A program made the position numbers and the translations under genes. This document shows, one piece after another, positions 1 through 64,000 of a stretch of DNA of 64,000 bases (its first letter is position 1; each line of letters opens with the position of its first letter). Source of the stretch: a virus; IMG/VR virus record IMGVR_UViG_3300000651_000003, positions 33,309 through 97,308 of that record; one strand, given 5' to 3'. The notes beneath the pieces are model-generated. The model ran no database searches, had not been told where the DNA came from, and was given only the letters and a program-made list of their open reading frames with translations.

Positions 1-1
1 C

Positions 2-712
2 GCCTTCCACAAGGACATTGGTTATCAGACTCGTGCAAACGCTGATGCCCAAATTGACCTCGACCGTGACGCTACCACCTTCGTTACTCAGCGGCTTCTG
101 CTCCGGCAGGAAATCCAGTGGGTCAGCGATTGTTTCACCACCGGTAAATGGGGCACCGACGTTGTAGGCGGTACCAACTTTACCCAGTGGAGTGACTTCA
201 CAGCCGGCGATCCTATTGAAGACGTTGAACAGGGTAAGGAGACCGTGTTGGCCAATACTGGGTTCATGCCGAACACCATGGTGCTCGGATACCAGACCTA
301 CCGCAAGGTACGCAATCACCCAGTCATCATTGACCGCATCAAGTACACCACTGGAGTTACTGGAAGAACGGTGACTCCGGCTCTGCTCGCTCAAATGTGG
401 GATATCGATCGCGTGCTGGTGGCTCGTGCAGTCAAGGCTACCAACAAAGAAGGTGAAACAGCCGCAATGTCGTTCACCTTTGGGAAGCACGCCCTGCTCG
501 CTTACGTGAACCCGAACCCGGGACTACTGACGCCTAGCGCTGGTTACACGTTCTCATGGCGTGGTGTTTCACAGGGACTCGGCGCAGACGTTGGCATCAC
601 CACTTTCCCGATTCGTCGCCTGAAGGCAGACCGGGTTGAAGGTGAAGTAGCGTTCGCAAACCAGATTGTGGGAAGCGACCTCGGTTACTTCTTCTCCGGC
701 GCAGTAGCGTAA
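2..712 (+). CDS. major capsid protein, C-terminal part (5' truncated by window)
   Basis: Frame is open from nt 2 (AFHKDIGYQTRANADAQIDLDRDATTFVTQRLLLRQE...WSD...DPIEDVE...PNTMVLG...PSAGYTF), which resembles Phage_cap_E-like capsid proteins; followed by head/tail genes. Confidence 0.85.
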   Translation, partial: AFHKDIGYQTRANADAQIDLDRDATTFVTQRLLLRQEIQWVSDCFTTGKWGTDVVGGTNFTQWSDFTAGDPIEDVEQGKETVLANTGFMPNTMVLGYQTYRKVRNHPVIIDRIKYTTGVTGRTVTPALLAQMWDIDRVLVARAVKATNKEGETAAMSFTFGKHALLAYVNPNPGLLTPSAGYTFSWRGVSQGLGADVGITTFPIRRLKADRVEGEVAFANQIVGSDLGYFFSGAVA

Positions 713-748
713 ATCGGTAATTCAAACCTTAAGCCTTAGGAGGCCGGA

Positions 749-1060
749 ATGAAAGTACTGGAAGGCAGAGAACGCGAACTCAAAGAACACTTCGCAAACC
801 ACGCAGTACCGTTTCGAGTGGTCACCGCAGACGACGAGGAAAGTCTCATGTGCATGGACATGACTCAGATTCCTCACGCTTTGCGGTCTGAGTTCGACGA
901 GACTGGGTTGTTCGTAGGAACTACGGTCGATGAAACCGCCGCAGCCGTCGAAACCGCAGAGCCACAGGAAACTACAGTCGAACCTTTGTCTATTGATGAA
1001 GCAGTGGCGCAGACCATTGCTCAGAATCCCAGCACTGAAGCTCCGGCTTCCCAAGAATGA
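749..1060 (+). CDS. acidic hypothetical protein next to capsid
   Basis: AGGAGG RBS at ~737; carries VEPLSIDE motif. Confidence 0.6.
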   Translation: MKVLEGRERELKEHFANHAVPFRVVTADDEESLMCMDMTQIPHALRSEFDETGLFVGTTVDETAAAVETAEPQETTVEPLSIDEAVAQTIAQNPSTEAPASQE

Positions 1061-1323
1061 TAATGGGTTCTAGGCACACACATCGGGTTTTACGACCTTT
1101 CCCGGCAAGCGGCTCTGAGGTATTGGCTGCCGGCACTCTGGTGAATGCAAGTACTTGGCGTTACACTGACTTGTTGGTCGCGCAAGGGTACATAGAGGCT
1201 ATCAACGATGACGAGCCGGTGGAAGCCCTGAGTATCGAGCCTGAACAGAAACCCAAACCTTGGGAGTCCAACGTGGCAATTCCGTTAGAGGGAGAACAAC
1301 GACATCATGACGACGCCAAATAG
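1057..1323 (+). CDS. small head-region hypothetical protein
   Basis: ATGA overlap with upstream gene; carries DEPVEALSIE motif. Confidence 0.6.
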   Translation: MIMGSRHTHRVLRPFPASGSEVLAAGTLVNASTWRYTDLLVAQGYIEAINDDEPVEALSIEPEQKPKPWESNVAIPLEGEQRHHDDAK

Positions 1324-1702
1324 AGCAACAGGTGGAATGCTATCTGCAGGAGGGTTCTCTGCCAGAGACGGAGTCAGCGGTGGGTTCATTCCGGCTAGTC
1401 AAGTCATGGCCGCCGACGGAGCCATCACGATAAAGAACGGCGTTGTATTCATAACGAAGTCGTCAGCTGCGGCCATTACGTTGGCCGCTCCTATCTCAGG
1501 TACTGACGATTTCAAGACGTTGAAAATCCTTTCGGCCACTGCTCAGGCACATACCGTTACCAATGCTTCTCCCGGATTCAATGGTGGTGGTGCAGCCAGC
1601 GACGTCGGTACATTCGGAGCCGCAAAAGGCAACGGCTTTGTTGCGGTGGCATATCAAGGTACTTGGTATGTTCAGTCCAATGTGGGTGTCACTTTTGCAT
1701 AG
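1307..1702 (+). CDS. putative head decoration/head fibre protein
   Basis: Gly/Ala/Thr-rich beta protein (AAITLAAP...AQAHTVT...GTWYV) in head module. Confidence 0.55.
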   Translation: MTTPNRATGGMLSAGGFSARDGVSGGFIPASQVMAADGAITIKNGVVFITKSSAAAITLAAPISGTDDFKTLKILSATAQAHTVTNASPGFNGGGAASDVGTFGAAKGNGFVAVAYQGTWYVQSNVGVTFA

Positions 1703-1720
1703 TGACCGAGTCTTCGAAAA

Positions 1721-2179
1721 ATGGGATGGTCTTACGATTCATCGAAACTCGACGTACCGCTAAATCAAGTTCGCTTCTTGATTGGCGACACGATTGAAGG
1801 TGCCGCGTTAATTGAAGACGACGACGAAATCCAATTCTGCTTAACCCAGAAAAACAATAACATATATCTAGCTGGAGCCTTTGCACTAAGACGAGGCTCC
1901 GCTAGGCTTCTGCGCGAACTCAAGTTAATCGCTAATAAGGGCGGACTTGAGGATGATACTATGGCCCAGTCGCAGGAGTTGCTGAAGCGGGCCGCAGAGT
2001 TGGAGTCAGAAGCAGTCAAGGCTGGGGGTGTTTCGTTCTACTTTGGAGGTATTTCGAAGGCAGATGTTCAGACTCGCGAACAGGATGATGATCGGGTTGA
2101 CCCAGCTGTAACAGTTGACTCATTTGAACCGAACAGTGTTCCAGTTTCTGAGATTCCGGATACGATTTGGAGATGGTAA
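1721..2179 (+). CDS. head-tail adaptor (connector)
   Basis: N-terminal WSYD...QVRFLIGDT...DDEI pattern; position. Confidence 0.7.
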   Translation: MGWSYDSSKLDVPLNQVRFLIGDTIEGAALIEDDDEIQFCLTQKNNNIYLAGAFALRRGSARLLRELKLIANKGGLEDDTMAQSQELLKRAAELESEAVKAGGVSFYFGGISKADVQTREQDDDRVDPAVTVDSFEPNSVPVSEIPDTIWRW

Positions 2180-2183
2180 CTGA

Positions 2184-2612
2184 ATGTCTCTGCAATTTTC
2201 AGTAGCAGCGAAAAAGTTTGCGGCCCGGGCAGTGAGGACTATGCCGCGCAGACTCGTTCTACAGAAAATGCCCTCGGCCACTGACGGTCATGGCTATCCG
2301 CAGAGCACGTATGTTGACATTGATCCAACGCATCCTGTTCCGTGCCTGTTTACAATGAAGTCAGGGCACGAGATGGTGCTCAGCGGGGCTTCGAAAACAG
2401 TTACTCTATACAACTTCGAGATTCCGCAGCTGAATTATTACGACGGCATCTGGGCCAATGTTGATTTCTCCACTAAGTACCGAGTGCACCTGCTTCCAAA
2501 TAACGACCAAGATTTGGAAGATTTGTTGTTGCAAATTATCGGTGGTGGTGGAGACGACGACCCAATCCTTACGTTTCAGGCGGTGACTCTTGACGACTTG
2601 TTATCATCATGA
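2184..2612 (+). CDS. putative head closure protein
   Basis: Position after adaptor; TDGHG...VPC pattern. Confidence 0.5.
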   Translation: MSLQFSVAAKKFAARAVRTMPRRLVLQKMPSATDGHGYPQSTYVDIDPTHPVPCLFTMKSGHEMVLSGASKTVTLYNFEIPQLNYYDGIWANVDFSTKYRVHLLPNNDQDLEDLLLQIIGGGGDDDPILTFQAVTLDDLLSS

Positions 2613-3061
2613 CGGGCTGGGAACTAGGAGATGTAGATGCGCTCATTGAGTCAACACTGGCTAACGATAGCACGATACAGTCGTTGATGGGAGTCAGCCC
2701 CGCCCGGGTGGCTAATTACCGGGTGCCGTCGGATTTGTCATGGAAACTGCTGTACATTTATTTTTACTCGATACCCGGCAACGACATTCGCGTTCAGGGC
2801 AATGGTCGGGTGATGACAACCGTGGACTATGACATTGAAGTACGAACTACGGGCGCACCAACTGATAACTCGCGAGCAATAGTGGCTCGCATTGATGTTT
2901 TGATAGGGGCTATGAAAAGACAGCTAACAGCCAATAGCCAATGGGTTGTATGTGCTACTCCGCTCAAGCCGATTAACATTTTGCAGTCGGGTGAGAGTTC
3001 GGATGTCTTTTATGTTCGTCAGGGGCGCACATACGCCATTCAAGTAGTCCAAGGATTGTAA
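2609..3061 (+). CDS. putative tail terminator/completion protein
   Basis: Position before tail tube; size and alpha/beta pattern (ARIDVLI). Confidence 0.55.
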   Translation: MTGWELGDVDALIESTLANDSTIQSLMGVSPARVANYRVPSDLSWKLLYIYFYSIPGNDIRVQGNGRVMTTVDYDIEVRTTGAPTDNSRAIVARIDVLIGAMKRQLTANSQWVVCATPLKPINILQSGESSDVFYVRQGRTYAIQVVQGL

Positions 3062-3071
3062 AGGAGAACCT

Positions 3072-3275
3072 ATGAGATTTGACAGAGTTGAAGTGCAGGT
3101 GCGGCAAGGTGATGAAGGTCATCCGAAAGAAGTGCATATCCCGGTGCTGAGCGTGCCGGCAAAATCGAACTTTAAGTCTGGCACTTACACAGTGGTTATA
3201 GGTAGCGACGACCCGGGTGGCGGTGTGATCACTGGCGACGACCCGGGAGTGATCACTGGCGACGAACCCAAATAA
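3072..3275 (+). CDS. small hypothetical protein with VITGDDPG repeats
   Basis: AAGGAG RBS; 24-bp tandem unit GTGATCACTGGCGACGA(CCCGGGA). Confidence 0.55.
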   Translation: MRFDRVEVQVRQGDEGHPKEVHIPVLSVPAKSNFKSGTYTVVIGSDDPGGGVITGDDPGVITGDEPK

Positions 3276-3301
3276 CCGATAGATAAGCAAGGGAGAATAC
3301 A

Positions 3302-4336
3302 ATGGCGGGTAGACCAGATGTAACAATTACCAGTCAATTCGGGGTTGAGACCACTCCGGGTACTCCAGTAGCCGCAAACCGGCTGCTGCCTACCATAAGC
3401 TTCACCCCGAAAATCAAACGCGATACCAAACAGTTTCGCGCTCAGGGCAACAAATATAACACCACGTCTCATAAGGCCAAACAGTACGCCGAGGGCGGAT
3501 ATGATGGCATTCTTGACTATAACTCCATCATCTACATTCTTAACGGACTGACAGTTCCAGTAACGTCCCCTGCTGCTATCGTAGGGAGCACGTCAGGCAA
3601 GAAGTGGTCGTATGCTCCTGTCAGCAGAGCATTGGACAACCCAAAGACATATACATTTGAAGTCGGCGGCCCAACAGAGCTTGGTACGAACTTAGTTGAA
3701 CAGTATGCTTATGGTCAGCTAACTTCCCTCACTCTAGATTTGAATCAAGATGATTTGAAACTCAGCGGCAACATGATTTGCCAGACGGCAGTCGCTAACT
3801 TCACTCAGACCGCCAGTCCTACAATCGTACCTGAACGCCCTTGCCAGAGAGACCAAATCGACGTCTTCTGCGATAATGTGTATGCGACTTTCAACGGAGC
3901 TACTCCGACCAAAGTCACAGACGCAATGGAAGAGAAGATAGAAATCGGGGTTAAGTTCAAGCCGAAATTCGTCCACAACACCACTTTCAAGTCGTTTAAA
4001 GACGCTGTGGAAGTCGCTCCTTCGTTTGTGTACTCATTCCTGCAGGAGCATAACGCCCAGAGCAGAACTGCGCTGGCTGACGTGATCGCAAATGACACCC
4101 CTCAGTGGTTGCGCATCCAAGCGAAAGGCTTGGACATAAGCGACGCTCACGACGGGTCAATCACTGAGCTTATTCAGTTCGACGTCTACGGCAAGTACAC
4201 AGAACCGGAAGAGGTGCGCGACGCCCTGACGATGGGAGTCTACGGTTACCGGTATCACTTTGTTGCGTTGGACGATCCAGCAAATATGGGCCGTCCATGG
4301 AGAGCAGTAATTCAGAATACAGTAGCATCATTGTAA
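3302..4336 (+). CDS. major tail tube protein
   Basis: N-terminal QFGVETTPGTPV motif, KTYTFEVG; 344 aa; followed by terminator and chaperone. Confidence 0.85.
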   Translation: MAGRPDVTITSQFGVETTPGTPVAANRLLPTISFTPKIKRDTKQFRAQGNKYNTTSHKAKQYAEGGYDGILDYNSIIYILNGLTVPVTSPAAIVGSTSGKKWSYAPVSRALDNPKTYTFEVGGPTELGTNLVEQYAYGQLTSLTLDLNQDDLKLSGNMICQTAVANFTQTASPTIVPERPCQRDQIDVFCDNVYATFNGATPTKVTDAMEEKIEIGVKFKPKFVHNTTFKSFKDAVEVAPSFVYSFLQEHNAQSRTALADVIANDTPQWLRIQAKGLDISDAHDGSITELIQFDVYGKYTEPEEVRDALTMGVYGYRYHFVALDDPANMGRPWRAVIQNTVASL

Positions 4337-4391
4337 AAACACGAAAACGCTGAACGCGTAGCTCAGTGAGCGCGCCTAAGCAACGAACAAC

Positions 4392-4439
4392 AGAAGCTCG
4401 GCAGTGAAGACATTCTTTGCTGCCGGGTTTCTACTTTTT
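4392..4439 (+). terminator. intrinsic terminator after tail tube
   Basis: AGAAGCTCGGCAGTGAAG / CTTTGCTGCCGGGTTTCT stem followed by ACTTTTT. Confidence 0.65.
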
Positions 4440-4450
4440 GAGGAGGAAAA

Positions 4451-4825
4451 ATGGGAACCAACGGCAGCGGCAACAACAACCAAGAAACATTTGACCTTAA
4501 TCAGGTTTTCACCAAGGATGTGTTTACCATACCGGTAGAACTAGTCGAGACCGACGACCTCACCGGAGACATAATTAAGCGCAAAGTTCTGGTGACGTAC
4601 AAGTTTGGGAAAGACAACAAGGATGTGTTTGCGCGGAAAGAAGGCCAGTCATACATCGACCAGCTTGAGTCCTTACTCGTCAGGATTCGAGGAGGTGGCG
4701 ACGATTTTGATAAGAGTGTGCTCACGAAAGATTACATAGCAGCCATGCGAGACAAGCACGTTATCCAGATCGTGGAAGCTATTTCAAATGATATCTACCC
4801 AAACATGAAGACCTCCATAGTTTAA
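4451..4825 (+). CDS. tail assembly chaperone (G-like)
   Basis: Between tail tube and tape measure; GAGGAGG RBS; slippery heptamer near 3' end. Confidence 0.75.
   Translation: MGTNGSGNNNQETFDLNQVFTKDVFTIPVELVETDDLTGDIIKRKVLVTYKFGKDNKDVFARKEGQSYIDQLESLLVRIRGGGDDFDKSVLTKDYIAAMRDKHVIQIVEAISNDIYPNMKTSIV
4798..4804 (+). promoter_or_regulatory. -1 programmed frameshift site C CCA AAC
   Basis: In-frame X XXY YYZ heptamer; -1 frame is open (KHEDLHSLMMHYAYG...) through 5019. Confidence 0.75.
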
Positions 4826-5019
4826 TGATGCACTACGCCTATGGAGAGCAGTCTAGGCAATCGAAAGACACGCCAGACAGAGTAGTGATGGAGTTAGCCT
4901 TGGATTTGCACTTGACGCCAGACCAAGTGAGGTCAATAAACATTCGAGATCTCAACAAGCTCAAAATGGTCAGGGCCGCCCGCATACTTGGTCAGATGCA
5001 AAAGAGTCAGGAGTTCTGA
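4825..5019 (+). CDS. tail assembly chaperone frameshift extension (T-like)
   Basis: -1 frame relative to 4451..4825; LALDLHLTPDQV pattern resembles GT extensions. Confidence 0.7.
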   Translation: MMHYAYGEQSRQSKDTPDRVVMELALDLHLTPDQVRSINIRDLNKLKMVRAARILGQMQKSQEF

Positions 5020-5435
5020 TGTACACAGTCAATGCAAAAGTCGTAGGACCAACGCCACAAGAGATGTCAAAGAAGCTGGCTGAGCAGGCAGGTCAGGTGG
5101 TGCTTGCTCAGGCGTTAGGCGCCGTTTCCACCCTCTACCAAATTTACCCGGTGGGTGCTGAGCATAAAGACGGTAGCCCGCATACAAGAGACACTTTCAA
5201 AGTCATCGACGAGAAGGGACACATCTATGGCGAGAAAGGCAACTTCTCTGGTGACGGCTCAAGTTATGTAGCTTCCAAGGACAATAAACTTAAGTTGCTT
5301 ACTGCAGGAGCTTCGTTCTTCCTAGAGTGGGGAACGATCTTCATGGAACCTCAGCCGCTGATACGAATGATAATGAAAAGAGCTCAACAATCAATATCTA
5401 ACGCGCTGAAAAAACTAAACCTTAAACTGAAGTAG
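5019..5435 (+). CDS. HK97 gp10-like neck/tail component
   Basis: FLEWGTIFMEPQPLIR matches the gp10-family EyGT..M.aQP motif. Confidence 0.7.
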   Translation: MYTVNAKVVGPTPQEMSKKLAEQAGQVVLAQALGAVSTLYQIYPVGAEHKDGSPHTRDTFKVIDEKGHIYGEKGNFSGDGSSYVASKDNKLKLLTAGASFFLEWGTIFMEPQPLIRMIMKRAQQSISNALKKLNLKLK

Positions 5436-5444
5436 GAGAACTCG

Positions 5445-8378
5445 ATGCCAGACACAATCGGCCAACAGATCGTATGGGAGTTCGTTCCTAACACTGCTCC
5501 TATGGACGCAGCCTTCGTTAAGGCTGACTCCAAAGCGAAGCAGCACGTTAGCTCTGTCAATACCTACTTCAAGGAAGTTGGCAAAACGATTAACATCGGC
5601 ACTCACTTCGATTCTGCAGCAAAGAAGACCGAGTCCTCAGCCAAGGAACACGTTGGTAGGTTGAATTCAATTTTCTCAAAGGTAGGTGAAGGGATAACAA
5701 GTAAGCTTGGCGGCATCGCGTCTGGAGTTGCGTCTGTATTTGGTGGAGGATTTGCTCTCAATGCATTGTCCGGAGCGGAAAGCGCTGTCAGCAGTCTAGC
5801 TCAGACTGGACTGGAGTTCGCAGAGAACTGGGAGAAGGCTCACCTTCGCATGACAGCATTCACAGGTGATGCTCATGAGGCTACGATCGTTCTCAAACAA
5901 CTACAGCAAATATCCGTTGACCGAGCTATGCAGATGCAACCACTCTCGGATGCTGCATTCAAACTTGCCGAGATTGGAATTCAAGGCGACAAAGCAGTCA
6001 ACATAATGAAGGGCATTACTGCCCAAGCCGCGGTGCTCGGTCGAGGGGCCGAAGGTGTCAATTCTATCGTCATGCAGTTAGAGATGATGGTTGACTCAGG
6101 TAAGGCGGCTGGTCAAGGTCTAATGCGCCTCGAGCGCCAAGGCTACCAAGTCTTCCAGACTCTGTCGAAAATGACTGGTATCTCAAATATCGACCTACGC
6201 AAAATGATGATGCAGGGTCGATTGGATCCAAAGGTAGCGATTGAGCTGCTGACTGAGGGTTGGGAAAAACAATTCGGCGAAGCTGCTAATAAAATCACCC
6301 ACACATTTTCCGATGAGCAGACCCGGACGATGAATGCCCTCGCTCCTCAACTCGCTACTGCAATGGGGCCAATCATCGACGCTGCCGGTCACACGATGAA
6401 GGATATTCAGGCAGTGATCAATCAGGCTGGCCCCGGGTTTGCAGAAGGAATTAGCGGTGCAATGTCACTGGCTGCGGGAGCCATGACTAAAGCGCTCGAC
6501 TACCTCATTGAACTCGCCGGGATAAAGCTTGAGACACATTCACCTTCAAAAGTGTTCGAGCGCATGGGCACCGAAGTCATGCAAGGGTTAGGTAATGGTT
6601 TCATACAAGGACAAGACAAAGCTCAGAGAGCGTTGGAAGAAACTTACCGCAGAATCATTGCAAACACTGACCTTCAAAAGCTGGTTCAAGAGGCTTCCAA
6701 ACAATTCAATGTACCAGCTGAACTTATCAATGCTGTTATGGCAAAAGAGTCGGGCGGCAACCCAAATGCATACAACCCCAAGGCGGGGGCCACAGGGTTG
6801 ATGCAATTTACTGCTGGCACCGCATCTAGGTATAACATCACAAACAGGAGGGATCCTCGACAAAGCATATTTGGTGGTGCCCACTATTTATCAGATTTGT
6901 TAGGTATGTTCGGCGGAGATGTCAGTTTAGCCCTTGCTGGCTATAATGCTGGTGAAGGCAAGGTTATGAAGTATGGTAACGAGGTTCCTCCTTATGCAGA
7001 AACCCAAGACTACGTCAAACGCATAACTCAACTGCTAGAAAATGTAGTACGCAATTCAACATCCGCAGGCTCCTCCGTGGTGTCTACAGGTGGGTCTATC
7101 AAAGTTGATGACGAGATGACCCGGGCGTACGAAACTAAGATAAAGGAGATTCAGGGAAAACTTAACACCTACAACGACGCAATCGCACAGGCTACCCAGA
7201 GGGCTATGGCTGGTGGAGGGCGTGACCCGGGAGCATTGAGAGCAGGCATCGAGCTGAATGAATACCGGAGTCAGTTCAAGGAACTCAGCGCTGAATACAG
7301 CGACCTACAAAAGGCACTCCATGATTACATTAAATCTGTGGAAGATGCTCGTGCCAACGCTCACGTTTTTGATTGGTTCAAGGATGCGGCGAATGGAAAG
7401 ATAATACCACAAGGTTCCTCGACAACATTATTTCCATTTGCAGGGCATCCTCTAGGACTATCTCCTGTGACAACAACTCCGTCAGGAGTGTCTGCGTTTG
7501 CTGGCCCTACTATTCAAGGCAGGGGGTTTCAGAGTCTGAACTCGGTGCAGACCTTCAGTAGCTTTGAAAAGACCACTGAAGAAACGTCTGCTTCGATTGG
7601 TAAACTGGCTAAGAGTGCTCAAGATTTGTATACAGAGGAGCAAAAGAGAACTAACGCATTACGAGTGTCAAGGATGGAAAGTGTTTTCGGAGAAGCCAGC
7701 CGCAAGCTCGGAGAAGGATTGGACCCTTTTGGGGCTCGTCAGGCAGAAATCGATGCACTTGTAAACACTCCAAAAGCTATCGCAGCCGTCGCTGGTCAGT
7801 TCCTGACAAATTTCAAATTCAGCATGAGTGATGTTCGGCAGATTCTTTCAAGTGGGTTGAAGTCAGTAGTGGTTGAGCCATTCGCAAAAATCGTTGAAGC
7901 TCAGATCACCAAGTGGGTCACTCAAATGATGATTGACCTGCTAGGACAAAAAGCGATGTCTACCCAAAGTGATATTGTCACAGCAGATAATACTCTGACC
8001 ACAAGTTTGAATACAGCAGCAATCACAGCGTTGACCACGGCAATCACTGCTCAAACCGGTAGCTCCTTCTTCGATACTTTAATTCAAGGGGCCGCAGCTG
8101 CTGGTGAGAATGCAGCAGGCGGTGCAGACTTCATTGTACCTCCGGGCTACCCTGACGATAGTTACCGGCTGAATCTGACTTCGGACGAGCACGTAATGGT
8201 AGCTCCTGCTGGCAAACGTTTGGGAGGAGGGAAGCCACAGCAAACGATTCATCAGTACAACATCACTATGAATGCTCCGATCGTAGGAGGCTCTAGCTAC
8301 GCAGCACCGAAGTCACAACGAGAATATATGCATATGTGGGGAGCCGCGATGCAAGACATAATGAAAAAGGTAGCTTAA
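5445..8378 (+). CDS. tape measure protein with SLT lytic transglycosylase domain
   Basis: 977 aa helical; HSPSKVF motif; SLT motifs AVMAKESGGNP, GATGLMQ, ALAGYNAG. Confidence 0.9.
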   Translation: MPDTIGQQIVWEFVPNTAPMDAAFVKADSKAKQHVSSVNTYFKEVGKTINIGTHFDSAAKKTESSAKEHVGRLNSIFSKVGEGITSKLGGIASGVASVFGGGFALNALSGAESAVSSLAQTGLEFAENWEKAHLRMTAFTGDAHEATIVLKQLQQISVDRAMQMQPLSDAAFKLAEIGIQGDKAVNIMKGITAQAAVLGRGAEGVNSIVMQLEMMVDSGKAAGQGLMRLERQGYQVFQTLSKMTGISNIDLRKMMMQGRLDPKVAIELLTEGWEKQFGEAANKITHTFSDEQTRTMNALAPQLATAMGPIIDAAGHTMKDIQAVINQAGPGFAEGISGAMSLAAGAMTKALDYLIELAGIKLETHSPSKVFERMGTEVMQGLGNGFIQGQDKAQRALEETYRRIIANTDLQKLVQEASKQFNVPAELINAVMAKESGGNPNAYNPKAGATGLMQFTAGTASRYNITNRRDPRQSIFGGAHYLSDLLGMFGGDVSLALAGYNAGEGKVMKYGNEVPPYAETQDYVKRITQLLENVVRNSTSAGSSVVSTGGSIKVDDEMTRAYETKIKEIQGKLNTYNDAIAQATQRAMAGGGRDPGALRAGIELNEYRSQFKELSAEYSDLQKALHDYIKSVEDARANAHVFDWFKDAANGKIIPQGSSTTLFPFAGHPLGLSPVTTTPSGVSAFAGPTIQGRGFQSLNSVQTFSSFEKTTEETSASIGKLAKSAQDLYTEEQKRTNALRVSRMESVFGEASRKLGEGLDPFGARQAEIDALVNTPKAIAAVAGQFLTNFKFSMSDVRQILSSGLKSVVVEPFAKIVEAQITKWVTQMMIDLLGQKAMSTQSDIVTADNTLTTSLNTAAITALTTAITAQTGSSFFDTLIQGAAAAGENAAGGADFIVPPGYPDDSYRLNLTSDEHVMVAPAGKRLGGGKPQQTIHQYNITMNAPIVGGSSYAAPKSQREYMHMWGAAMQDIMKKVA

Positions 8379-8379
8379 C

Positions 8380-9138
8380 ATGCCAATCTATTTCGACGAA
8401 ATTCTGCTAGACCCGGGTATGTTTAATCTGAGGTCCATTCAGGGAGGACCCGAGTTCGCTAATGCTAACGAGCGCAATCCTCAGACTGGCATAATGAGTG
8501 TAGCCGTGCTTAGGTACGACCCGTCGATAATGTGGCAATGTAATTTCGAAGACATTAAATTCGACCCGGGACAGTTAGGCGGAGGATCGGGCCTGACTTA
8601 CTTCAACAATTTTTGGTATGGTGGCCTTGGCTCCGCTTATGGTTTCCGAGTTAGGAATCAGTTCGATTATTTTGTGCAGGGTCAGGTAATCGGATCAGGA
8701 GACGGGTCTACACACGACTTCAAACTTTTCAAAACATACACTCGCCCCGGGCCAGCAGGAACAAACGTAGTCTCTGGTCCTTACAATCGCAGGATTATCA
8801 AACCGCTGGCTTCTAGTTTGCTCAGTGCTGACTCGGTCACTCTCTACGAGTCTGACGGCAGCACAGCCAGAGTGGTAGGTTCTCCTACATGGGAAGTTCC
8901 GTTCGTGGCATACTTAGCAGGCACGCCACAAGTTTCCGGGTTTACCATAAGCAACACTCACGGCATCCTACACTTCACCACTGCCCCGGGAGTTGGCGTT
9001 GAAGTTAAGGTGGATTTTCAATTCGACGTGCCGATGAGATTTCTAACCAACATACCTCAGATGACTGCGGACTTCCCCGCTCAGGTAAGCAGCCTGCCGT
9101 TGGTAGAAATCCTGCCGGCAGAACTGGGTATAACATAA
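8380..9138 (+). CDS. distal tail protein, DUF2460-like
   Basis: GGPEF, G.AYGFR, IGSGDG...FKLFKTY, FQFDVPMRF motifs. Confidence 0.8.
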   Translation: MPIYFDEILLDPGMFNLRSIQGGPEFANANERNPQTGIMSVAVLRYDPSIMWQCNFEDIKFDPGQLGGGSGLTYFNNFWYGGLGSAYGFRVRNQFDYFVQGQVIGSGDGSTHDFKLFKTYTRPGPAGTNVVSGPYNRRIIKPLASSLLSADSVTLYESDGSTARVVGSPTWEVPFVAYLAGTPQVSGFTISNTHGILHFTTAPGVGVEVKVDFQFDVPMRFLTNIPQMTADFPAQVSSLPLVEILPAELGIT

Positions 9139-10005
9139 ATGCCATATACACCGACAACCTCAGCTGGGATGATAACTGCTCTTGGGTCGAACGTTGTATT
9201 TCTCTGTCCTATTTGGAAAATCACATCCCGAGACGGACTCACAGCCGCATACTGTGGTCACACTAGACCAGCTGCCGGCAAGAACTGGAATCCTCTGACG
9301 CCTTTTCTATTCAACGGAGTAACATATACACCGTCCGCATCAGTGAATACCCGGGATGTGCATAAAATTGGGTTCAGCCCTAACAGCAGTCAGATCAACG
9401 GTGTATTTGATAACATTATCAAACGGTCCGAGGTGGAAGGCGGACGCTGGAAGCTAGCCAAGGTTACATATGAGTATGTGAACTACCTTGACTTGACTCT
9501 TGGCTCGACTGGAAAAATTGTAGGAGTCGTAGGGCAAATCGAAGTCAAGAATCCAGAGTATACGATGGAGTTTTTCTCTAATGCCCAGTTGCTACATCAA
9601 CTAATCGGTGACATGACGTCACCCACCGATCGTAGCAACTTCCCAGCCGGCTTGTTGAAAACCTCGTATCAATCAAATCGAAATGTGGTTTCGTCCGCTG
9701 ACCAACGCCACTTGGTTGTTGACGGCGCAGCCATTGCTGACAACTATTACACGGAAGGAATCGTTTTCTGGACGACAGGCAATAATGCGAAGTACAACGG
9801 AATGGAAATCAAGAGCAATACTGGGAACACTCTTGAGCTCCAACTCCCGATGCCTGAAGTGATTACAGCCGGCGACCATGTAACGCTGCTGGCTGGGTAT
9901 GACGGTACCCGAGACCAAATGAAGTCAAAATTCAGCGATATGATCGACTTCCAAGGGGAGCCGGATTTGCCCGGTCTACGCGTTCCATTTAGTTACCCTC
10001 AGTAG
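9139..10005 (+). CDS. tail tip hub protein, DUF2163/BR0599-like
   Basis: WKITSRDG, G...WTTGNN, AGD.VTLLAGYDGT...KF...FQGEP motifs. Confidence 0.8.
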   Translation: MPYTPTTSAGMITALGSNVVFLCPIWKITSRDGLTAAYCGHTRPAAGKNWNPLTPFLFNGVTYTPSASVNTRDVHKIGFSPNSSQINGVFDNIIKRSEVEGGRWKLAKVTYEYVNYLDLTLGSTGKIVGVVGQIEVKNPEYTMEFFSNAQLLHQLIGDMTSPTDRSNFPAGLLKTSYQSNRNVVSSADQRHLVVDGAAIADNYYTEGIVFWTTGNNAKYNGMEIKSNTGNTLELQLPMPEVITAGDHVTLLAGYDGTRDQMKSKFSDMIDFQGEPDLPGLRVPFSYPQ

Positions 10006-10015
10006 GAGCCATATC

Positions 10016-10504
10016 ATGGGAGAAAGCCTGTTAGACGCCCGTTTTGCGCAAAATACAGCCGTTTTAGACCCTGCCTGCGATCCTTTTGCTACCCTTCTTT
10101 TGACGGAAGCCCTGACTTGGGTCGGGACTCCCTTTAAACGGGGCCAGAGAATCAAGGGGATTGGGATTGACTGTGGTAGGTTTATCGACGCCTGCTTTGA
10201 GGCTGCCGGGGTAGAGACGGGAGGGTTGCCACTTAGTTACAGTGGCGGCTCGCTGCTCTACCTGCTAGAAAACTGCATCCTTCAAGAGGTTGGCGACCGC
10301 AGGTTGATTCAGCCGGCTGACGTACTGGCCTTTGCGGACGAGAACTGTCGGAATATGGACGAGCCTGTTCACGTAGCATTCGTTGAAAAAGTGACTCCTA
10401 TGACCACTTTTATCATCGAAGCTGGACGCAAAGGTGTTTCTCGCCACCGCATACATAATCTTTGGTGGCGCCGTCTTCATTCTATTTGGCACTATCCTAG
10501 ATGA
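10016..10504 (+). CDS. NlpC/P60 tail-associated peptidase
   Basis: WVGTPF...GIDC catalytic Cys, HVAF catalytic His. Confidence 0.85.
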   Translation: MGESLLDARFAQNTAVLDPACDPFATLLLTEALTWVGTPFKRGQRIKGIGIDCGRFIDACFEAAGVETGGLPLSYSGGSLLYLLENCILQEVGDRRLIQPADVLAFADENCRNMDEPVHVAFVEKVTPMTTFIIEAGRKGVSRHRIHNLWWRRLHSIWHYPR

Positions 10505-13500
10505 GCAAAAAACGCGACCAACTTATAAAGTCAATCGTGTCCGGGAAAATCAATGATCCCGTGACCATTGCTATCTCTGCCGGCCTCGCCATAGGAGGGC
10601 AGTTCCTTAGTAAATTACTAGCTCCCAAACAACCCAAACAACAGGTTGGGCTAATGAGCGGTACTGTTCAGATACAAACGTCTGAGCAAGGTACATTCAT
10701 CCCGGAAATTTACGGAGCCGCGCCGTCTGTAGCCTTGGTCACTCCAACTGCGATTACTTGGTCGAGTGTAGTTAATGCCACGACGGGAGCCAACGGAGCA
10801 ATACACAAAAACGGATCGCCTACCACTTATGGAGCGGGTACCCCCGCAGATCAATTCTGGAATGCAGGTGCAGTGTTTGCAGTTCCACTCGCTGCTGGTC
10901 AAGACGCATTTATACAATTTCAACTAGACGACTCGTCTACTAATTTCAGTGGCAGCGCAGTAGGGTTTTGTCTCAACACAACTCCTCAATCTGGTCTCGG
11001 TGGCCCGCCGGGATTTCCTAACCTCGAATTTGGGATAATCGGGGGTACCAACATTACTGGGCAGAATAATGTATCCGCTAACATCATATCCCATACATAC
11101 TCCACCATATCGCAAAACGTGGGCGGTCCATCGTTAGGAAACTGGTACCCGGGAGATGTCTTTCGGATTGAACGCCGCAATAACATCTACCATCTCTACC
11201 GCGGGTTCGCTGAAGTAGGTAATTTCACGCCTCCTACTCCAACCGCAGTCGTGTATCTGGCTTGGGCCGGCTGGCGCAATAGCTTTGGTTTGATAAATGC
11301 GTACTACGCAGTGGGCAACATAGGCCCACCTCCTAGCGCAGGGTCTGGCGGATGCAAAGTGCCCGGGCAAGTTATCTGGGCCAAACCTCCTGAGAAACAT
11401 CAGTACACCAGTCAGCAAACTACTGGCTCAGGCAAGCATGCCTCTACAACTACCGTTGAGCAAATCTACTACACGATCGACATTCGTTATCTCTATGCTC
11501 GAGGTGGCCCGGGCACCGGTCTTCAGTTATTACGCGAGTATGGCAACACTGACATAATCGTTCACCAAGACCCAAACCTGAACACTCAGTCGAACGTATA
11601 TAACCCGTCTCTGGGTGATATTGGCGTTTACGATCCTAAAACTCCTCCCGATCCTACTCAGTGGGAAAAGTCTACTGTACAGAAAAATGATGGCGACCTA
11701 ACGTTACTCGACGGCGGCATCGGCGCAGGAGGTGGCTACGGTGGCAGCATTCAGGGTGGTGCATCCACTGTAGAAGTCTACCCGGGAACTTTGGTTCAAG
11801 ATATCAGCCCTACAGAAGAAGCAGATATAGACGGTAAATACGGCGCAGGGTCAACTCCGGCTCACCGCGGTACAGCAGGTACTCTCAAACCGGCATTCAA
11901 CCTTCAGCGCTGGGATAATCTAGTACCAAATCACACAGCAGTCTGGCAACATTCTTCATTGAAGATGCTCTCAGACATTTACTCATACCTATGTACGAAC
12001 AGAATCGTTGACCAGTACGGCAACCCCCTGTTAGGTGCCGGGGTTTCAAATATTGAATTTCTAACCTCTGTGGTTCATGGTTCCGTTAGAAGTAACTTCA
12101 CAGGTCAAGTGGGAATTCGATTTACTACTCCCAACTCAAGTCCGCCAACAATCAGCGCTTTGGGACGCATGAGACGTTCTACTAACACCCAGACGCATGC
12201 AGTGACTCTTTACAAAGACGATGGAACAGTAATCGCGACTGTGAATGTGGATTGTTCAAGCGGTACTCCTGATGCTTTCAAATACGTAAGCATCACGCCT
12301 GTGACTTTACTTACCAATACGATCTATCACTTGCTTAGCGCGGAAACGAATGGCGGAGATGAGTGGTATGACGATGTAGGGAGTTCTTTCATAGCAGATC
12401 CAGCAGTAGGGGGCACTGTCTTCTCCAATTTCACAACGTCAGTGCCAACTTGGAGTGACCATACATCAAACCTCGCTTACGTTCCGGTAAATCTTCAGTA
12501 CCAAATAGGAGCCGGTAATCAGGACTTAGACTTCTCGGATGCATCTGCTGTGGTTTGTCGAGGCTTGTTAATCGACGGACGCAGGTATTCTCCAGCCGAG
12601 ATTATTGATAATGAAGACCTACAGGACTGCTACAATTATTTCTCAACAGAAGGCGATGGTAAGCTGTTATTGTTCCAGAATGGAAATGAGCCTGCAATTA
12701 CAATTCCGTGGCAAGACATAAACTGGGTAGAAGCAGGCAGCCAGCAGGAAGCTAGTGAGGGATCGATCATATCCGCTACCAAGCTGGATGAAACAAAGTT
12801 CGACTATGAAGTTGATTTAAAATACGTCAACCCCGGGAACGACTGGGAACCTGACCAGCAGAGCTATATCCGCAAAGTAACACTGGGCACAAACAGAAGC
12901 CAACTCCAAGTTCAGGCCACTATGAACCCCGACGAGGCTAAGCAGGCCGTTACTCGACGATCGTTTAGAAAATATGTGGGTGAGCCGGTCAAGTTCAAAT
13001 TGACTTGGAAGTACATGTACATCTGGCCCGGCTACCGTATCACTACTACTGACCCAGACGGCGAAACTTACGTGATGAGACTAACGGGGGTTTCAGGAGG
13101 AATCGGCATTCGAGATTGCGAAGCTGTTCTTCTTGAGCCGGCTATGTACACTCAATCTCTCAGTGGCGGCATAGCCCCTTTCCACATTCCACCGATTCCA
13201 ATTCCTGCTACCACGATTCTTGCAGCGATGGATGTACCGGCATTCCGCCCGGGAGAAGAAAATCAGTTTGGTATGTATTTCGCCGGCTGCCCACGACAGA
13301 CAGACACTCAACAATGGTTTGGGTTTGGGCTGTACATAAAACGGCCTTCGCAGGTTGAGTACTCGAAGTTAGACGATTTCTCTGGCACCCCTGCTACTCT
13401 GGGCAAGATTGCAAGCGCTACTGATTTGTTAACTGACCCAACAGTATGCGGAGTGACAATAACCGCGAACTCGTCGACCGACTACATCACGACCGCAAAC

Positions 13501-15003
13501 GGCGTTACTCTGAATAACGGAGCAGCGTTTACTCTACTAAACTCTGGTGGTGCATTGCCGGCACCGCTGGTTGCTGGAACAACATACTTTGTGGTAAACG
13601 CTGACTTGGTCAATAGTAGGTTCCAAGTCTCGGCTACCTCTGGTGGCTCGGTAATCAACTTAACCACGAATGGCACAGGTACGAATCTTCTTTATGTAGG
13701 CAAAATCACAGTAGATTTGTACGGGTCTCTGGCTACTCTGCCGAGTGCCACGTCAGAGACCGACATGAGGTCTGGTACGAATCGAGTTGTGATGGGAGAT
13801 ACGATCTGCGGCTACATATGGGCAACTCAAGTCGCTGGATATCCGAACAGGTGGGAGCTAACCGGTCTTCTGAATGGTCTGTACGGCACAGTTGACCACA
13901 TAACAGACACTCAAGTCGGACGCAACTTCTGTTTCATGGATGCAAATGTACATTTCGTATCTCTTAACGCAAACACTGACTTAAACGTGACTCTGCCTAT
14001 CAAGGCAGTTTCAATCTTTCAAGACTTGGCAGATGCAGCAGATTTGTCTGTCGTGTGTACAGGTAATTCAGCAAGGGTGGTTCCTGTGTCATTAGGTTCT
14101 ATGGCTGCGTGGTTCGATGCCACAAATGGTAATGCGCTTCTAGAATGGGTAGGTACTTCTACCCTGACTCCGGGATTGGTAGAGTCTTACGACCTTGAGA
14201 TGAGGGACGGCCCCGGCTCAGGAGCAACTACCAAACTCGCGTTGGTCGTTACGCCAGAGCTGAATTTGTTGGCAGGTAACACTCCTCCTCTTAAAACCGC
14301 TGCTGGCAATACGCTGCCGGGAGGGCAGATTGCATACAGTGACCCCGGTGGCGTAGCATTTACCTACTTCTTGCACGACTTCGATATCAATAACTATACA
14401 GGTTCGGTACAATCAAAAACAACAGCGAACCCGATAGGTACATTCGTGGAGTTTCAAGTGCAAGCAGGAGTGACTAGTCAGCCAAGCAATAACGTGGCAC
14501 CGAGATTCTTACAGCTAAACACAGATGACAATCTTTCCATCTACGGTTGGGTGCGTTTAGGGCAGATAAATGTTACCACAACTGTTTACTGTCCCTATGA
14601 AAATGCCGGTACCACGGGAACACCTTTCTATCAACTTACTCCCGGTGACCGCATGGGAATAATGTTCCAGCCTGACGGTACAGTTCTATATTTTATCAAT
14701 TACCAAGGGCCGAGCAGTCAACCGTTTTTCACTTCCCCAAACAAGTTTGATAAGACGAAGGTCTATCGCATAAACATTATTGAAGGCGATCCATCACAAT
14801 CTCCCGGCACTACAGTATTGTCCTCTGTTAAAAGTGTTAGGTGGTCAAGACCCAATCCAGAATTCATGTTAACCGGTGACATGCAGAAAGGTTACAACAG
14901 CGGAAGTCTACCGGGGACAATTTACGGTAGAATCCGCCAGCATTCCTTCAATGCTGCTGGAAATGTGAGTGCGTGGACTTACTTCCAATTCTTAAGGGTG
15001 TAG
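10501..15003 (+). CDS. large tail tip/central fibre protein (megatron/Phage-tail_3-like) with inserted domains
   Basis: SEQG.FIPEIYG, GQVIW, PAHRG motifs; follows NlpC/P60; 1500 aa. Confidence 0.8.
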   Translation: MSKKRDQLIKSIVSGKINDPVTIAISAGLAIGGQFLSKLLAPKQPKQQVGLMSGTVQIQTSEQGTFIPEIYGAAPSVALVTPTAITWSSVVNATTGANGAIHKNGSPTTYGAGTPADQFWNAGAVFAVPLAAGQDAFIQFQLDDSSTNFSGSAVGFCLNTTPQSGLGGPPGFPNLEFGIIGGTNITGQNNVSANIISHTYSTISQNVGGPSLGNWYPGDVFRIERRNNIYHLYRGFAEVGNFTPPTPTAVVYLAWAGWRNSFGLINAYYAVGNIGPPPSAGSGGCKVPGQVIWAKPPEKHQYTSQQTTGSGKHASTTTVEQIYYTIDIRYLYARGGPGTGLQLLREYGNTDIIVHQDPNLNTQSNVYNPSLGDIGVYDPKTPPDPTQWEKSTVQKNDGDLTLLDGGIGAGGGYGGSIQGGASTVEVYPGTLVQDISPTEEADIDGKYGAGSTPAHRGTAGTLKPAFNLQRWDNLVPNHTAVWQHSSLKMLSDIYSYLCTNRIVDQYGNPLLGAGVSNIEFLTSVVHGSVRSNFTGQVGIRFTTPNSSPPTISALGRMRRSTNTQTHAVTLYKDDGTVIATVNVDCSSGTPDAFKYVSITPVTLLTNTIYHLLSAETNGGDEWYDDVGSSFIADPAVGGTVFSNFTTSVPTWSDHTSNLAYVPVNLQYQIGAGNQDLDFSDASAVVCRGLLIDGRRYSPAEIIDNEDLQDCYNYFSTEGDGKLLLFQNGNEPAITIPWQDINWVEAGSQQEASEGSIISATKLDETKFDYEVDLKYVNPGNDWEPDQQSYIRKVTLGTNRSQLQVQATMNPDEAKQAVTRRSFRKYVGEPVKFKLTWKYMYIWPGYRITTTDPDGETYVMRLTGVSGGIGIRDCEAVLLEPAMYTQSLSGGIAPFHIPPIPIPATTILAAMDVPAFRPGEENQFGMYFAGCPRQTDTQQWFGFGLYIKRPSQVEYSKLDDFSGTPATLGKIASATDLLTDPTVCGVTITANSSTDYITTANGVTLNNGAAFTLLNSGGALPAPLVAGTTYFVVNADLVNSRFQVSATSGGSVINLTTNGTGTNLLYVGKITVDLYGSLATLPSATSETDMRSGTNRVVMGDTICGYIWATQVAGYPNRWELTGLLNGLYGTVDHITDTQVGRNFCFMDANVHFVSLNANTDLNVTLPIKAVSIFQDLADAADLSVVCTGNSARVVPVSLGSMAAWFDATNGNALLEWVGTSTLTPGLVESYDLEMRDGPGSGATTKLALVVTPELNLLAGNTPPLKTAAGNTLPGGQIAYSDPGGVAFTYFLHDFDINNYTGSVQSKTTANPIGTFVEFQVQAGVTSQPSNNVAPRFLQLNTDDNLSIYGWVRLGQINVTTTVYCPYENAGTTGTPFYQLTPGDRMGIMFQPDGTVLYFINYQGPSSQPFFTSPNKFDKTKVYRINIIEGDPSQSPGTTVLSSVKSVRWSRPNPEFMLTGDMQKGYNSGSLPGTIYGRIRQHSFNAAGNVSAWTYFQFLRV

Positions 15004-15004
15004 A

Positions 15005-18000
15005 ATGGCGAGACCAGATTTCACAGTACCTCTCAATCTAATCAAAAAACCTCTTCTAGACCTTGAAGATTGGGTTGACCAATATCAAACTGTTCATCTT
15101 GATACCGACTATGCCAGCCTGAGCGCCGCTGTGTCTGCAATAGGTTCTGCACAATCGAAGCTAATAATCACAAGACCCAATTTCGTTGTTGGTACAACTT
15201 GTTCAGTGCCTGCTACTCTGCTTATTGAATTCGGTGCTGATGGATTCCTTAATCTGACTAGCGGGCAGACAGCAACCATCCTAAGTCCCACAAATCTGTG
15301 GCCCAACAGACAGCTATTCATTGATTTTGGTGGTAGTGTTAAATTCGCTGCCGGCGTTACAGTTAACCCTGTGTGGTGGCCCGATCTAACTGCTACTGTA
15401 CCTGCTCCCACGAATGCTCCTACTCTGTCTGTCGGTGGAACAGGAGTCAGTGCTGGATTAGTGAATGGCACCTCATACAAGGTAGCATACACCTATCGGG
15501 CTTGGAATGGTGAGACCGGCATATCTCCTGCTAGTGCTGCATTCACAGCAGTCACTAATCAAGGAGTAGCTGCGTTAGCGATCGCCTCACTGGCAGATAA
15601 TTCTAAGTGGGCAGTGCAGGCTCACTTCTACATGTCTAACGATGGAGGTACTACTTGGCATAGAACAGACACTGTTACCGATCCTAATTTTCCGGGAGCT
15701 GGAGCTTTCTGTGAATCTGAACCTTTTGGGGGCACCGTGCTTCTTTGGAATGCTTCTGGAGCAGCACCACCGGGAGGTGCAGCTACCACAACAACCAAGA
15801 CTAGTAGAACGGTGAGTCCTCCTGCGAATGCTCCTACTGTCACTCAGCTGGCAAATATAGCAGCAACCACTTACTATGGCGCATTTTCATTCTTGTGCGG
15901 AGACGGAACAGAAAGCGCCTTGAGTGCTATCTCTGCCGGGCAGGCTGTTACTGCTGGTCAATGGATAAATTTCCGTATAAACAATGAACCTCCCTCAGGG
16001 GCTGTTGCAATTCGTAGGTATCTCGGAACAGTGGCATCTGCAGGGTCGATGCACTTGCAGGACACTGTACCTTTATTCCACGTCAATGGCATGATTCATA
16101 CCTACAACTCTGGAGGAGCAGCCCCTTCAGCCGGATCAGCCCACTCAGTTGTTGGTGGATTCCAGAGAGCGTGGGATGCAATTATCGAATCAGGCGGTGG
16201 TGCAATATTAGTAACCACATCGCTGAATTTCCAGTGCCCACTGATACTTCGACTAAAGAATCAGGCTGGAACTACTGTAACAGGTACTCGAGTTCAAGGC
16301 GTAGCGAGTGACCAACTGAATAATGCATCATCAGGCAGGTTAGTTTATACAGGCACGCAGACCGGTATAGTTGGTATTTTAGCTTGTGGTTCAGCAATTA
16401 CTTGGAGCGGTCTTGATACCAGAGACGTAAATAACAGAATCAAATACGGTTGGGTAGGATGTGATTTCTATGGTGCAGGCGGTTTCGAATCTATCTGGCA
16501 CAGGTCATACTTCGAAGCTAATTTTGCTGGTGGCATCGGTGGCCACATCTCCGTATTGGGGGCCAGCCCATCATCTCATATATGCTCCGAACAGTTTTTT
16601 GATAATGTGATATTCAGCGGCAAGGCTTGGGGATTCGACCCTAGAGGAGGACAGACGGGAGACCTAATTTTTAGAAACTGTTCCTTTAACACTCAAGGTG
16701 ATTCGAACTCAGCAAATTCCGGTAACTTGAGACTAGGTGCTGGCTTCAACACACACTTTGAAGGGATGACCTCTTTAGGAGGAGGCGGTGAGTACAGGAT
16801 TGCTTGCGTAGGGGATTACCCTCACCCGCTCTACGGTAGATTCACTGGTATAATTGAAGGCTGTTTAAATGATGCGTCGTCAGCTGGAGTAGCATTCCTG
16901 TTCTATAGCTCACCCAATAACAGTGGTGCGGCTTATCAAATGGAATTGATTGGAAATTCTTTCCAATCAAATGACGGAGATACTCTGGCCGTGTATTCAT
17001 ACGCAGCTCTACAACTAACCCTAGCTGGTAATAAAGGACCCGGTAGGCTTGCTTGGATAAACTTCACTGCTACTAGCAGTTTTTCCGCTGGTTCGAACCC
17101 GTTTATCACAGCAGTAGGCGGTGACAATTTCCTGTCTCAAACATTAGGCGATGTCAAAATCAATGATTCAGTACACATCGACTATACTCGTAAAGGTCTC
17201 ACCCTATACACGTCCAGCCTAGCGCTACATAATGAGTCTGGGCAGAAATCTCTCATAGGTACGAATGCTGGCGGAGACATCTCAGTATCGCCGGCGAGAA
17301 GCGTACAAGTCAATGCAAGCACACCTGTAATCGTTAGCACGAACACAGACTCAAACATCAACGCCCCGCGTGATATCTACATCGATGGGCGCTTTGCTTA
17401 TATCGCGTGCTACTCTGCCAACAGCATTCGCATCCACGACATTTCGAATCCGCTTTCGCTGGCAAACGGAATCAGCGCGCTGACGGATGCGACGAATCTA
17501 AACGGTGCCTACAAACTGTGGGTTGCTGGCGGCTATGCTTTTGTATGTTGCGCCAATGCCGGCCGACTGACTGCGGTCGATGTCCGGAATCCTAACGTGC
17601 CGGCCGTTGCGAGTTCGCTTGCCGATGCCACCAACTTCGGCGCGGGTCTTATCGGCATTCAGGTGGTTGGCAGATACGCATACGTGGTCAGCGAGGCGGG
17701 CAATCGAATCACCATCGTCGACGTGAGCAATCCGGGCGCGATGGTCGTTAAAGGTTCATTGCAGGACGCTACCAATCTGAATGGCGCTTATGCCATCAGA
17801 GTGCTTGGCAAGTACGCCTATGTAGGATGCTTCGATGGAAATCGCGTGACGGTAGTTAACATCAGCAATCCTGCGTCGCCCACGGTTGTTGGCTCAGTTC
17901 AAGACGCCACAAATCTCGGCCACCCTGCGCGAGTATATCTCTCGGGTAAGTACCTGTATGTTGCGTGCCAGTCAGTGAATCGCCTTACGGTGGTGGACGT

Positions 18001-18829
18001 GAGCAACCCGGCCTCGCCGTTCGTTGTCGGTTCGGTGCAGGACAATACCATTCTGAATCTAATCACGGACTTAGATGTGATTGACCATTATGTGATAACG
18101 ACAGCGCTGACCGCACAACGCATTGCCATCGTAGACGTGGCGACGCCCGCGAGTCCTGTAATCATTTCTTCTCTTAATGACGCGACCAATTTCAATGGCG
18201 TGGTGCCGATTCGAATAGTCGGCAGACATGCGTTTGTTGGCGCAGCCTCGAAGCTGAATGCGGTAGACATTGGCGGAGCGATCCAGACGCTGGGCCTGAC
18301 GGCGGGCGGCATAGCGGCGAATCACATTCACGTCGCTGAAGAGTTAGACGTCGCTGGGAGCGGCTACTTTCAGACAGGACTCAATGTCGGCATAGGCGGG
18401 ATCAATTCGCAGGGGCCGCTCTATGCACCCAACGTCATCGATTATGCTGAAGGCACATTCACACCGGGTTTATCATTCGGCGGTGGAACGACAGGTATCA
18501 CATATTCGCTTCAGCAAGGGAGCTACAAAAAGATAGGTAACATGGTGCAGGTTTGGATTCGCATCACGTTGACATCTAAAGGCACCTCTACCGGTCAGGC
18601 CGCTATAACAGGCTTGCCATTTACAGTAGCTACTCCAGCGAATACAATCTCGGGTTTGATCTACCACAACAACATTACATATAACGGAACAATTTTAGCA
18701 GGTCCCGGTAGCGGCGGAACCACAGCGTCGTTGTGGCAAGTTGTTTCTGCTACAGGAGCGGCAGCGCTCAACGATACCGGATTCACCAATACCACCGATT
18801 TCATTGTTAGCTTTGCATATCCAATCTAA
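15005..18829 (+). CDS. tail fibre/receptor-binding protein with LVIVD repeats
   Basis: Repeated GxYAYV...R.T.VDVSNP.xP units; C-terminal EGTFTP...YKKIGNMV...TGLPF knob-like domain. Confidence 0.8.
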   Translation: MARPDFTVPLNLIKKPLLDLEDWVDQYQTVHLDTDYASLSAAVSAIGSAQSKLIITRPNFVVGTTCSVPATLLIEFGADGFLNLTSGQTATILSPTNLWPNRQLFIDFGGSVKFAAGVTVNPVWWPDLTATVPAPTNAPTLSVGGTGVSAGLVNGTSYKVAYTYRAWNGETGISPASAAFTAVTNQGVAALAIASLADNSKWAVQAHFYMSNDGGTTWHRTDTVTDPNFPGAGAFCESEPFGGTVLLWNASGAAPPGGAATTTTKTSRTVSPPANAPTVTQLANIAATTYYGAFSFLCGDGTESALSAISAGQAVTAGQWINFRINNEPPSGAVAIRRYLGTVASAGSMHLQDTVPLFHVNGMIHTYNSGGAAPSAGSAHSVVGGFQRAWDAIIESGGGAILVTTSLNFQCPLILRLKNQAGTTVTGTRVQGVASDQLNNASSGRLVYTGTQTGIVGILACGSAITWSGLDTRDVNNRIKYGWVGCDFYGAGGFESIWHRSYFEANFAGGIGGHISVLGASPSSHICSEQFFDNVIFSGKAWGFDPRGGQTGDLIFRNCSFNTQGDSNSANSGNLRLGAGFNTHFEGMTSLGGGGEYRIACVGDYPHPLYGRFTGIIEGCLNDASSAGVAFLFYSSPNNSGAAYQMELIGNSFQSNDGDTLAVYSYAALQLTLAGNKGPGRLAWINFTATSSFSAGSNPFITAVGGDNFLSQTLGDVKINDSVHIDYTRKGLTLYTSSLALHNESGQKSLIGTNAGGDISVSPARSVQVNASTPVIVSTNTDSNINAPRDIYIDGRFAYIACYSANSIRIHDISNPLSLANGISALTDATNLNGAYKLWVAGGYAFVCCANAGRLTAVDVRNPNVPAVASSLADATNFGAGLIGIQVVGRYAYVVSEAGNRITIVDVSNPGAMVVKGSLQDATNLNGAYAIRVLGKYAYVGCFDGNRVTVVNISNPASPTVVGSVQDATNLGHPARVYLSGKYLYVACQSVNRLTVVDVSNPASPFVVGSVQDNTILNLITDLDVIDHYVITTALTAQRIAIVDVATPASPVIISSLNDATNFNGVVPIRIVGRHAFVGAASKLNAVDIGGAIQTLGLTAGGIAANHIHVAEELDVAGSGYFQTGLNVGIGGINSQGPLYAPNVIDYAEGTFTPGLSFGGGTTGITYSLQQGSYKKIGNMVQVWIRITLTSKGTSTGQAAITGLPFTVATPANTISGLIYHNNITYNGTILAGPGSGGTTASLWQVVSATGAAALNDTGFTNTTDFIVSFAYPI

Positions 18830-18904
18830 GGAAAAAAGTGAGACTAGGTAATTGTTTCGAGATTATCAGTTAAAATTGACAGCTCGAAGAAAGGATCCCT
18901 TTAC

Positions 18905-19624
18905 ATGGCTGACTTCACTACTTTAACGCTAGACGCGAATAGAGGTACTCAAGGCACTCCAGTATGGGTATCCGTACTTGGCGCGAATAAAGAAACACGC
19001 TGGTCTGATAGCAACGCGCAAAACAATGTTGCCTCTGCCTCATGGCCAGCGATGATTCGCCCCGGCTCGACACAAAACGTCGCATACACATATGCATTTA
19101 CAGCCGACGCGACTGGTGACGGCTACATAGGTTCGAGCGGTGGCACTGTACCGAGCTTCTCCAACTCGAATTACAATTGGGGCAGATGGAACTGGGACAA
19201 TACTGGTACGTTTGCCAGTGCTCCTATCATGACCTCATATCCGACCACTGCCCACGGTTCAATCACTCGAGGTGACAACTCCCTGCTGGGTGGCAATACA
19301 ACGGACACCGGAGCTACTCAGCGCAGCTATCTGAAGGCCAACATCTTCGGTCGCGTTGATTCTGCAGGCGCCCCTGCCGCCGCCCCTACCAATGCTCCTG
19401 TTGTGACTGACGGAGCTACCGGATCAGTTTCTCCAACAGCCGGAGCTAACTGGGCAACGAATTACCAAGGTCTGCAAGGTGACAATGACTATTTAACTTT
19501 CCCGAACACTCCGGCTGCAACCACCGCAGATACTCAACACTGCATCTTCGCACTATTTACAGGGCCGAATATGACACCCAGCACTTACACAGTAGTGATT
19601 ACTCTGAAGTACACTTGGACCTAA
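18905..19624 (+). CDS. putative fibre/virion structural subunit
   Basis: Thr/Gly/Asn-rich beta protein ending TLKYTWT; in fibre region. Confidence 0.5.
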   Translation: MADFTTLTLDANRGTQGTPVWVSVLGANKETRWSDSNAQNNVASASWPAMIRPGSTQNVAYTYAFTADATGDGYIGSSGGTVPSFSNSNYNWGRWNWDNTGTFASAPIMTSYPTTAHGSITRGDNSLLGGNTTDTGATQRSYLKANIFGRVDSAGAPAAAPTNAPVVTDGATGSVSPTAGANWATNYQGLQGDNDYLTFPNTPAATTADTQHCIFALFTGPNMTPSTYTVVITLKYTWT

Positions 19625-19637
19625 AAAAGGAGCTCGA

Positions 19638-19907
19638 ATGAGAATCAGAATTGACGCAGAAGTAGAGGGAACCGAACAGGTTCAAACGTACAACGGAGAA
19701 TCTCCCACGGAAGCAGTTGCTTTCTTAGATAAACTCGAAACCGAGAAGACATTCGTCCTATCATGTAACATGAAAAATGTGAAGCCCGGGGGAGAATTCT
19801 CGTTGGCTCGTAGAGTGACAGGTAAAGATTGTGCGGCGCTACTGTCGGACATAGTTTCGTGGTTGCAGGAACACGGAGCTCCCAAACCAGAAGCACCGAA
19901 GGAATAA
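19638..19907 (+). CDS. hypothetical protein
   Basis: AAGGAG RBS, tightly packed ORF. Confidence 0.55.
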   Translation: MRIRIDAEVEGTEQVQTYNGESPTEAVAFLDKLETEKTFVLSCNMKNVKPGGEFSLARRVTGKDCAALLSDIVSWLQEHGAPKPEAPKE

Positions 19908-20537
19908 ATGGAATCTCTCGTAACAACAGTTACGGCAGCGGAACCAATCCGCAATCCTCCTACGCCTTCAAAGTTAGAAGGCATGCAGATTACGAGGTCT
20001 GGGCGTAGCTGGTGGGCTGTTAGATATCAATCGGGACGAGTTATCAATGAATGGGCAACGCTACAATTCACTAAACTATTCACTCCTCTAGGACCTGCAC
20101 CTACATCTCGCTGGGAAGACATTTCAAAACAAAACATCAATGGTCTCTATCTGTTTTGCCCGAATGGTAGAGTGGGTGCACTTGAAGGTGATTACGAGTA
20201 CTTCCAATTGAAGGTGGGTGGTGCTCATGCGGTATTCTCATTTGGGAATCGGCCAGTAAAGGTAAAGGACAAGCATATTAGAGCTCATATCATAGGCAGG
20301 GTAGTAGGCGAAAATGGCGAGTGCGAATGTTACGCTTGGGAGTATCAGGAAACACCTTATTCAACATTCTTTTGCCCTCGGTGCGGAGGATGTGGTAGAA
20401 AAAGAAAATCTTGCCCGGGCTGCGGTAGCCAAGAATTGCGGCGAGACCCACTAATACTTTTTCGAGATAATGTGACCAACATGGCCTATGAGCAGATAGG
20501 GACGATTTCTCTGGGCCATCATACAGGAATCAGGTAA
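19908..20537 (+). CDS. hypothetical protein with CxxC zinc ribbon
   Basis: CPRC...CPGC near C-terminus. Confidence 0.55.
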   Translation: MESLVTTVTAAEPIRNPPTPSKLEGMQITRSGRSWWAVRYQSGRVINEWATLQFTKLFTPLGPAPTSRWEDISKQNINGLYLFCPNGRVGALEGDYEYFQLKVGGAHAVFSFGNRPVKVKDKHIRAHIIGRVVGENGECECYAWEYQETPYSTFFCPRCGGCGRKRKSCPGCGSQELRRDPLILFRDNVTNMAYEQIGTISLGHHTGIR

Positions 20538-20539
20538 TT

Positions 20540-21292
20540 GCGCTTTCTGACGATCGAACGATCACCAAGGTGTTTAAGTATGTTCCACAATGGGGCGGGG
20601 GCAGAAAGAACTGAGATTAGCTCAACAGGATACGGTGCTTGGCGAGTGACTCTTCCCGTGAATCGTTCGGTCTTCTGAGAGCGTACAGCCGGATAAAGCC
20701 GCTCCCGGCCTAATCTATAGAAAGGACTCACTGATGGTTAGGTCAGTGATTGATTGAGAGGCCGACATCACAGGGATTGTTAGGCGAAAAAGGATGAAGA
20801 AGAGAGCGAAGTATGACAGCCAAAGCCTGCCCCGGTGGGAAAGGGCGTAACGACCTTGATGGCCTTGTCGGGGCAGGAAATTAAAATCGATGCTTTGTGG
20901 TGATTGAATTTGGCAATGACCAGAGAGCAGCCAACTCTCAAAGAATCAGGTACGCGAGCACGGCCTGATGCTTCGCTTGAGTGAGGTGAGCGAAGGTGAT
21001 CTTTTACAACTCAGCGTTGTGCTGAGTTCTAAGTGGTTATAATTTACCACGATTTGGCGTGTCCGGGTGTTGCAACACTCGGCCTATTTCAAGCCGGGGC
21101 AAAAGAAGATGCTGCTTTAGGGACTCCACATCGCTGTCTAATGCTATCGGTAAAGAACTGGGTATGTGTTTTGATTGAGGGCGACTGAGTCTTTATCGGT
21201 AAGCATTCGTTTTTAGTTGAAAGACTAAAAATTGTCTTAAGCGTAGTTGGGAGCGGTAGGTGGAGAATGAAGCATTTTGCCGCTCTCAACTT
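20540..21292 (+). ncRNA. large structured non-coding RNA candidate (GOLLD/ROOL-like size and context)
   Basis: ~750 nt with no credible ORF in a gene-dense region; more than 12 helices with G-U pairs on + strand, e.g. GATCGAACGAT/ATCGTTCGGTC, CCTGCCCCGG/TCGGGGCAGG, CTTCGCT/AGCGAAG, AACTCAGC/GCTGAGTT, ATCGGTAAAGA/TCTTTATCGGT, TTTTTAGT-TGAAAG-ACTAAAAA, AGTTGGGAGCGG/CCGCTCTCAACT. Confidence 0.7.
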
Positions 21293-21309
21293 CAAAAAAA
21301 AAGGAGTTT

Positions 21310-21759
21310 ATGAAAACACCACTGATTATAGTTGCAGTAGTGATAATGATTCTCGCGACGTTAGCGGGAATTTCTCTTGCTCGTAAACGAGCTTCACTGC
21401 TACATATTCCAAGATTCGCGATCACATATACTAAGGAAAACGGACTCAGCGCGATGTCGCCAATGCCGTGGTCAGACCCTGAAGAGTTAGTAATTGATGT
21501 GAATTTCGTTGACTACAAGCCTCACTGGATTGCATTTGAGTTTGCAGGTGATGAGCTGCGGGAAACGTTAGTTCAAGCATATGACAAAACTGGATCTTTG
21601 ATAGAAACTCAACAAATCACCAAGCTAGACAAGGATAGGCGACTGACTGCACAACAAACAGGCTACAGGCAGTACCGGTTCACTCGCCTAAGCGGCCCCG
21701 ACGTTCGCATTACAGGAATCTTTTTTGATTCAGTACCACCAGAACAAAGACGAAGGTAA
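21310..21759 (+). CDS. N-terminally membrane-anchored hypothetical protein
   Basis: AAGGAG RBS before ATG 21310; hydrophobic N-terminal helix. Confidence 0.65.
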   Translation: MKTPLIIVAVVIMILATLAGISLARKRASLLHIPRFAITYTKENGLSAMSPMPWSDPEELVIDVNFVDYKPHWIAFEFAGDELRETLVQAYDKTGSLIETQQITKLDKDRRLTAQQTGYRQYRFTRLSGPDVRITGIFFDSVPPEQRRR

Positions 21760-21766
21760 AAACTAA

Positions 21767-23332
21767 TTGAGACGCAAGATCGCATTAGTAGTCGGGTTTG
21801 TTTTGTTGTTTGCGGCCCTGCTTGATGGTTGTAGGAAAAAGGTAATCCCTCCCTCAGAGCCAAGCCCGACACCAGCCCCAGAGAGTTCTCCATCTCCCTC
21901 TCCTTCTGAAACTCCGTTTATCGAACATGAAGTGATTGGCCCAGTGCCAAGCGTGAAGCAGAAAGTGCAGCGTTCATCGGCCGCAGCTGCGACACCAAGC
22001 GCAAGTCCCTGCACACCAGCACCGCCAAAAGATCCGAATGCGAGCTATACGATTAGGGCAGGAGTAGTACAGCAGTGGGCAAACTGCTCTATTGTTATCT
22101 TGTTCGATGGTGATAGCACTGCAACGACATTAGGATTAGCTATGTCAGGGCAAGACACAACGCCAAGCATCGGGCAACATGCAACACTCTACTACTATCA
22201 AAACAATGTTTATCTGGCAGCGTTTCCGTCGGCTCCGTTTGTAGGTCCATCTCCTACTCCCACGCCTCCCTCGCGAGCGGTGCAAGGAGTCGTAAGAGTA
22301 GCCGGTGCACCGTTCCAAGGACCAATGATTATCAATCGGCAGGGCAGCACGGTAGCTCAAATCACAGGTACAGCAGCAGATGGTACATTTTCATTCTCAA
22401 GTTCGGTTATCGGCTCAACGCTTGAAGCCAGCTATGGCGCATATCTTTTTAATACAGTTGTTGTAGATAGTTCGTCGCCTGCGTTTGTTCTGAACGGAAT
22501 GCCGCCCCCTACGCCGACTCCTACACCGATCCCCAGCCCCACTGCAACACCTACACCGACGCCAACCCCCGGGCCGTCTCCAACGCCTACTCCGACACCG
22601 GTGCCGGGTTTATACTTGTCAGGTGGCACTTTCTATTCGGGTGGCGGTCAATTCAACTACACTTACATTCAAGTACTCGACGCGAACCGAGTTGAGTTGT
22701 GGCGTTATCAAGAACAGGATTCAACTTATCTATACCCGTTGACGGCTAATGGCAACTACATAGTCAGGCCGATGATCGAGATTTGGAACGGGGAATACAA
22801 CGCCCAGCCGACTGAATATCAAGTCAGCGTATGTGGTCAGCCGGTGAGTAATTTGAACTTTACGATTGGACCGTCAAGCAACTACCCGCTTGGTAGCCCA
22901 ATAGTGGTGCCGTGCGCTAGCCCATCTCCTACACCAACACCTAGCCCAACGCCATCGCCAACTCCTTTGCCTACTCCTACACCAACACCGACCCCGACAC
23001 CCACGCCGGTGCCTACTCCTAATCCAACGCCTAGCCCATCTCCAAGTCCTATTCGAGATGTAATACCGCCAACTATTTCGATAACGTCCCCGGGGAAAAC
23101 AGTGACGAGAAAAACCGACGTAGTATTTTCAGTAAACGCGAGTGACAATGTAGGAGTGACGTCTGTTGGATTCTTTGTAAATGGAACGCCAATAGGTTGG
23201 GTATATACAGCCCCTTATCAAGTTACATGGCATGTTCCGCCGCCAGCCAATACGAATTACACCTTAACTGCGGTGGCCCGAGATGCTGCCGGCAATGCCA
23301 CTACGACTACTTTAACGGTCACAGCAAGATGA
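21767..23332 (+). CDS. putative lipoprotein with Pro/Thr linkers and C-terminal Ig-like (Big) domain
   Basis: MRRK + hydrophobic stretch + LLDGC lipobox-like site; (PT)n linkers; D..PPT.SITSP...ASDNVGV..V.F.VNG...LTA.ARDAAGN. Confidence 0.75.
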   Translation: MRRKIALVVGFVLLFAALLDGCRKKVIPPSEPSPTPAPESSPSPSPSETPFIEHEVIGPVPSVKQKVQRSSAAAATPSASPCTPAPPKDPNASYTIRAGVVQQWANCSIVILFDGDSTATTLGLAMSGQDTTPSIGQHATLYYYQNNVYLAAFPSAPFVGPSPTPTPPSRAVQGVVRVAGAPFQGPMIINRQGSTVAQITGTAADGTFSFSSSVIGSTLEASYGAYLFNTVVVDSSSPAFVLNGMPPPTPTPTPIPSPTATPTPTPTPGPSPTPTPTPVPGLYLSGGTFYSGGGQFNYTYIQVLDANRVELWRYQEQDSTYLYPLTANGNYIVRPMIEIWNGEYNAQPTEYQVSVCGQPVSNLNFTIGPSSNYPLGSPIVVPCASPSPTPTPSPTPSPTPLPTPTPTPTPTPTPVPTPNPTPSPSPSPIRDVIPPTISITSPGKTVTRKTDVVFSVNASDNVGVTSVGFFVNGTPIGWVYTAPYQVTWHVPPPANTNYTLTAVARDAAGNATTTTLTVTAR

Positions 23333-23385
23333 AAGAAGTGCAAATAGAGATGGCACTTAAGTAAAGATATAATCCCTGTTGTAAA

Positions 23386-23634
23386 ATGGCGGAAGACCAA
23401 ACAGTTCAAATCAACCCGGCTGGCAGCGGTCAGCTTATTCGCACTCTGCAAGTGCAGACAGTGGGCGTGGGTAGTACTGGTCAGCAAACCACCCAGAGCG
23501 TACTCATGCAGGTAGTTTCAATAGCAGACGAGAACGGAATACCGATAAATCTCGACGCAATAAACCTGAATGAGAAAATATTAGAAACTCTTGAAGACAT
23601 TCGTACGCTTCTGGGAGCAATAGTGTCGAAGTAG
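23386..23634 (+). CDS. hypothetical protein
   Basis: ORF track; C-terminal amphipathic helix. Confidence 0.5.
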   Translation: MAEDQTVQINPAGSGQLIRTLQVQTVGVGSTGQQTTQSVLMQVVSIADENGIPINLDAINLNEKILETLEDIRTLLGAIVSK

Positions 23635-23649
23635 AAGGAGAACATCTCA

Positions 23650-24447
23650 ATGAGCCTTGAAACAATCATGCAAGGAATTGTCAGTAGATTCTTGCCACAA
23701 CCTCAGGCGGACAACCAAGATGACATTCTTCGTCTATCTCGGTACAAAGACGCCTACATACTTCCGGTTGTTCGGAAGAATCACGCCCTTGCGGATGAAG
23801 GCTCCTACTTTGTAACTAACAATGCTCAGACTGCGATCGCTGGAGATACATCAGTAGCGTTCACCGCCACCAAGCCTACCATCTGGATTTTCAACTCGGA
23901 CTCCCCGGGCAACCAGTCAGCCAAAAGAATTCACCTTGACTACATTTACTTGTTGTCAGGAGGCACTGCATATTCGAATGCCACCTCGAATACCGGGTTC
24001 TTCTGTGCAGTAGTGATTGATAATCCATCAGCTGCAACGACAGGTGGTTCCGATTTAACTCCTAACATAGTTTGTCCAAACATTGATGTCAGCAAAAAGG
24101 CTTCGATTGCTACTGTAAGGTATGGCGCCCTGACCGCTCCTGCTGCAACCCAGAACGCTAGAACGATTGTTGGTCAGAGATTGCTGCGCGCGCCAGTTTC
24201 AGGTACTGCAATCACATTGGCCAACGTCGACCAGTTCATGTTGAACTTCGGGGGCGTGGAACCCAATCTTGCGCTTCCTAATGCAGCATCAGCGACCGTG
24301 GAAGCTAACGCAGTTGGCCGCATGTTGCATCTGCCCCCAGTTGTGATAGGCCCCGGCCAGTCGGCATTTATTTACCTATTCATGGTAGCAAACAGCGCTG
24401 GGGTTGGTGGAACGATGTACCCTGAAATCGCATGGTGGGAGAGATAA
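23650..24447 (+). CDS. hypothetical (probably structural) protein, paralog A
   Basis: Colinear similarity to 24452..25276 (LADEGSYFVTNN, CPNIDV, PEIxWWER). Confidence 0.7.
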   Translation: MSLETIMQGIVSRFLPQPQADNQDDILRLSRYKDAYILPVVRKNHALADEGSYFVTNNAQTAIAGDTSVAFTATKPTIWIFNSDSPGNQSAKRIHLDYIYLLSGGTAYSNATSNTGFFCAVVIDNPSAATTGGSDLTPNIVCPNIDVSKKASIATVRYGALTAPAATQNARTIVGQRLLRAPVSGTAITLANVDQFMLNFGGVEPNLALPNAASATVEANAVGRMLHLPPVVIGPGQSAFIYLFMVANSAGVGGTMYPEIAWWER

Positions 24448-24451
24448 CAAA

Positions 24452-25276
24452 ATGGAGCTTCTACAACAAGCGAAGGGGCTAGTCAGCAGAGTACTGCCAC
24501 AGGCCCAAGCCGACAACCAAGTAGATACTATACGCCTCTCTCGGTTTCAAGAGGTGTACGGGATCCCGATCGTTCGCAAGCAGCACGTACTCGCTGATGA
24601 AGGCTCGTACTTCGTGACGAACAACGGGCAGGCCGCGATCACAGCTCAGGTCTTACAGCAGAATGCCACCTCCATCGACCCTACCAAACCAACGCTGGCG
24701 ATTTTCAACTCTGACTCCGACGGCAATGCTGCTGCGAAGAGAATTTTTCTTGATTATGTGCACCTGCTTGCTGGTGGTACTGCATACTCGGTCGGCGCTG
24801 CGGCAGTTCAGGTGGCAATGCTGTTGACCATTATCATTGATGCTCAAGGCGGAGCCTCTGGAGGAACAGACTTAACTCCTAACATAATCTGCCCGAACAT
24901 TGACGTAGGGAAAAAGTCATCTCAGGCAGTAGTAAGATTCGGAGCCTTGACTGCACCCGCTCTGTCAGCAAATAGTCGTCAAGTGGTAGGAGCTCGGTTA
25001 TTCCGCATGTGCCTGAGTCAGGGAGCTAGCGCGAACCTGTCTGTCGCTAACCTTGACTTCTGGCATATGAACTTCGGTGGTGTTGAACCGAACATGGCTC
25101 TTCCCAATCCCGGTTCACCCACTATCGCAACTAGCATGTGGGGTTCGAATATGTGTCTGCCCCCAGTAATTCTTGGCCCCGGAGACTCGATGTGGATGTA
25201 CATAAGTGTGAATGCATCTGCCGGCACCGTAGTAGCTGGAAACTTGATCCCAGAAATTGGTTGGTGGGAACGGTAA
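24452..25276 (+). CDS. hypothetical (probably structural) protein, paralog B
   Basis: ATG 24452 aligns with start of paralog A; same motifs. Confidence 0.7.
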   Translation: MELLQQAKGLVSRVLPQAQADNQVDTIRLSRFQEVYGIPIVRKQHVLADEGSYFVTNNGQAAITAQVLQQNATSIDPTKPTLAIFNSDSDGNAAAKRIFLDYVHLLAGGTAYSVGAAAVQVAMLLTIIIDAQGGASGGTDLTPNIICPNIDVGKKSSQAVVRFGALTAPALSANSRQVVGARLFRMCLSQGASANLSVANLDFWHMNFGGVEPNMALPNPGSPTIATSMWGSNMCLPPVILGPGDSMWMYISVNASAGTVVAGNLIPEIGWWER

Positions 25277-25301
25277 GGACCGCTAACATTCTTTCTTGAA
25301 C

Positions 25302-25332
25302 AGGGTCGGGTCGTGTTTCGGCCCGACCTTTT
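25302..25332 (+). terminator. intrinsic terminator
   Basis: GGTCGGGTCG / CGGCCCGACC stem followed by TTTT. Confidence 0.6.
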
Positions 25333-25338
25333 AATTAA

Positions 25339-28300
25339 ATGGCTCTCTTAGATTTTGTACAATTTCACACCAATCGAGACACTACGGGATCGAACGTAAA
25401 CACGTTCTCCAGTGCCGTAACGAACGGCAGTGTGATTGTCGTCGATATACTATTTGAGACCTATTATGACGATGTTACCAGCCTCACTGACAACAAAGGT
25501 AACACCTACATCAGGGCAAGTCACCAACAGAATGGCAGTGTTTGTGCGCTTGCCACATATTATTGTTTGAACGCTGTTGGCGGTTCCTCATTCGCGATCA
25601 CGCTTGCTAATAATCTAGGGAGCGCCTTTCCGACGGTTACCACTATCCATGAATATCTAGGCGATGCGAGCGTCAAGTTTCTAGCAGATTTCTGTGCGGC
25701 CGGCGGCGCGGGAGTCGGCGTTCAACTAAATAACGCATCTCCGGCGATAGTTCATGGTTTTGGTCAGAGTGCTACTGCACAGCCAGGAGCCGGTTCGGGA
25801 TTTACTATTCGTGAACAGTTTCATTCCGTTCAATACCATTCAACTGAAGACCAAGCTGTAAGCGGTAGTCAAACCTCTGTGACTTTTACCAGTGGAGGCT
25901 ACGATACGGCTGTAGGTGTGTCGTTTGGCGTGGGGCCGAAAATTTCCACGTTATACATCGATCCGGGCGGCGACGCTGATAACTTTTTCAGTGCTGTCAA
26001 CAACGGCGCGGACATTGCGCAGGACACTTCTGTCAAAGTGCAAGGGATAGGGTCGTACCGTTTTGATTCCACAGCTGGGAACGTAGCTGCAAATGCTGCT
26101 TGTTACAACGTTCCCGCCCCTATGGGACTCGCGTGGGATTATCGCTTGAACTTTTGGTTTCGATATGACTCCCAACCTACAGGCAGAACTACGATTCTGC
26201 TTGTCTCAAGCCTTGGCGGAGGTCGGCAGTTCGAACTAGTGGTTAATCCTAGCGGGGCTGGCGTGACCGTCGGGTTAGACGGCGCTAGCCATGTCACGAC
26301 CAGTGACGGAGCCACAGTGCTCTCCGTTAATACGTGGTATCGCATCAGCGTTGCCGTGGTCGTGCATTCAATTAACAACCAAGAAACCTATCTATTCATC
26401 AACGGGACTCAGGAGCTTCATGTCACTTCCATCTACACTGGAGATAGAGTCCCGAGCTACTTCTTTTTTGGCTGGGCAGAAACTCCGGGCGCAAGCAAGA
26501 AGTGTTGGTTTGATCAGCTCTACGTTGATGATGGCGGATATCAATTCACCGACGTTGGAGATGTTCGCAGCACAGCTAAACTCCCGACCGCCGTCAACGC
26601 AAATAACTTCGACACGGTTATCGGCACGGGTGCAGTCAACGAGCGACCTGCCAACGCTAGCAATGGAATGCAACAGGCCGGGAGTTCACAGGTATCTCAA
26701 AATTACAATCTGGAAACGATAGGCTCCGGCGATATTGATATCTCGAATCATCAAATCTACGGATACATGGGATGGGCGGCTGCAAATAGAGCGGCTGCTA
26801 CAGGAACGCCAAAATTTACAGTCAATGGGATCGATTACTCGACAGCGTTACCTGCTGTCGCAGATCCCAGTTGGGGTATTACCCAACCAGTTAGCAGCGC
26901 GAGTTATCCGACAGCGGCCGCCGCTATCGGTTTAGTCAGCACCGGAACAACCGACGATACGATCCTATATGAATGCGGAATCGTGATCGCCTACAACCCG
27001 GTAGCAACCCCTTCACCAATTCGGCGCGGGGTTTTTGGCGGTCTGCTACTTGCGCTCTCTTCTCTGTTGGTTCCGGGGTCATGGGTTAATGCAGCAACTC
27101 GGTTCAAGATATATGGCACCACATGGGCTTCTGCTGCTACAAGGTTTATCGTACAGGTAATAGGATTCAAAGACGCTGCTACCAGATTCAAACTATTTGG
27201 TATCACGTTCAGAGATGCAAATACTCGTTTTATTCTGTGGGTCCGAAACTATGTAGATGCTGCAACCAGATTCATTCTACAAGTCCGTGGCTACAAAGAC
27301 GCATCCACTAGGTTCAAGATGTATGGCATTACTTGGGCCAACGCTGCCACGCGGTTTGTGTTGAACGTACGCAGCTACAAGGATGCTGCTACTAGGTTTA
27401 AACTATGGGTACAAGGATACAGGGATGCAAGTACGAGATTTATTCTCCAAGTCCGCAACTATGCAGACGCCAGCACTAGATTTGTTTTAACATCGGCTAA
27501 CACAACATGGAAAAATGCAAACACTAGATTTATCCTCTGGGTCAGGGGGTTCAGAGACGCCAATACCAGATTCAAGGTGGTGGTGCAGGCATACCGAGAT
27601 GCAGCTACTCGATTTAAATTGACCGTACAATCTTTCAAGGATGCAGCGACTCGGTTCAAGTTGATCGTGCAAGCTTACCGCGACGCGTCAACGCGTTTTA
27701 TCCTGACCGTCAGGGCTTACAAGGATGCAGCGACTCGTTTTGTGCTGACGTCAAGAAGCTACAAAGATGCTAATACTCGTCTCAAACTATATGGCATCAC
27801 ATACAGAGATGCAGCCGCAAGGTTTGTTCTAATTGTGCAAGGCACATCTTTCAAAGATGCTGCAACTAGGTTTAAGCTAAGCGGTATCACATGGAAGAAT
27901 GCTTCTACGCGCTTTAAAGTCACTGTACTTACATTCAGGGACGCTGGCTCCAGATTCATCGTAATTGCAAGAGCATTCAGAGACGCGAGCTCTAGATTCA
28001 AAGTAACGGTGCAAGCTTACCGAGATGCGTCAAGCAGGTTCAAAGTTACTGTCAGAGCATACCGAGATGCTGGTACAAGGTTCATCACAATCGCAAGAAA
28101 CTTTGCTGATGGCAAAACAAGGTTTAAGGTTTCTGTGCGGAGCTTTAGAGATGGTTCTACAAGATTTAAAGTAGCCACTTTACTACAGTACCGCAATTCG
28201 TTCACTCGGTTCATCTCAGTGGGTGGCAACAGCAGAAATGTGAATTGCAGGTTTGCTCTTATTACAGTTCCACCCGGGTATAGAAAAGCAGTGGTGGACC

Positions 28301-28374
28301 CAGAGTATAGAATAACAACTGTACCACCACAGTTGCGTTTCCCGATCGTAGATAAGGAGGGCCGACCATCGTGA
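25339..28374 (+). CDS. fibre protein: lectin/LamG-like domains plus C-terminal 14-aa beta repeats
   Basis: NTWYRI...LFING...FDQLYVD LamG-like motif; ~28 copies of x[FYW]xDAxTRFx[LV]xx. Confidence 0.7.
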   Translation: MALLDFVQFHTNRDTTGSNVNTFSSAVTNGSVIVVDILFETYYDDVTSLTDNKGNTYIRASHQQNGSVCALATYYCLNAVGGSSFAITLANNLGSAFPTVTTIHEYLGDASVKFLADFCAAGGAGVGVQLNNASPAIVHGFGQSATAQPGAGSGFTIREQFHSVQYHSTEDQAVSGSQTSVTFTSGGYDTAVGVSFGVGPKISTLYIDPGGDADNFFSAVNNGADIAQDTSVKVQGIGSYRFDSTAGNVAANAACYNVPAPMGLAWDYRLNFWFRYDSQPTGRTTILLVSSLGGGRQFELVVNPSGAGVTVGLDGASHVTTSDGATVLSVNTWYRISVAVVVHSINNQETYLFINGTQELHVTSIYTGDRVPSYFFFGWAETPGASKKCWFDQLYVDDGGYQFTDVGDVRSTAKLPTAVNANNFDTVIGTGAVNERPANASNGMQQAGSSQVSQNYNLETIGSGDIDISNHQIYGYMGWAAANRAAATGTPKFTVNGIDYSTALPAVADPSWGITQPVSSASYPTAAAAIGLVSTGTTDDTILYECGIVIAYNPVATPSPIRRGVFGGLLLALSSLLVPGSWVNAATRFKIYGTTWASAATRFIVQVIGFKDAATRFKLFGITFRDANTRFILWVRNYVDAATRFILQVRGYKDASTRFKMYGITWANAATRFVLNVRSYKDAATRFKLWVQGYRDASTRFILQVRNYADASTRFVLTSANTTWKNANTRFILWVRGFRDANTRFKVVVQAYRDAATRFKLTVQSFKDAATRFKLIVQAYRDASTRFILTVRAYKDAATRFVLTSRSYKDANTRLKLYGITYRDAAARFVLIVQGTSFKDAATRFKLSGITWKNASTRFKVTVLTFRDAGSRFIVIARAFRDASSRFKVTVQAYRDASSRFKVTVRAYRDAGTRFITIARNFADGKTRFKVSVRSFRDGSTRFKVATLLQYRNSFTRFISVGGNSRNVNCRFALITVPPGYRKAVVDPEYRITTVPPQLRFPIVDKEGRPS
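27079..28265 (+). repeat. ~28 x 42-bp coding tandem repeat (14 aa)
   Basis: Units such as AYRDAATRFKLTVQ with synonymous divergence. Confidence 0.9.
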
Positions 28375-28655
28375 AGAGATATTTGAAAGACCCTGACTCA
28401 AGATTAGATTATGGTTATGATTGGACTCCTTGGCTCGAGGCTGGGGACAGCATTCTCACATCCACTTGGGTTTTGGATCCGGGCAACCCTGACACTGCTT
28501 TGATAATTGACTCGTTCAATTTTGCCGGTGCGCTGACTGTTGTCTATCTCAAAGCGGGGACCGTTGGTAAGCGGTATGTGGTGACTAATAGAATAACTAC
28601 GCTTAACGGTTTAATCGATGATAGATCAATACAGGTTGACGTGGTGCAGCGTTAG
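28371..28655 (+). CDS. phage fibre-tail adaptor protein
   Basis: KDPDSRLDYGYDWTPWL...VTNRITT..G..DDRS motif. Confidence 0.75.
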   Translation: MKRYLKDPDSRLDYGYDWTPWLEAGDSILTSTWVLDPGNPDTALIIDSFNFAGALTVVYLKAGTVGKRYVVTNRITTLNGLIDDRSIQVDVVQR

Positions 28656-30052
28656 TCGTCGTTTGCCAGATTATCAAACCGAGCGCAGGTGGGATCCCAT
28701 CTCAAGTAAACAGTGTCGGTGCGGCCGTTGCGGTGCTTCGCTACAATAATCTCAGCAATGTTGTCGTGCTCTTCATTCTTAGCCTTGTACATATCTCCTC
28801 GGTATACGAAAGCAACTAAATCCGCATCTTGCTCTATGGCACCAGACTCTCTCAAGTCAGACAGAATCGGCCGGTGGTCTGTCCTGTTTTCAGGAGCACG
28901 GCTGAGCTGAGACAATACTACCATCGGTACTTTGAGTTCTCGGGCGACTCCCTTGAGGTCGGCCGAGATTTGGGTAATCTCCTCGAGGCGGTTTTTGTAA
29001 CTCTTTGTACCCGCCATCAATTGCAAATAGTCCACAACAACCAGTCCAAGTTCTGACCCAGACCTCGACAGCTCGGAAGCCAGCCGCATAGCCCGGGCTT
29101 TTAGCTGGGTCACAGAGATGCGTGGTGTGTCATCGACTTGCAGCTTCTTGCCCACTAGCGTGTGAAATGCGGTCGTGAGCTTGTTCCATTCCTGCTGAGT
29201 GACATAGCCAGACTGATATTTCATGCTATCCATCCTTGACTCTGCGCAGAGCACTCGCATCGCGATTTGCTCCTCTGGCATCTCGAGGGAGAATAATGCA
29301 GTGGGGACTTGGGGATTCGAGTGAATGGCTGCATGCATCGCGATCAAAACCCCGAGGGCTGTTTTGCCACTGCTGGGCCTGCCGGCAACGATGATGAGAT
29401 CTCCGGGACGCAGACCAAGTGTCAATGCATTCAAATCTACGAAACCAGTATCTACACCTACCATTGCTTTGCCGGACTGCTGTATTTCATAGGTCTTAGT
29501 CAAGCTGGCTTCAGCAATCTCTTCGATTAACGAAAATGATTTCGTAGTGTGGTCTACTGAGATATCAAAAATCGCTTTTTGCGAATGCTCTAAAACACTT
29601 TCCGGGTCATCCTCATCTTCGTAGCACTCCGCAGTGATTTTCGCAGCAGCTTTGATTAGCTGTCGCTTGATGGACTTCCCTTTGATAATCTTCGCCAGTG
29701 GACTCAGGTTCGTGATGTGAAAGTGCCCATCAGTTAGTTTCGTCAGGGCCATTATCCCACCAGCCATTTGCAACGCGCCATCTTTCTTCAACTCCTCACC
29801 TACAGTAATGGGATTGATTTCTTCGTTGCGCTCAAAGAGACCCATCATAGCAGTAAAAATCTTTTTGCGAGAAGGTACATAATAGTCGTCTGGTCTCAGC
29901 AAGTCGATAGCCTGAGCCATCAGAGAATTGTCCAACATGATTGCTGCTAGAGAAGCAGTCTCAGAAGCTTCGCTGTTAGGTAGAGGGCGATCAAGGAATT
30001 CGTCTTGAGAAGTGGGGCCGTCGTTTGGGGAGCCTATTTGTTTTTCTGCCAT
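28652..30052 (-). CDS. dnaB: replicative DNA helicase DnaB
   Basis: LIIVAGRPSSGKT Walker A, FSLEM, VVDYLQLM, LSQLSR, DLRESGAIEQDAD, KHRNG. Confidence 0.97.
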   Translation of the reverse strand: MAEKQIGSPNDGPTSQDEFLDRPLPNSEASETASLAAIMLDNSLMAQAIDLLRPDDYYVPSRKKIFTAMMGLFERNEEINPITVGEELKKDGALQMAGGIMALTKLTDGHFHITNLSPLAKIIKGKSIKRQLIKAAAKITAECYEDEDDPESVLEHSQKAIFDISVDHTTKSFSLIEEIAEASLTKTYEIQQSGKAMVGVDTGFVDLNALTLGLRPGDLIIVAGRPSSGKTALGVLIAMHAAIHSNPQVPTALFSLEMPEEQIAMRVLCAESRMDSMKYQSGYVTQQEWNKLTTAFHTLVGKKLQVDDTPRISVTQLKARAMRLASELSRSGSELGLVVVDYLQLMAGTKSYKNRLEEITQISADLKGVARELKVPMVVLSQLSRAPENRTDHRPILSDLRESGAIEQDADLVAFVYRGDMYKAKNEEHDNIAEIIVAKHRNGRTDTVYLRWDPTCARFDNLANDD

Positions 30053-30056
30053 TGAT

Positions 30057-30320
30057 TCAACCAAGCGCTTTCTGCGATAGCCACTGGGCTGCGCACTGCT
30101 TTCCGCAAAGGTGGCCGTCCGCCATCTGAGGTTGGAATTGTTCGATGTCTGCTGATACTACCACGTCCTGAGTAGGGTTCTTGCCCCACCTAAGAATCAG
30201 TACGCCTACAGACTCTCCTTCTGATTCAATCTCGAATCCTAGCCACCAACCGTTAGTAGGGCTGAGATATTTGGGTTTGCCACAAATATCGCATTTCCAT
30301 GGTTCGTCGATTTTAGCCAT
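30057..30320 (-). CDS. zinc-finger hypothetical protein
   Basis: CDICG...HLCGKQC; AAGGAGG RBS. Confidence 0.6.
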   Translation of the reverse strand: MAKIDEPWKCDICGKPKYLSPTNGWWLGFEIESEGESVGVLILRWGKNPTQDVVVSADIEQFQPQMADGHLCGKQCAAQWLSQKALG

Positions 30321-30840
30321 TGATCCTCCTTTGATTGTAGTAGCGCTGCACTTTGATCCACTCTTTAGCGAATGGGTCGCGGCCCCGTTTCTTCTTTACA
30401 TTCCAGAGATAATCCCATACTTGAGTGTACAGACCACCGTTGTTACGGTCTTCGCAAATCGCCTGCCCACCAGCTACCGAGATTTTCTCTGCGTGTTTGG
30501 CTGACATGTGGTCATCAGCAAATGCACAGCCAAACGGTGATGTCTCATGAATTGTACAATGATTATCTTGGTCGAGAAATTTACAGGTAGTAGTTTGTGG
30601 TAGGCATGCAGGACGCAGGCTGCCAATTCTAAACGGCACTCCTGCTCTGACAGCGATGGCCCCGGGAGTTGCTTCTAGGTGATCCTCAGCATACTTGAAG
30701 GGATCAGTGTAGCCGGCTGCTGCCATCATGCGAGGTAGGTCGCTGGGTACCATGTAGCCCGGGTAGAGCTTACAAAAACGACTGCATCGCCAGCAGTCGC
30801 AAGTAGTACGAGTAAATCCAAACTCCACTCGGTCAACCAT
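30313..30840 (-). CDS. YkgJ-like cysteine-cluster protein
   Basis: CxCxxCxxxC ... CKFL...CTIH..SPFGC. Confidence 0.65.
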   Translation of the reverse strand: MVDRVEFGFTRTTCDCWRCSRFCKLYPGYMVPSDLPRMMAAAGYTDPFKYAEDHLEATPGAIAVRAGVPFRIGSLRPACLPQTTTCKFLDQDNHCTIHETSPFGCAFADDHMSAKHAEKISVAGGQAICEDRNNGGLYTQVWDYLWNVKKKRGRDPFAKEWIKVQRYYNQRRING

Positions 30841-31196
30841 GAAATCTCCTGAGAATGGATACGAGAAAATCCAGCAGCCAGTACGGGTGAAAGTAAAAAC
30901 TAGAAATAACAATTGCCGGCAAGCCGGCTCTGACCGACCAGTGCCAGAGCCAGCCAGCTGTTGTGCGCTTGCGGCGTTTTCCAAGCAGCCAACTCGAACT
31001 AAACACCGTCAAGCGCACAGGGCCAACATAAATGTATGCATGAACTCGACCATCCCATGAGCGAACATGAAAATGCTTCATCTCTGACCTCCCAGCCATG
31101 ATGCCACAAAAATAAGACCTTCGACCAGTACCATGGTAGCCACTGCAACTAAAATGACGATCAAGAACTCACAACCTCTATTCATCTGCGGCGGCA

Positions 31197-31757
31197 TCAG
31201 AACACTCTCCTTATCGCATCCTCTTGGTCTTCCCAAACAATGCCGTCGTTCGGACAAACGGCAATGCGCTCACCCACCATGCCCTTACCAATCTCGAGGT
31301 CGGCTGAGCATCGAGGACAGCAAATCGGCTCCGGCTGGTTCATAATACCTTGGTTGCGTAGCTCGGTTTGGAGTTCCAACTCGGCAGGGTCGTCGGCATA
31401 ATCGAGTGGGTTGAGAAAAGCGTCTGGCTCCGCTGGGTCATTGTAGTTAACCGGGCCAGACAACGACGGGTTCTCTACTACCATCCCCGTGGCTTTGGTG
31501 CTGGCCTTCTTGGGCGTTCCCGGGCTTCCAAGGGCCATGAACTCAGCAACCCGATCGGTTGCCGGCAATGACTTAAGTAAGCCGCTGAATTCGAGTTTGC
31601 GCAGGCAATTCTTGCAGACGTTACCTGTGCCTTTAAAGCCCGTGATGTTGGTTAGGTCAGGTCGGTCGCCATACTGGCATCCGGAACAAAGGTCTCGACC
31701 GCACACTTGGCAAATGAACATATCGCAATGTTCGCAGCAATCTGAAAATCTAGGCAT
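31197..31757 (-). CDS. Cys-rich hypothetical protein
   Basis: Several CxxC pairs; AAGGAGG RBS. Confidence 0.55.
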   Translation of the reverse strand: MPRFSDCCEHCDMFICQVCGRDLCSGCQYGDRPDLTNITGFKGTGNVCKNCLRKLEFSGLLKSLPATDRVAEFMALGSPGTPKKASTKATGMVVENPSLSGPVNYNDPAEPDAFLNPLDYADDPAELELQTELRNQGIMNQPEPICCPRCSADLEIGKGMVGERIAVCPNDGIVWEDQEDAIRRVF

Positions 31758-31770
31758 CTTTCTGTCCTCC

Positions 31771-32055
31771 TTAGGTGTCGTAGTCTCTGGCCTCGGGCAT
31801 TTGCTCCATGTCCGAGTCAGTTAACTTCTCGCCAGTGGCAACTTCCGCCAGAATTACCATAACATCGAAGGCTGTATAACTCATGTTACGATAGCCTTCC
31901 AATACCTGCCCGATTGTCTGAGCGCTGCTGAGTTTTGTAGAAGCATACTCCTCCATTTCAGCAGCATAATCTTTATCCATATCTTCTTCAGCGATTGCAC
32001 GCACCTCTTTGATAAGGCGTTGCTTCAATGCTTCCACATATTCGTACTTCGTCAT
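31771..32055 (-). CDS. acidic hypothetical protein
   Basis: GAGGAGG RBS; ATGA overlap. Confidence 0.55.
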   Translation of the reverse strand: MTKYEYVEALKQRLIKEVRAIAEEDMDKDYAAEMEEYASTKLSSAQTIGQVLEGYRNMSYTAFDVMVILAEVATGEKLTDSDMEQMPEARDYDT

Positions 32056-32294
32056 CTTACCTCCTCAATTTTGTTTTCAGCAAAAAGCTGAATGGAAATC
32101 CAGTCTGAATCTACAAACCACACGCCGTCTAAGTTTTCGCACTCTGGTTCGGGTTGCGGTTCGTCGGGCTCAACTCCTGACTCTCTTATCGCCACACGCT
32201 TGACCGCATCGAGTTCTGAAAATGCATAGACATAATAAACTCGAGGGCCGACTTCCATTCCTGACGCTTCTGTTACGCATGCTAAGTATTTCAT
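32052..32294 (-). CDS. hypothetical protein
   Basis: TGATG overlap with upstream gene. Confidence 0.5.
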   Translation of the reverse strand: MKYLACVTEASGMEVGPRVYYVYAFSELDAVKRVAIRESGVEPDEPQPEPECENLDGVWFVDSDWISIQLFAENKIEEVR

Positions 32295-32941
32295 CACGCT
32301 CTCGCTTTCCGCCACTTGTTAAACTGAGTGGCTGCTGTCGCTGGGTTAATTCCGGCCTTGCTGCAAGCCTCTAGAACCGCTCGTCTAAATGCCGGGTCAC
32401 TCGGTTCATTTTCGAATGTTGGCAGGGCAATCATTTTGTCTGCAAGTGCCCAGACTTGACCAGTCACTCCCTTCATAGGAGCCGCTGGCTGTTGAGCTGC
32501 TTTCATTTCGTCAATTTTGGCCTTGACTTCCGCAGGGCTGAATTCCTTTTGTGGTAGCAAGCCTGCCTTGACTAGGCTTGCCGGGAAGACGAATTTCTTG
32601 CCCTTGGCTCCTTGGGCGATGATCGGACGCTTGGGAGCTTTTGTCCTCAGGCCTAGAATAATAAACTCGTCGCCATGACATACAAAACGTCGCCCGAGGT
32701 CGGTTGCGGCGAGACCATATTGGTAGGCGTAACGTTTGAAGTCCGTCACCACTCCGGTCTCTGCCTGACCCGACTCGCCAATCACTGCCATCTCGAATTT
32801 GACGTTGACATGTGAGGAAGTAAAGGTGGCATTGCCCAGTGTGACCTTAATTCCGAACTCCTCTTCCAAGACGCTCAAGGCCTTCACGATAGAAGGCCGC
32901 ATAAACTTGAGCGTTGGTTTGTCAAATTTAGTTATTGCCAT
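32294..32941 (-). CDS. hypothetical protein with C-terminal HTH-like domain
   Basis: VWALADK...AGINPATAATQFNKW shared with 56548..57321. Confidence 0.6.
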   Translation of the reverse strand: MAITKFDKPTLKFMRPSIVKALSVLEEEFGIKVTLGNATFTSSHVNVKFEMAVIGESGQAETGVVTDFKRYAYQYGLAATDLGRRFVCHGDEFIILGLRTKAPKRPIIAQGAKGKKFVFPASLVKAGLLPQKEFSPAEVKAKIDEMKAAQQPAAPMKGVTGQVWALADKMIALPTFENEPSDPAFRRAVLEACSKAGINPATAATQFNKWRKARA

Positions 32942-33347
32942 TGTTTCCGTCCCTTTCTGCTCTCGCATGCTCGACAATACCGAGCACTTGAGTCAACACT
33001 TCTATTGGCAAAAACTCCCATCGCACCTGCTTAACCTGACCGAGGGCAGCGTTGAACCTTTTTACCTTCTCCAGCCGGGACTTGGTCTCCTCGACAAAAG
33101 TGTTGACCGAGATGTGAGTGCCATAACCACAGCGGCCTACTTGGTCGCCGCTGTCTTTGTAGAACTTCATGCCATTGATGACCAGCTGGGTCGGAGTTAC
33201 TCGCTGGACATGATGTGGCGTTTCGTGGTCATAGCTTATTCCGTAGCGAGTCAGAAAAACTTCGTCGCCTGCTTTGAGCTCATGCATGTTCATGCGATTG
33301 GCTTTTTGCCGTTCGATAAAGGTCATTCCTTGAGTTGACGTAATCAT
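32928..33347 (-). CDS. hypothetical protein
   Basis: ORF track; in operon. Confidence 0.5.
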   Translation of the reverse strand: MITSTQGMTFIERQKANRMNMHELKAGDEVFLTRYGISYDHETPHHVQRVTPTQLVINGMKFYKDSGDQVGRCGYGTHISVNTFVEETKSRLEKVKRFNAALGQVKQVRWEFLPIEVLTQVLGIVEHARAERDGNNGNN

Positions 33348-33465
33348 TTGTTCCTCCCTTTGCGGGCCGTATAAAGGCCGCGGTAACCGTAAGCGTCGTC
33401 TGAAGTCATAGCAACCACGAAGGCTGCCACCAAGTAAATGCCCGAGAAAATGAAAGGTACGTAAA

Positions 33466-34029
33466 TCATGCAGCCCTCCGAATTTCCCGACCGTCGGTCG
33501 TCTCGCAAACCGGATTCAACACCGGGCCGAAAGACTTGACGCATACTGGCCCGATGCCCTGCTCGACTGACTTGGCCGCTTTAAGGTGGCGGTTGCAGTT
33601 GATGCAGCGGCCGTAGAGCGTAATCAATTCCTTGGCTCGTTCGAGGCTCATGCGATCGCTGAGTTTGATGTCGAAGATGCCGCCCGTCTTGGTTGCCCAG
33701 TCACCCTTCTCATACTGGAATTCGAAGTCAACTCGGGAGCCGGCTTCGGTCGTGCGATAGTCGCCATTGAGCTGGACAAAGCGCTTGGCATAAAGCCGGC
33801 TCTTGTCTTCGCGGGTGGCCTTGACCACGTAAATGCGACCGTCAGCCAATTCATAAACGCCCGGCACGAGTGGCTCGGGTTTCCATGCTGGCTCTGCGGT
33901 TGCGATTGGCTCTGGGCAGGTGACGTGAATTGCTTTGGTCTCAGGTGACCAGTCAATCTCGGTACCGGCCGGAAAGGACTGATTGCACTTGCGGCAGTAG
34001 CCCGGGAATTTGCTCGTCATTCGCTTCAT
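33466..34029 (-). CDS. DUF6011-like zinc-binding protein
   Basis: GRCINCNRHL...SVEQGIGPVC motif; GGAGG RBS before ATG 34029. Confidence 0.7.
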   Translation of the reverse strand: MKRMTSKFPGYCRKCNQSFPAGTEIDWSPETKAIHVTCPEPIATAEPAWKPEPLVPGVYELADGRIYVVKATREDKSRLYAKRFVQLNGDYRTTEAGSRVDFEFQYEKGDWATKTGGIFDIKLSDRMSLERAKELITLYGRCINCNRHLKAAKSVEQGIGPVCVKSFGPVLNPVCETTDGREIRRAA

Positions 34030-34074
34030 AACTTTTTGGCCTCCGTAATTTTTGTAGGTGCTCATTACAAAGGA

Positions 34075-34103
34075 ATTATGGGCTTCAAACAGGCAAAATT
34101 CAA
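34075..34103 (-). promoter_or_regulatory. sigma70-like promoter TTGAAT-17-CATAAT
   Basis: Intergenic, upstream of 34029. Confidence 0.55.
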
Positions 34104-34231
34104 CTACAAAAAGCACTCTTGACCTAATTTTCTTCTCCTTTATTTTCAACGATTTAACCCTAGTGAGTAGGGCCGTCTCTATTAAAACGGCCCTATTTGC
34201 CACAAAATCGCCCGCTGGCTGGTCTTCCGGG

Positions 34232-35407
34232 CTAGTCAAGGCTAAGCGCTTCGGTAGGCTCGTCCTCGTCTCCCTTAAAGAATTTACGCTGAGAAACTAC
34301 GATCAATTTGCCCGCATCTTTCTTGATCGTATTGACTGCATCGAAAATGGTCTCGCGCAGAGTAGTGTCTTTGCGAACCTCTGCCGGGTCAACATTCTGC
34401 AAAATGTCTTTTGCTTTCAGACAAAACTTCTTAAGGTCGTTGTCCCCAGTCAGATCGCCGCCAGTCAAAAACATGTTGATGAATTCGACGTACTTCGTTA
34501 TCGACCCACCCATGAACCTCTTTGGCTTGCCCTTCTCGTCCGTGCCAAGCTGAGACAGCAAGTGGTCGTTCAACTCCTGAAATGCTATACGGGCTGCATC
34601 GCGAGCTTCCTGAGCAGCATTCGCGAAAAAGACACCGGCTTTCTCGGACTCCTCCTTGTATATCTCGCTGTCTAGGTCAGACAGCGCAGCTGCAACGTTG
34701 TAGTTGATCCATCGATACTCAACATCGTACTTGAGCCGGATGGTTGCGAACGGTGGGTAGTCAGCAGAGGTGAAAAACGGTCCGCGCTTAGTCTTTGCAT
34801 CCTTGACTACTGCATCCCACTTTTTGCCAAACAGAGTAATCAATTTCTCTCGGTCCTCGATGTACTGTTTGGCTGCATCGGTAATCATTTTCACCTCGGT
34901 GCGTCTCATCAAATACGCACCTTGGAATTTGAGTGGCGACGGAACAACATGGGCCTTGACATAGTTCGTAAATTGCTTGTCTCGTTTCGCAATTGCTTTG
35001 ATGAACTTGCGATCAATCAAGTCCTGCGAGACATGCACCATTGAAGGGTCAGGCTTATGGCCGTTCGAATCCTCCTCGAGGCCCGGCATCGCTCCAACCA
35101 CCTTCTTCGGAAACTCCTGCACGCCGATTTGGGTTTGGGCGTCGGATATCAGTTTCTTCATCTCTGGAGTCAGGCTCGCAATCTCGTCCTCGGACAATTT
35201 GCTGACCACTCGCATAAAGTGTGCTGAGTCAATCGACTTTTTGAAGCCCGGGGTGCCGATATGCAGCTCGAAGGTAGTGGTAAGGTCAACCAGCTTCTTA
35301 CCTGCTTCGGCTTTGTCGAAGCTGGGATCCTCCAAAGCCAGTGCTTCTATTTCTTCCTCCAACACTTCATCAAGCGTAGGTTTTGTTTTCACAGGTTTTT
35401 TGCTCAC
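34232..35407 (-). CDS. DUF3150-like protein associated with AAA+ cluster
   Basis: Helical; F...DYP...IR.KY pattern; last gene of Ycf46-like operon; ends TEALSLD. Confidence 0.55.
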   Translation of the reverse strand: MSKKPVKTKPTLDEVLEEEIEALALEDPSFDKAEAGKKLVDLTTTFELHIGTPGFKKSIDSAHFMRVVSKLSEDEIASLTPEMKKLISDAQTQIGVQEFPKKVVGAMPGLEEDSNGHKPDPSMVHVSQDLIDRKFIKAIAKRDKQFTNYVKAHVVPSPLKFQGAYLMRRTEVKMITDAAKQYIEDREKLITLFGKKWDAVVKDAKTKRGPFFTSADYPPFATIRLKYDVEYRWINYNVAAALSDLDSEIYKEESEKAGVFFANAAQEARDAARIAFQELNDHLLSQLGTDEKGKPKRFMGGSITKYVEFINMFLTGGDLTGDNDLKKFCLKAKDILQNVDPAEVRKDTTLRETIFDAVNTIKKDAGKLIVVSQRKFFKGDEDEPTEALSLD

Positions 35408-35655
35408 AGTACATTCTCCTTTATGAATTTGGTCTCGGCATCTAGTGCCTGTTGTCTAAAATCGAACGGGCCAAGCATTGGACCAGCCACTGGCGACATA
35501 TCCGCATACCACTTGTTGTCTGGCCCCGGTTCGACGTGGCTCGCACGTTTGGTCTCGGCATGACCGAGCTCCATCAAAAACGCTAGGTCGTCGTGGTAGA
35601 TGAATGACAGTACGCCATTCTCATCTGCGCTGATTAGAAACTCTTGTAGTGGCAC
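35404..35655 (-). CDS. small conserved protein of AAA+/DUF1257/DUF2997 cluster
   Basis: RASHVEP...WYADMSPV.GP.LGPF..R..AL.AE. Confidence 0.65.
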   Translation of the reverse strand: MPLQEFLISADENGVLSFIYHDDLAFLMELGHAETKRASHVEPGPDNKWYADMSPVAGPMLGPFDFRQQALDAETKFIKENVL

Positions 35656-35830
35656 GATTGAGTACCTCCCTCTCGTTGTATTCCGGAGTGGTCTCGGTCG
35701 ATGTGACCTTGCCGAGTTTTTGTTCTAAATCCGCAGTCAGGGCGCGACATGCTTTGCCTTTGACACCCTTGACCGAAATGACAGGATTGTCATTGTCATC
35801 GAAGTCCATTAGAATTTCCTGCAGTGCCAT
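35621..35830 (-). CDS. DUF2997 family protein
   Basis: V.GVKGKAC..LT..LE..LG.V.....T.EY. Confidence 0.75.
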   Translation of the reverse strand: MALQEILMDFDDNDNPVISVKGVKGKACRALTADLEQKLGKVTSTETTPEYNEREVLNRATTRVSNQRR

Positions 35831-36291
35831 TAGACGTTCCTCCATGCCCGCATCTGAGGTTTATTTGTTACCGGGTTAATCCTTCTTTCGGTTCTAAAGC
35901 CCTTCCGAGCTGCATCCCGCATACCTACCGCAAGGGCGTATTCTCTCCTGAGTAAGCCGGCGTCCTTGCCAATGGCGGCCTGTAATCCTTGACCGCCAGC
36001 CCAGAAGTCGTAGATCAGTACGTAGCCCGGGCCATTCGGGTTCTTGACCAGACCAACTTCATATGCGTCTGGGTTGCCTTTGACTCGGATTGCATGTTCG
36101 CACTTGCCATAATCCTTCGGGTCGATGCCATGTTTGTATGCGGCATCGTCGCCGTGATAATCATTGACCCACGACCCGAACCACTTGTAGGTCTTCTGCC
36201 CTCGGGCCAACTCGAGGCCGAGAGGCTTGCATGCTTGTTCGGCAGCATCTAAGTCCTCGAAAATTGTCTCTACCGCTGTGACGTGACTCAT
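35830..36291 (-). CDS. DUF1257 (Ycf35-like) protein
   Basis: MSHVTAVET...YEVGLV...Y.L.YD.W...L.REYA. Confidence 0.75.
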   Translation of the reverse strand: MSHVTAVETIFEDLDAAEQACKPLGLELARGQKTYKWFGSWVNDYHGDDAAYKHGIDPKDYGKCEHAIRVKGNPDAYEVGLVKNPNGPGYVLIYDFWAGGQGLQAAIGKDAGLLRREYALAVGMRDAARKGFRTERRINPVTNKPQMRAWRNV

Positions 36292-37817
36292 TGATCCTCC
36301 TTCATAATCTTGCGGCCAGTTGAAATGTTCGTACCCTTGGTAGGTCGAGCGTAGGGACCCGGGAAGCTGGCTGAGTTGTACTTACCAGCAGCTTCACCGC
36401 GAAGTCTATCCAGCCCCTCGCGATCGCTAACGGCCACCGGGATAATGTTGCGAGCTGCTTCGATTAACGTGACACTCTCTTCCCAAGCAGTCTGGAAGCA
36501 TGACTCGATTTCTGCTCCCGTCCAGTCGGTGCTGTCTACTTGGCCCCAGTCATGTAGGTCAACGTCTGGGTACTTCTTGGAGTAAATGTCAACGATGACT
36601 CGCTTCTCGTCTTCGTCAGGAATATCGAAATACCAGATGCCCTTTTTCATCCGGCGTTTCAGCTCGGGCTTGACTACGCGAATGTCGTTCGACGTGCAAA
36701 TGAAAAACGCGCCGGCTGGCCCGGCAATCGCCTTAATGACTTTGAAGATGTCGCGAATCTCGTTCTCGGCCTGACCATACAGCCCCTCGCCTACGGCCCC
36801 ACCAAGGTCAACTTTGAGAGTGATGCAGCCGCATTCGTTGGCTACGGCCTTGGCCGCTACGGACTTCGCGGCCCCCGGGGGTCCGACTAGTAGCATGCCT
36901 GTATACTCGTTGTCCTGCATCTCGCAGAGAATAACGCCAAGGCGGTCGCTGTCAGAAGCATTCGGGCCACCGACTCCTGCCATCGCCTTTTCAATCTCAT
37001 CAATCCAGACAATGAGTTTTGGTTTGCGCTTGCCGGCAATGATGCGATTCCAGCGGCGCTTGAATTCTTCGATACCGCCGATGCCTGAAAACTTCTGACC
37101 GCCTACCCAGACTGACAATCCCTTGGTCTGGGAAATCATTTGCTTCTTGAGATACCACATCTCGTCAATCTCAAGGACATCTTTCGGCATACACATAGCG
37201 GAAGTCTGTTCTGCTTCAAAACCTACCAAACCGCGCAGAGCACTGACTCCGCTCTCGAGGTCTACCTTGTTGAGTTTGACATCTGCGGCCTTGGCTACGT
37301 CGGTAATGATCTGGGCCAGTTGCTTCTCGTCTGGCAATGGTTCGTCAAGCAAAAGAATGTCGTGGGACAGTTCTGGCGGGAATTCGAAGTTGGGGCCGAG
37401 TAAGACCAACGTGCGGCCGCTGTCGCGATATGGAGTTCTCAGATTCCATACAGCTTGAATAAACGCAGCCCGGTCGCCGTACTCCCTTTGGAAGAACGCA
37501 TGAGCGTTGAGCATAAAGAGAATCGGGTTGACAGGTTTGTTGGTGTCTGCGTTGTATGGGAATTGATTGGCAACAACCAGAGAGTCTACTGGGTTGACTA
37601 CGTTGCTCGCCTCGGCTTTGTCAATAACGAGCTGCCCTGCGTCCGACCGGGGACGCATTCCCCTCACGACGTCCCACTGAATAATAGGAACGTCGGTGCC
37701 GTTTGAATTGACCATGGAACAGATGGTCTGCATGGTTAGTTCAGGGTCTAGTGTCTTAATCGCAATCAATGGCGTGCCGACCCTGCGAGCCGCCTTGAAG
37801 TGTTCTAGTAAATTCAT
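36288..37817 (-). CDS. Ycf46-like AAA+ ATPase with Walker B segment before Walker A
   Basis: WIDEIEK precedes GPPGAAKS; CTSN sensor 1; TGAEIE lid. Confidence 0.85.
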   Translation of the reverse strand: MNLLEHFKAARRVGTPLIAIKTLDPELTMQTICSMVNSNGTDVPIIQWDVVRGMRPRSDAGQLVIDKAEASNVVNPVDSLVVANQFPYNADTNKPVNPILFMLNAHAFFQREYGDRAAFIQAVWNLRTPYRDSGRTLVLLGPNFEFPPELSHDILLLDEPLPDEKQLAQIITDVAKAADVKLNKVDLESGVSALRGLVGFEAEQTSAMCMPKDVLEIDEMWYLKKQMISQTKGLSVWVGGQKFSGIGGIEEFKRRWNRIIAGKRKPKLIVWIDEIEKAMAGVGGPNASDSDRLGVILCEMQDNEYTGMLLVGPPGAAKSVAAKAVANECGCITLKVDLGGAVGEGLYGQAENEIRDIFKVIKAIAGPAGAFFICTSNDIRVVKPELKRRMKKGIWYFDIPDEDEKRVIVDIYSKKYPDVDLHDWGQVDSTDWTGAEIESCFQTAWEESVTLIEAARNIIPVAVSDREGLDRLRGEAAGKYNSASFPGPYARPTKGTNISTGRKIMKEDQ

Positions 37818-37845
37818 TTCTCTCCTTTCTTTGAACTGTAAACAT

Positions 37846-38493
37846 TTAGTCACAATCGCAAGACATTGACTCAAAATCGCTGACGATAGTCTCAACCAAA
37901 TCACTGTTGTCGGCCTCTTCAGCTTCGAACTCATGCTCGAACTCCTCGTGGCCCTTGGTGTGGCGATCATCGCCCTTTGCCATTGAGCACTTGCTACCGC
38001 TACCGTCGACTACGCCGCATTCGGCATCTTCATCCTCTGCGCCATCAGGCCAGTCAGCGTTGTCGATTGCCGAGTCAAGTTCGTCAATGAATGAGTCGAG
38101 CGCTTCAACCCGACCTTGCACTAACTCCCCATTCTGCCCGTTCTGAAATGACTCTGGCATGTTGTTGTAATTCTCGTCGAACTCATCCTTGAGAGACTCC
38201 GCATCATCTTTTAAAGACTCAAGGTTGGATTTAAAATCCTCGAACTCCATGTCTCTGCGAAAATCGTCGCAGTAGTCACCCAGTCTCTCGTTGAGTTCGT
38301 AAACTCGACCAATCTGGCCCTGAGTCAGTTCGCTGGCCCGGGGTGAGCAACCCGGAGCCATGCAGCGAAACTGTTTTGCCGAGTTGCGGAATTGCCACGA
38401 CTTATATTGACTGCCGGGCTGAATCTGAATCCCACAATGCCCACATTTGTACTCACCTCGAGTACTCTTAGTCTTGATAACTATTCTAGCCAT
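37846..38493 (-). CDS. acidic coiled-coil protein with N-terminal zinc finger
   Basis: CGHC; NMPESFQ motif; AAGGAGG RBS. Confidence 0.6.
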   Translation of the reverse strand: MARIVIKTKSTRGEYKCGHCGIQIQPGSQYKSWQFRNSAKQFRCMAPGCSPRASELTQGQIGRVYELNERLGDYCDDFRRDMEFEDFKSNLESLKDDAESLKDEFDENYNNMPESFQNGQNGELVQGRVEALDSFIDELDSAIDNADWPDGAEDEDAECGVVDGSGSKCSMAKGDDRHTKGHEEFEHEFEAEEADNSDLVETIVSDFESMSCDCD

Positions 38494-38507
38494 TTTTTTC
38501 TCCTCCT

Positions 38508-38753
38508 TTAGAAGTCCTTGGTGGCTTCTATGTAATTGTCAACGTCGGCCTGAGTGTAGTTGCCTTCGGTCTCTCCCATGGTCTGGTCAATCTTCCGCAA
38601 GGCCCGGCACTTTTCTTCAAGGCTGGCGGTGCCAGTCAGTAGTTGGTGGCATGCGTCGAAAATCGGCATGTCGTGGTAGGCGTTGCCATAAATGACAGCG
38701 GCTTCAATTGATTCGATGTTTGTCGGTATGACTCGTTCTGCTGGGCAGCTCAT
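38508..38753 (-). CDS. hypothetical protein
   Basis: ORF track; in operon. Confidence 0.45.
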   Translation of the reverse strand: MSCPAERVIPTNIESIEAAVIYGNAYHDMPIFDACHQLLTGTASLEEKCRALRKIDQTMGETEGNYTQADVDNYIEATKDF

Positions 38754-38754
38754 T

Positions 38755-39177
38755 TTAGCTTTTCCTTTCTTGGCAGGTCTTGCCATCGAAAACCCATTTC
38801 CATCGGTAGCCGTCTTCACCCATCATGCGAATAAAACTACCGGGGCTGACAAACTTTGCGATCGTCTCGAACATTATGTTCTCTTGTCCGATCTTCTCTC
38901 CCGAGAATTCAATACCAACGACGTTGCCAGTTTCATCAATCTCGACTGGGTAGCGCCAGTCAGCAAAGGCATCCTGAATTCCGGGCCATTGATTTGGGTC
39001 AACATCATTCATCCAAGAAAACCATCTCCCATCTCTCTTTCCGCCAGACCACGACCCAGCGTGTGCTCGTTCGTCATTGGACCCATTACCAAGCGACTTG
39101 AGTGCTTCGAAAACCTGAGGCCTCAAGTCTGCTGGTATGAAAAACTTTTGATCGATCATGCGAATGTGGTATCCCAT
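38755..39177 (-). CDS. hypothetical phage protein
   Basis: AAGGAG RBS; GEKIGQE...IAKFV..GSFI.M.GEDG..W. Confidence 0.6.
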   Translation of the reverse strand: MGYHIRMIDQKFFIPADLRPQVFEALKSLGNGSNDERAHAGSWSGGKRDGRWFSWMNDVDPNQWPGIQDAFADWRYPVEIDETGNVVGIEFSGEKIGQENIMFETIAKFVSPGSFIRMMGEDGYRWKWVFDGKTCQERKS

Positions 39178-39178
39178 T

Positions 39179-39451
39179 TCATTTTCTCCTTTTGGCAGCA
39201 GCCGCTTTGCCAGCTGCAAAGATTTCATCGGCCTGAATGTTGATTGTTGCGGGGTGAACCTTAGTTCCCTCGCGCTGGTAGTGGACGGTCAGCATGTGGA
39301 AAATCATGCTGCGAGAGATTGTCCTCTCTTTATTGTCAGCCAGCAGCCAGCGACGCCCGGGTAAGTGCACCGGCTTTAAGAAACCGGCTTTGCCCATTTC
39401 GGCGATTGCTCGCTCTGCTTCAAATTCGGTTGGGTAGGATTTGTTAGACAT
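39179..39451 (-). CDS. hypothetical protein
   Basis: ORF track; overlap with upstream gene. Confidence 0.5.
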   Translation of the reverse strand: MSNKSYPTEFEAERAIAEMGKAGFLKPVHLPGRRWLLADNKERTISRSMIFHMLTVHYQREGTKVHPATINIQADEIFAAGKAAAAKRRK

Positions 39452-39794
39452 AAAGTTTGTCGTTGACGTAGTCTCGTAATTCCAAAACTGCTCGCTCAGG
39501 AGTAAGCATGTCGTCTGAGTCGGTGCCGTCGAAGAGTTGCTCTCGGAGAAAGTCCTCGATGCCTTCGAGAATGAGTTTGTAGAATGGGTCGGCGATTGCT
39601 TGCTTAGGCTCTATGCCTGCGTCGTAAACCGCTTGGATAGTTTTGCAAAGTGATCGTCGAGTCTCGCCAAAGCCGCCAGTGATGCCGAAGAATGCGAATG
39701 GGCAATTCTCTCTCATTTGTTTAATGAGATTGTCGTCGCTGGGCATGGGAAAAGTTTTGCGAATGAGTTGGTGTAAGTCGTTGGCTGCTGTCAT
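39444..39794 (-). CDS. first gene of leftward operon, hypothetical
   Basis: GGGAG RBS; downstream of leftward promoter. Confidence 0.5.
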   Translation of the reverse strand: MTAANDLHQLIRKTFPMPSDDNLIKQMRENCPFAFFGITGGFGETRRSLCKTIQAVYDAGIEPKQAIADPFYKLILEGIEDFLREQLFDGTDSDDMLTPERAVLELRDYVNDKLYV

Positions 39795-39816
39795 TTTATC
39801 TCCCTTCATGGCTGAA

Positions 39817-39846
39817 ATTATAATACGGCCATAATACAAATTGCAA
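39817..39846 (-). promoter_or_regulatory. leftward promoter TTGCAA-18-TATAAT
   Basis: In the AT-rich divergent intergenic region. Confidence 0.65.
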
Positions 39847-39909
39847 CTCGAAAAAAGTCGAGTCAATACTACCCGTAACTGATTGAAAATAAAGCGGAAA
39901 AAATACCTA

Positions 39910-39939
39910 TTGACTTCTGCTAGGCATTCAAATTAGACT
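39910..39939 (+). promoter_or_regulatory. rightward promoter TTGACT-18-TAGACT
   Basis: Same architecture as 56470-56499; GTG start 8 nt downstream. Confidence 0.55.
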
Positions 39940-39946
39940 CGGCCCA

Positions 39947-40297
39947 GTGAGAAATGCTAATAATAATAGACCTGTTATGGTTAGGCCCAAGGGCCGGCTG
40001 CTACTCTATTTAAGACAAAAGCGCCGCATGCCAGAGCCTAACGATTATCGATGCCCCACTCAAAGGGAAGTTGAAGATACAGCGGGTATTCCCGAACGCC
40101 GATTATCGTTTTATGAGAATGACAAACGGCCGTACTTGGCTCCTCTGGATCACATGATTGCCCTTGCGTCTTATTATGAGATGCCAGTCAGAGAGTTAAT
40201 AGAACCAGAGAGCCTTGACCAGTGCAAGACTCTAACCAAGTTCCTACTGACCACTCTTGATTTCACCGACGAGGAATTAGCCAGATGTCAGACATAG
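39947..40297 (+). CDS. XRE-type HTH transcriptional regulator
   Basis: TQREVEDTAGIPERRLSFYEND...LASYY; first gene after divergent promoters. Confidence 0.75.
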   Translation: MRNANNNRPVMVRPKGRLLLYLRQKRRMPEPNDYRCPTQREVEDTAGIPERRLSFYENDKRPYLAPLDHMIALASYYEMPVRELIEPESLDQCKTLTKFLLTTLDFTDEELARCQT

Positions 40298-40545
40298 CAG
40301 AGAAAATCGAAGTAGAAGTGACTGGCAAAGTCATCGGGTTCCGATTCGAAGATGAAGACATCGATGATGCCCGTGCCAGACTCGTTCTTGATGCAGAGAT
40401 ATTATCAAATGAGAATTGCAAGCAGCGGCTTCATCTATCTATTAAAGACCCAGAAAAATACTACAAGGGATTTTTGAAACCGTCGAGTGACCGAGACGAG
40501 CTACGCTCTTCGAATGCGCACGGAGAACAAACTGGCTCACACTAA
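40285..40545 (+). CDS. hypothetical protein
   Basis: ORF track; GAGG RBS. Confidence 0.5.
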   Translation: MSDIAEKIEVEVTGKVIGFRFEDEDIDDARARLVLDAEILSNENCKQRLHLSIKDPEKYYKGFLKPSSDRDELRSSNAHGEQTGSH

Positions 40546-40568
40546 CTAGATCGCTCGACGATTTCAAA

Positions 40569-41534
40569 ATGGCAATCACCCCTGAAGAAAGAGAAGCGAG
40601 AAAATCCGGGCTTGGCAGTTCAGACATTGCCCGCATAATGTGTGGGCACTCTGTCGACGTGGCTCTGGAAAAATTAGCCTCGGAAGATGACGACTATGAG
40701 TCTGTCAATCTTGACGACGCATGGGAAATCCGCATCGGCAAAATAGCAGAGCCGTTGATTTTATCAGCTTATGAAAAAAGAATGGGCTGCGAACTAGAGA
40801 AGTCACCGCCTCGAGTCACCCACCCAGAATATCCCTACATCTTCTGTCACCTTGATAGCCGCTGGCCCGGAGTCAGAACAGTTGAAGCCAAAACCTGCGG
40901 CCACTATCGCATCGGTGAGTTCGGGGATGCTGGTACTGACCAAGTGCCTGATTACGAGCTCTGGCAGGCTCATGTATTCAATGCTTGCGAGAATACAAAC
41001 GAGACTGACATAGCAGTTTGCTTCGTTACTATGGAAGCCACCCGGGCTTTGATTCTACGAGAGCGCCCACCGATTCATATCTACAAAGTACAACGAGATT
41101 TCGAACTGGAGGCCATGCTAATTCGCAAGGCCACTATGGTCTGGGAATACATACAAGCAGGATGCACTCCGCCGCCGGAAAATCTTGAGGACGTCAAGCG
41201 ATTGTACCGCAGAGGCGTAGTAACAAAGACAGCTCAGGCTACCGAGGAGTTGTACGATCACTATCTAAACCTGATAGATGTAAATGATAAAATCAGCGAC
41301 CTCGAGAAAAAGAAACGTGACGAGCAGATGATTCTGCAATCATTCATGAAGGATGCCGGGGAGTTGAGGTACGGCGATCGTCTGTTGGCAACATGGAAGA
41401 ATGATCGCGACGGAGAAAAACTCGACATGGAAACGCTCATGAATGACTATGAGGAAGTCTACAAAGATTGTCTGGTTCCCAAGCGAGGGGCCAGAAAATT
41501 TCTACCGAAGAAACCAAAGGAGCGAGATAGATGA
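40569..41534 (+). CDS. YqaJ/lambda-exonuclease family recombination nuclease
   Basis: R..GLGSSD, HLD...VEAKT, VPDY..Q motifs. Confidence 0.85.
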   Translation: MAITPEEREARKSGLGSSDIARIMCGHSVDVALEKLASEDDDYESVNLDDAWEIRIGKIAEPLILSAYEKRMGCELEKSPPRVTHPEYPYIFCHLDSRWPGVRTVEAKTCGHYRIGEFGDAGTDQVPDYELWQAHVFNACENTNETDIAVCFVTMEATRALILRERPPIHIYKVQRDFELEAMLIRKATMVWEYIQAGCTPPPENLEDVKRLYRRGVVTKTAQATEELYDHYLNLIDVNDKISDLEKKKRDEQMILQSFMKDAGELRYGDRLLATWKNDRDGEKLDMETLMNDYEEVYKDCLVPKRGARKFLPKKPKERDR

Positions 41535-43144
41535 GTAACGAGACAGTCAAACAGGACGCAATGGTTAAAATGGCGTCTGAACAAATCGCAGCGCCCGCTG
41601 CTGGTACAGAGATTGCTACCACTGCAGCTGCCGCTGAAACCGCTGCCATGATTCAAGCCCGGTATATCATGGCAATCAAGGCGCCCCGGAATATCGAGCA
41701 GGTACGGCTCGACCTATTAAAGGAGTGCAGCAGACCATCGTTCGCTCTAGTAGATGAGAAGGGCCAGTCGAGTGCTCTGTACCGCAAGCCTGTTGGCTGG
41801 GACCCGGACACCAGACAGCAGACCTTCGTTGAGGGATTGGGAATCCGGTTTGCTGAAGTTGCCATGCGGTGTATGAAGAATCTGATGGCAGAGTCATTCA
41901 CTGTACAAGAGAATGACAACCACCGAGTTATCCGGGTTATCGTTATTGACCTCGAGTCGAACATTTCGTATGCTAAATCAATTACCCTAGCAAAAACAGT
42001 CGAGCGTAAAAATCCCAGACGAGGGGCGATCATTATTGGTCAGCGCACAAACTCCCAAGGAGAAACTACCTTCACTGTTAAGGCAACTGACGACGACCTC
42101 GCCACTAAGGAAGCTGCTCAGATTTCAAAGGCAGTAAGAACGCTTATCCTCAGAATGGTGCCCGGCGACCTACAAGATGAGTGCGAGCAGAAAATCAGGG
42201 ATGTGCGTGCTGGCAAGATTACCGAAGACCCGGACGCAGCCAAGCGGAAAATCATCGACGGCATGGCTCTTCAAAACGTTAGCGTCGTGCAGTTAGAAGA
42301 ATTCCTTGGGCATCCTGTCGAGGAGTGCTCGCCACAGGAGATTCTGAATCTGCAGGCGCTGTACGGGGCAATTCGCGATGGCGAAACCACGTGGGCTGAG
42401 ATAAGCGACAATGTAGAAGCCGCAAAGAAAAAGAGGCCAGAACAAAAGGTCAGTGGAGACCCAACAAAGGGTAGCGCTGCTGCGAGTGAGCGAGCCAAGG
42501 CCGCGGAAGAAAAACAAGCAGCCACTCAAGCGGCCACCAAGCCGGTTCAACCAAAATCGAAACCAACGCTCGTTCCTCCTCCTGCGAAGGAAGAAAAGTC
42601 AGCAGTGTTTTGTATCAGCTGCGGAGTCACTGATGAGCCAATGGTTCAAACAGAGGCTGGGCCGATGTGCAAAAACTGCGCACCCAAACCGGAGCCAAAG
42701 ACTGAACCGAAACCTGCTCCAAAGCCGGCAGCATCAGCCCCGGCTAAACCAGCAGCCAAACCTGTAAAGGACATGCCGTGGATGAAGAAACCTGCTGCTG
42801 CGCCGGCCCCCGCCGCCGAGGACGAACTTGAGTTGCCGCTTGCCGGCAATGAAGAGGACGAAGACGAGGTGGAGCGAGTCTCTCCTAAGATGACAGAAAT
42901 CAAGGGAGTGAAGATGCCTCAGTACGCTGACCGGGCTGGCGATGACGTACCTTGGGATCAGGAGCAATACGATGCGGCTGTTGCTGCGTTCTCAGAAATT
43001 CCCGGCAGTAAGGGTGAAGCCCAGATGGTGATGTCGATAAACCAGTGGATCGGTTTACCGGTGCAGGAAATCAACGCTGCTACTCTTGAAGCGTTGACCC
43101 TTGCATTCACCACATTCGCTAACGAGAAGAAAGCCCAGCAATGA
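41531..43144 (+). CDS. putative single-strand annealing protein with P/A/K-rich linker
   Basis: Overlaps YqaJ gene; YRKPVG...EGLGIRFAE domain. Confidence 0.55.
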   Translation: MSNETVKQDAMVKMASEQIAAPAAGTEIATTAAAAETAAMIQARYIMAIKAPRNIEQVRLDLLKECSRPSFALVDEKGQSSALYRKPVGWDPDTRQQTFVEGLGIRFAEVAMRCMKNLMAESFTVQENDNHRVIRVIVIDLESNISYAKSITLAKTVERKNPRRGAIIIGQRTNSQGETTFTVKATDDDLATKEAAQISKAVRTLILRMVPGDLQDECEQKIRDVRAGKITEDPDAAKRKIIDGMALQNVSVVQLEEFLGHPVEECSPQEILNLQALYGAIRDGETTWAEISDNVEAAKKKRPEQKVSGDPTKGSAAASERAKAAEEKQAATQAATKPVQPKSKPTLVPPPAKEEKSAVFCISCGVTDEPMVQTEAGPMCKNCAPKPEPKTEPKPAPKPAASAPAKPAAKPVKDMPWMKKPAAAPAPAAEDELELPLAGNEEDEDEVERVSPKMTEIKGVKMPQYADRAGDDVPWDQEQYDAAVAAFSEIPGSKGEAQMVMSINQWIGLPVQEINAATLEALTLAFTTFANEKKAQQ

Positions 43145-43548
43145 AGTTGACCCAACTAAGTCTAGACCTCGACGAGCAGCTCGACTCTATGCAGCGAGCT
43201 GCTCACGGGCCTAGACTTGGCATAATCTTTAACGCCCAGCCACCGACCGGGGACGAGCTGAAAGAAGATGGGATAGCGAAAGTATCCTCAAAAGAAGCCT
43301 CTCGTCACTACCGGAATGGACTAGTCGAAACACTGAAATGCTTCCCAGTAGGGTCTCGCATAACTTCAGAGCAACTAACAGGCATCTACGGTAGGCCGCC
43401 CGAAGGCGTCAGTGTTAATGCAGTTGGGGCCGCAATCAACTTTATGGCTAAGCGAGGAATGATTTGTAAAACAGGGCGCATGCTTAAACCCGGGCGCAAG
43501 GAACGTCATTCCAATTTAATACCTGAATGGGAGGTACGACACTACTAA
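43141..43548 (+). CDS. putative DNA-binding protein with N-terminal QLSLDL
   Basis: wHTH-like (NAVGAA...GMI.KTG); QLSLDL resembles hexameric clamp-binding motif. Confidence 0.5.
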   Translation: MKLTQLSLDLDEQLDSMQRAAHGPRLGIIFNAQPPTGDELKEDGIAKVSSKEASRHYRNGLVETLKCFPVGSRITSEQLTGIYGRPPEGVSVNAVGAAINFMAKRGMICKTGRMLKPGRKERHSNLIPEWEVRHY

Positions 43549-44675
43549 TGGAATTCGCTATCGCAAAATCTGTTCTTCAAGAAGAGATGGGCAAGCTGAC
43601 AGGAATAATCGAAAAGAAGCCAACTATTCCTATTCTCGGGTTCATCAAGGTCGAAACTACTGACGCTGGGCTGCGGCTGAGCGCCACAGACATGGAGTCA
43701 TGGATTTTCTCGGAAGTGTCCAGCAAGCAGTTAGCTGTCACTCAACCCGGAGTCATGATGATACCGGCAAAGCAAATGTCCGACTTAGTAAGGCTGGCCC
43801 CAGACGGCCCCATCAAAGTAACTCTTGACAACAACGGTTGGATTCGAGTGCTTGCGAAGAACTGCAACTTCCGCATTCCCTCTGTTGCTCCAGACGGCTT
43901 TCCTGACCCGCCATCGTGGGAACATGTTACGTGGCTAGAGTTGCCAAGCAAAACAGTCAAGACCATCTTGCCAATGGTAAAGAACATGATGGCTCAGGAC
44001 GACAGCCGGCTGAATCTTCGTGGCATCAAATTGGAAATAGTAGATGGGCAGCTGACTATGGTGGCCACCGATGGTCACCGCATAATCGTTGGTTCATCTC
44101 AGCTCGACGGCATGATGCTGGACGACATTACAGTTCTGCTGCCTGCTCAGGGAATCGACGAATTAGTGAAGTTGATTCCTGATGACGGAAACATCAGCAT
44201 CGCCTTCGACGACGACAATCTATTTTTCTCCTTGGGGACGAGAATCCTTACTACTCGGTTATTGGCTGTCAAGTTCCCGGGTTACAAGGCAGCATTCGGT
44301 AATATAAAGTATTGTGATCTGTCATGCTCATTCAAGGCCGATTACTTGAGTCAGGCAGTCAAGCGAGCTATGTTATGCGCGGACAGGGAGAAGGGTGATT
44401 CAGCCGCAATATCTCTGTTGTTTGAGTCCGGGAAGTTAAAACTGAATGCTGCGTCTGCCGAGTTGGGTGAAGCCAATAACATTCTAGAGAGCAACTTCAG
44501 CGGCGACGATCCATTCAAGGTCTATTTCAACGGGAAATATTTGTTGGACTTCCTTGACCCGGCCGGCTCCGAAACGGTGGGAATCCAATTCAAGGACACC
44601 AATAGCCAAGCATACTTAACGAGTGAACGAGATGGATGTTCATTCTTTTACTGCTGCATGCCAATGCGTGGATGA
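43548..44675 (+). CDS. dnaN: DNA polymerase III beta sliding clamp
   Basis: TIPILG, ATDME, VATDGHR, FP.Y, FN..YLLD, MPMR. Confidence 0.95.
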   Translation: MEFAIAKSVLQEEMGKLTGIIEKKPTIPILGFIKVETTDAGLRLSATDMESWIFSEVSSKQLAVTQPGVMMIPAKQMSDLVRLAPDGPIKVTLDNNGWIRVLAKNCNFRIPSVAPDGFPDPPSWEHVTWLELPSKTVKTILPMVKNMMAQDDSRLNLRGIKLEIVDGQLTMVATDGHRIIVGSSQLDGMMLDDITVLLPAQGIDELVKLIPDDGNISIAFDDDNLFFSLGTRILTTRLLAVKFPGYKAAFGNIKYCDLSCSFKADYLSQAVKRAMLCADREKGDSAAISLLFESGKLKLNAASAELGEANNILESNFSGDDPFKVYFNGKYLLDFLDPAGSETVGIQFKDTNSQAYLTSERDGCSFFYCCMPMRG

Positions 44676-44932
44676 AGTGTCACTATGTTTTAAATCCCCG
44701 AGGGGGATTCATTGCTGAGCATACAGAACCCTTTTGTCGACGATGCATTCACAGGTACGCAACGCCTAAAAGAGTTCGCTACCACGTCTATATTCAATAC
44801 TGGTGTGGTCATGTATGTGTGTATTGCAGAGACGAGCTCGCAATCAAACATAAATACGAGCGAGTGGAAGTAAAACCAATCGGCCCTTGGAATTTACCGA
44901 GAGCGCCAAAACCATGGGAGAGTACAGAATGA
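44672..44932 (+). CDS. Cys-rich hypothetical protein
   Basis: ATGA overlap; CRRC, CVYC. Confidence 0.45.
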   Translation: MKCHYVLNPRGGFIAEHTEPFCRRCIHRYATPKRVRYHVYIQYWCGHVCVYCRDELAIKHKYERVEVKPIGPWNLPRAPKPWESTE

Positions 44933-45192
44933 TAATCGTAGAACTTGCTGTCAGGTGCAAAACCTGCAAAACAGAACTGACTGCTTTAATCTCAGCAGAG
45001 GTATCTGGTGGTCCTCAAGAGATACTCGTAGAGCCATGTGAGAAGTGTGTCGATAACGCAGCTGAAGTAAAGACTGCATTGGACTCATCAGCCAGAAGAG
45101 ACGACCCGCCCGAAGACGATGAAGTAAAAATCGACTTGGTGGTAAATCGTGATCGTCAGGTGATTTCAGTGACCGACCGAGCCAAATACTAA
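44929..45192 (+). CDS. zinc-ribbon hypothetical protein
   Basis: CKTC...PCEKC; ATGA overlap. Confidence 0.5.
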   Translation: MIIVELAVRCKTCKTELTALISAEVSGGPQEILVEPCEKCVDNAAEVKTALDSSARRDDPPEDDEVKIDLVVNRDRQVISVTDRAKY

Positions 45193-47148
45193 ATGTATCA
45201 GCCCGCAATCATACTTGACGAGTACGAGGATAGTGCTACCAGATGGACTCCTCCTCGTCCTGAAGACTTGCCAACGCTGGAAGGCGTTAGTCGCATCTCA
45301 ATGGATACTGAGAATAGTGGCAAGAACGCCTTCGATGACTTCGTATGTGGAGTGTCGATTGGCTGGCGAGACCCCGAGAATCTTGCAGCGAAATCTCTCT
45401 ACGCTCCTGTTGGCCACATCGAAGGCAATATGGATCCTGAAATCGTCAAGATGTGGATGGAGTATGTTTTGCCGGGTAAGGAAATCGTTTTTGCAAATGG
45501 TAAGTACGATATTCAGATCATGCGCACCGGGCTGAAGAAAAAGTTTGGTATTGACCTCGAGGCTCTGGGTTGTAAAGTTCGTGATGTAGCATTCCCTGCA
45601 GCTCTGTTGGACGACAGCCCGTTTGCTGATTTAAGCCTTGACGCAATTGGCATTAAGTACGTTGGCAGAGGCAAGGAGAGATTCCCCGGGGACATTGACA
45701 AAATGGCTAGCTACCCGAGTTGGATGGCTGGGCCTTATGCCGAGGGTGACTCGTTGATCACTCTTGAAGCAGACGAGAACATGGAACCGTTCATCCGGCA
45801 AGAAGGTTTGGAAAATGTTCTTGAGTTGGAAAATAGTCTCATCTATGCTGTCTGTGAGATTGAGCGCAATGGCTGCCGGGTGCATCGACCAAAACTGGAG
45901 CAATGGCGCAGCGAGGTCAGGACTGAGTATGAGAAGATCCTACGAGAAATCTTTCAACTAACCGGTTTCCGGGTTGACCCCGGGACCGTCGACTCGATGA
46001 TGAAGCTGTTTAGTTTTCTTGGCCTTGAGCCACCGAAGAAAAAACCAAAGCGCAAATCCAAAGCAAAGGGTAAATCTAAGCATCAAGAGGAGGAGCCTGA
46101 AGATGAGGAAGAAAATAGCCAAAAACGCACCTTTGAGGTTGATGAGTTATTATCGTTTAATCACCCCATCTTCAATTTAGTTGTTGATGCCAGACGGCAG
46201 CAAAGTTTACTGTCGAGATTTCTAGATAAGTACTATGAAGCTCTTACGTGGGGGCACCAGAACGGCAATGATTTGTTAAGAGCGTCATTCCATCAATGCA
46301 AGAACAATTTGGAAGCGCTCAAAAAGAAAGAGAAGGCTAAGGGCACCGGATGGGGCCGCTTTAGTAGTAGTGGCGGAGGAGATCTCAAGAGTGGGTATTC
46401 GTTTAATGCTCAGCAAGTCATACGAGCAGACAAGCAGGAAGCAGAGCTGGGCGATGCTCACATAATTCGAGAATTGTTTATACCAGACGACGGCATGGAA
46501 TACTTCAGCGCAGATATGAAGCAGGTTGAATATAGAATCTATGCCGCATTGGCTGGAGCCAAGACCGTCATCAAGGCTTACCGAGAGGATGCAAATACTG
46601 ACTACCATGCTTTGCTACACGATCGTATCCGACCCTACAAACCACATATTCAGCGAACCATTGTTAAGAATGTCAGTTTCGCTTATGCGTACAACTCTAG
46701 TCCTCAGACGTTGGCAGCCACCGCAGGAGTCACAATTAAAGAGGCAGAAGAGATATATGAATTTTGTAAACAGCTAATGCCAGAGCGAGACGGGTTCATA
46801 AAGAAATGCGCTCATGATGCCGAGCATAAAGGATACGTGGCTACCATCATGGGAAGGCGGGCGCGGTTCAAGCCTAGCGATCCCTTTTACAGAGCGGTTA
46901 GTCGCGTAGTACAGGGCAGTGCAGCTGATATATTTAAGCTAGCCCTGAGAGACTTATACCGCGAGAGAAAAACGCTCGGCATACACAAACTACGACAGGT
47001 TGTGCACGACGAAATCGACGGAGATAAAGAGCCGGGAGAAATTTATACAAAAAGGATTCTCGATTTCCTTGACGAACAGAGGTTCAACCTATCCATACCG
47101 ATTCGCTGGGACCTACACGCTGGAGCCAACTGGAGGGACTGCAAATGA
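45193..47148 (+). CDS. polA: family A DNA polymerase with 3'-5' exonuclease
   Basis: Exo DTE, N..YD, Y...D; motif A DMKQVEYR, motif B R...KNVSF...Y, motif C HDE. Confidence 0.93.
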   Translation: MYQPAIILDEYEDSATRWTPPRPEDLPTLEGVSRISMDTENSGKNAFDDFVCGVSIGWRDPENLAAKSLYAPVGHIEGNMDPEIVKMWMEYVLPGKEIVFANGKYDIQIMRTGLKKKFGIDLEALGCKVRDVAFPAALLDDSPFADLSLDAIGIKYVGRGKERFPGDIDKMASYPSWMAGPYAEGDSLITLEADENMEPFIRQEGLENVLELENSLIYAVCEIERNGCRVHRPKLEQWRSEVRTEYEKILREIFQLTGFRVDPGTVDSMMKLFSFLGLEPPKKKPKRKSKAKGKSKHQEEEPEDEEENSQKRTFEVDELLSFNHPIFNLVVDARRQQSLLSRFLDKYYEALTWGHQNGNDLLRASFHQCKNNLEALKKKEKAKGTGWGRFSSSGGGDLKSGYSFNAQQVIRADKQEAELGDAHIIRELFIPDDGMEYFSADMKQVEYRIYAALAGAKTVIKAYREDANTDYHALLHDRIRPYKPHIQRTIVKNVSFAYAYNSSPQTLAATAGVTIKEAEEIYEFCKQLMPERDGFIKKCAHDAEHKGYVATIMGRRARFKPSDPFYRAVSRVVQGSAADIFKLALRDLYRERKTLGIHKLRQVVHDEIDGDKEPGEIYTKRILDFLDEQRFNLSIPIRWDLHAGANWRDCK

Positions 47149-47266
47149 GTGACTTGCAATTCTTTGTGCAGAGCATCAGAGTCAGTTTCGAAATCTTCTG
47201 TTTTGTGGTGATAATACTTTTCCTTGTATTCGCAATCGTCTTGCCGTTTTGGAACAGGAGCAAATA

Positions 47267-47674
47267 ATGTACACAATAACTAAAGAATTCCATTTCGAAG
47301 CTGCTCACCACTTGTACGGGTTGCCAGAAGGCCACCAATGCGCTCGGATGCATGGACACTCATACCGAGTGGAAGTAGAATTGGCTTCTCCCAAACTTAA
47401 CAGAGTGGGTTTTGTTGTTGACTATGGCGAGCTTGACGTATTCGCTACGTACCTGAAAGAAAACTTCGATCATCAGGACCTCAATTTTGTGCTACAAAGA
47501 CTGTCGAAAATCCAAAACATGTGGTACAACGCAACAGGCGGCGATGGTATGTATAATCCTACTGCAGAAAATCTTGCCCGGGGATTTTACCTTTGGTGTA
47601 AACAGCATTGGAAAGAGACTATAGCTGTCCGCGTCAGCGAGACTCAAAAGACTTGGGCGGAACACCGTCCATAG
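47267..47674 (+). CDS. queD: 6-carboxy-5,6,7,8-tetrahydropterin synthase QueD
   Basis: FEAAHHL, C.R.HGHSY, DH..LN, PTAENLA, VSET. Confidence 0.95.
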   Translation: MYTITKEFHFEAAHHLYGLPEGHQCARMHGHSYRVEVELASPKLNRVGFVVDYGELDVFATYLKENFDHQDLNFVLQRLSKIQNMWYNATGGDGMYNPTAENLARGFYLWCKQHWKETIAVRVSETQKTWAEHRP

Positions 47675-47703
47675 CAAAGCCACGGAAGGGAGAACATAAA
47701 TCT

Positions 47704-47883
47704 ATGATGTGGCTTCTTTTAATACTGGGTGCTCTGAATTTGGTTTGTATACTCATTGCACTCCGTAAACTATCAACCATGCTTCGCTTCGTCAAACAGA
47801 TGGAAACCTTATCGGCTTTAACATCGGGGCTGAAAGACTCATCTGAGAAATTGAAGGAAGCTCTTAAGAAACAGGGAGGTTAG
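47704..47883 (+). CDS. small single-TM coiled-coil protein
   Basis: Hydrophobic N-terminus, heptad C-terminus. Confidence 0.5.
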   Translation: MMWLLLILGALNLVCILIALRKLSTMLRFVKQMETLSALTSGLKDSSEKLKEALKKQGG

Positions 47884-47886
47884 GAA

Positions 47887-48150
47887 ATGTCTGTTCTCGA
47901 TGATGTAAATGCTCTGAAGGCTCAAATCGAGGCCACAGAAACAGTAGAAGGTTCTGCCACTACTTTCATTAACGGTGTGCCGGGCCTTATTTCAGCTGCA
48001 GTAGCCGCGGCGTTGGCGAACGGAGCCACCGCGGATCAACTGAAGCCTCTTACCGATCTTCAGTCTACACTGCAAGCACAAACCGAAGCGCTGTCAGCAG
48101 CGATCGCGGCAAACACTCCGCCGCCTCCGCCGCCTCCGGCCAATCCATAG
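47887..48150 (+). CDS. Ala-rich coiled-coil protein with poly-Pro tail
   Basis: ORF with GGAGG RBS. Confidence 0.6.
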   Translation: MSVLDDVNALKAQIEATETVEGSATTFINGVPGLISAAVAAALANGATADQLKPLTDLQSTLQAQTEALSAAIAANTPPPPPPPANP

Positions 48151-48223
48151 TCGCGAGCAATCGCTGTCACGCGGAAGCCCCGGGCAACCGTAAGGCCCGG
48201 GGCAGACCGCAGGAGAATCTAAG

Positions 48224-48523
48224 ATGAAGAAATTGTTTATGACGGTAGTGGTACTGGTGGCAATCGCTGCTGTGGTGTTTACGTCGCGACCTGCTAAGGC
48301 GGTTTCCGCACCTTCAGCTGTGACTCAGGCCGACATCTGCGACGACGTTATCGCAGTAGCTCAAACGGACGGCGACCAGACTTATACGTCGTGCATTGCC
48401 GCGTTCGGTAGAGGGATGGACACGCAGTGCTTTCAGAATGCGTCACGTACTTTCACATCTACGCTTCGACAACAGAATTTTGCACTCGGAACCGATTGCG
48501 TAGGAACGTACCAAAGCCAGTGA
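48224..48523 (+). CDS. small secreted Cys-containing protein
   Basis: MKK + hydrophobic signal peptide, AKA cleavage-like site; four Cys. Confidence 0.6.
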   Translation: MKKLFMTVVVLVAIAAVVFTSRPAKAVSAPSAVTQADICDDVIAVAQTDGDQTYTSCIAAFGRGMDTQCFQNASRTFTSTLRQQNFALGTDCVGTYQSQ

Positions 48524-48559
48524 AACCTTCGATGCGGCACGCTCCCACGTGGCTGCATC

Positions 48560-48793
48560 TTGGACTCAAACAAAATGGCAAAAACAGCATTTAATCGCAG
48601 CAATATACTCACATTTGAAGAGCGTCAAGAAGCAGCTATCAAGTGTCTCAACCTTATAGAGGATGAAATGGAATCATTATCTCCTAAAGATCGCAATTTC
48701 GTTATTGAGATGGGAGACAAAGTTCATACCGGTGGGGCGAGCGAGCGACAACTTGCTTGGCTGCGAGACATTTGTGGGAAGCTGGGTTACTGA
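48560..48793 (+). CDS. hypothetical protein
   Basis: LSPKDRNFV..M...SERQLAWL motif seen in phage proteins. Confidence 0.5.
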   Translation: MDSNKMAKTAFNRSNILTFEERQEAAIKCLNLIEDEMESLSPKDRNFVIEMGDKVHTGGASERQLAWLRDICGKLGY

Positions 48794-48919
48794 GTTGGAA
48801 AAAATTCACTTCAGCTTTCAGAGAAAACCTCTTTGCCAGAACCGCAGCCGTTTGCGGTGCACTGACGATAAATCAAGAGTTACTTGTGATAGCTGCAAAA
48901 GAGAATTGGAGAAAAGACC

Positions 48920-49594
48920 ATGGCTGAAATGACCCTGAAGGTATCTGAGGTATTTTACTCGTTGCAGGGAGAAGGTGCCCGGGCTGGCGAGCCATCGATA
49001 TTCATTCGACTGCAAGGGTGCTCTGCAAAATATGCTTGCGCTCGGTCAGGAGTAGTTTGTGATACAGAGTTCGAATCCGGCAAAGAGATGACCCTTAAAG
49101 AATTGGACGACACCATCTATAATGTTGAGGTGCGAACTGTGGCAGGAGCCACCCTGCGACCATGGTGGATCGTCTGGACTGGCGGCGAACCCCTCGACCA
49201 GTTGACTCCAGACATCCTGAGGTGGTTCAAAGACAAAAAGTACATGCAGGCGATAGAGACTAGCGGCATCAAATATATGTCGAATGAAATCTCTACCTTG
49301 CTCGACTGGATTGTCTGTTCGCCGAAGGTAGCAGAGCACATACTCGAAAAGAATTTCAAGGACGTCATCCGCAAGCATGAAGCTGGAAACGTTGACGAGC
49401 TGAGATATGTTCGTCACGCAGGCCAGCCCGGGGTCCCCGTACCTGCTCTACATGCTCAGTACTACTACCTGTCGCCCCATACTGACGGTCAGAAAATCAA
49501 CCAAGGAAATCTCCGACACTGCATCAAGCTCTGTTTAGAAAATCCAATGTGGAGGCTGTCTGTTCAGCAGCACAAGCTATGGCAGATACTATAA
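48920..49594 (+). CDS. queE: 7-carboxy-7-deazaguanine synthase QueE (radical SAM)
   Basis: EVFYSLQGEG, FIRL.GC...CDT, TGGEP, IETSG, SPK, WRLSVQ.HK. Confidence 0.95.
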   Translation: MAEMTLKVSEVFYSLQGEGARAGEPSIFIRLQGCSAKYACARSGVVCDTEFESGKEMTLKELDDTIYNVEVRTVAGATLRPWWIVWTGGEPLDQLTPDILRWFKDKKYMQAIETSGIKYMSNEISTLLDWIVCSPKVAEHILEKNFKDVIRKHEAGNVDELRYVRHAGQPGVPVPALHAQYYYLSPHTDGQKINQGNLRHCIKLCLENPMWRLSVQQHKLWQIL

Positions 49595-50166
49595 ACCAAA
49601 AACCAGACATCGAGCACCAATACGACCTGTTAAAGATGTCGATAGCTGACACCTTGATTGCCCTCGGCCTCAATATTGAGTCTGAGGGGCTTAAACGAAC
49701 GCCGGCTCGCATAGCCAAGTTCTATCTTGAGTTCCTGCGACCCCCAGACTTCGAATTCACCGTATTCGACAATGATGGCAGCGACGAGATGGTAATCCAG
49801 AGTGACATAGAGTTTGCCAGTCTCTGCGAGCACCACGGCCTACCATTTATCGGCGCCGCAGCGATCGCATACATACCAGACGGTAAAATTGTAGGCTTGT
49901 CGAAGCTGGCTCGGTGCCTTGATACTTATGCTCGTAGGTTCCAAAATCAGGAACGCATTACCCGGCAAGTTGCTGATGCATTACAAGAGGCGTTGAATCC
50001 AAAAGGAGTCGCTGTTGTACTTAAGGCCCGGCACTTCTGCATCGAGATTCGCGGAGTGAGAAAGCGCGGTTCAATCACTACTACATCTTGTCTGACAGGA
50101 GTATTTAAAAACGACCCGGCTTGCCGCAATGAATTTCTATCACTAGCACGAGGAATGAGAATATGA
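49579..50166 (+). CDS. folE: GTP cyclohydrolase I
   Basis: TPAR, SLCEHH.LPF, VGLSKLAR, Q.QERIT, H.C...RGV. Confidence 0.96.
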   Translation: MADTINQKPDIEHQYDLLKMSIADTLIALGLNIESEGLKRTPARIAKFYLEFLRPPDFEFTVFDNDGSDEMVIQSDIEFASLCEHHGLPFIGAAAIAYIPDGKIVGLSKLARCLDTYARRFQNQERITRQVADALQEALNPKGVAVVLKARHFCIEIRGVRKRGSITTTSCLTGVFKNDPACRNEFLSLARGMRI

Positions 50167-50885
50167 GTACCCCAGAAACTGTGGCCCTAGAGCTTGACGA
50201 ACCAACTACCAACATCGACAAAATCCACCCGGAGTTAAGGCAGTTCGCCAAACCAATGGAGGACTTAATCCCTGACCCGGAGAACGCCAACAAGCACGAC
50301 GCCCGCAACCTGAAAATGATTGCCGAGAGTCTTATCCGGTTTGGTCAAGTAGTGTTGCTCAAGGTCAATCGAGAAACCAACTTCATCGAAAAAGGTAACG
50401 GCACCTACATGGCAGCCAAAATGCTTGGTTGGACTCAGCTTGCTGCAATATGGTCAGACTTAGATAGGACAGAAGCGATCGCATACGGTTTGATTGATAA
50501 TCGCTGTGGGCAGACATCTCGCCCCGACTATGCGCAGACAGGAAAGCACCTTAGGGAGTTGAAAGAGGCTGACTACGAGATGATGCAATTTTGGACTCCG
50601 GAAGAGGCGCTGCCACTCGTTAGAGGGGAGTTTGTCAAGCCGGAAATCAGTGACGAGAAGTTTGACTCAGGGTTGCAGCGTGGTAGGCCGATATCGAAAA
50701 TCTCAGCTAGCGAGCGCATAACTGTAGACCGAGCCATTGCGTTCGTCAGAACCAAGGACAAGCGGTACAAGACCGAAGGCTCGGCCCTTGACTTCATATG
50801 TGGCGAGTTCATGGCATATCATGTCAACGATCTTGACAACGAGACCGAGGACCAAATCGAGCTCGAAGCTCTGTCGTTAGAGTAA
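50163..50885 (+). CDS. ParB/Srx-like N-terminal domain protein
   Basis: L.PDP.NA..H...I..SL..FG...GNG...AA..LGW...DNR. Confidence 0.75.
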   Translation: MSTPETVALELDEPTTNIDKIHPELRQFAKPMEDLIPDPENANKHDARNLKMIAESLIRFGQVVLLKVNRETNFIEKGNGTYMAAKMLGWTQLAAIWSDLDRTEAIAYGLIDNRCGQTSRPDYAQTGKHLRELKEADYEMMQFWTPEEALPLVRGEFVKPEISDEKFDSGLQRGRPISKISASERITVDRAIAFVRTKDKRYKTEGSALDFICGEFMAYHVNDLDNETEDQIELEALSLE

Positions 50886-51038
50886 ACTCATGGTCAGCAT
50901 ATTCAATCGCATACAAAATCTCTGGCGAGGTTCTTGGCTTTATTGTTTTACTCATCACCACGATCCTGTGCATACCATGGATGGCAGGATCTGGTGTAGG
51001 GTTTGTTTGAAATTCAGGTTGCTCTAAAAGGAGGAGAA

Positions 51039-51761
51039 ATGGAACAGGGAAAGGCTGTGGTGCTTCATAGTGGTGGCCTTGACTCCACTACATTGCTTTA
51101 TTACATCAAGGGCATGGGATTCGAAGTTTACCCACTAACGATTTACTATGGCCAGCGGCACAGCCGGGAGATAACGTCGGCTGTTGAGATTTGTGCTACA
51201 ATGGGTATTCCAGAGCGGTTCAGAAAAGTTGACCTCGAGAGTCTGCAAAGCGTAATGCTAGGCAGTAGTCAGACAGACCGCACTGTAGAAGTACCCGAGG
51301 GGCACTACGCAGCAGACAACATGGCGATTACCGTAGTACCGAATCGCAACATGATTCTGCTGGCCGTCGCTACTGCTTATGCAATCAGCATTAAAGCGAA
51401 ACTTGTGGCCTACGCTGCTCACATCGGCGACCATGACCAGTATCCGGATTGCCGACAGGTCTTCATTGACCAATTAGCAGAAGCCATCAAGCTCTGTGAC
51501 AACAACCCACCGTATCTAATTGCACCCTTCAGTGGGTACTCGAAACAGCAGATTGCAGAGCTAGCCAACACTATCGGCGTGCCAATCGAGTTGACTTACT
51601 CATGCTACAAGGGTGAGGAAAAGCATTGTGGTCGTTGCGGGACTTGTGTTGAGAGAGCAGAAGCATTAAGCCTCGCAGGAGTGGAAGATAAGACTCAGTA
51701 CGTGGATGCAGAGTATTGGAAAGCGGTGACCAACCATGCAAATGCACAAGTTTCGCAATAG
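51039..51761 (+). CDS. queC: 7-cyano-7-deazaguanine synthase QueC
   Basis: SGGLDS, YGQRH, VPNRN, YPDCR, SCY...CGRCGTC. Confidence 0.96.
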   Translation: MEQGKAVVLHSGGLDSTTLLYYIKGMGFEVYPLTIYYGQRHSREITSAVEICATMGIPERFRKVDLESLQSVMLGSSQTDRTVEVPEGHYAADNMAITVVPNRNMILLAVATAYAISIKAKLVAYAAHIGDHDQYPDCRQVFIDQLAEAIKLCDNNPPYLIAPFSGYSKQQIAELANTIGVPIELTYSCYKGEEKHCGRCGTCVERAEALSLAGVEDKTQYVDAEYWKAVTNHANAQVSQ

Positions 51762-52515
51762 TCTGTGGTTCGCCATTACTTTGGTTGCATTCTACCTTGG
51801 TGCGATCGTGCTGGCGAACTACCTCATCACAAAATATGGTCAGGTAGCTGTGCCATTTGTGGCATTCGCTCTAATTCCATTTGACTTGATTGCCCGGGAC
51901 TTGATGCAAGACCATTGGAACTGGGTTCCCGGCAGAAGCAGAATGTACGTCGCTGAGAGAATGTCTGTGGTAATAGTGGTAGGTGCTGTCATCTCATATG
52001 CGACGGGAACAGGTTCATTCAGGATAAATGCTGCCTCTTGCTTGGCATTCATGGCAGCTGCCACTATTGACGCGCTGACCTACCAGTGGATGATACGGTA
52101 CGGGCGGATATTCCGCATTAACGCCGCTACCTTTACCGCTGCGGTGACTGACTCGCTCATCTTCGTGTTCATTGCATTCAGCGCAATTAACTGGCAACTA
52201 GTAGGATTGCAGATTGTTATGAAAATCTCGGGAGGGTTTGTCTGGTCATTGCTGCTGTACAAACTTTTTCGGCAGCGCTACGACCGAGTAGAGTTTGTTC
52301 CACCTATGATTTTCAAAAAAGAATACAAACCCACTTTCGACTATGCCCGATTGTTTGCAAAAGAGCGAGTAATCCAAGGTTCGTTTGTTGGTCCAGTGAA
52401 TTGTGGTCTGTGCTCAGGTAGTTCTAATACCGGGTGTCGTTGCCACTCCGCTGAAGGATTAGGCTGCGACATGCTTTGTCACGTAGACTACATTGGCAGG
52501 TTAGTTAGGAGATAA
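51736..52515 (+). CDS. yhhQ: YhhQ/VUT-family preQ0/preQ1 transporter-like membrane protein
   Basis: Multi-TM; IVLAN, DL.ARD, AS..AF, D...Y, DS..F..IAF, K..GG..W. Confidence 0.75.
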   Translation: MQMHKFRNSLWFAITLVAFYLGAIVLANYLITKYGQVAVPFVAFALIPFDLIARDLMQDHWNWVPGRSRMYVAERMSVVIVVGAVISYATGTGSFRINAASCLAFMAAATIDALTYQWMIRYGRIFRINAATFTAAVTDSLIFVFIAFSAINWQLVGLQIVMKISGGFVWSLLLYKLFRQRYDRVEFVPPMIFKKEYKPTFDYARLFAKERVIQGSFVGPVNCGLCSGSSNTGCRCHSAEGLGCDMLCHVDYIGRLVRR

Positions 52516-52518
52516 AGT

Positions 52519-53043
52519 ATGTCAGAAGAAATCAAAGCGAAGAGCGGCAGTGCGTGGGAGTGTGCTATGGTGCCTGCCGAGAAAAGGCGTACACCGGATC
52601 AAATAGCCACTATCGCTGCTTGGGTAATGCAATGCCCGGGTTGGTCACCAGCATGGGACAAATTCTTGTTATGCTGTGTTCACCTTCGACAGATTGAAGG
52701 AGTTAAGCCGGCTGTATTCACTATGCAAGGTGCCACGCATGAGATTATGCTAGTGGCGCTGGACCCAACGTATGCCGCAGACCCCGACGATATATTCTCA
52801 GACAAAACGAGAATACTTCGCCCAATAAACATCGTGCAGCAATTTATCGTCAACAATGACGACCAAGCTATAGAGCTTACGAAAAATGTTGCAATGGCTT
52901 GTATTCAGGGCATATTACCAATCGAACCGCAGGGTATCAGAGGAGCTAGGGAGTACTGGGAAAGCACAATACTTACTACCGCTCAGCACATTCGAGATGG
53001 TTGCTGCTCAGAGGATTCCGCAACTAAAGAGACGATAAATTGA
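52519..53043 (+). CDS. hypothetical protein inside dpd cluster
   Basis: VHLR...ATHE...ALDP motif; between yhhQ-like and dpdA-like genes. Confidence 0.6.
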   Translation: MSEEIKAKSGSAWECAMVPAEKRRTPDQIATIAAWVMQCPGWSPAWDKFLLCCVHLRQIEGVKPAVFTMQGATHEIMLVALDPTYAADPDDIFSDKTRILRPINIVQQFIVNNDDQAIELTKNVAMACIQGILPIEPQGIRGAREYWESTILTTAQHIRDGCCSEDSATKETIN

Positions 53044-53816
53044 CTCAAATATATTTCGCAAGTACTCCCCGGGCTGACCTGCTTGAACTGACACTTGGGC
53101 AGTGGGATTGGGTTGACAAACCACTCAACATTCTAGTGGCGTTTCCTTTCTCGAAAGTGTGGCACTCAGAAAATGAAGAGAAAAACAATTTCTGGCAGTG
53201 CAAGGCGACCATGCTTGACTCGGGCGCATACTCTGCTTGGTCTGCGGGCAAGGAGATTGATATGGATGAACTCTGCAAAGAGGCAGTTCGTACATATACA
53301 AAGCCCGATGGATCGATCCACAAATGCTGGGACGAAGTAGTTGCTTTGGACGTCATCGGCGACGATAAAGCTAGCCTAGTTAATTCATTGGAAATGAAGA
53401 ACCGAGGATTGGAAATAATGCCGGTGTTCCACTTCGGTGACGACTGGGCAATCCTACAGGAATACAAAAGTCAGTTCCATCGCATTGGCATAGCGTCAGG
53501 GCATGGGGCGCCGTTTGCTCAGCGCATCAAGTGGACGAATCAATGTTTCGCCCGGGCCTACCCAGCGAAGTTTCACTCCTTTGGTTGGATTGAAGAACGA
53601 GTGCTGATGGAGTTTCCTTTTGTGACAGCTGACTCCTCGAGTTGGGCTGCCGGCACTCGGTTCGGTGTTTCGAAAATCCACAAAGGTATGCGCATTCCAA
53701 AAAAGAGTGAAGTCGGGGCCAGCAACGCGGACTTAAGGTTTGATTTGTTAGCATACCTCGAGATGCAAGAGAGGTTGGTAGACAGGTGGAAATCTGAGTT
53801 AGCTTGGGCTAACTAA
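53040..53816 (+). CDS. dpdA: DpdA-like guanine transglycosylase (TGT fold), paralog 1
   Basis: LDSGAYS, LDVIGD, PVFH, H.FG, TADSSSW; in que/folE cluster. Confidence 0.8.
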   Translation: MTQIYFASTPRADLLELTLGQWDWVDKPLNILVAFPFSKVWHSENEEKNNFWQCKATMLDSGAYSAWSAGKEIDMDELCKEAVRTYTKPDGSIHKCWDEVVALDVIGDDKASLVNSLEMKNRGLEIMPVFHFGDDWAILQEYKSQFHRIGIASGHGAPFAQRIKWTNQCFARAYPAKFHSFGWIEERVLMEFPFVTADSSSWAAGTRFGVSKIHKGMRIPKKSEVGASNADLRFDLLAYLEMQERLVDRWKSELAWAN

Positions 53817-54041
53817 AAAAAGCTTGGGCCTTCCACAGTGGGCCTGAGAGGGTGCGAGGGTTGGTAGAAGTCGAGGGGTCGATTAGGCCACTCTCGCACT
53901 CCTAAAAAGGGGGAAACGATGTTAAGTTGGCGCAGACTCGGAAGCACAAGAAGCAGAAGCGGTACGGGTTGTCTGGTCCCGATGCTGATTGCAGTTGGGC
54001 TTGTATACGGGATTCTGTTGTACGTGTTGTCGAGAGGCTGA

Positions 54042-54671
54042 ATGGCAAAATATCCTATTTCGATTCAAGATTCGTTGCATGATGGCAAGCTTGGGCCAGC
54101 ATTCGCTAACCTGCTAAAGTTACATGTCAAGCCGTGGCATGAAATTCTTGACCCTACTGCCGGCAGCCGGCTCCTCTGGGAAGGCATACCATTAGACAAA
54201 TACCACGTCTATTTCAGCGATATACAAGGTGATAACGGCAACATCAAAATGGATCTGCGAGAAGCTGGGTTACGATTTGCTCTGGGGTCATTTGATGCAG
54301 TGGTCTTCGACCCACCCTACTTCATTGGTAAATCGAAGACGAAAGACCCGCGAGAGGACAAGTACGGTGGTTATGTGCAGTCATATGAGGAGCTCAGGCA
54401 GTTCATTCAAATGTGCACTCACCCAATCTGGCATCTACTAAAGCCGGGTGGTAAGTTGATTGTGAAATGCAGTGACCAGTACTCAGTGCCTGAAAGAAAA
54501 ATCTATACTCATCATATCGACTGGGCGATCAAGATGCAAGAGCATTACGAAATCGTTGACATAATGATCTACCGACACCATCGCATCAGCCCGACCGCGT
54601 TCCAAGTTAAGAATCGGCCTTGCTCAGTAATCATGCACACATACTTCATCGTTGGGAGAAAAATAGTATGA
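54042..54671 (+). CDS. amino-(N6A/N4C)-type methyltransferase
   Basis: LDPTAGS SAM-binding motif, FDPPY catalytic motif, LKPGG.L..K. Confidence 0.8.
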   Translation: MAKYPISIQDSLHDGKLGPAFANLLKLHVKPWHEILDPTAGSRLLWEGIPLDKYHVYFSDIQGDNGNIKMDLREAGLRFALGSFDAVVFDPPYFIGKSKTKDPREDKYGGYVQSYEELRQFIQMCTHPIWHLLKPGGKLIVKCSDQYSVPERKIYTHHIDWAIKMQEHYEIVDIMIYRHHRISPTAFQVKNRPCSVIMHTYFIVGRKIV

Positions 54672-55513
54672 CTGAGTTATACTTCGCAGCTCCTAACTCA
54701 TTTCACATTCAGCGCGACACCTTCGGTCGCTGGGATTGGTTGAACCCGCTGAATGTTCTCGTGGCTTATGAGCCGAAAGAAGGATTCCTGTCATGGGTGC
54801 AGCGAGGAGCCGGTTGGACTCAGACACCGGGTAAGTTCGATGCCACTCGAGGTCAAGGTTACCAATTCGCTCAGTACCCAGATCCAACTTGCACTCCCGG
54901 GGTCAAAACGATTTTAGATTCAGGAGCATTCAGCGCTTGGAAATCAGGCACTTCTGTCAACTTACAAATGTTGATTGAAGAAGCGAAAAAGCGCTGCCCG
55001 AGATGGGACGAAGTAGTTTCGCTCGACGTGATCGGTGACCCAGTAGAAAGTACATTCAACGCAGTGCAGATGCAGAAAGCCGGTCTGCATGTTATACCGG
55101 TATTTCATTATGGCGAGGACTGGGGCTACCTCGAGGCTTACAAGGATCGGTTTGGCGGCAGAGTGGGTCTGGGCGGAATAGCCACGGGAATCTCAAGTAC
55201 GCAGAAAAGAAAATGGTTGTCACAATGCTTTGCTAGAGCATACCCGGCAAAGTTTCACGGGTTCGGCGTAGCCACCAAAGAATTGCTAATGAAGTTTCCT
55301 TTCTACTCGGTAGACACAGCGTCGTGGCACACCGCACTAAGGTATGGCAGGTCATCTGCGGCCCCGGAAATCAAGCAACCGAAAAAGTCTAGTCTTGATG
55401 GAACTCAGTTCGACGGGTCAGGCTATGACTTGAGATACGAAATAATGGCCTACCTTGAGATGGCTCAAGAGGTGAATGAGCGTTGGAAAGGTGAGTTGTC
55501 GTGGGCACATTAG
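54668..55513 (+). CDS. dpdA: DpdA-like guanine transglycosylase, paralog 2
   Basis: LDSGAFS, LDVIGD, PVFHYGE, GLGG, HGFG, SVDTASW. Confidence 0.8.
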   Translation: MTELYFAAPNSFHIQRDTFGRWDWLNPLNVLVAYEPKEGFLSWVQRGAGWTQTPGKFDATRGQGYQFAQYPDPTCTPGVKTILDSGAFSAWKSGTSVNLQMLIEEAKKRCPRWDEVVSLDVIGDPVESTFNAVQMQKAGLHVIPVFHYGEDWGYLEAYKDRFGGRVGLGGIATGISSTQKRKWLSQCFARAYPAKFHGFGVATKELLMKFPFYSVDTASWHTALRYGRSSAAPEIKQPKKSSLDGTQFDGSGYDLRYEIMAYLEMAQEVNERWKGELSWAH

Positions 55514-55663
55514 TTCAAGTATGCGTGTGTATGAATTGCAACATATATTTCAAAAGAAGGATTCCGACTGCAATCGACGAAGAAGCTATTTTAGTAGAAA
55601 AGTGCCCAAGATGTGAGTCAACAAACTGGATTCCGATGGGAATCGACACAGAGTCCTTAGAAG

Positions 55664-56473
55664 ATGAGATTCCGTCTATACTTCGCCCTGCATAACACTC
55701 CAATGGCAAACGACATGACGTTTGGCCAATGGGATTGGAATGCTCGCCCACTAAACATCCTATGCTCGTTTGCACTCAAAGGTGCTCTGCGATCGTGGAA
55801 AAATCGTCAGTACGAAACCCCCGGGGTAAAGACCATTCTTGACAGCGGTGCATACTCAGCATGGAAATCCGGAACCGATGTAGACTATGATGACTTTATT
55901 TTAGAAGCTATAGAAGAGGGTTGGGACGAAGTGGCCGCATTAGACGTTATTGGGGATCCCGTCAGCAGTCAGGCATGTGCATTCGATATGAAAGTTCAAC
56001 ATCACATTGACACTCTCCCAGTGTTCCACTACGGCGAGCCGTGGGAATACTTGGCTAAGTACAAAGAACATTTCAACAGTCGAGTGGCTATCGGTGGAAT
56101 TGCTGGCATTGGTAAGCAGCAGAAAATCAAATTTGTCGGTCAATGCTTTGCTCGGGCGTATCCTTGTAGCTTCCACGGGTTTGGCGTTGGCGATGAAGAT
56201 GTGTTAATGGAGTTTCCGTTCGCGAGTGCAGACACTGCATCATGGGGATCGGTGCATATGTATGGTCGCAGCATGGCAGCCCCGGGCCTGAAAATACCAA
56301 AGCTTGAGGACGGAGATAGAAATAAGCATTACGACTTAAGATTCGAAGTAGCCGCATTCTGCGAAATGGAAGATCGAGTTCGTGATCGATGGAGCAATGA
56401 GCTCCAAAAATTAGAGTCACTGCTGAACCCTTTAAGTAGTGGGGCGGTGGCAAAAACTCAAAAATCTAGTTGA
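55664..56473 (+). CDS. dpdA: DpdA-like guanine transglycosylase, paralog 3
   Basis: LDSGAYS, LDVIGD, PVFHYGE, AIGG, HGFG, SADTASW. Confidence 0.8.
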   Translation: MRFRLYFALHNTPMANDMTFGQWDWNARPLNILCSFALKGALRSWKNRQYETPGVKTILDSGAYSAWKSGTDVDYDDFILEAIEEGWDEVAALDVIGDPVSSQACAFDMKVQHHIDTLPVFHYGEPWEYLAKYKEHFNSRVAIGGIAGIGKQQKIKFVGQCFARAYPCSFHGFGVGDEDVLMEFPFASADTASWGSVHMYGRSMAAPGLKIPKLEDGDRNKHYDLRFEVAAFCEMEDRVRDRWSNELQKLESLLNPLSSGAVAKTQKSS

Positions 56474-56499
56474 GATTCTATGCTCAAATAGGTTAGACT
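56470..56499 (+). promoter_or_regulatory. promoter TTGAGA-18-TAGACT
   Basis: Matches 39910-39939 including downstream TTAGACTC..G. Confidence 0.5.
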
Positions 56500-56547
56500 C
56501 CGGGCCGTGTTAAGTTGTGTAAAGAGTGATCGAGAAAGGTAGTTGAA

Positions 56548-57321
56548 ATGACAGATCAAGAGAAGCCTGCCCAGCTGTTTGCCCTTGTTGATGTGAGCTC
56601 TACTGAGAATGCTTCATTCCTCAAACGAGCATCACTCAAGGACATTTTAGTTTGGCAGAAGTACTTTGTGGCGGAAGGCAAGGCAGTCAAACGGCTGGAC
56701 TTGATCCATGATTTGGAGACACTTCAATACCTTTTTTGGAACACGACCCAGACGGCCCCTGCAGATACAATCGAAGCTTTGGTGTCTGCCTGCGCCGAGT
56801 TGGCTAACCAAGTGCCGGTAGATGACACTACAAGCATGGAAGAGTTGCTAAATCAACTTCCTGCGAACGGTGGCTCTGCCGACGTAACCAATTTAGAAGA
56901 AGGAGAAACTGTTACAATGGGACAAGGTGCAAAGACAGAAGGAACACTGGAAAAAGGTTCTGCCAAGAAGAAAACCAGTGCGAAGAAGCCTGCTGCGGAT
57001 GCTGCCGAGACTACAAAGCCGGCTGCTGAAGCGAAACCGAAGAAAGAGAAGGACCCGACTGGTCGACCGAGCGAAGGTACTGCAACCCGCAAGGTGTGGG
57101 ATATCGCCGACAAGTTGGCTGAAGCTCAGGGTCATACACCGACTCGTGGCGACGTTATTGATGCGTCAGTCAAGGCTGGTGTCAACAAGGCGACTGCCGG
57201 GGTGCAGTATGGTGCGTGGATGAAGGGAATGAAGCGCGACCCCGCGCCGAAGCCGGTCAAGGAAGTCGAGGCTGCGGAGGAGACTGAGACCGAGGACAAC
57301 GAAGAGGGTGAGGAAGAGTAA
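56548..57321 (+). CDS. putative nucleoid-associated/DNA-binding protein (K/A-rich linker, HTH-like domain, acidic tail)
   Basis: AKKKTSAKKPAA linker; VWDIADK...AGVNKATAGVQY..W; own promoter and terminator. Confidence 0.6.
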   Translation: MTDQEKPAQLFALVDVSSTENASFLKRASLKDILVWQKYFVAEGKAVKRLDLIHDLETLQYLFWNTTQTAPADTIEALVSACAELANQVPVDDTTSMEELLNQLPANGGSADVTNLEEGETVTMGQGAKTEGTLEKGSAKKKTSAKKPAADAAETTKPAAEAKPKKEKDPTGRPSEGTATRKVWDIADKLAEAQGHTPTRGDVIDASVKAGVNKATAGVQYGAWMKGMKRDPAPKPVKEVEAAEETETEDNEEGEEE

Positions 57322-57360
57322 ATCACCGACCTCGTATCTCAGTTCTGAATGAACAACCAT

Positions 57361-57390
57361 ACGGGGTCTCGACATGGGACCCCGTTTTTT
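57361..57390 (+). terminator. intrinsic terminator
   Basis: ACGGGGTCTC / GGGACCCCGT stem followed by TTTTT. Confidence 0.75.
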
Positions 57391-57414
57391 ATCGCCATCG
57401 AATCCCTGTGAGCC

Positions 57415-57861
57415 ATGATAGAACACAAAGGCGATATCTGGACCTTCCGACAACCAGACGATCACGTAGTAATAACAACCAATAATACAATCAGGCGGGA
57501 CGGTGCTCTCGTCATGGGCCGAGGCATAGCCTTAGAGGCCTGTTCAAAATATCCTCGCTTGCAGTTCGAACTCGGCAATCGCATCAGGCAGTTTGGATTG
57601 AGAGTCGAACACATCAGGCCACACAAGTTAATAATCTTCCCAGTAAAATTCCACTACCGAGACTCGGCCGACATAAATCTTATACTTCGCAGTACCCTGC
57701 AATTGTTAACCTTGGCTGAGGAAATTGAAGGTCGCATTCTAATGCCGCGGCCCGGGTGTGGTTACGGTCACTTAGACTGGGCAGAAGTAGGGCCAATGAT
57801 GAATCATTATTTGACGAGCGACAAGTTCATAGTTTTCTCCAAAGACAAGTCTGCGAGGTGA
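57415..57861 (+). CDS. macrodomain ADP-ribose hydrolase-like protein (DarG/TARG1-like)
   Basis: KGDIW, TTN, VMGRGIA, FPVK, PRPGCG.G.LDW. Confidence 0.85.
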   Translation: MIEHKGDIWTFRQPDDHVVITTNNTIRRDGALVMGRGIALEACSKYPRLQFELGNRIRQFGLRVEHIRPHKLIIFPVKFHYRDSADINLILRSTLQLLTLAEEIEGRILMPRPGCGYGHLDWAEVGPMMNHYLTSDKFIVFSKDKSAR

Positions 57862-57947
57862 AATCGGCTCCCTCGCAGTTGCCGCGCTCCCGGGAACGCT
57901 TTTCGGCATGGTGGGTGCGTTCCCGGTCGAGCCGGCTTGACAAAAAG

Positions 57948-58424
57948 ATGAAGCGGTCAGGATTCAAAAAACTATCTTACGAGGATGCCCTTATAAAAGC
58001 AGAGGCTACCCGGGCAGGGCAGAGGGCGAGAGCAGTGGGGAAAGCCCGGGAAAACGCTCGTAAAAGAGTGACTTCTGGCCTGAGAAAGCGGTCACCCAAA
58101 GCACAGGCAAACCAAAGCAGAGAACTAGCATTCACCAAAGCTGTTAGGGAACGAGATAGGTGTATGTGCAGATGGTTCTACCCAGATGGTAGTCGCTGCA
58201 CCTATCAGGATCCTAACATTACCGTTCATCATATCAACGAGCGATCGCAACGTCCAGACGAAAAGTTTAATCCCGACAATGGTGCGTGTATTTGTCCGGA
58301 GCATCACGATTACATGCACCATACCGTAGCAGGCCGAGAGCGTGGGAGGGTTCTTGGCCTGCTTGGTGGCGAGACTTACGAAAAAGCAATGAAAAGGAAA
58401 CGAGATGGAAGCCCTGTCGCTTGA
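57948..58424 (+). CDS. HNH endonuclease
   Basis: RD...C...C...VHHI...DNG..IC..HH. Confidence 0.8.
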   Translation: MKRSGFKKLSYEDALIKAEATRAGQRARAVGKARENARKRVTSGLRKRSPKAQANQSRELAFTKAVRERDRCMCRWFYPDGSRCTYQDPNITVHHINERSQRPDEKFNPDNGACICPEHHDYMHHTVAGRERGRVLGLLGGETYEKAMKRKRDGSPVA

Positions 58425-58638
58425 TGACGACATTACTCCTTTGGAATTAGAACTGGAACCACAGCATGTTCCGAAAATGGAGTTGACTGTAAAGCTGTAC
58501 CCCTTTAGTAAATATATGAAGGTGCCAGACAGCGAACTACTCGGGATGACTGCTCATGGGTTTCAGGTTACTGCTGTCAACGATATTGTAGGGGTACATG
58601 GGTTAGAGAGTAGAACGATCATATTGAGGCAACTATGA
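58405..58638 (+). CDS. hypothetical protein starting MEALSLDDDITPLELE
   Basis: ORF track; AAGGA RBS; two copies of the peptide motif. Confidence 0.55.
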   Translation: MEALSLDDDITPLELELEPQHVPKMELTVKLYPFSKYMKVPDSELLGMTAHGFQVTAVNDIVGVHGLESRTIILRQL

Positions 58639-58916
58639 ACATAGCACTTGCACTCGACATATTTACCGTAGGTTGGATTCTCTTCGTCATTTGGTTTGTT
58701 GTCGAGGAGACTCTGGCTATCGTGAGCAAGACTCCCCATACCAACACTCTGTCGGCCCATCTCTGGGTTTGGTTTTCAATGCAAGGTAAGGGTAGATTCT
58801 GGTTATTGCGCCGGCTCTTTATGATCCTCACCTTGGTCTGGCTATTTGTGCATTTGACTTTGCACTGGTCAAGAGTATTTGGTTGGTTTCACTCGTCTTT
58901 CTGGAACAAATACTGA
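58635..58916 (+). CDS. small two-TM membrane protein
   Basis: Two hydrophobic helices; E..A...TLS..W pattern. Confidence 0.6.
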   Translation: MNIALALDIFTVGWILFVIWFVVEETLAIVSKTPHTNTLSAHLWVWFSMQGKGRFWLLRRLFMILTLVWLFVHLTLHWSRVFGWFHSSFWNKY

Positions 58917-59143
58917 TGGACCAGCCGGCTGTTTACATTTGCATCGAGTACGATCGCTTCAGTCGCAAGACTGGTAAGACTTGGATGGTGCTGGCTTTGG
59001 AAGACGACAAGTGGAATCCGGGAGATCTCATCAAGATCAATGGAAAGGATTACATACTATCGAATAGAACGGTTGACAGAAAGAAAGTTGTGCATTACAG
59101 AATGTACGTCGCGGAAGAAATAACAGCGTTACCTTTGGATTAA
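58916..59143 (+). CDS. hypothetical protein
   Basis: TGATG overlap; ends EEITALPLD. Confidence 0.55.
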   Translation: MDQPAVYICIEYDRFSRKTGKTWMVLALEDDKWNPGDLIKINGKDYILSNRTVDRKKVVHYRMYVAEEITALPLD

Positions 59144-59192
59144 ATACTCGGGTGTGGCTACCCGGCAATAAACAAAGAATGCGATCCCCTAG

Positions 59193-59303
59193 TTCTCAAG
59201 TAAATCGAAGTCGAGGCGTCTAAGCTGGGCCGACCCGTGCGCATTCGCGGGTTAGCCATCGGTGTCAGCTGATGCCGCCTCGACTTGGAGGTATTTGAGA
59301 ATG
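59193..59303 (+). promoter_or_regulatory. branched RNA structure enclosing RBS and start codon
   Basis: TTCTCAAGTA/TATTTGAGAA and AAGTCGAGGCG/CGCCTCGACTT stems flank GGAGG and reach ATG 59301. Confidence 0.55.
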
Positions 59304-59648
59304 AGTCAGGAAGAAGATAGAAAATTGGTTAAGTCAGCGAAAGACAAGTTGTCGTTTGCTGAGGTGTCTGCGCTGCAGGAGGATGGTCATTGTTGTATAG
59401 AATGTAATGGACAGCACCGGGGCAGCGTCGGAAGTGCTGGGCATGCTCACCGAGGAGTTGAGGGAGTTGGGTTTGTGAGATTGCTAGTAATTGGTCTTCG
59501 GCCGGGGATCCCTCAAGACTACTCGAGGCCGGAACATTGCTGGCGTTGTGGCTGCGTAAAGAGTGGGGCCGTCAATGCGAAGAACAATGTCTGGCCGTAT
59601 TGCACTGACAATGACTGCGTCTGCCATGTAGCAGAAAGGACATACTGA
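59301..59648 (+). CDS. Cys-rich hypothetical protein
   Basis: GGAGG RBS; CIEC, CWRC, C...C.CH. Confidence 0.5.
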   Translation: MSQEEDRKLVKSAKDKLSFAEVSALQEDGHCCIECNGQHRGSVGSAGHAHRGVEGVGFVRLLVIGLRPGIPQDYSRPEHCWRCGCVKSGAVNAKNNVWPYCTDNDCVCHVAERTY

Positions 59649-60034
59649 TGGGTGATCCAATCTCGGAGTACCCGATGGTGAGTTGTAAGATTTGTGGTGA
59701 CCGGGAGCAAGCCTACTACACCGACGATATCAGGAATCGCATGGTATCGAGGCAGCTATGCTTCACTTGTCTATTCTGGACTGAGCATATAGAAAACCAC
59801 GACGACCAAACTGTAGTCATAGTCAAAGGAGTCAGATACCACATGGCTCCTGAGGATGACAAGCCGGGTAGAGGGGTGGGTAGAGGTTTTGGTGGGTCTC
59901 GTTTCGTCATCAGATTCTTCGACGGGCGAGAAGTTGTTTCCACCAACTTGTGGTGTCAGGGTGGCATTCCAGAAAGATTCAAGAGCCAGTTGCCAGACAA
60001 TGCAGAGTTTGTTTCCAACAAGAAAAGGAGCTGA
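59648..60034 (+). CDS. conserved phage hypothetical protein
   Basis: GFGG..F.I.F.DG...TNLW.QG.IP...LPDNA.F. Confidence 0.65.
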   Translation: MGDPISEYPMVSCKICGDREQAYYTDDIRNRMVSRQLCFTCLFWTEHIENHDDQTVVIVKGVRYHMAPEDDKPGRGVGRGFGGSRFVIRFFDGREVVSTNLWCQGGIPERFKSQLPDNAEFVSNKKRS

Positions 60035-60214
60035 AAATGCTTAGTGAACAAGAGAGAAGGTTAATAGTTGACTATGAAGTGGTAAGAGGTTGGATGTGGT
60101 GGGTAGCCTGTTCATTCTGGTTGCCAGATTGGGCCAAGGAGAAGATGGCCAATCGAGCTGCCAAGCGGGCAAGGCTGGGAATTGCCCGACTAGAATCAGT
60201 GGAGAGAAAAATCA

Positions 60215-60451
60215 ATGGGCAAATACGGAGAAGTTCGAACTCTTTACGCATACAACCGTGACTATGTACCGGATGTGGTCGCCTGCGTCAGGAGAATAAT
60301 GCGCGAGTATAGAAAGCCTATGTCTTGCCGGCAAATCGCTGAGGAGTTGGAAAAGATGGGAGTGTCTACATATAACAGCGAGCAAGCGGTATCATGCATC
60401 CTTCAGCGAATGATTAGACGTGGTGAAGTCAGAAGGGTAAAAAGAAGATGA
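60215..60451 (+). CDS. putative winged-helix protein
   Basis: MSCRQIAEEL...VSCILQRM..RG.V. Confidence 0.5.
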   Translation: MGKYGEVRTLYAYNRDYVPDVVACVRRIMREYRKPMSCRQIAEELEKMGVSTYNSEQAVSCILQRMIRRGEVRRVKRR

Positions 60452-60526
60452 GCGACGACCTAGTTAAGTCATTCCTGCAAGGTCTCTACTCAGGGACTCG
60501 TTAGAGTTAGAGATGGAGTATCGAAG

Positions 60527-60802
60527 ATGAGCAGGATGCAGTTACCCAGTATTTGGCTGCTGGGCTTTTTAATAAGGCATGGTATGTATTGGCCGTTGTC
60601 GGCCTTACCACCGGATGCACCAACTGGACTCACCATGTCAACCATGAGGGGATTGGAAAAGCGCGGTTACGCAAAAGAGACTGAGAATCATTGCTGGCAG
60701 GTAACGGAGAAAGGCCGAGAAGCATTCAAGTCAATGCCCAAGTTGAAATCAGTTATGAGTAAGCATGGAATTGTTTCACTGGTAATTGAGAATGATAGGT
60801 AA
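60527..60802 (+). CDS. putative winged-helix protein
   Basis: TMRGLEKRGY...W.VTEKGREA. Confidence 0.5.
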   Translation: MSRMQLPSIWLLGFLIRHGMYWPLSALPPDAPTGLTMSTMRGLEKRGYAKETENHCWQVTEKGREAFKSMPKLKSVMSKHGIVSLVIENDR

Positions 60803-62168
60803 GGTCGAAAAATATACGCAGGAGCAGCTTGAAGAGGAAGAAGCTTATAAGGCTCGTCCTCAATGGTTCAAGTTCTTCTACGGCGCTTGGCTGCTGAGCA
60901 CCAGCACATTGGATGATGACCAGAGAGGCTGGTACATGCAGCTACTATGCTATGCAGCCTCGGAAGGCGACCCACCGGGATACTTGGTAGATGACGAGGA
61001 CGAGTTAAAGGAGATTGCCGGCTTCAAGGAGTTGGATTCAGCGGTGCTATTTTTACTCGGCAAGGGAGTACACTTACCGGGTGACGTCTTGAATGACTGC
61101 ATTGATGCAAGACAAAGAAAGTGGAATAAGGTCATGAAGAAGTTCCGTCACAGCGAGAAGCATGGCGGGATGCTATATAATAAGCGTTTGCAGGCGGCCT
61201 TGGCTGAAGCCTATCAACTCAGGCGTAACGCAATTTTAGGTGGGAAAAAATTGCAAGAGGAGATACGAAACAAGCGCCAAAGTGTTGAAAATAAACTTAC
61301 TAGCGGCTCCAATGCGGACGCGGAACCGGAGCCATCATTAAAGAAGAACGAAAGCGGAGAGGTCGTAAATGCTAGAGAAGATTCTTCGTTAGAGGTAAAT
61401 GTTGACAATAAACTTGTTAGCAGCGGGCGCTCAGCAGGACCTAAGCAGGTGCTAAGCTCCCGCTCAGCTGGTGCTCAACGGGTGCTGAGCCATTATATTT
61501 CTGATCTCTCTTCTCTTGTTTTAGAGACTAACGAATATAGTAACTTCCAAGAAACGAATACCGAGAGTAAGGTGGGAAGGAATGATACGAAAACCCTAGA
61601 GGTTAGTGGGGACGAGGAGTCGGGTGAAGAGTTGACTGCTTTGGAGTTGGAACCTGAAACTGGTAAACGAGATGTTGGAAAATCTGTGACAGGCGAGATG
61701 AGAACTACTGTAACGGGGTTGAGAGTGGAGAAAACCCGGTCTCGACGTGATTGGCTGCCGGCAAACTTTTCGCTGGCTCCAGCACAGCGTGTCAAGCTTG
61801 TCACACTCATCACAGCAGAACTTAGATGCTCGAACGAAGAAGCTGAGCTGAAGAATCAAATCTGGTTCGATGAGTTCACTGAATACTGGTCGGCGCAAGC
61901 TGAAGTCGACAAAGAGTCAGGACGCACCGGTGCGCAGAAGGCAAACTGGTACCTGACCTATCGCAATCGAGTTGAAGAACGATGCTATCGCGAGAAGCAG
62001 AGGAGGGCAGGAAGAAATGTTCAGTCGAAACAAAAACCGTGGGAGTCTACCGCCGAACGCAATGCAAGGCTGGAGCGAGAAGCGCAAGAGTATACCGAAC
62101 AGCTACAAAGCGGTGGTGAGCGACATCATACAAACGATTCGACGATTGAGCCTCTTGAACCCAGTTGA
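60792..62168 (+). CDS. replication initiator (DUF1376/YdaU-like N-terminus)
   Basis: WFKFF..AWL..T..L....RG.Y..LL; C-terminal F.EYW...ANW..TY.N; internal iterons. Confidence 0.75.
   Translation: MIGKVEKYTQEQLEEEEAYKARPQWFKFFYGAWLLSTSTLDDDQRGWYMQLLCYAASEGDPPGYLVDDEDELKEIAGFKELDSAVLFLLGKGVHLPGDVLNDCIDARQRKWNKVMKKFRHSEKHGGMLYNKRLQAALAEAYQLRRNAILGGKKLQEEIRNKRQSVENKLTSGSNADAEPEPSLKKNESGEVVNAREDSSLEVNVDNKLVSSGRSAGPKQVLSSRSAGAQRVLSHYISDLSSLVLETNEYSNFQETNTESKVGRNDTKTLEVSGDEESGEELTALELEPETGKRDVGKSVTGEMRTTVTGLRVEKTRSRRDWLPANFSLAPAQRVKLVTLITAELRCSNEEAELKNQIWFDEFTEYWSAQAEVDKESGRTGAQKANWYLTYRNRVEERCYREKQRRAGRNVQSKQKPWESTAERNARLEREAQEYTEQLQSGGERHHTNDSTIEPLEPS
61428..61493 (+). repeat. six 11-bp iteron-like repeats (putative origin)
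   Basis: CGCTCAGCAGG ACCTAAGCAGG TGCTAAGCTCC CGCTCAGCTGG TGCTCAACGGG TGCTGAGCCAT followed by AT/pyrimidine-rich tract. Confidence 0.7.
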
Positions 62169-62451
62169 GGTGAAACAGCTCGACGGCGAAGTTAGCGACT
62201 GGTGTGAAATGTTGTACGGACACATCCCGGAGAACCAACTGCTGCCAGCTTTCGATGTAGCGATCCACACCGCACCCGGTGCCGGCAAGCAAGTGCGAGT
62301 CAGAGCATTCGAGCTCCTCGACGCATATCGCATTATCGCGGCTAGAAGTAATGCAGGTCCGTTGCTGCTCAACGTGCGCCCCTGTAGCTACTGCAAGATG
62401 TTTGAAAGTGACCCCACCGAGTTCCCGCCGTGCCCGTTCCACACAAAATGA
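62116..62451 (+). CDS. putative helicase loader/P-like protein
   Basis: Overlaps end of initiator gene; W..ML...IP...L..A pattern. Confidence 0.4.
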   Translation: MSDIIQTIRRLSLLNPVEVKQLDGEVSDWCEMLYGHIPENQLLPAFDVAIHTAPGAGKQVRVRAFELLDAYRIIAARSNAGPLLLNVRPCSYCKMFESDPTEFPPCPFHTK

Positions 62452-62615
62452 CCAACTGCCCATTTGGGCGTTATTTGGCTTGTTGGGCCTGAGTAAGGGG
62501 TAACCTAGGCCATCATAAGGGTTGCTGCATACAGACGGCTGGAAGGAGCTTTAACGCGCAGCAATTTGGGCATATTTGGGCTGGGTAGGCTGGCAGGCGG
62601 GCAAACTGGCCGACT

Positions 62616-62888
62616 CTAAAGACTAAGCGGCCCCAACGGCTCTTCATCTCCGGGCTGAGCATGGACGGCCTTCAGCTCCGTCTTCAGCCAATCAAGACTG
62701 TACTTCACAAGCTCATCGTATCGCATAGCTCCCCAGAGCGTGAGGTCTTGCGGATTCATTATCGCAAGCAGGGCATGCAATTGCTGAGTCATCGCATTGC
62801 GATAAGCTCGCTCGGTCTGCTGGCCCCGGGTGCTAAGCGGAGCCGGCCGATCCGCTGACACTAAATCTTTCAGTCGTGTATTACTCAT
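62616..62888 (-). CDS. hypothetical protein
   Basis: ATGA overlap; ends DEEPLGPLSL. Confidence 0.5.
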   Translation of the reverse strand: MSNTRLKDLVSADRPAPLSTRGQQTERAYRNAMTQQLHALLAIMNPQDLTLWGAMRYDELVKYSLDWLKTELKAVHAQPGDEEPLGPLSL

Positions 62889-63082
62889 GGCCTGAACCTC
62901 GAGTGGCAGACGCAGCCACACTTCATCGCTGTACAGTTGCTGTGATAGCCTTTGCCTTCTTCAGCCTTGCGGCAGGTAGCCGACATCGTAGTAAATCCTC
63001 GAGGAGTAGCAACATCTTTCATCCCTACTCTGTCCGAGGAGCCTCGTCTTGGTTTACCAGCACACATCTCAGCAAAGGACAT
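62885..63082 (-). CDS. small Cys-rich protein
   Basis: C...H..C...C.C.CH. Confidence 0.4.
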   Translation of the reverse strand: MSFAEMCAGKPRRGSSDRVGMKDVATPRGFTTMSATCRKAEEGKGYHSNCTAMKCGCVCHSRFRP

Positions 63083-63110
63083 GTTAGCTCGTCGTAGGCG
63101 GTCACTGTTT

Positions 63111-63371
63111 CTAGTCAAGGGAAAGTGCCTCCATTGGTTCGTCTTCTGTAGCGGAAAAAACTCCTTCTTTGTGAGTAGCAAGGTAATGCATTTCATTGCA
63201 GTAGCCAGTATAGTGGTCGTCGTCTGGGTGCTCAACGACCCAGTACGAATCATCACACCTGACCCCTCTATACTCATCACTATACTTGGGAGCCACGATC
63301 GCCTTGCAGAAAGGACATACGGCTTCTTGGCGCTCCTTGGGCGGTTCCCAGTCTTCGTCGAGAAAATCCAT
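63111..63371 (-). CDS. small zinc-binding protein ending DEPMEALSLD
   Basis: CPFC...H...C; peptide motif at C-terminus. Confidence 0.5.
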   Translation of the reverse strand: MDFLDEDWEPPKERQEAVCPFCKAIVAPKYSDEYRGVRCDDSYWVVEHPDDDHYTGYCNEMHYLATHKEGVFSATEDEPMEALSLD

Positions 63372-63528
63372 GGCTATATATTGACATGCTAGGAAACATG
63401 CGGTCCGAGCCGTTGCGCCCATGATGGGTTACATTCCCAGCAAAACCAAATCACAGACTTATCTTCCTTGGTGTAAGTAACCCGGGCCAGCCTATGGTGA
63501 TGCCAGAAGCAGTGAAAGAACAATCTAA

Positions 63529-64000
63529 TCATGGCGTGCAATACCCATTCGATTGTAGTCGCTCAACCCACTCATCATTCGGCAGCAATGCTAGGTTATA
63601 GATCGGTATGTTGTATTGAGGTAGCATAGCGATCTTCAACGCTGTCGCAGTACCACCTACCACCTTACCCTTCGGAGTCCAGCATACAATCATCTTCGCT
63701 GGAGTCTTCAAGTCATAACCGAGGACCTGATATGAGTTGCGACCATGTAGCAGCTGCGCTGCTCTGTTCTGCCACTTGATGTGAGGGCTGACCGAGATAG
63801 CTAGCTCGATGGCTTCCGGACTGACCTTGTAGTAGTTACCGCTTACATCATTGAAGCGCTGCCATGGTAGATAGACTTCTAGTAGATGAAAAGGAATGCT
63901 TCTATCGACGACAGAGAAGTGGCCCAGCATGAACGCAGTATCAGGCCCGTCAGCTCCACCGGTGCGCAACGTCCAACCACGTCGATATAACGCTGCTGCG
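63529..64000 (-). CDS. SLOG/DprA-like phage protein (5' truncated)
   Basis: GWTLRTGGADG.D.AF, RN.YQVLG.DL.TP, GGTATA, IP.YNL; frame open to window edge. Confidence 0.7.
   Translation of the reverse strand, partial: AAALYRRGWTLRTGGADGPDTAFMLGHFSVVDRSIPFHLLEVYLPWQRFNDVSGNYYKVSPEAIELAISVSPHIKWQNRAAQLLHGRNSYQVLGYDLKTPAKMIVCWTPKGKVVGGTATALKIAMLPQYNIPIYNLALLPNDEWVERLQSNGYCTP

Follow-up and report, generated by a model that had tools for sequence, protein, structure and literature searches.

A 97-kb genome of an uncultured phage encodes about ten otherwise unrelated proteins that share a short acidic peptide (…E-A-L-S-L-D), mostly at their termini, and both the enrichment and the terminal position of this tag are far beyond chance. 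The tag behaves as a short linear motif on which selection acts at the protein level. On balance we give roughly even weight for and against the reading that it represents an unusual β-clamp-binding motif, without Gln or Phe, that would dock client proteins on a sliding clamp, most probably the phage DnaN.

Occurrence and position of the acidic tag

The window analysed is a stretch of 64,000 nucleotides of this genome, and coordinates refer to it unless indicated otherwise. The tag consensus consists of an acidic linker followed by [A/G/P]-L-x-[L/I] and then Asp/Glu or the chain end. Copies are positioned at exact termini or in linkers, and every copy lies in an Asp/Glu-rich segment or ends the chain. 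The copies, of which those labelled C-terminal or terminal run directly to the stop codon, are as follows.

34235..34264 (-), DEPTEALSLD, C-terminal tag of protein A (DUF3150-like, 391 aa; gene 34232-35407)
35330..35347 (-), EALALE (within EEIEALALE), N-terminal copy in protein A
63114..63131 (-), EALSLD (within DEPMEALSLD), C-terminal tag of zinc-ribbon protein B (gene 63111-63422, probable start at 63371)
50865..50882 (+), EALSLE (within IELEALSLE), C-terminal tag of a ParB-like protein (gene 50163-50885)
50184..50198 (+), ALELD (within ETVALELD), N-terminal copy in the ParB-like protein
59123..59140 (+), TALPLD (within EEITALPLD), C-terminal tag of an 86-aa protein (gene 58883-59143; coding score 0.19/codon)
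62619..62630 (-), PLSL (within EEPLGPLSL), C-terminal copy in a doubtful 101-aa ORF (62616-62921)
58408..58452 (+), two tandem N-terminal copies (M-EALSLD-DDI-TPLELE) in a 77-aa protein (gene 58405-58638)
61635..61652 (+), TALELE (within EELTALELE), internal copy in the long linker of a 460-aa DUF1376-like protein (gene 60786-62168)
1222..1239 (+), EALSIE (preceded by DEPV), internal copy in an 88-aa ORF (1057-1323)
980..997 (+), EPLSID (within TTVEPLSIDE), internal copy in a 103-aa ORF (749-1060)
Genome positions 6435-6902 (-), outside the window, DEEEALEL, an extra (seventh) terminal copy

The 77-aa protein carries both of its copies in the N-terminal sequence MEALSLDDDITPLELE, and its gene has AGGA 10 nt upstream of the ATG. 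The gene at 62616-62921 (-) is uncertain because its coding score is only 0.03/codon.

The core motif [ET][AP]L[SEAP][LI][DE] was matched 10 times in the set of 122 proteins (29,067 aa), compared with a mean of 0.17 in whole-protein shuffles and 0.16 in shuffles within 20-residue blocks, where local composition was retained; no shuffle contained more than 2 matches (0/300 reached 10). Genome-wide, all 10 matches fell in called gene frames, with no match in the other five reading frames (165,549 residues). Chain ends of the form [APG]L.[LI][DE]? were found in six proteins versus 0.21 expected when the last 20 residues were shuffled (0/500). These outcomes uphold the initial annotation, which had listed the copies (each one was found at or next to its coordinates), had proposed the comparisons with shuffles and antisense ORFs and the test for terminal enrichment, and had claimed that codons differ between copies. 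Ser is indeed encoded by AGC, TCC, TCG, AGT or TCT and Leu by CTT, CTG, TTA, TTG or CTA, and in all-against-all BLASTP the similarity among carriers was confined to the tags.

These controls bear on the proposal that the tails have no common reader, acting in cis as an acidic DNA mimic on their own DNA-binding surface or reflecting convergent acidic-linker composition. Acidic autoinhibitory tails are frequent in DNA-binding proteins and the tags are located in acidic segments, but we hold this proposal to be quite improbable, as the block shuffles preserved that composition, the Leu-x-Leu core with its invariant Leu columns occurs on unrelated folds, a zinc ribbon among them, and some small carriers are without an evident DNA-binding domain. 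Use of the tag as a capsid-packaging address, like the capsid-targeting sequences of T4, might be suggested by the two internal copies in small ORFs (749-1060 and 1057-1323) directly downstream of the head genes. This is extremely improbable, since the core motif had no match in the first 33 kb of the genome, where the head-region genes lie, most carriers are in the replication/modification region, and it is the ParB-like, DUF3150-like and zinc-ribbon proteins that carry the conserved terminal copies.

Conservation and tail types in related phages

Comparison with orthologs in related phages, a check that had been proposed at the outset, showed that three unrelated protein families of related uncultured phages (DUF3150-like, ParB-like and small zinc-ribbon) have conserved the tag, with linkers of varying length. 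Among full-length homologs of protein A (45-58% identical), x[AGP]L[STEV][LI][DE] was present at or near the C-terminus in approximately 16 of 18 and was retained despite linker insertions of ~40 aa, while the N-terminal EALALE site was represented in orthologs by L-x-[LI]-x-[VI]-P-[DE] or L-x-I-P. Distant homologs of protein B (34-46% identical) had the chain ends TPLEL, PPLPL and APLSLD. The ParB-like protein, which was identified through a PHROG match and whose gene sits inside a 7-deazaguanine gene cluster, had orthologs that all (18/18) carried C-terminal [ALVS]L[SAD][LI][DEF] with 0-12 acidic residues after it; both Leu columns of this tag were invariant or nearly so in the alignment, and one ortholog had SLSIF at the site of ALSLD. 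Its N-terminal ALELD aligned with Q-[LIM]-x-[LI]-P in at least 10 of the 18 orthologs and with QRLQF in one.

AlphaFold2 models gave pLDDT values below 50 at residues 373-391 (C-terminal tag) and 16-26 (N-terminal copy) of protein A and at the N-terminal tag residues 7-12 of the ParB-like protein, whose C-terminal tag was modelled as a helix end with pLDDT ~68. At two of three modelled positions, the tags are in low-confidence, probably disordered termini. Variation in linker length and in the number of trailing acidic residues (0-12) fits a motif that docks as a peptide in a groove and may be placed at either terminus or internally.

The same placement argues against the tag as a degron through which a host protease or adaptor (ClpXP, ClpAP, Lon, FtsH or Prc type) would shorten the lifetime of the carriers. 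Terminal, exposed positions would suit such a role. In known C-terminal degrons, however, recognition involves the free carboxylate and the residues are non-polar or basic, whereas the tag is acidic and is not of the ssrA/ClpX C-motif type. Up to 12 residues follow it in orthologs, and N-terminal and linker copies exist. Carriers such as the ParB-like protein are also likely to be required throughout replication, and degron function is therefore considered very improbable.

Tail types were compared among three genomes. This phage has six Leu-x-Leu-acid tails and no Leu-Phe tails. A distant relative, G001 (33% identity in DnaN, 40% in PolA and 44% in DnaB), has six tails that match [LIM]F or [LIM]xF versus 1.2 expected (0/500 shuffles). 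DNA-modification enzymes are among their carriers; a Tet/JBP oxygenase ends in QPKLF and a P-loop nucleotide kinase in TLRLF, and the QPEIF type was also seen. In Tunturi_3, no tails of the Leu-x-Leu-acid or Leu-Phe type were found genome-wide, though the AAA+/protein-A module is present, and no DnaN was detectable in one homology search. Within these three genomes, tail types that are reciprocal between the two DnaN-bearing phages and both missing from DnaN-less Tunturi_3 support a putative connection of the tails with the clamp.

This comparison also bears on a second candidate reader encoded near tagged protein A.

36288..37970 (-), classical-clade AAA+ ATPase, rival reader candidate (Pfam AAA and NCBIfam CDC48/PAN-like matches, residues 357-416 only)

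Here the tag would be a recognition signal for the phage ATPase, which would unfold or remodel the tagged proteins or pass them to degradation. The ATPase falls in the classical CDC48/PAN/FtsH-like clade, unfoldases begin at flexible termini, and the neighbourhood of the gene is syntenic in Tunturi_3. Recognition by the ATPase is nevertheless disfavoured, and in our view improbable, because Tunturi_3 shares the AAA+/DUF3150-like module without such tails (its protein-A homolog ends LEGEEF) and without a detectable DnaN. Moreover, G001 lacks a homolog of the ATPase yet has DnaN and terminal tails, and the AAA models match only ~60 residues.

The phage clamp as candidate reader

The initial annotation had credited the phage with a clamp of its own and an upstream gene beginning with QLSLDL. 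Both were confirmed, the upstream ORF starting MKLTQLSLDL, and the tag-bearing genome contains canonical examples of clamp-binding motifs (CBMs) at the N-termini of this ORF and of PolA.

43527..44675 (+), phage β sliding clamp DnaN, proposed tag reader (all three Pfam DNA_pol3_beta domains match)
45199..45216 (+), QPAIIL, canonical-type clamp-binding motif at the N-terminus (MYQPAIILDE) of the family-A DNA polymerase PolA (gene 45193-47148)
43153..43170 (+), QLSLDL (fits Q-φ-x-L-x-L), N-terminal in a 135-aa ORF overlapping the dnaN start

Among solved structures, clamps of the E. coli type match the phage DnaN best (E about 2e-39), and the phage protein retains the counterparts of R152, L155, T172, G174, H175, R176, P242, N320, Y323, M362, P363, M364 and R365. 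Pocket differences comprise V247A, R246A, V344N, S346Q, V360C and V361C; in this residue comparison of the pocket, no remodelling of subsite I was visible, which counts against the clamp reading. No clamp loader was recognised in this phage. The PolA motif is near consensus, with Gln and the terminal Ile-Leu present and Pro at position 2. PolA orthologs have the N-termini MxQPG[IV]xF, MQQTILF or MQQQSIMF (motifs such as QPGIIF and QTILF), and PolA of G001 starts MQLSLL. The phage DnaN has K249 and R381 versus E259 and D387 in G001, whose tails are neutral or basic, and this charge contrast between the two lineages may be taken as a weak hint of acidic-tag binding.

In the proposed docking, the reader would be the hydrophobic partner-binding cleft of a β clamp, most probably of the phage's DnaN dimer. 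The two conserved Leu/Ile would fill hydrophobic positions of a clamp-binding motif in one of two possible registers (positions 2 and 4 of Q-L-x-L-F, or 4 and 6 of Q-φ-x-L-x-L), and the trailing acidic residues or free carboxylate would meet the basic cleft rim. Proteins with two copies (protein A, the ParB-like protein and the 77-aa protein) could occupy both dimer clefts, like MuC of phage Mu, and the outcome would be the gathering of accessory DNA-transaction and DNA-modification proteins (ParB-like, DUF1376-like) on newly replicated phage DNA. The clamp cleft is favoured because Q-type motifs occur at the ParB ALELD position and tail types are reciprocal in G001. Of the earlier proposal that a linear motif is read by one hub, the short linear motif, conserved in three families, holds up. 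Among the three hubs then named, the PolA N-terminal motif, the ParB Q-type motifs and the tails of the DnaN-bearing relative favour the phage β clamp, with the AAA+ ATPase and the degron disfavoured.

The tag shares with CBMs a flexible location, negative flanks or a carboxylate, conservation in client orthologs and a genome encoding a β clamp whose binding cleft is intact by sequence match. Its copies are without Gln, and position 5 is Asp or Glu in the ortholog-aligned register; in the hexameric register (x-x-A-L-S-L), positions 4 and 6 fit a CBM and positions 1 and 2 do not. For binding to the E. coli clamp, both Gln1 and Phe5 matter, and the tag's lack, in the ortholog-aligned register, of Gln at the first and of Phe/Leu at the fifth position counts against the clamp reading. 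Phe was present in only 1 of ~40 C-terminal tag copies. The canonical PolA motif and the Leu-x-Leu-acid tag occur in the same genomes, each stably conserved and rarely interconverted, and could therefore serve different sites or readers.

This can alternatively be interpreted as a private docking code with a different reader (a second clamp surface, the DnaB-like helicase, PolA, an OB-fold/SSB-type basic cleft, or another phage or host protein), forming a network apart from the canonical motifs. In addition to its missing Gln1 and Phe5 and its coexistence with the Q…F motif, each in its own conserved form, the strongly acidic context of the tag resembles ssDNA-mimic tails, and RPA70N is known to bind acidic amphipathic peptides. 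We regard a different reader as rather unlikely, given that none of the annotated proteins offered a candidate reader with a known peptide-binding domain, and that the exchange with Q-type motifs in ParB orthologs and the reciprocal tails of G001 indicate the clamp cleft. It is suggested only tentatively that the tag is a private code orthogonal to the polymerase clamp motif and is read outside the canonical cleft, for instance by a second clamp surface or another hub, such that the whole clade would possess two parallel peptide-addressing systems for replication and DNA-modification proteins.

If the tag binds the phage clamp, the β-clamp-binding motif space would widen to include sequences with neither Gln nor an aromatic residue, which standard QL[SD]LF searches overlook. 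A bacterial-type phage clamp would then serve numerous accessory proteins as their hub, among them the ParB-like protein of the 7-deazaguanine DNA-modification cluster. This would also provide a functional handle on the DUF3150-like, small zinc-ribbon and DUF1376-like families. In G001 the Tet/JBP oxygenase and the nucleotide kinase bear clamp-type tails, and under this reading DNA hypermodification would be linked to the replication fork in the way that DNMT1 is coupled to PCNA and T4 α-glucosyltransferase to gp45. Should the reader be other than the clamp, the tag would mark another, new hub of phage replication.

Comparison with known clamp-binding and acidic-tail systems

The C-terminal tip of SSB consists of an acidic stretch plus I-P-F, and T7 gp2.5 and gp4 have acidic C-tails. 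Like the tag, these are acidic flexible tails that end in hydrophobic residues, theirs mediating protein-protein contacts in the replisome. SSB is one tail-bearing protein with many readers, whereas here many proteins bear the tail. The tag also has no terminal aromatic residue and tolerates extensions and N-terminal placement, which sets it apart from SSB-Ct.

Bacterial CBMs conform to QL[SD]LF or, more broadly, to Q-φ-x-[L/M]-[F/L] and Q-φ-x-[L/M]-x-[F/L]; their flanks are mostly negative and the pocket rim positive, the last position tolerates Leu or Ile, and the motif of the delta subunit, AMSLF, is without Gln (PMC11139829). As with the tag, these are short linear motifs on disordered N- or C-termini or loops of many unrelated DNA-transaction proteins, with two aliphatic anchors at i and i+2 and negative flanks or a free carboxylate. 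The tag differs in having Ala, Gly or Pro at the Gln position, as in delta AMSLF, and Asp/Glu at the Phe/Leu position in the aligned register. Its acidity also far exceeds that of known motifs, and its clamp binding is putative.

Among phage systems, the clients of T4 gp45 and MuC of phage Mu come closest as precedents. The gp45 clients (gp43 polymerase, gp33, gp55 and α-glucosyltransferase) make a phage clamp a hub via terminal hydrophobic/acidic peptides, the same layout as proposed here. Binding of gp45 by α-glucosyltransferase places a DNA-modification enzyme among these clients (PMC13216743), alongside non-replicative proteins. The T4 clamp is a PCNA-like trimer with its own loader, whereas this phage has a bacterial-type DnaN, no recognised loader and a different tag sequence. 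MuC of phage Mu has one clamp motif at each end (PMC12867686), and the two-ended layout of MuC/Mor is also seen in protein A and the ParB-like protein, although MuC combines near-consensus QHDLF and QPDLF with the host clamp, in contrast to the divergent motif and phage-encoded clamp found here. The initial annotation knew of no description of such a tag, a statement that must be revised given the clamp-binding motifs already known on T4 gp45 clients and MuC (PMC12867686). The tag may be best seen as a divergent form of the known clamp-binding motifs on phage proteins.

Recurrence of a short acidic peptide across the phage proteome

The viral record totals 97,308 bp, of which the window covers bases 33309-97308; no close relative was found in the phage collection and megablast gave no match. 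Approximately 122 genes were called with a codon-usage model, and these calls are heuristic. Annotated replication genes comprised a DnaB-like helicase, a RecE-like exonuclease, a family-A DNA polymerase (PolA) and a bacterial-type beta clamp (DnaN). An AAA+ ATPase of the classical clade was also annotated, together with a 7-deazaguanine cluster of FolE, QueC/D/E-like and three TGT/DpdA-like genes, within which a ParB-like protein is encoded.

The initial annotation had described a short acidic Leu-x-Leu peptide (EALSL[DE]-like) on about ten unrelated proteins, and all of the copies it quoted were found in the sequence. The carriers referred to most often below are as follows.

34232-35407, minus strand: protein A, 391 aa, DUF3150-like
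50163-50885, plus strand: ParB-like protein
63111-63422, minus strand: protein B, a small zinc-ribbon protein
58405-58638, plus strand: 77-aa protein
genome 6435-6902, minus strand, outside the window: terminal copy, ends …EEALEL

The core motif [ET][AP]L[SEAP][LI][DE] matched 10 times in 29,067 coding residues in comparison to a mean of 0.17 expected from shuffled sequences, and shuffling 20-residue blocks only, which kept the acidic local composition, gave a mean of 0.16; none of 300 shuffles gave more than two matches. A six-frame survey of the whole genome placed all 10 core matches in the frames of called genes; the 165,549 residues of the other frames had none. The proposed preference for termini also held, with six proteins, among them the product of genome 6435-6902, ending in [APG]-L-x-[LI]-(D/E) where 0.21 were expected (0/500 shuffles). 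BLASTP among the carriers aligned the tags only, and tag-type peptides such as DEPMEALSLD and MEALSLDDDITPLELE are encoded with AGC, TCC, TCG, AGT and TCT for serine and with five different codons for leucine, which indicates selection for the peptide rather than for a DNA signal. Coding potential is weak in one carrier (62616-62921), a doubtful gene.

The exact 5-mer multiplicity test was dominated by other repeats, the commonest proteome 5-mers being PTPTP (13), AATRF (10) and GPGSG/FGGPG (6-8). A looser degenerate DNA pattern for DEPxEALSLD-stop had no match in IMG/VR; the single IMG/VR match to the degenerate pattern was internal to a high-GC ORF (…EALTFDW…) and was rejected as chance. A T4-type prohead-protease site, which is L/I-x-E, and a TonB box were both ruled out by register, terminal position and cytoplasmic carriers. 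Outside the window, a 279-aa protein of the packaging/head region (genome 17974-18813, plus strand) ends …EPPVEPLQLEEEVVH and has a near-terminal P-L-x-L-E copy; the protein is conserved in a distant DnaN-bearing relative (G001), where the ortholog is without such an ending.

Conservation of the tag in three protein families

Conservation was assessed for protein A, the ParB-like protein and protein B, out of a carrier set that also comprises 58405-58638, 58883-59143, 60786-62168, 749-1060, 1057-1323 and genome 6435-6902, and the tag was kept in orthologs of all three unrelated families. Nearly all of the 19 protein A homologs (33-58% identity) end in x-[AGP]-L-[STEV]-[LI]-[DE] behind an acidic linker, and an N-terminal L-x-[LI] copy is also retained; three have a linker insertion of about 40 residues yet end in ALSID, ALSLD or GLSLD. 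DUF3150 was the sole Atlas pointer for this protein: a PDB fold search found nothing significant, searches of IMG/VR and GTDB genomes with a single sequence or an alignment as query returned no relatives, and tblastn against the phage collection matched only gp96 of the distant Tunturiibacter phage Tunturi_3.

The C-terminal [AVS]-L-[SAD]-[LI]-[DEF] was present in 18/18 ParB-like orthologs (51-99% identical), followed by 0-12 acidic residues, with the two leucine columns invariant or nearly so. One scan of metagenomes, queried with the ParB alignment, recovered only two close contigs, both short and carrying no further tagged gene. The C-termini of distant protein B homologs (34-46% identical) read TPLEL, PPLPL and APLSLD. 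Protein B itself has a zinc-ribbon-like CxxC…C core (…CPFC…YCNE.H…) and probably starts at an internal ATG at 63371; its short homologs elsewhere share an acidic G-L-D segment at their start.

Both protein A tags and the N-terminal ParB tag had AlphaFold2 pLDDT values below 50. Conservation in three families and location in such low-confidence segments are what characterises a functional short linear motif carried by flexible tails, and the tag is very likely a docking motif read by a common hub, as the initial annotation had suggested; that the tails act in cis within each carrier, or address their carriers to the capsid, are minor alternatives. Extra residues can follow the tag, which occurs at N-termini and in linkers as well as at C-termini, so a reader needing a free alpha-carboxylate is unlikely. 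A host degron, the degradation signal that had also been considered for these partly C-terminal copies, is likewise a minor possibility.

The phage clamp and a mirror-image relative

The phage DnaN (43527-44675, plus strand) is nearest to E. coli-type clamps and keeps, in E. coli numbering, R152, L155, T172, G174, H175, R176, P242, N320, Y323 and M362-R365, with the substitutions V247A, R246A, V344N, S346Q, V360C and V361C. The dnaN ORF as listed starts seven codons ahead of the Met that aligns with E. coli beta residue 1 (MEF…; window 43527-43550) and overlaps the preceding 135-aa ORF by 22 nt, and the second ATG may be the true start.

PolA (45193-47148, plus strand) begins MYQPAIIL (window 45193-45225), and its orthologs begin MxQPG[IV]xF, MQQTILF or MQQQSIMF, a conserved and canonical Q...hydrophobic-Phe type; E. 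coli Pol I is not known to have a motif of this kind. The QLSLDL reported at the N-terminus of the 135-aa ORF was confirmed and fits Q-phi-x-L-x-L. Taken with the conserved PolA motif, it indicates that a clamp-motif system operates in this phage clade. No homology was detectable between the 135-aa ORF and the ORF preceding dnaN in G001. In the ParB-like family, the N-terminal A-L-E-L-D position is occupied by Q-[LIM]-x-[LI]-P in at least 10 orthologs, comparable to the Hda motif QLSLPL, and by QRLQF in one; at the C-terminus, SLSIF replaces ALSLD in one ortholog.

G001 (IMGVR_UViG_3300044652_000032; 95,182 bp with terminal repeats), found via PolA, shares 40% identity with this phage in PolA, 33% in DnaN and 44% in DnaB, and the G001 polymerase opens with MQLSLL. 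The ending [LIM]F or [LIM]xF is found on six G001 proteins where 1.2 were expected (0/500 shuffles); on two of the six the tail is Q-x-x-[LI]-F, for which the expectation was 0.02. Only one Leu-x-Leu-acid tail occurs in G001, and no Leu-Phe tail in this phage. Between DnaN and PolA (G001 84594-90420; L098:8594-14420) lie a ParB-like gene and genes for three tailed proteins.

within 84594-90420: Tet/JBP 2OG-Fe dioxygenase, ends QPKLF
within 84594-90420, adjoining the ParB-like gene: P-loop nucleotide kinase, ends TLRLF
within 84594-90420: 188-aa protein, ends QPEIF

The ParB-like, Tet/JBP and kinase genes match those used in ParB-dependent thymidine hypermodification (PMC13229309), and by gene content this region looks like such a cluster, its enzymes bearing clamp-type C-terminal tails. 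ParB-dependent 5mYOX enzymes have an essential C-terminal extension (PMC13229309), which might include a clamp-type tail. This phage's conserved carrier of two tags is the ParB-like protein encoded in the deazaguanine cluster. Clamp sites equivalent to E. coli R240 and R365 are Lys/Arg in this phage versus Glu/Asp in G001, in keeping with acidic tails in the former and neutral or basic ones in the latter; this is the sole hint of co-adaptation and comes from two lineages.

Candidate readers of the tag

Protein A and the AAA+ ATPase (36288-37970, minus strand) form a conserved module in this phage and distant Tunturi_3, in both of which they are neighbours with small ORFs between them (window 34232-37970, minus strand; PP885686.1, gp96-gp103). 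The Tunturi_3 protein-A homolog ends LEGEEF, and that phage has neither Leu-x-Leu-acid nor Leu-Phe tails; a single homology search gave no DnaN candidate there, which has little weight as proof of absence. The AAA+ ATPase as reader is a minor alternative, although the pairing with protein A is retained. The 'HNH endonuclease' annotation of the Tunturi_3 homolog was without support in our analysis.

Published work on clamps agrees with the clamp reading on several points. The clamp cleft rim is positive and the flanks of clamp-binding motifs are mostly negative, Arg246 and Arg152 are contacted by the C-terminal Asp that follows the motif in Pol III alpha and by the Pol IV carboxylate, the delta subunit motif AMSLF is without Gln, and the last position accepts Leu or Ile (PMC11139829). 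Phage Mu MuC has one motif per end, both required (PMC12867686), and the gp45 clamp is bound by T4 alpha-glucosyltransferase (PMC13216743). Other points weigh against it: in E. coli and B. subtilis, the loss of binding was strongest with alanine at motif positions 1, 4 and 5 (bioRxiv 10.64898/2026.05.27.728225; PMC11139829). In the alignment register, position 1 of the tag is Ala/Gly/Pro and position 5 is Asp/Glu, and the phage clamp has no obvious remodelling of subsite I; a hexameric register (x-x-A-L-S-L, then acid or carboxylate), chosen post hoc, places two leucines at critical positions 4 and 6. Across the clade, both the canonical PolA motif and the Leu-x-Leu-acid tag are stable in form and seldom interconvert, and they may thus differ in affinity, site or reader.

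The DnaN pocket, the PolA motif, the Q-type exchange in ParB, the mirror tails of G001, Tunturi_3 and the literature argue for reading in the clamp cleft. The explanation that we favour for the hub is the beta clamp, probably that of the phage itself, and we give it an even chance. Docking on a reader other than those named ranks second and is rather unlikely.

The principle is already known: several phage proteins carry clamp-binding peptides, DNA-modification enzymes among them. What is new here is a divergent acidic form that has neither Gln nor Phe, is conserved across a clade, is present alongside a canonical polymerase motif and occurs on the ParB-like protein of a deazaguanine cluster.

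Follow-up and report, generated by a model that had tools for sequence, protein, structure and literature searches.

The interval between the tail and fibre genes

The window, meaning the whole 64,000-nt stretch of DNA analysed here, comprises bases 33309-97308 of IMG/VR record IMGVR_UViG_3300000651_000003, a virus record of 97,308 bases with a completeness of 87% (CheckV). Between two tail-region genes of this virus lies a 772-nt interval (20538-21309, + strand; window coordinates unless stated otherwise), referred to below as the gap. The module 5' of the gap is that of a siphovirus tail, encoding a tape measure protein with an SLT domain, a DUF2460 protein, a phiJL001 gp84-like hub, a Phage-tail_3/Rcc01698-like protein and a 1274-aa LVIVD-repeat protein. 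Fibre-like genes, including one for a 521-aa Big_7 protein, lie 3' of the gap, and DnaB, a beta clamp and Pol A are encoded further downstream of these. The gap and the genes and signals that border it are as follows.

19908-20537, +: upstream gene, 209 aa, ending in TAA; conserved tail-region family with a Cys4 zinc-ribbon insertion
20538-21309, +: whole non-coding, structure-rich stretch, from open-frame, stop-codon and folding analyses
21296-21312, +: A-run, AAGGAG ribosome-binding site and ATG of the downstream gene, from reading of the sequence
21310-21759, +: downstream gene, 149 aa, hydrophobic N-terminus, without family match

A preliminary description of the window had singled out this interval as the sole large gap in a tightly packed genome, and this was borne out by analysis of all six frames. 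Within 20538-21309, 699 nt are free of any open frame of at least 80 codons, which is unique in the 97-kb record, the second-longest such region measuring 220 nt. Each frame of the gap contains 8-19 stop codons and every frame has all three kinds, by which recoding of stop codons was ruled out. The G+C content is 0.48 for the gap vs 0.50 for the genome. The same description had remarked on the absence of flanking tRNA genes, and ARAGORN indeed found neither tRNA nor tmRNA in the 64-kb window. A further 476 nt without an ORF of at least 45 aa (greedy ORF cover) were observed at 37971-38446.

The upstream gene is judged complete because the C-terminus of its product (…LGHHTGIR) lines up with the C-termini of 31 homologues; the protein has 78 homologues in a collection of 5.8 billion proteins. 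As the upstream gene ends like its homologues and the downstream gene starts at an ATG behind a ribosome-binding site of its own, an intron was ruled out. The gap resembles group I and II introns in presenting several hundred structured non-coding nucleotides inside a phage gene block, but differs from them in that both flanking genes are complete and no intron model matches. A pseudogene derived from the neighbouring genes of relatives was also rejected, tblastn of those proteins leaving no trace in the gap. Neither a promoter-like site nor a convincing terminator-like site was found inside 20538-21309, and for this reason co-transcription of the gap with the late operon is probable, with transcription presumably proceeding rightward through both. 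The Cys4 zinc-ribbon insertion of the 209-aa upstream protein is basic (20372-20440, CPRCGGCGRKRKSCPGCG) and is present in 3 of the 32 aligned family members, namely the phage's own protein and its closest homologues, P0002 and P0004.

Strand-specific folding and predicted domains

Folding of the whole gap stretch yielded -275.9 kcal/mol on the + strand (z -6.94 relative to dinucleotide shuffles) and -213.8 kcal/mol on the - strand (z -3.85). A fold no better than such shuffles had been named in the preliminary description among the results that would speak against the RNA, and the + strand folds far better than chance. On the proposal made there that G-U pairs fix the orientation as +, 37 such pairs were counted in the + strand fold vs 17 in the - strand fold. 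In sliding windows of 150 nt, z was negative all along 20750-21300 and near 0 to +1 within the flanking genes, and control gaps of similar size in relatives (L016, L018, G002) folded no better than chance, with z between -0.1 and -1.5. A cruder test, a genome scan in which the folding energies of 970 400-nt windows were corrected for composition by regression, placed the gap's best window 3rd (z -3.0). The structured stretch was divided into the following predicted parts, all on the + strand.

20539-20685, +: D1, a 147-nt domain with a 25-bp interrupted closing stem (20539-65/20658-85; p 0.87-0.98) and a branched top
20691-20823, +: weakly structured linker (z -0.2) with one strong hairpin, 20728-35/20742-49
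20826-20877, +: D3a, a 10-bp G+C-rich helix (20826-35/20868-77) with a cap hairpin at 20841-57 and a UAA loop, from folding
20891-21058, +: D3b, a six-hairpin cluster in two branches (p 0.8-1.0; z -4.9)
21064-21081, +: 7-bp hairpin with a UGCA loop, from folding
21140-21207, +: D4, a 68-nt long hairpin rich in G-U pairs (z -6.2 on + vs -2.4 on -)
21209-21232, +: D5, an A/U-rich 10-bp hairpin with a GAAA loop, from folding
21245-21291, +: D6, a 16+2-bp hairpin, from folding, just 5' of the A-run and ribosome-binding site of the next gene

When the blocks were folded separately, with 100-200 shuffles per block, D4 gave the z values listed above on the two strands, D1 (20533-20690) gave z -2.6 on + and -0.15 on -, and the 3' block as a whole (21140-21295) gave -7.2 on + and -3.1 on -. 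D6 (21243-21293) gave -5.6 on + and -3.9 on -, D3b was equally structured on both (-4.9 on +, -5.1 on -) and D3a (20824-20880) reached -3.0 on +. The linker block 20691-20800, at z -0.2 on +, is unstructured. These values bear on the idea that the gap works at the DNA level, as a replication origin, packaging site or recombination site. Such a role would suit the large size of this intergenic region and its many inverted repeats, but the strand asymmetry indicates RNA, the gap lies within the tail operon and distant from the terminase and replication genes, and iterons, tandem repeats in excess of chance and an A+T-rich block are all missing from it; a DNA-level element is thus considered very unlikely.

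Most of the helices named in the preliminary description were recovered in the full-length fold, at pair probabilities of 0.8-1.0. These comprise 20552-62/20662-72, which lies inside the 25-bp stem of D1, the linker helix 20728-35/20742-49, the hairpins ATCAGGT/GCCTGAT, GTGGT/ACCAC, CTTCGCTTG/TGAGCGAAG and AACTCAGC/GCTGAGTT, the helix 21140-56/21190-207, the GAAA hairpin 21209-32 and the 16-bp stem 21245-91. Three did not reappear. The long-range helix 20766-79/20888-902 is absent from the full-length fold, as is the GAGAG/CTCTC hairpin, the bases of which pair elsewhere at probabilities of 0.96-1.0. The helix 20826-35/20868-77 is the minimum free energy structure of the isolated piece only; in the full fold 20828-36 pairs instead with 21093-101 (p 0.94). 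The two are competing helices, each favoured in another context, and the 5' strand of D3a accordingly has 21093-21101 as its alternative partner. A purine motif, GGGGCA(G/A)(A/G)A(A/G), was observed three times in the gap (20598-20607, 20870-20879 and 21096-21105), together with a single CUGCCCCGG (20827-35) able to pair with the second or the third copy; motif copies sharing one partner in this way might serve for structural switching or as a site for protein binding that is present more than once. The gap has one GNRA loop only, and no tertiary motif was recognised in it.

Occurrence in other strains and in relatives

The gap, or pieces of its sequence, occurs in five soil metagenome runs (X1-X5), and soil runs of 2025 belonging to three studies contain pieces that match the window exactly; none of the sequencing runs listed was an RNA run. 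What is shown for the gap is that it is non-coding, that it folds strongly and specifically on the gene strand, and that it is kept in other strains with indels and one swapped module. The most extensive variant is an 8.3-kb contig from run X2 (soil, 2012) that is approximately 96% identical to the window. Over 2.7 kb of comparison four 1-nt indels were found, at 20909, 20980, 21067 and 21275; all four are in the gap, and the approximately 1.9 kb of flanking coding sequence has none. In the predicted fold two of them lie in hairpin loops and one in a 1-nt bulge, all unpaired, and the fourth lies in a stem; at least three of four at unpaired positions has a chance probability of about 0.1, and the pattern is hence only suggestive. 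Two soil runs besides the record analysed here have an extra T in the stem of the 21064-21081 hairpin. In X2 the segment 20732-20860 is replaced by 177 other letters; it covers the portion of the gap that folds no better than chance and overlaps the linker (20691-20823). From run X5 a variant read of only 30 nt was obtained, in which the hairpin 20841-57 with its GCGUAACG top is kept through one compensatory double change, A-U to U-A, and in which four inner pairs of the helix enclosing this hairpin would be lost.

The indels of X2 also bear on whether the gap encodes one or more small proteins. ORFs of 46-70 codons do exist in it, but none combines an ATG with a good ribosome-binding site, the X2 indels together frameshift every ORF of at least 34 codons within 20780-21295, and the translations have no PHROG match and are absent from a collection of 15 billion proteins. 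Small protein genes are consequently regarded as hardly credible, the ORFs being most probably spurious. The first 40 listed of the 67 substitutions between X2 and the window all lie upstream of 20325. The most variable region between the strains is an 89-aa ORF two genes upstream (19638-19907; 25 substitutions in 270 nt), and the first 417 nt of the upstream gene (19908-20324) carry at least 15 substitutions; strains at approximately 96% identity are too close for selection to be discernible.

Beyond these strains, distant blastn and megablast searches with the gap region against 50,697 phage records returned nothing, neither flanking protein had a tblastn match in this set of records, and by these searches no cultured phage is similar to the region at the DNA or the protein level. 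Scans of IMG/VR with the upstream gene, its family alignment, the 521-aa gene, the portal and the 1274-aa tail protein gave no gap homologue, yielding distant loci only and a second record of the same phage, and three pattern scans of IMG/VR derived from the RNA were empty. The second record (L054, IMGVR_UViG_3300000893_000005) is 29.9 kb long, has a 100% identical portal gene and would end at approximately window 10900, inside a 1500-aa tail protein and short of the gap.

Loci carrying the upstream gene family at 33-46% identity were fetched from JGI metagenomes (45), IMG/VR (one) and Dehalococcoidia MAGs (four). At the 28 of these that were measured downstream of the family gene the next gene begins within 0-230 nt, a gap scan of the approximately 50 fetched loci found no large gap at this position, and nhmmer and BLAST with the gap gave no hits in them; a gap flagged by script in L051 proved to be an ORF. 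Covariance models of 21140-21295 (R1) and 20891-21058 (R2) recovered only themselves in 369 kb of loci, and R1 gave one chance-level hairpin match in 151 Dehalococcoidia-class genomes. A DNA search of 401 Chloroflexota genomes returned short matches at about chance frequency, and no structured gap was found in a complete 73-kb relative with a 40% identical portal. The closest homologues of the upstream protein in ENA and Logan are 46-55% identical (P0002-P0009, the P0003 contig being 106 kb long). Since the fetched loci show no large gap at this place, the one described here is interpreted as a lineage-specific insertion at the junction of conserved tail and variable fibre genes. Among 185,579 species genomes all four matches to the upstream family were on Dehalococcoidales or Dehalococcoidia MAG contigs (L048-L051), which may offer a clue to the host range of the phage group.

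Restriction to one lineage would also suit a non-functional remnant, such as a scar left by the loss of a gene cassette or the residue of a mobile or palindromic element that has decayed, tolerated because the junction is prone to recombination and with its hairpins inherited or fortuitous. The internal segment swapped between strains and the several indels fit such a history, D1 looks like a small inverted-repeat element, and a 10-nt direct repeat (GAATCAGGTA) is found at 20527 and 20943, although by estimate about one such repeat is expected by chance per 1 kb. DNA palindromes would however be symmetric, and in D1, D4 and the 3' block folding is far poorer on the - strand than on the + strand. 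No protein remnant was detected, no part of the gap is repeated elsewhere in the phage genome, and useless DNA would be expected to vanish from a genome this densely packed. A remnant is accordingly judged improbable. The lack of a second copy in the genome also ruled out a DGR template or dispersed repeat.

Candidate functions and comparison with known RNAs

The whole window was compared by cmscan with all 4227 families of Rfam 15, a set which we take to include GOLLD, ROOL, OLE, HEARO, raiA and the group I and II introns, and no match reached the gathering score. Permissive-filter rescans of the gap and its halves produced only noise at E 0.7-10 to eukaryotic snoRNA, miRNA and lncRNA models, and OLE, HEARO, raiA and the other large RNAs of Rfam had no covariance-model match in the gap. 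The preliminary description had proposed a large, densely structured non-coding RNA on the + strand without flanking tRNA genes, possibly a member of the GOLLD or ROOL type. The first part of this is supported by the closed frames and the folding z; the second finds no support, there being no Rfam match even at E 10 and no tRNA in the window.

GOLLD is an RNA of approximately 800 nt found in phages and prophages, often with neighbouring or embedded tRNA genes, and its 5' half varies between strains. The gap is similar in size class, in being phage-borne, in its many helices and in having one part that varies between strains, but it lacks an adjacent or embedded tRNA, a recognised shared motif and a covariance-model match at E<=10. 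ROOL measures approximately 580 nt and often lies in prophages close to tRNA genes. The likeness here is that of a large phage-associated RNA with a multi-hairpin fold, which for the gap is known from prediction alone, and the difference is again the missing Rfam match and tRNA neighbourhood. The gap thus appears to resemble GOLLD and ROOL only as a large structured phage-borne candidate RNA, and its RNA would be the first example of a class of large phage RNAs so far undescribed, rather than a GOLLD or a ROOL.

A simpler role would be that of a cis-acting intercistronic spacer, in which processing by RNase III/E and stabilising hairpins at the 5' and 3' ends make stability and translation in the upstream tail genes independent of those in the fibre block, D6 and the A-run providing a protected leader for the gene at 21310 and no free functional RNA being made. 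The gap shares its strand with both neighbours and contains nothing resembling a promoter or a strong terminator, 9 nt separate the end of D6 from the A-run and AAGGAG, and the gap is placed exactly at the module junction, where relatives have 0-230 nt. The RNase III sites between the genes of phage T7 are single hairpins of approximately 60 nt, and the long imperfect duplexes between same-strand late genes (D1, D4 and D6) are reminiscent of them. However, approximately 15 helices over 770 nt far exceed what a spacer needs in a genome otherwise tightly packed, and the approximately 50 relatives manage without a gap at this junction. A spacer of this kind is considered rather unlikely.

The reading that we tentatively prefer is that the gap specifies a functional, discrete and lineage-specific structured RNA of several domains, co-transcribed with the late genes and belonging to an undescribed class. 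The absence of protein traces and the closed frames support its being non-coding, and the strand asymmetry of D1, D4 and the 3' block supports its acting as RNA. According to this reading an insert of approximately 0.77 kb between the conserved tail and variable fibre genes of an uncultured soil siphophage would give rise to a chain of largely autonomous modules, consisting of D1, a variable linker, D3a, the six-hairpin cluster D3b and D4-D6. The near-perfect duplexes of D1, D4 and D6 (18-25 bp) may define the ends of the RNA by being trimmed from the late transcript by a double-strand-specific RNase, or may alternatively protect a stable RNA. The product would be active as RNA in its own right and in trans, for example as a scaffold, sponge or decoy.

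A preprint (bioRxiv 10.1101/2024.12.08.627333) describes ROOL and GOLLD as forming homo-oligomeric RNA-only cages by cryo-EM. A more far-reaching and doubtful form of our preferred reading is that the gap gives the first representative of a new class of multi-domain phage RNAs of approximately 0.75 kb, produced late, excised from the tail-operon transcript and acting freely. Such an RNA might be a self-assembling scaffold like ROOL and GOLLD or a decoy against host defence, and it may partner with the basic zinc-ribbon insertion of the upstream protein. The evidence is drawn from one lineage, in which near-identical strains supply the only homologues found, and makes the RNA a candidate: the gap is genuine and unusual, and what it offers is a good, well-supported candidate for a new large phage RNA as opposed to a demonstrated family.

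Few large structured RNAs borne by phages, such as GOLLD and ROOL, are known, and an unrelated further example would, if true, enlarge the set from which the role of such RNAs can be worked out. Its context would be that of a soil phage with relatives on Dehalococcoidia MAG contigs, in a tail-fibre block with no tRNA neighbours.

A second structured region of the genome was observed approximately 22 kb before the start of the window (L052:10929-11411, genome coordinates), where 483 nt lack an ORF of at least 75 aa. It has the strongest fold of all 400-nt windows genome-wide, on both strands (z -3.8 and -3.9), with an inverted repeat that is long and perfect, GAGCGCAATTCAGAGCGGCCC … GGGCCGCTCTGAATTGCGCTC, at its core. 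As the fold is equally strong on either strand, this region resembles a DNA-level palindrome (origin or operator) or a bidirectional terminator.

Follow-up and report, generated by a model that had tools for sequence, protein, structure and literature searches.

AAA+ and related P-loop ATPases are taken to have a fixed chain order, with Walker A first, then Walker B and then sensor 1, and profiles and annotation pipelines assume it. Several described systems bear on the protein considered here. The first are the normal-order Ycf46-like AAA ATPases of phages and plasmids, represented by the phage profile phrog_8638, by WDT73634.1 (P0270) on the Candidatus Manganitrophus plasmid CP114554 and by 22 IMG/VR loci (L145-L167); the source annotation of these relatives is 'SpoVK/Ycf46/Vps4 family'. 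Cyanobacterial and plastid Ycf46, which are cellular or plastid genes of normal order, belong to the same ATPase lineage by annotated name. In cyanobacteria, the DUF1257 (ycf35) and DUF2997 genes are neighbours (PMC4284462).

By structure, the best matches are the classic-clade unfoldases (p97/Cdc48 D1-D2, Rix7/NVL, Vps4, spastin and fidgetin-like 1; Z 16-18.5), which have the tandem D1-D2 layout and the second region of homology in common with the ATPase studied here. However, they are of normal chain order and only 16-25% identical to it, and its N-terminal domain, unlike theirs, lacks any nucleotide-binding motif. A changed motif order with retention of fold and activity is known from the circularly permuted GTPases of the YlqF, YjeQ/RsgA and YawG group. 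These are true circular permutations of the TRAFAC GTPase domain with new domain termini, whereas the present protein keeps its domain termini, has only an inner unit permuted and belongs to the ASCE/AAA+ fold.

No description of a swapped Walker order was found in the literature and curated models. Chain order is not a subject in the titles and abstracts of the Ycf46 literature, the DUF1257/DUF2997 papers mention gene clusters with the swap absent, and those on DUF3150 contain nothing on it. Two Aravind-group papers that use the word 'permuted' were set aside, as the term refers there to methylases and not to AAA proteins. A 2021 review of AAA+ structural variation discusses insertions and leaves permutation unmentioned (PMC7973254).

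Motif order of the ATPase

The window (the entire 64,000-nucleotide stretch of viral DNA that was analysed) encodes a 509-residue AAA ATPase. Its start was placed at the ATG at 37817, which is preceded at 6-7 nt by AAGGAG and lies clear of the end of the upstream gene at 37846. A longer open frame to 37970 was not adopted because it overlaps the upstream gene. The features of the gene, with the basis for each, are as follows.

36288..37817, minus strand: AAA ATPase gene (P0001), 509 aa, stop codon included (translation; homologues align from residue 1)
37128..37817, minus strand: N-terminal domain, aa 1-230 (phrog_8638 match, homology to the P0270 N-domain, structure alignment)
37023..37127, minus strand: linker and helix 0, aa 231-265, including IGGIEEFK (AF2 helix 250-261; covariation with helix 1)
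36906..37022, minus strand: relocated block B, aa 266-304, with the Walker B strand, pore-loop-2 region and helix 3 (phrog_8638 365-405; P0270 304-319)
36987..37016, minus strand: Walker B LIVWIDEIEK, aa 268-277, with D273 and the predicted catalytic E274 (family conservation; AAA_2 match)
36717..36905, minus strand: block A, aa 305-367, with strand 1, P-loop, helix 1, strand 2, pore loop 1 and helix 2 (Pfam AAA 1-57; phrog_8638 307-364; P0270 244-301)
36861..36884, minus strand: Walker A GPPGAAKS, aa 312-319 (family conservation)
36687..36710, minus strand: sensor-1 strand AFFICTSN, aa 370-377 (N377 conservation; covariation with the Walker B strand)
36651..36656, minus strand: R388 and R389, predicted arginine fingers in the second region of homology (conservation; family motif [RK]RRF)
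36348..36620, minus strand: helical lid subdomain, aa 400-490, including WTGAEIE (AF2 helices 402-476; VIA alignment to p97 D2 and Vps4, to about aa 489)

An earlier note on this DNA had claimed that Walker B is encoded before Walker A, and translation of 36288-37817 confirmed it directly. Along the chain, IGGIEEFK is followed by KLIVWIDEIEK (aa 267-277), GMLLVGPPGAAKS (aa 307-319) and KVDLGG of strand 2, and then by FFICTSN (aa 371-377), LKRRM (aa 386-390) and TGAEIE of the lid. The Walker A P-loop, a Walker B with its glutamate, the polar residue of sensor 1 and the second region of homology are thus all present, but Walker B stands 41 residues ahead of Walker A and the chain order of the AAA+/PF00004 model is broken. 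A second canonical Walker B downstream of Walker A would have spoken against the swap; there was no second hhhhDE motif between Walker A and sensor 1 in the 509-residue translation. The sole conserved acid in that interval, D337, closes strand 2, and an acid at this position is present in the normal-order relatives too.

Block exchange and its spread across the family

Profile searches located the boundaries of the rearrangement. Only positions 1-57 of the 131 in Pfam AAA (PF00004) matched, at aa 308-365, so that Pfam detects less than half of the swapped AAA domain. The Walker B positions of AAA_2 (72-91) matched aa 263-282, upstream of the Pfam AAA match. No PHROG, NCBIfam or Pfam model was collinear over the whole ATPase. 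The normal-order profile phrog_8638 matched the whole protein with an E value of 1.4e-37, with aa 6-254 aligned to its positions 24-284. A piecewise comparison with this profile gave four non-collinear pieces.

Piece 1: aa 1-254, profile positions 14-284
Piece 2: aa 267-304, profile positions 365-405
Piece 3: aa 307-365, profile positions 307-364
Piece 4: aa 368-497, profile positions 406-552

This arrangement shows, at the level of sequence, that two adjacent blocks traded places, one made up of strand 3 and helix 3 and the other running from strand 1 through helix 2. On the normal-order P0270, the Walker B block maps to residues 304-319 and the Walker A block to 244-301, and when both blocks were un-swapped in silico the Smith-Waterman score against this protein rose from 331 to 437. 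The N-domain is homologous to residues 5-230 of P0270 (Smith-Waterman score 230). When segment profiles of the swapped family were applied, the segments lay border to border in the order N, A, B, C in 142 normal-order proteins, and in the order N, B, A, C in 320 swapped ones.

The phrog_8638 pieces and the P0270 mapping bear out a further claim of the earlier note, that an internal segment was swapped with its flanks in place and with no new chain termini. A classical circular permutation, in which the old termini are joined and new ones open inside the domain, was not what was found. The elements on either side have not moved, neither helix 0 upstream nor strand 4, strand 5 and the lid downstream, and helix 0 is now followed by the Walker B strand where strand 1 would normally stand. 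As a refinement, judged by block order, the exchange amounts to circularly permuting just the inner unit, which runs from strand 1 to helix 3.

Since the window comes from a metagenomic virus record, the possibility was considered that a local misassembly or a chimeric contig disguises a gene of normal order. The frame is open, however, and the junctions fall in short loops. The search for homologues of the same order, meant to guard against this error, found that order in the 320 proteins, which come from independent assemblies at 30-56% identity and include members from a cultured phage (gp103 of the Tunturiibacter phage Tunturi_3) and from a complete bacterial chromosome, that of Nitrospira moscoviensis, which carries two swapped copies. 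The order was likewise found in all 345 aligned family members. Because it is common to so many proteins, misassembly or chance is excluded at the family level, and for the window gene itself the explanation is extremely improbable.

The swapped order was also present, by a motif test, in 108 of the 121 proteins of the first homologue search, in 56 IMG/VR contigs and in many metagenome-assembled genomes of Acidobacteriota, Nitrospirota, Planctomycetota and Armatimonadota. One swapped relative was found in the phage collection, and normal-order relatives only (3 records) in the plasmid collection. At E<=1e-30 the query matched 931 clusters (50% identity), and among the best 150 of these the matches were near full length and mostly in one stretch. 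The 99%-identical representative P0002 of one cluster may share its assembly with the window record.

Predicted fold, active site and origin

The AlphaFold (AF2) model of the ATPase had a pLDDT of 91.8 and a pTM of 0.88, and placed a strand at 268-272 and helices at 275-283 and 287-302 in block B. The whole model aligned to p97, Cdc48, Rix7 and NVL D1-D2 (VIA Z 18.5, 404 residues). When aa 235-489 were compared with p97 D2 (6g2x), 197 of about 255 residues aligned with a Z of 17.0 and an rmsd of 2.2 Å, the sequential alignment leaving about 58 residues of the domain unaligned; Vps4, spastin and fidgetin-like proteins were close behind as matches. In the model, the N-terminal domain is a degenerate alpha/beta domain, AAA-like and resembling D1, that carries a helical lid but lacks Walker motifs.

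Covariation was analyzed by mean-field DCA (Meff 251), considering the top 100 of 36,856 pairs. Four pairs between the Walker B strand and strand 4 were observed directly among them (272-372, 270-372, 270-370 and 267-369; p 2.7e-5). Single pairs linked strand 3 to strand 2 (269-331) and strand 1 to strand 5 (310-397), each with p about 0.1. Pairs between helix 3 and helix 2 were found, as were contacts of helix 0 with helix 1 (F252-A321, W256-V325 and I260-C329). The top 100 held no pair of strand 3 with strand 1 or strand 5 and none of strand 1 with strand 4. As far as covariation reports contacts, the moved strand was shown to pair with the sensor-1 strand, its usual neighbour in an AAA core of normal order. 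From the covariation, the confidence of the model and the structure alignment, we infer that the three-dimensional core is unchanged, with helices 2 and 3 sharing one face of a sheet ordered 5-1-4-3-2.

The same data bear on whether the upstream DEIEK strand is a moved part of the catalytic core at all. It could instead belong to the N-terminal D1-like domain or to a site between domains, since the motif lies close to where the two AAA-like domains meet. Yet the block that carries it corresponds by homology to the Walker B block in the catalytic domain of normal-order relatives and to nothing in their N-domain. The N-domain ends in its own lid and helix 0 precedes the strand, whose covariation partners (strands 4 and 2, and helix 2) all lie in the catalytic domain. 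An N-domain or interdomain placement of the strand is accordingly very unlikely.

If the core is unchanged in this way, only three short loops would have been re-routed, which now lead from helix 0 into strand 3, from helix 3 into strand 1 and from helix 2 into strand 4. These loops would lie at the sheet's N-terminal edge, away from the nucleotide. K318/S319, D273/E274 and N377 would then form an ordinary ATP site, to which the neighbouring subunit of a ring would contribute R388/R389 in trans. The protein is predicted to assemble into rings and to have ATPase activity.

Alignment of the 345 family sequences, which are about 40% identical overall, showed that E274, K318, N377, R389, G312 and G315 are invariant. 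D273 is present in 339 of the 345 (98%) and R388 in 330 (96%), and residue 319 is S or T in every sequence. Some homologues carry inteins in the P-loop and at sensor 1; inteins usually sit in essential motifs.

The earlier note had also remarked that the arginine-finger region reads LKRRM in place of LR.GRFD. The difference in sequence stands: the family consensus is PEL[RK]RRF with adjacent arginines ([RK]RRF), whereas most normal-order relatives have the spaced form RxxR[FW]D. With this consensus, an invariant R389 and R388 so well conserved, it does not amount to a lost arginine finger. The adjacent form is that of Vps4 and spastin-type AAA proteins.

Not every feature of the active site is typical. 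In the window protein Ala and not Gly precedes the Walker A lysine; at this position (317) the family has A in 195 of the 345 sequences (57%), G in 115 (33%) and S in 19. Pore loop 1 is GLYG in the window ATPase and LVG in the family, and the usual aromatic residue is missing. Both features would suit a pseudo-ATPase or scaffold whose DE pair, after the swap, is out of reach of the nucleotide and whose motifs are kept for structure only. However, an aliphatic pore loop occurs in the normal-order P0270 too, and covariation puts the Walker B and sensor-1 strands side by side and in parallel register, the arrangement seen in active AAA domains. Moreover, the Walker B glutamate, the Walker A lysine, the sensor-1 asparagine and one arginine finger do not vary at this low overall identity, so that a reading without catalysis is hard to hold and must be considered unlikely. 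That all catalytic residues are kept in a large, old family after the block exchange suggests that the core tolerates a rewiring of three loops.

Two trees of the un-swapped sequences were calculated by quick search, unrooted and with part of the very large normal-order family sampled. In both, one branch split the swapped from the normal-order proteins (SH-aLRT 100). This long branch separates groups of about 25% identity to each other, and the swapped clade had a stem of 0.67 and a depth of 0.91 substitutions per site. Since the swapped proteins all lie on one side of a single branch, a single old origin fits the trees, and the swap most likely arose once, long ago. A plausible route would start with an inner A-B unit duplicated in tandem, after which the outer copies of A and B were lost. 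An intermediate with two Walker A or two Walker B blocks was found in none of 462 proteins.

Taken as a whole, the protein is very probably a two-domain AAA protein with swapped blocks in its catalytic domain, a retained core and one old origin. It would consist of a degenerate D1-like N-domain and a catalytic classic-clade AAA domain of the Ycf46-like lineage. A bolder proposal, which we regard as doubtful, is that the swap was not neutral and altered the coupling between nucleotide state and substrate loops, giving a mechanistically distinct AAA motor that was fixed together with the switch from spaced to adjacent arginines. Pore loop 2 and helix 3 would then lead straight into strand 1 and the P-loop, and the sensor-1 strand would directly follow helix 2, which stands behind pore loop 1. 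If true, the family would offer a natural means of testing whether AAA+ mechanochemistry depends on folding order and on the connectivity of loops and would be, at the least, the first natural non-circular permutation of the ASCE P-loop core. It offers a natural permutant with which allosteric coupling and folding pathways could be tested.

Neighbouring genes and mobile-element context

The genes downstream of the ATPase lie on the same strand.

35830..36291, minus strand: DUF1257-like gene, 153 aa (weak match to Pfam DUF1257, E 0.021, below the cut-off)
35621..35845, minus strand: DUF2997 gene, 74 aa (Pfam PF11211, E 2e-12)
35404..35655, minus strand: small open frame, 83 aa, between the DUF2997 gene and the DUF3150-like gene (ORF list)
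34232..35407, minus strand: DUF3150-like gene, 391 aa, fourth conserved member of the module (PF11348 matches of its relatives)

The ATG of the DUF1257-like gene overlaps the stop codon of the ATPase (ATGA). With an iterated profile, DUF1257 was found next to the ATPase in 57 of 81 loci, and the homologue of the DUF1257-like protein in locus L011 matched DUF1257 with an E value of 1.1e-6. DUF2997 was present in 59 of the 81 loci and the DUF3150-like gene in 70. The 83-residue protein had relatives in only 9 of them and no family match in Pfam or PHROGs. The 391-residue DUF3150-like protein of the window had no match by itself in PHROGs or Pfam; its assignment comes from 9 of 17 aligned relatives that matched PF11348 (best E 1.5e-9). 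Its model (pLDDT 76, pTM 0.56) gave no match in the PDB at E<=0.001, only helical-bundle noise.

Relatives of the DUF1257, DUF2997 and DUF3150 genes stand beside swapped and normal-order ATPases alike, and the trio is annotated beside the normal-order P0270. The normal-order Ycf46-like relatives therefore have in common with the window ATPase the downstream genes and the mobile-element setting, as well as length, the degenerate N-domain, the classic-clade AAA domain with its lid, the aliphatic pore loop 1 and the D that ends strand 2. The difference lies in the blocks: in these relatives the Walker A block comes first and the Walker B block second, and in the window ATPase the order is reversed.

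PADLOC returned no full-length defence-system match for any protein of the module, and the four partner proteins matched nothing. The ATPase was not accepted as a defence protein, its partial match to IetA (E 8e-6, aa 306-360) being at the level of the P-loop only.

Phages, plasmids and conjugative elements carry the Ycf46-like lineage together with genes for DUF1257, DUF2997 and DUF3150, and its role may be to remodel a partner protein at the expense of ATP while the mobile element establishes itself or replicates. The swapped order provides a recognisable signature for this widespread four-gene module. In the window a phage replication module accompanies the ATPase, and in Nitrospira the swapped ATPase is found in the context of TraG/TraD, a primase and an SNF2 helicase.

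Order of the Walker blocks in the phage ATPase

The AAA ATPase under study, P0001, was placed within a longer open frame of the ORF list.

36288-37970, minus strand: open frame containing the ATPase
36288-37817, minus strand: ATPase gene P0001, 509 residues, from an internal Met start at 37817

The shorter frame was taken as the gene because the alignments in the homologue searches begin at the internal Met, AAGGAG precedes this ATG and the preceding gene ends at 37846. Its translation places Walker B (LIVWIDEIEK, residues 268-277) ahead of Walker A (GPPGAAKS, residues 312-319), as an earlier note on this DNA had read it. Walker A is followed by strand 2 (KVDLGG), sensor 1 (FFICTSN, with N377), LKRRM (with the predicted arginine fingers R388 and R389) and the lid (WTGAEIE), and no acidic hhhhDE motif was found between Walker A and sensor 1.

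Profile comparisons gave the same order. The Pfam AAA profile matched residues 308-365 with its positions 1-57 only, and AAA_2 matched upstream of that, at residues 263-282, with positions 72-91, which hold its Walker B. The clearest test was phrog_8638, a phage profile in which the Walker A block comes first (normal order).

Four-piece match of phrog_8638 to P0001
Piece 1: residues 1-254, profile positions 14-284
Piece 2: residues 267-304, profile positions 365-405
Piece 3: residues 307-365, profile positions 307-364
Piece 4: residues 368-497, profile positions 406-552

These pieces bear out the proposed internal segment swap: two adjacent blocks are exchanged, the borders are clean and no part is missing. 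Block B (residues 266-304) contains strand 3, pore loop 2 and helix 3, and block A (residues 305-367) contains strand 1, the P-loop, helix 1, strand 2, pore loop 1 and helix 2. In P0270, a normal-order ATPase of a Candidatus Manganitrophus plasmid, block B corresponds to residues 304-319 and block A to residues 244-301. When the P0001 blocks were put back in silico, the Smith-Waterman score against P0270 rose from 331 to 437.

The active site is strongly conserved. E274, K318, N377, R389, G312 and G315 are invariant in 345 sequences with an overall identity of about 40%, while 98% have D273 and 96% have R388. The earlier note had set LKRRM apart from the usual arginine-finger region; however, the finger is not lost, since the family motif, PEL[RK]RRF, carries adjacent arginines, whereas the form RxxR[FW]D prevails among normal-order relatives. 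Two features depart from the textbook motifs: the residue before the Walker A lysine is Ala instead of Gly in 57% of the 345 members, and the residues of pore loop 1 (LVG) are aliphatic, a trait shared with P0270. Four long relatives (810-896 residues) contain inteins, inserted exactly in the P-loop of P0199, P0237 and P0267 (GPPG|C...HN|SGKS or CAKS) and in sensor 1 of P0138 (AT|C...HN|CN). Indispensable motifs are typical intein locations.

No collinear model for P0001 was found in Pfam, NCBIfam or PHROG. A full-text literature search for permuted AAA or permuted P-loop wording found no description; matches to 'permuted' concern methylases and were set aside. Permutation goes unmentioned in a review of how AAA+ structures vary (PMC7973254).

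Predicted fold and strand pairing

The structure prediction called for in the earlier note was made with AlphaFold2 on a 46-sequence alignment and gave a pLDDT of 91.8 and a pTM of 0.88. The predicted elements are, in order, helix 0, a strand (268-272), two helices, a strand (306-311), a helix, a strand (332-336), a helix, a strand (370-376), a helix, a strand (394-396) and the lid. The catalytic domain model (residues 235-489) matched p97 D2 with a Z score of 17.0 and an rmsd of 2.2 Å over 197 aligned residues, with Vps4, spastin and fidgetin-like 1 close behind. The whole model aligns to D1-D2 of p97, Cdc48, Rix7 and NVL (Z up to 18.5), and the N-terminal 230 residues were therefore assigned as a degenerate AAA-like domain. 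P0001 would then have the D1-D2 layout known from p97 and Rix7, its D1 being inactive. The domain (residues 1-230; 37128-37817, minus strand) has its own lid, and normal-order relatives have the same degenerate domain.

The sheet order was tested independently by mean-field DCA on the family alignment (Meff 251). Four pairs between the Walker B strand and the sensor-1 strand (272-372, 270-372, 270-370 and 267-369), in parallel register, were among the top 100 of 36,856 (p 2.7e-5). One pair linked strand 3 to strand 2 (269-331), and one linked strand 1 to strand 5 (310-397); the top 100 contained none between the moved strand 3 and either strand 1 or strand 5. Covariation was also seen between helices 3 and 2 and between helices 0 and 1, which is what a normal AAA core would show. 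These data support a 5-1-4-3-2 sheet order with rewired loops, solidly for the 3-4 pairing only.

Known AAA topology suggests how the rewiring could be tolerated. Both blocks would be whole strand-helix units, and the three new joints would all fall in short loops directly ahead of a strand. Helix 0 would lead to strand 3 rather than strand 1, helix 2 would enter strand 4 in place of the neighbouring strand 3, and helix 3 would keep its leftward crossing on the same face while entering strand 1, not the neighbouring strand 4. The connections would thus shift by one or two strand spacings, at the sheet edge opposite the nucleotide site. In the AlphaFold2 model, the linkers at these joints are only 3-6 residues long.

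Spread and origin of the swapped order

The possibility of misassembly, raised earlier, was addressed through homologues. The first search returned full-length relatives at 38-56% identity, and a simple pattern placed hDE[IV]E 38-46 residues ahead of GxxGxxK[ST] in 108 of 121 proteins. All 345 proteins of the family alignment are collinear with P0001. With E<=1e-30 as the threshold, an exhaustive representative search gave 931 clusters; in the best 150, the matches were near-full-length and mostly ran in a single stretch. The swapped order recurs in sources independent of each other: in gp103 of the cultured Tunturiibacter phage Tunturi_3, in two copies on the complete Nitrospira moscoviensis chromosome and in many MAGs of Acidobacteriota, Nitrospirota, Planctomycetota and Armatimonadota. 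Among 80 IMG/VR loci, 56 are swapped, 22 normal-order and two unclassifiable; by segment profiles, 320 proteins were assigned to the swapped and 142 to the normal order. At the level of the family, the swapped order is neither an artefact nor rare.

Several MAGs carry three or four copies of the swapped ATPase. The copies in N. moscoviensis, a cultured nitrite oxidiser, lie at L040 (CP011801, 2950506-2963954) and L047, at least one of them in a conjugative-element-like region.

Unrooted trees were built by a quick search from sequences un-swapped in silico, one with 40 swapped and 40 normal-order proteins and one with 41 and 42, respectively, including viral normal-order sequences. Each tree has one branch (SH-aLRT 100) that parts swapped from normal-order proteins; the swapped clade has a stem of 0.67 and a median depth of 0.91 substitutions per site. 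These unrooted quick trees, which cover part of a normal-order family of at least 8000 candidates, fit one old swap event. The swapped order could have arisen if the A-B unit was first duplicated in tandem and the outer copies were then lost; among 462 proteins, none was an intermediate carrying the blocks in duplicate.

Gene setting and putative role

The source is an IMG/VR virus record of 97 kb and about 87% completeness, in which the ATPase gene is surrounded by genes for phage replication (DnaB, a YqaJ-like exonuclease, a beta clamp and a family A polymerase). Downstream of it are four partly overlapping open frames on the same strand.

Minus strand: DUF1257-like gene, with an ATG that shares bases with the ATPase stop codon (ATGA, 36288-36291)
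Minus strand: DUF2997 gene, overlapping the DUF1257-like gene at 35830-35845
Minus strand: small 83-residue frame
34232-35407, minus strand: 391-residue DUF3150-like protein, relatives of which match DUF3150

The ATGA and 35830-35845 overlaps suggest translational coupling along this module. Iterated profiles over 81 loci found relatives of DUF1257 in 57, of DUF2997 in 59 and of DUF3150, the most constant neighbour, in 70, on the ATPase strand and in varying order. The normal-order P0270 has the same annotated trio beside it. The 391-residue protein has no family match of its own; of the 17 relatives in its alignment, 9 match DUF3150. Its model, of long helices and a small sheet, has no PDB fold match and no solved relative.

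In Nitrospira the module is flanked by a TraG/TraD coupling protein, ribonucleotide reductase, primase and an SNF2 helicase, a setting from which it was taken to be a module of mobile elements. None of the defence-system models fits the module proteins. The ATPase is a putative ring-forming remodelling motor, which may act on or with its module partners in element establishment or replication.

Directly downstream of the module, a 257-residue protein (33466-34239, minus strand) has a C-terminal DUF6011 motif (E 3.6e-11; phrog_636); no relative of it was found beside the module in bacterial loci. The 215-residue protein upstream of the ATPase (37846-38493, minus strand), not conserved beside it at other loci, is rich in Cys over an N-terminal stretch (CGHCG ... 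C..PGC) and strongly acidic throughout its C-terminal half; its match is to phrog_4068, a family of unknown function.

Follow-up and report, generated by a model that had tools for sequence, protein, structure and literature searches.

Guanine-to-7-deazaguanine exchange in DNA has been shown for the DpdA of Salmonella and for the DpdA1 enzymes of phages 9g, CAjan and iggy (PMC6884629, PMC7544227, PMC10484667). The iggy enzyme modifies GA (16.5% of G), and that of CAjan modifies GA and GGC (PMC10484667). The known DpdAs are motif-specific and modify only part of G. With a single motif-limited DpdA, many target sites of restriction and CRISPR stay unprotected; three different writers, conserved as a set, would offer an easy way to broader cover or to mixed modifications. 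Each of 9g, CAjan and iggy carries one DpdA, whereas the phage studied here carries three, which are at most 31-35% identical to the enzyme of any isolate.

The window analysed here is a stretch of 64,000 nucleotides from the virus record IMGVR_UViG_3300000651_000003, and the whole record of 97,308 bp contains exactly three matches to the family phrog_887. This family is common to the trio and the DpdA1 of 9g, CAjan and iggy, as are the motifs LDSGA[FY]SA, LD.IGD, FH.GE, D..SW and the FH.FG histidine; in both cases there is no zinc motif, and folE, queD, queE and queC adjoin. The same chemistry is expected as in the DpdA/DpdB system of Salmonella Montevideo (7UI4; PMC10164549), and equivalents of its Asp95, Asp130 and Asp256 are found in the trio. 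bDpdA, a component of a restriction system, is a protein of 416 residues with large insertions and a zinc site, whereas the phage proteins are predicted barrels of 258-281 aa.

Three dpdA genes and their neighbourhood

The three genes, dpdA-1 (53040..53816, 258 aa), dpdA-2 (54668..55513, 281 aa) and dpdA-3 (55664..56473, 269 aa), are all located on the plus strand and were assigned to phrog_887 by a PHROG profile search with E values of ~1e-31 to 1e-33 (2e-32, 9.1e-33 and 3e-31, respectively); characterised DpdA1 enzymes taken in by the same family are those of JenP1 (9g-like, 8.3e-99), iggy (5.1e-86) and phiSM (9.1e-67). dpdA-1 starts with TTG, overlapping the upstream stop as TTGA. The ORF finder places the start of dpdA-2 at 54620; translation almost certainly begins at the ATG of position 54668, because a GGGAGA ribosome site lies 9 nt upstream, the ATG overlaps the stop of the preceding methyltransferase gene as ATGA, and the resulting protein has the 'MT.LYFA' beginning common to the other copies.

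Pairwise protein identity is 44% (copies 1 and 2), 45% (1 and 3) and 57% (2 and 3), with 84 alignment columns invariant across all three, and copy 2 has an insertion of about 25 aa ahead of the DSG strand. Every shared motif quoted in the first-pass annotation was found in this alignment. The divergent segments it had pointed to (the N-terminal and post-SW segments, and IGIASG versus GLGG/AIGG) are also genuine, each being conserved in the orthologs of its own copy. DNA similarity among the copies is confined to motif-coding stretches of about 40 nt with 71-73% identity, and no recent gene conversion was seen in the DNA comparison of the three genes. An assembly duplication is ruled out by this low DNA similarity and by the presence of the same trio on an independent metagenome contig. 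The three copies are intact, old and mutually different.

The dpdA trio lies in an apparent operon on the plus strand, in which the precursor genes are located upstream. These are queD (6-carboxy-tetrahydropterin synthase, 47249..47674; Pfam PTPS, E 3.4e-29), a queE-like gene for a radical-SAM 7-carboxy-7-deazaguanine synthase (48920..49594), folE (GTP cyclohydrolase I, 49549..50166; Pfam GTP_cyclohydroI, E 8.9e-61) and queC (preQ0 synthase, 51003..51761, 252 aa; Pfam QueC, E 1.8e-57), which is the short form without an amidotransferase domain. The queE-like gene has no Pfam match and is named from its cluster context; its homologs adjoin dpdA in 52 related loci. A QueF-model search of the 97-kb record brought up no queF; its sole match is a weak cross-match inside folE.

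The apparent operon also includes a ParB-like gene (50163..50885, 240 aa; phrog_620, E 1.1e-21), which has homologs in 30 related dpdA loci; gp51 of phage phiSM is likewise a ParB-like gene adjoining the phiSM DpdA. DpdB is a ParB-like ATPase (PMC10164549), and any kinship of the phage gene to it is putative. Downstream of queC there is a YhhQ/Vut_1-like membrane protein (51736..52515; Pfam Vut_1, E 4.8e-7; phrog_4899, E 3.3e-21) with a Cys-rich C-terminal tail. A small DPPY-type DNA methyltransferase-like gene (54042..54671) is situated within the dpdA array; it matches phrog_24333 (E 5.6e-16) and, under the curated cut-off, Pfam N6_N4_Mtase (E 4.1e-5), and its ortholog on the independent contig is located between copies 2 and 3. 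The stop of an unassigned 174-aa gene (52519..53043) overlaps the start of dpdA-1; this gene has no match in the Pfam or PHROG searches and three homologs only, and its structure model (pLDDT 42) is unusable. The final gene (56548..57321) encodes a 257-aa acidic, low-complexity protein (phrog_7864, E 7.8e-16), a homolog of which comes after copy 3 on the independent contig. It is followed on the same strand by an intrinsic-terminator-like hairpin (57361..57385) with an 11-bp stem and TTTTT; no terminator-like site of comparable strength was found within 47000-57300.

Fold, active site and the 7-substituent loop

The TGT fold implied in the first-pass annotation was borne out by a Foldseek check on a structure model of copy 1; the fold of copies 2 and 3 is taken from their 44-45% identity to it. 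The AF2 model (pLDDT 95.2) is an 8-stranded barrel of the tRNA-guanine transglycosylase kind, DpdA1 type, with no extra domain beyond the 258-aa barrel. Its top Foldseek matches are TGTs with a probability of 1.00, and VIA superposes it on 3uvi (Z 17.6, rmsd 3.3 Å, 237 residues aligned); against the archaeal TGT 1iq8 the Z score is 17.4. The best PDB profile match is the Salmonella DpdA 7ui4, which is weak (E 0.072), and this structure is absent from the 50 matches listed by Foldseek or VIA.

Asp60, Asp104, Phe181 and Asp198 of copy 1 align with Asp95, Asp130, Leu236 and Asp256 of 7ui4, an alignment that combines the weak profile match (E 0.072) with agreement of motifs and secondary structure; residue roles in the Salmonella enzyme are taken from PMC10164549. 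Together with His131 and His179, these four positions are invariant in 66 homologs and in the three copies. The three aspartates considered were the general acid/base, the base-binding residue and the nucleophile, and all three copies retain both catalytic aspartates and the base-binding one; that the Asp residues of the DSG and D.xSW motifs are kept had already been noted in the first-pass annotation. His179, His197 and His171 of copies 1, 2 and 3 correspond to His196 of the 9g-type DpdA, which in JenP1 (9g-like) is the histidine of the xHx[FL]G motif; DpdA2 is without this histidine (PMC6884629). No CxC or CxxC zinc motif is present in the three copies or in the other phage DpdA1 checked, whereas bacterial TGT and bDpdA have a structural zinc site, made up of a Cys cluster and a His, behind the barrel. 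By family and by conserved catalytic residues, all three proteins are DpdA1-type transglycosylases.

Recognition of the 7-substituent has been placed in the Gly-rich β6-α6 loop (PMC10164549), which in the copy 1 model comprises residues 153-158 after strand 148-152. The loop reads T[IL]GG[ML]VG in iggy, JenP1 and SHIN8, which insert preQ0, and GISPAND in the preQ1 phages phiSM and Dp-1. Across the fetched loci, queF accompanies the GG-type loop in 2/83 cases and the G[LI]S-type loop in 14/18 (Fisher p 6.6e-12, with related sequences counted individually). From these 83 and 18 loci and five known phages we inferred a preQ0 rule, namely the loop [AGT][IL]GG[MLIV][VA] together with no queF. The link between loop type and queF offers a testable sequence rule for telling preQ0-type from preQ1-type modification in uncultured phages.

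Copies 2 (G-L-G-G-I-A-T) and 3 (A-I-G-G-I-A-G) have the GG-type loop, as in the DpdA1 of 9g, CAjan and iggy, and are of the preQ0 type by this rule (G-L-G-G-I-A and A-I-G-G-I-A), whereas copy 1 (G-I-A-S-G-H) is not. Its remodelled loop, G-I-A-S-G-H-G-A-P, is of a type absent from every characterised enzyme and is kept as G[IL]ASGHGAP in 10/12 orthologs. The nearest relatives of copy 1 carry GLSCRFGEP; they share with it the branch, the loop length, the frame G-[LI]-x-x-x-x-G-x-P and the FHSFGW motif, but S-C-R-F has become A-S-G-H in copy 1, and the present record has no detected queF. By descent, copy 1 belongs to the branch in which the loop is associated with queF (preQ1-type). Because its own loop fits neither characterised type, the base it uses is not predictable, and a return to preQ0 is conceivable. 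A GG loop of the copy 2 type is present in one ortholog of copy 1, P0117; exchange of the loop is therefore tolerated, and its importance may be smaller than the rule implies.

Age of the trio and a probable division of work

In the tree the homologs form three orthologous clades; those of copies 2 and 3 group as sisters with a support of 98, and the clade of copy 1 has a support of 100. A soil contig (L032, the independent contig mentioned above) carries the same trio in the same order, with identities of 72, 57 and 69%. Four further contigs (93430, 58176, 22311 and 9568 bp) each appear to hold one member per clade, the members having been grouped by equal bp of their source contigs and not from readable DNA; a contig of 96162 bp has homologs of copies 2 and 3 alone. 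Identity within clades is about 55-84% (55-83% for copy 3 orthologs), yet within each clade the N-terminal and post-SW loops hardly vary, and conservation of the loops is strictest in copy 1. This evidence marks the trio as a module of long standing, conserved in a single lineage of uncultured soil phages.

The explanation we consider best, with a probability of about 0.55, is that the copies are three separate, catalytically competent DpdA1-type writers that would divide the work on DNA. A multi-writer system had already been suggested in the first-pass annotation; DpdA1 type, TGT fold, catalytic residues and age all speak for it, while tandem DpdA as such is not unique to this phage. The trio would probably be co-transcribed with the complete preQ0 pathway FolE, QueD, QueE and QueC. 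Each enzyme would act after replication: guanine in the phage DNA would be flipped out and, through a covalent Asp-deoxyribose intermediate, replaced by a 7-deazaguanine, in the way shown for the DpdA of Salmonella and of the phages 9g, CAjan and iggy. Copies 2 and 3, sister duplicates with the loop of preQ0 inserters, differ mainly in the catalytic-face loops β1-α1 and β8-α8, the latter bearing an aromatic residue probably equivalent to the Phe265 wedge of Salmonella DpdA. Most likely these two copies place preQ0 in short sequence contexts that differ between them, so that a larger share of G would be protected. Copy 1 would probably combine a different base preference or pocket geometry with DNA-contact loops of its own. 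For each copy, activity, inserted base and motif read are what we infer from these comparisons.

Two aspects should be kept apart. First, divided work among the copies is supported indirectly, since the trio is ancient and the copy-specific loops are conserved among diverged orthologs. Second, what is divided may not be the same for all copies: a different base is plausible for copy 1, because its loop is of a different type and loop type tracks queF across the family, whereas copies 2 and 3 more likely differ from each other in sequence context. A fuller version, in which copy 1, its base pocket being derived from the preQ1-type branch, inserts another 7-deazaguanine than copies 2 and 3 and each copy has its own short DNA motif, is put forward tentatively; candidate bases for copy 1 would be host-made preQ1, an ADG or CDG intermediate or an undescribed product. 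If true, deazaguanine of two kinds would be spread over three sequence contexts in virion DNA, and the β6-α6 loop would predict the inserted base across the DpdA1 family. The array also provides natural, closely related enzymes for finding the determinants of DNA-motif and base specificity in DpdA, which bear on site-specific DNA labelling with such enzymes.

It is rather unlikely that the paralogs, for example copies 2 and 3, form a hetero-oligomer and that only the complex modifies efficiently. QTRT1 and QTRT2 of eukaryotes are, as here, paralogous TGT-fold proteins in one pathway, and QTRT2 is the non-catalytic partner; in the phage all three copies keep the active-site residues, and here as in all other tandem arrays the catalytic set is complete in every copy, which sets the copies apart from an inactive partner subunit. 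In bacterial TGT the dimer interface is located in the zinc subdomain, whereas the short phage DpdA1 proteins have no CxC or CxxC motif. Tight linkage and probable co-transcription of the genes would fit a complex, and orthologs of copies 2 and 3 are together on every longer contig seen (co-occurrence on contigs of 58176, 9568, 22311, 93430, 96162, 3115 and 4279 bp). TGT-family enzymes have been reported as dimers (PMC6884629), and in eukaryotes TGT consists of two paralogs joined as a heterodimer (PMC10164549). On the other hand, single-copy DpdA1 enzymes work alone in E. coli, even without the host TGT (PMC6884629). For Salmonella DpdA, a globular and compact shape is described both for the free protein and for its complex with DNA, and in the model of that complex one DpdA is docked on a DNA duplex (PMC10164549).

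Redundancy of the copies is similarly improbable: they would insert the same base at overlapping motifs and be kept for dosage, for timing or as back-ups in case host factors block or recognise one particular DpdA. The common catalytic core, the recurrence of tandem duplication across the family and the chimeric P0117, in which segment exchange between copies is seen to be possible, are all consistent with it, but the copies are merely 44-57% identical, without recent gene conversion, and conservation of the catalytic-face loops of each copy across orthologs 55-84% identical is not expected of interchangeable enzymes. That one copy, most likely copy 1, is no DNA writer and instead acts on host tRNA or has a non-catalytic DNA-binding or base-scavenging role is very doubtful: its unusual 7-substituent loop, its different branch and the YhhQ-like precursor transporter in the cluster would fit, but Asp60, Asp104, His131, His179, Phe181 and Asp198 are kept, its loops are the most strictly conserved, and its 258-aa barrel has no extra domain.

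Tandem DpdA in other phages

One copy per phage had been supposed to be the rule, and the survey of isolates and metagenomic loci agrees. With copy 3 as query, one copy was found in 132/132 isolate records; with copy 2, there were 237 match places in 234 records, i.e. three extra. Among metagenomic loci, 87/97 are single-copy and 10/97 contain tandem DpdA. Multiple copies are thus unusual in that most relatives carry one, but they are not confined to the present phage. No description of a three-copy DpdA array of diverged copies was found in the searchable literature.

The tandem pairs have several independent origins, and catalytic residues are kept in every copy. At least two isolates have tandem DpdA, and both of these, Megan (MN586020, gp2 and gp3) and Nicole72, are Microbacterium phages; their copies are annotated only as 'queuine tRNA-ribosyltransferase', and no study of them was found in the literature. 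As here, the pair adjoins queC, queD, queE and folE, and both copies keep the catalytic residues. In contrast to the trio, these phages have two copies, both GG-type, which arose by an independent duplication (sisters, support 100), and their QueC is long (455 aa), whereas the QueC described here is short.

Gene block and the three paralogs

The IMG/VR virus record of 97,308 bp, of which the window covers bases 33309-97308, is rated 87% complete, and a sequencing-run search re-found it in two soil-metagenome DNA runs, one of which is its likely source, with no RNA run among the runs matching it. Between 47.2 and 57.4 kb of the window all genes are tightly packed on the + strand: queD (47249-47674), a queE-like gene (48920-49594), folE (49549-50166), a ParB-like gene (50163-50885), a short form of queC (51003-51761), a gene for a YhhQ/Vut_1-like membrane protein (51736-52515), a 174-aa gene of unknown kind (52519-53043), dpdA-1 (53040-53816; copy 1), a small DPPY-type methyltransferase-like gene (54042-54671), dpdA-2 (54668-55513; copy 2), dpdA-3 (55664-56473; copy 3) and a 257-aa gene of unknown kind (56548-57321). 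The sole strong terminator-like hairpin (57361-57385) lies just 3' of this block, and the genes from queD to the 257-aa gene therefore probably form one transcription unit. The dpdA-1 start codon and the stop of the upstream gene overlap (TTGA). For dpdA-2, the start proposed by the ORF finder (54620) was replaced by the ATG at 54668, which is preceded by a GGGAGA site and overlaps the methyltransferase stop (ATGA).

Several smaller features accompany these genes. The 225-bp gap 3' of copy 1 (53817-54041) may hold a hydrophobic mini-ORF of 40 aa, whose end coincides with the methyltransferase start, and between copies 2 and 3 a 64-aa ORF (55501-55695) overlaps the copy 3 start; neither matched a family. 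The YhhQ/Vut_1-like protein has a Cys-rich C-terminal tail of ~75 aa (C..C......C.C.......C...C) outside the Pfam model. The 174-aa gene was rejected as part of a conserved module, given that it has no family, no Atlas lead and only 3 homologs, and that its AF2 model reaches a pLDDT of 42.

The first-pass annotation had described three tandem DpdA-like paralogs, and this description holds: pairwise protein identities are 44, 45 and 57%, and the 84 invariant columns common to the three copies include every motif it had listed. A DpdA family model finds exactly three matches in the whole 97,308-bp record. At the DNA level similarity is confined to motif-coding stretches of ~40 nt with 71-73% identity, a pattern that rules out an assembly artefact and marks the copies as old paralogs; recent gene conversion between them is likewise ruled out by the lack of any long shared DNA stretch. 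Some 25 aa are inserted in copy 2 ahead of the DSG strand (window 54800-54880; residues ~45-72), an insertion absent from copies 1 and 3 and from most copy 2 orthologs; the matching loop in the copy 1 model is on the barrel face away from the active site. A clamp-binding tail on copy 3 was considered and dropped, as the C-terminal extension is not conserved among copy 3 orthologs.

Family, fold and catalytic residues

All three copies are matched by phrog_887 (E 1e-31 to 1e-33), the family that also matches the characterised DpdA1 proteins of 9g-like JenP1 (8e-99), iggy (5e-86) and phiSM (9e-67). Pfam gave no match for any of the copies, and a PDB search with a profile of the three sequences was likewise negative. 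The AlphaFold model of copy 1, based on 66 homologs, has a pLDDT of 95.2 and eight beta-alpha units. The transglycosylase assignment made at first reading was upheld by fold comparison of this model: TGTs rank first in Foldseek, and a second structural aligner gives Z 17.6 for Zymomonas TGT (rmsd 3.3 A over 237/258 residues) and Z 17.4 for an archaeal TGT.

The best PDB sequence match of the 66-sequence profile is Salmonella DpdA (7ui4), a weak match (E 0.072), in whose alignment D60, D104, F181 and D198 of copy 1 fall on Asp95, Asp130, Leu236 and Asp256. In the Salmonella enzyme these residues serve as acid/base, in base binding, in base stacking and as nucleophile, respectively (PMC10164549). 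These four positions, like H131 and H179, show no variation across 66 diverse homologs and the three copies, and the copy 1 model has all six where strands 3, 4, 5, 7 and 8 end C-terminally. In 9g-like DpdA the FH.FG histidine is His196, for which DpdA2 has no equivalent (PMC6884629). A zinc-type Cys motif is present neither in the three copies nor in the phage DpdA1 proteins checked. Family match, fold and residues thus place all three copies among DpdA1-type enzymes, with activity predicted.

Conservation of the trio and the predicted base of each copy

In a tree of the closest homologs the copies fall into three orthologous clades, the clades of copies 2 and 3 being sister groups (27 rows, support 98) and that of copy 1 branching earlier (support 100). 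All three copies also occur, in the same order, on a 4.3-kb soil contig (L032), with 72, 57 and 69% identity. Contigs of 93430, 58176, 22311 and 9568 bp each supply one cluster representative per clade, the co-residence of these proteins being deduced from equal sizes in bp, and a 96162-bp contig provides homologs of copies 2 and 3 only. Proteins P0005 and P0013 are the copy 2 and copy 3 orthologs on the 22,311-bp contig; an IMG/VR record of that length (L014) was rejected as their source, as it holds one distant copy only.

Overall identity within clades is 55-84%, and the copy-specific segments are near-invariant among their own orthologs (in copy 1, SSPRADLLE and WAAGTRFGVSK; the corresponding segments of copies 2 and 3 behave alike). 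On the modelled barrel of copy 1 these segments map to the beta1-alpha1 element and to the loops beta6-alpha6 and beta8-alpha8, which all lie on the catalytic face. The beta8-alpha8 loop has a conserved aromatic residue ~ten residues after the nucleophile, which by analogy we infer to correspond to Phe265 of Salmonella DpdA, an essential residue that lies nine residues after the nucleophile and points into the DNA groove (PMC10164549).

TGT-family enzymes read the 7-substituent of the base through a Gly-rich loop that joins strand 6 to helix 6, in which bulky residues exclude preQ1 (PMC10164549). In our alignment this loop is T[IL]GG[ML]VG in the preQ0 inserters iggy, 9g-like JenP1 and CAjan-like SHIN8, and GISPAND in the DpdA1s of the dPreQ1 phages phiSM and Dp-1. 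Among the fetched loci a QueF homolog lies alongside 2/83 GG-type loops and 14/18 G[LI]S-type loops (Fisher p 6.6e-12, kinship ignored). In 13 of the 15 G[LI]SCR[FL]GE-type loci queF directly follows or overlaps dpdA, and in the remaining two the DNA ends at or just past dpdA. Loci L036 (7977-9097) and L034 (1208-2336) are examples of a G[LI]SCRFGE[PS] dpdA with immediate queF, an arrangement that often involves overlap, and preQ1-type DNA modification may be recognisable from this loop sequence.

Copies 2 and 3 have the GG-type loop. Copy 1 and 10/12 of its orthologs have G[IL]ASGHGAP, and the nearest relatives of copy 1 have GLSCRFGEP and share its FHSFGW motif. The sole QueF-model match in the 97-kb record is a T-fold cross-match inside folE and was discarded as queF. 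Copy 1 thus derives from a queF-associated branch, and its pocket loop has been remodelled; no queF was found in this phage. In one copy 1 ortholog (P0117, on a 4465-bp JGI contig) the N-terminal and post-SW loops are of copy 1 type and the pocket loop, G-L-G-G-I-A-T-G-I-S-S-I, is of copy 2 type. This protein resembles a chimera produced by gene conversion between adjacent paralogs, which would mean that neighbouring genes can exchange segments and calls for caution against over-reading the loop.

The explanation we favour, with a probability of roughly 55%, is that each copy is an active writer in its own right. For copies 2 and 3 the inserted base would be preQ0 from the phage pathway, placed by each at different short sequence contexts, and copy 1 would act in a DNA context of its own, probably with a different base preference. 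This fits the motif-limited nature of single DpdAs, which cover only 16-30% of G (PMC10484667, PMC10516641), and the readiness with which the DpdA family shifts base specificity. The multi-writer system proposed at first reading is supported in part, by the conserved copy-specific loops and the mixed loop types. A heteromer of paralogs could account for the constant co-occurrence of copies 2 and 3, but is unlikely considering that active sites are kept in all copies and that single-copy enzymes work alone. It is also improbable that the copies do the same job and are kept for dosage or as back-ups, which fits poorly with the conserved copy-specific loops. That one copy no longer writes DNA is very doubtful. 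The enzyme family, the chemistry and the pathway are already known; what is new about the three separate writers, their role being predicted, is a conserved array with mixed loop types, described in no paper found.

Tandem copies in other phages and neighbouring genes

The first-pass annotation took one copy as the usual number in known phage clusters, and the isolate phages of INPHARED agree: copy 3 matches 132 records at one place each, and copy 2 matches 234 records at 237 places. The multi-place records include two Microbacterium phages, Megan and Nicole72. In Megan (MN586020, L136 670-2543) gp2 and gp3, annotated 'queuine tRNA-ribosyltransferase', are in tandem, are sister paralogs in the family tree and adjoin a long QueC (455 aa), QueD, QueE and FolE. 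No paper was found on the tandem genes of these two phages, and multi-copy arrays are unmentioned in the DpdA literature searched, a scope without the MMBR 2024 7-deazaguanine review (PMC10966956). Megan, being cultured, is a possible experimental entry point to multi-copy DpdA.

Two or three tandem copies are present in 10 of the 97 distinct loci fetched from IMG/VR, metagenomes and MAGs, or in 10/53 of those whose flanks are long enough to reveal a second copy, and the family tree indicates several independent origins of tandem pairs. Catalytic residues are kept by every copy in every tandem array. Megablast of the cluster against isolate phages and an IMG/VR scan with the copy 3 protein alone returned nothing, and a genome-contig scan returned only two distant single-copy loci, in MAGs. 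Tandem DpdA is not unique to this phage; it recurs in uncultured phages and a few cultured ones.

Bacterial DpdA requires the ParB-like ATPase DpdB, and a comparable helper of phage DpdA is therefore a candidate worth testing. The ParB-like gene (50163-50885) lies within the deazaguanine cluster, and its homologs occur near dpdA in 30 fetched loci. In phage phiSM the ParB-like gene gp51 directly adjoins DpdA, and in Arthrobacter phage Sonali a tblastn match spans the annotated ParB-like (86) and DpdA (87) genes. The window's protein has G-N-G-T-Y at what we take to be the position of the ParB-type DGxHR box.

The methyltransferase-like gene (209-216 aa) is found inside the dpdA array both in the window (54042-54671) and in the soil contig L032 (2052-2702), between copies 1 and 2 in the former but between copies 2 and 3 in the latter; no other fetched locus had a match. 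A DUF6884 gene (PF21818, E 3e-25), of which the window has none, lies between copies 1 and 2 of L032 (663-1283), and its homologs are present in 12 dpdA loci, including the two-copy locus L040.
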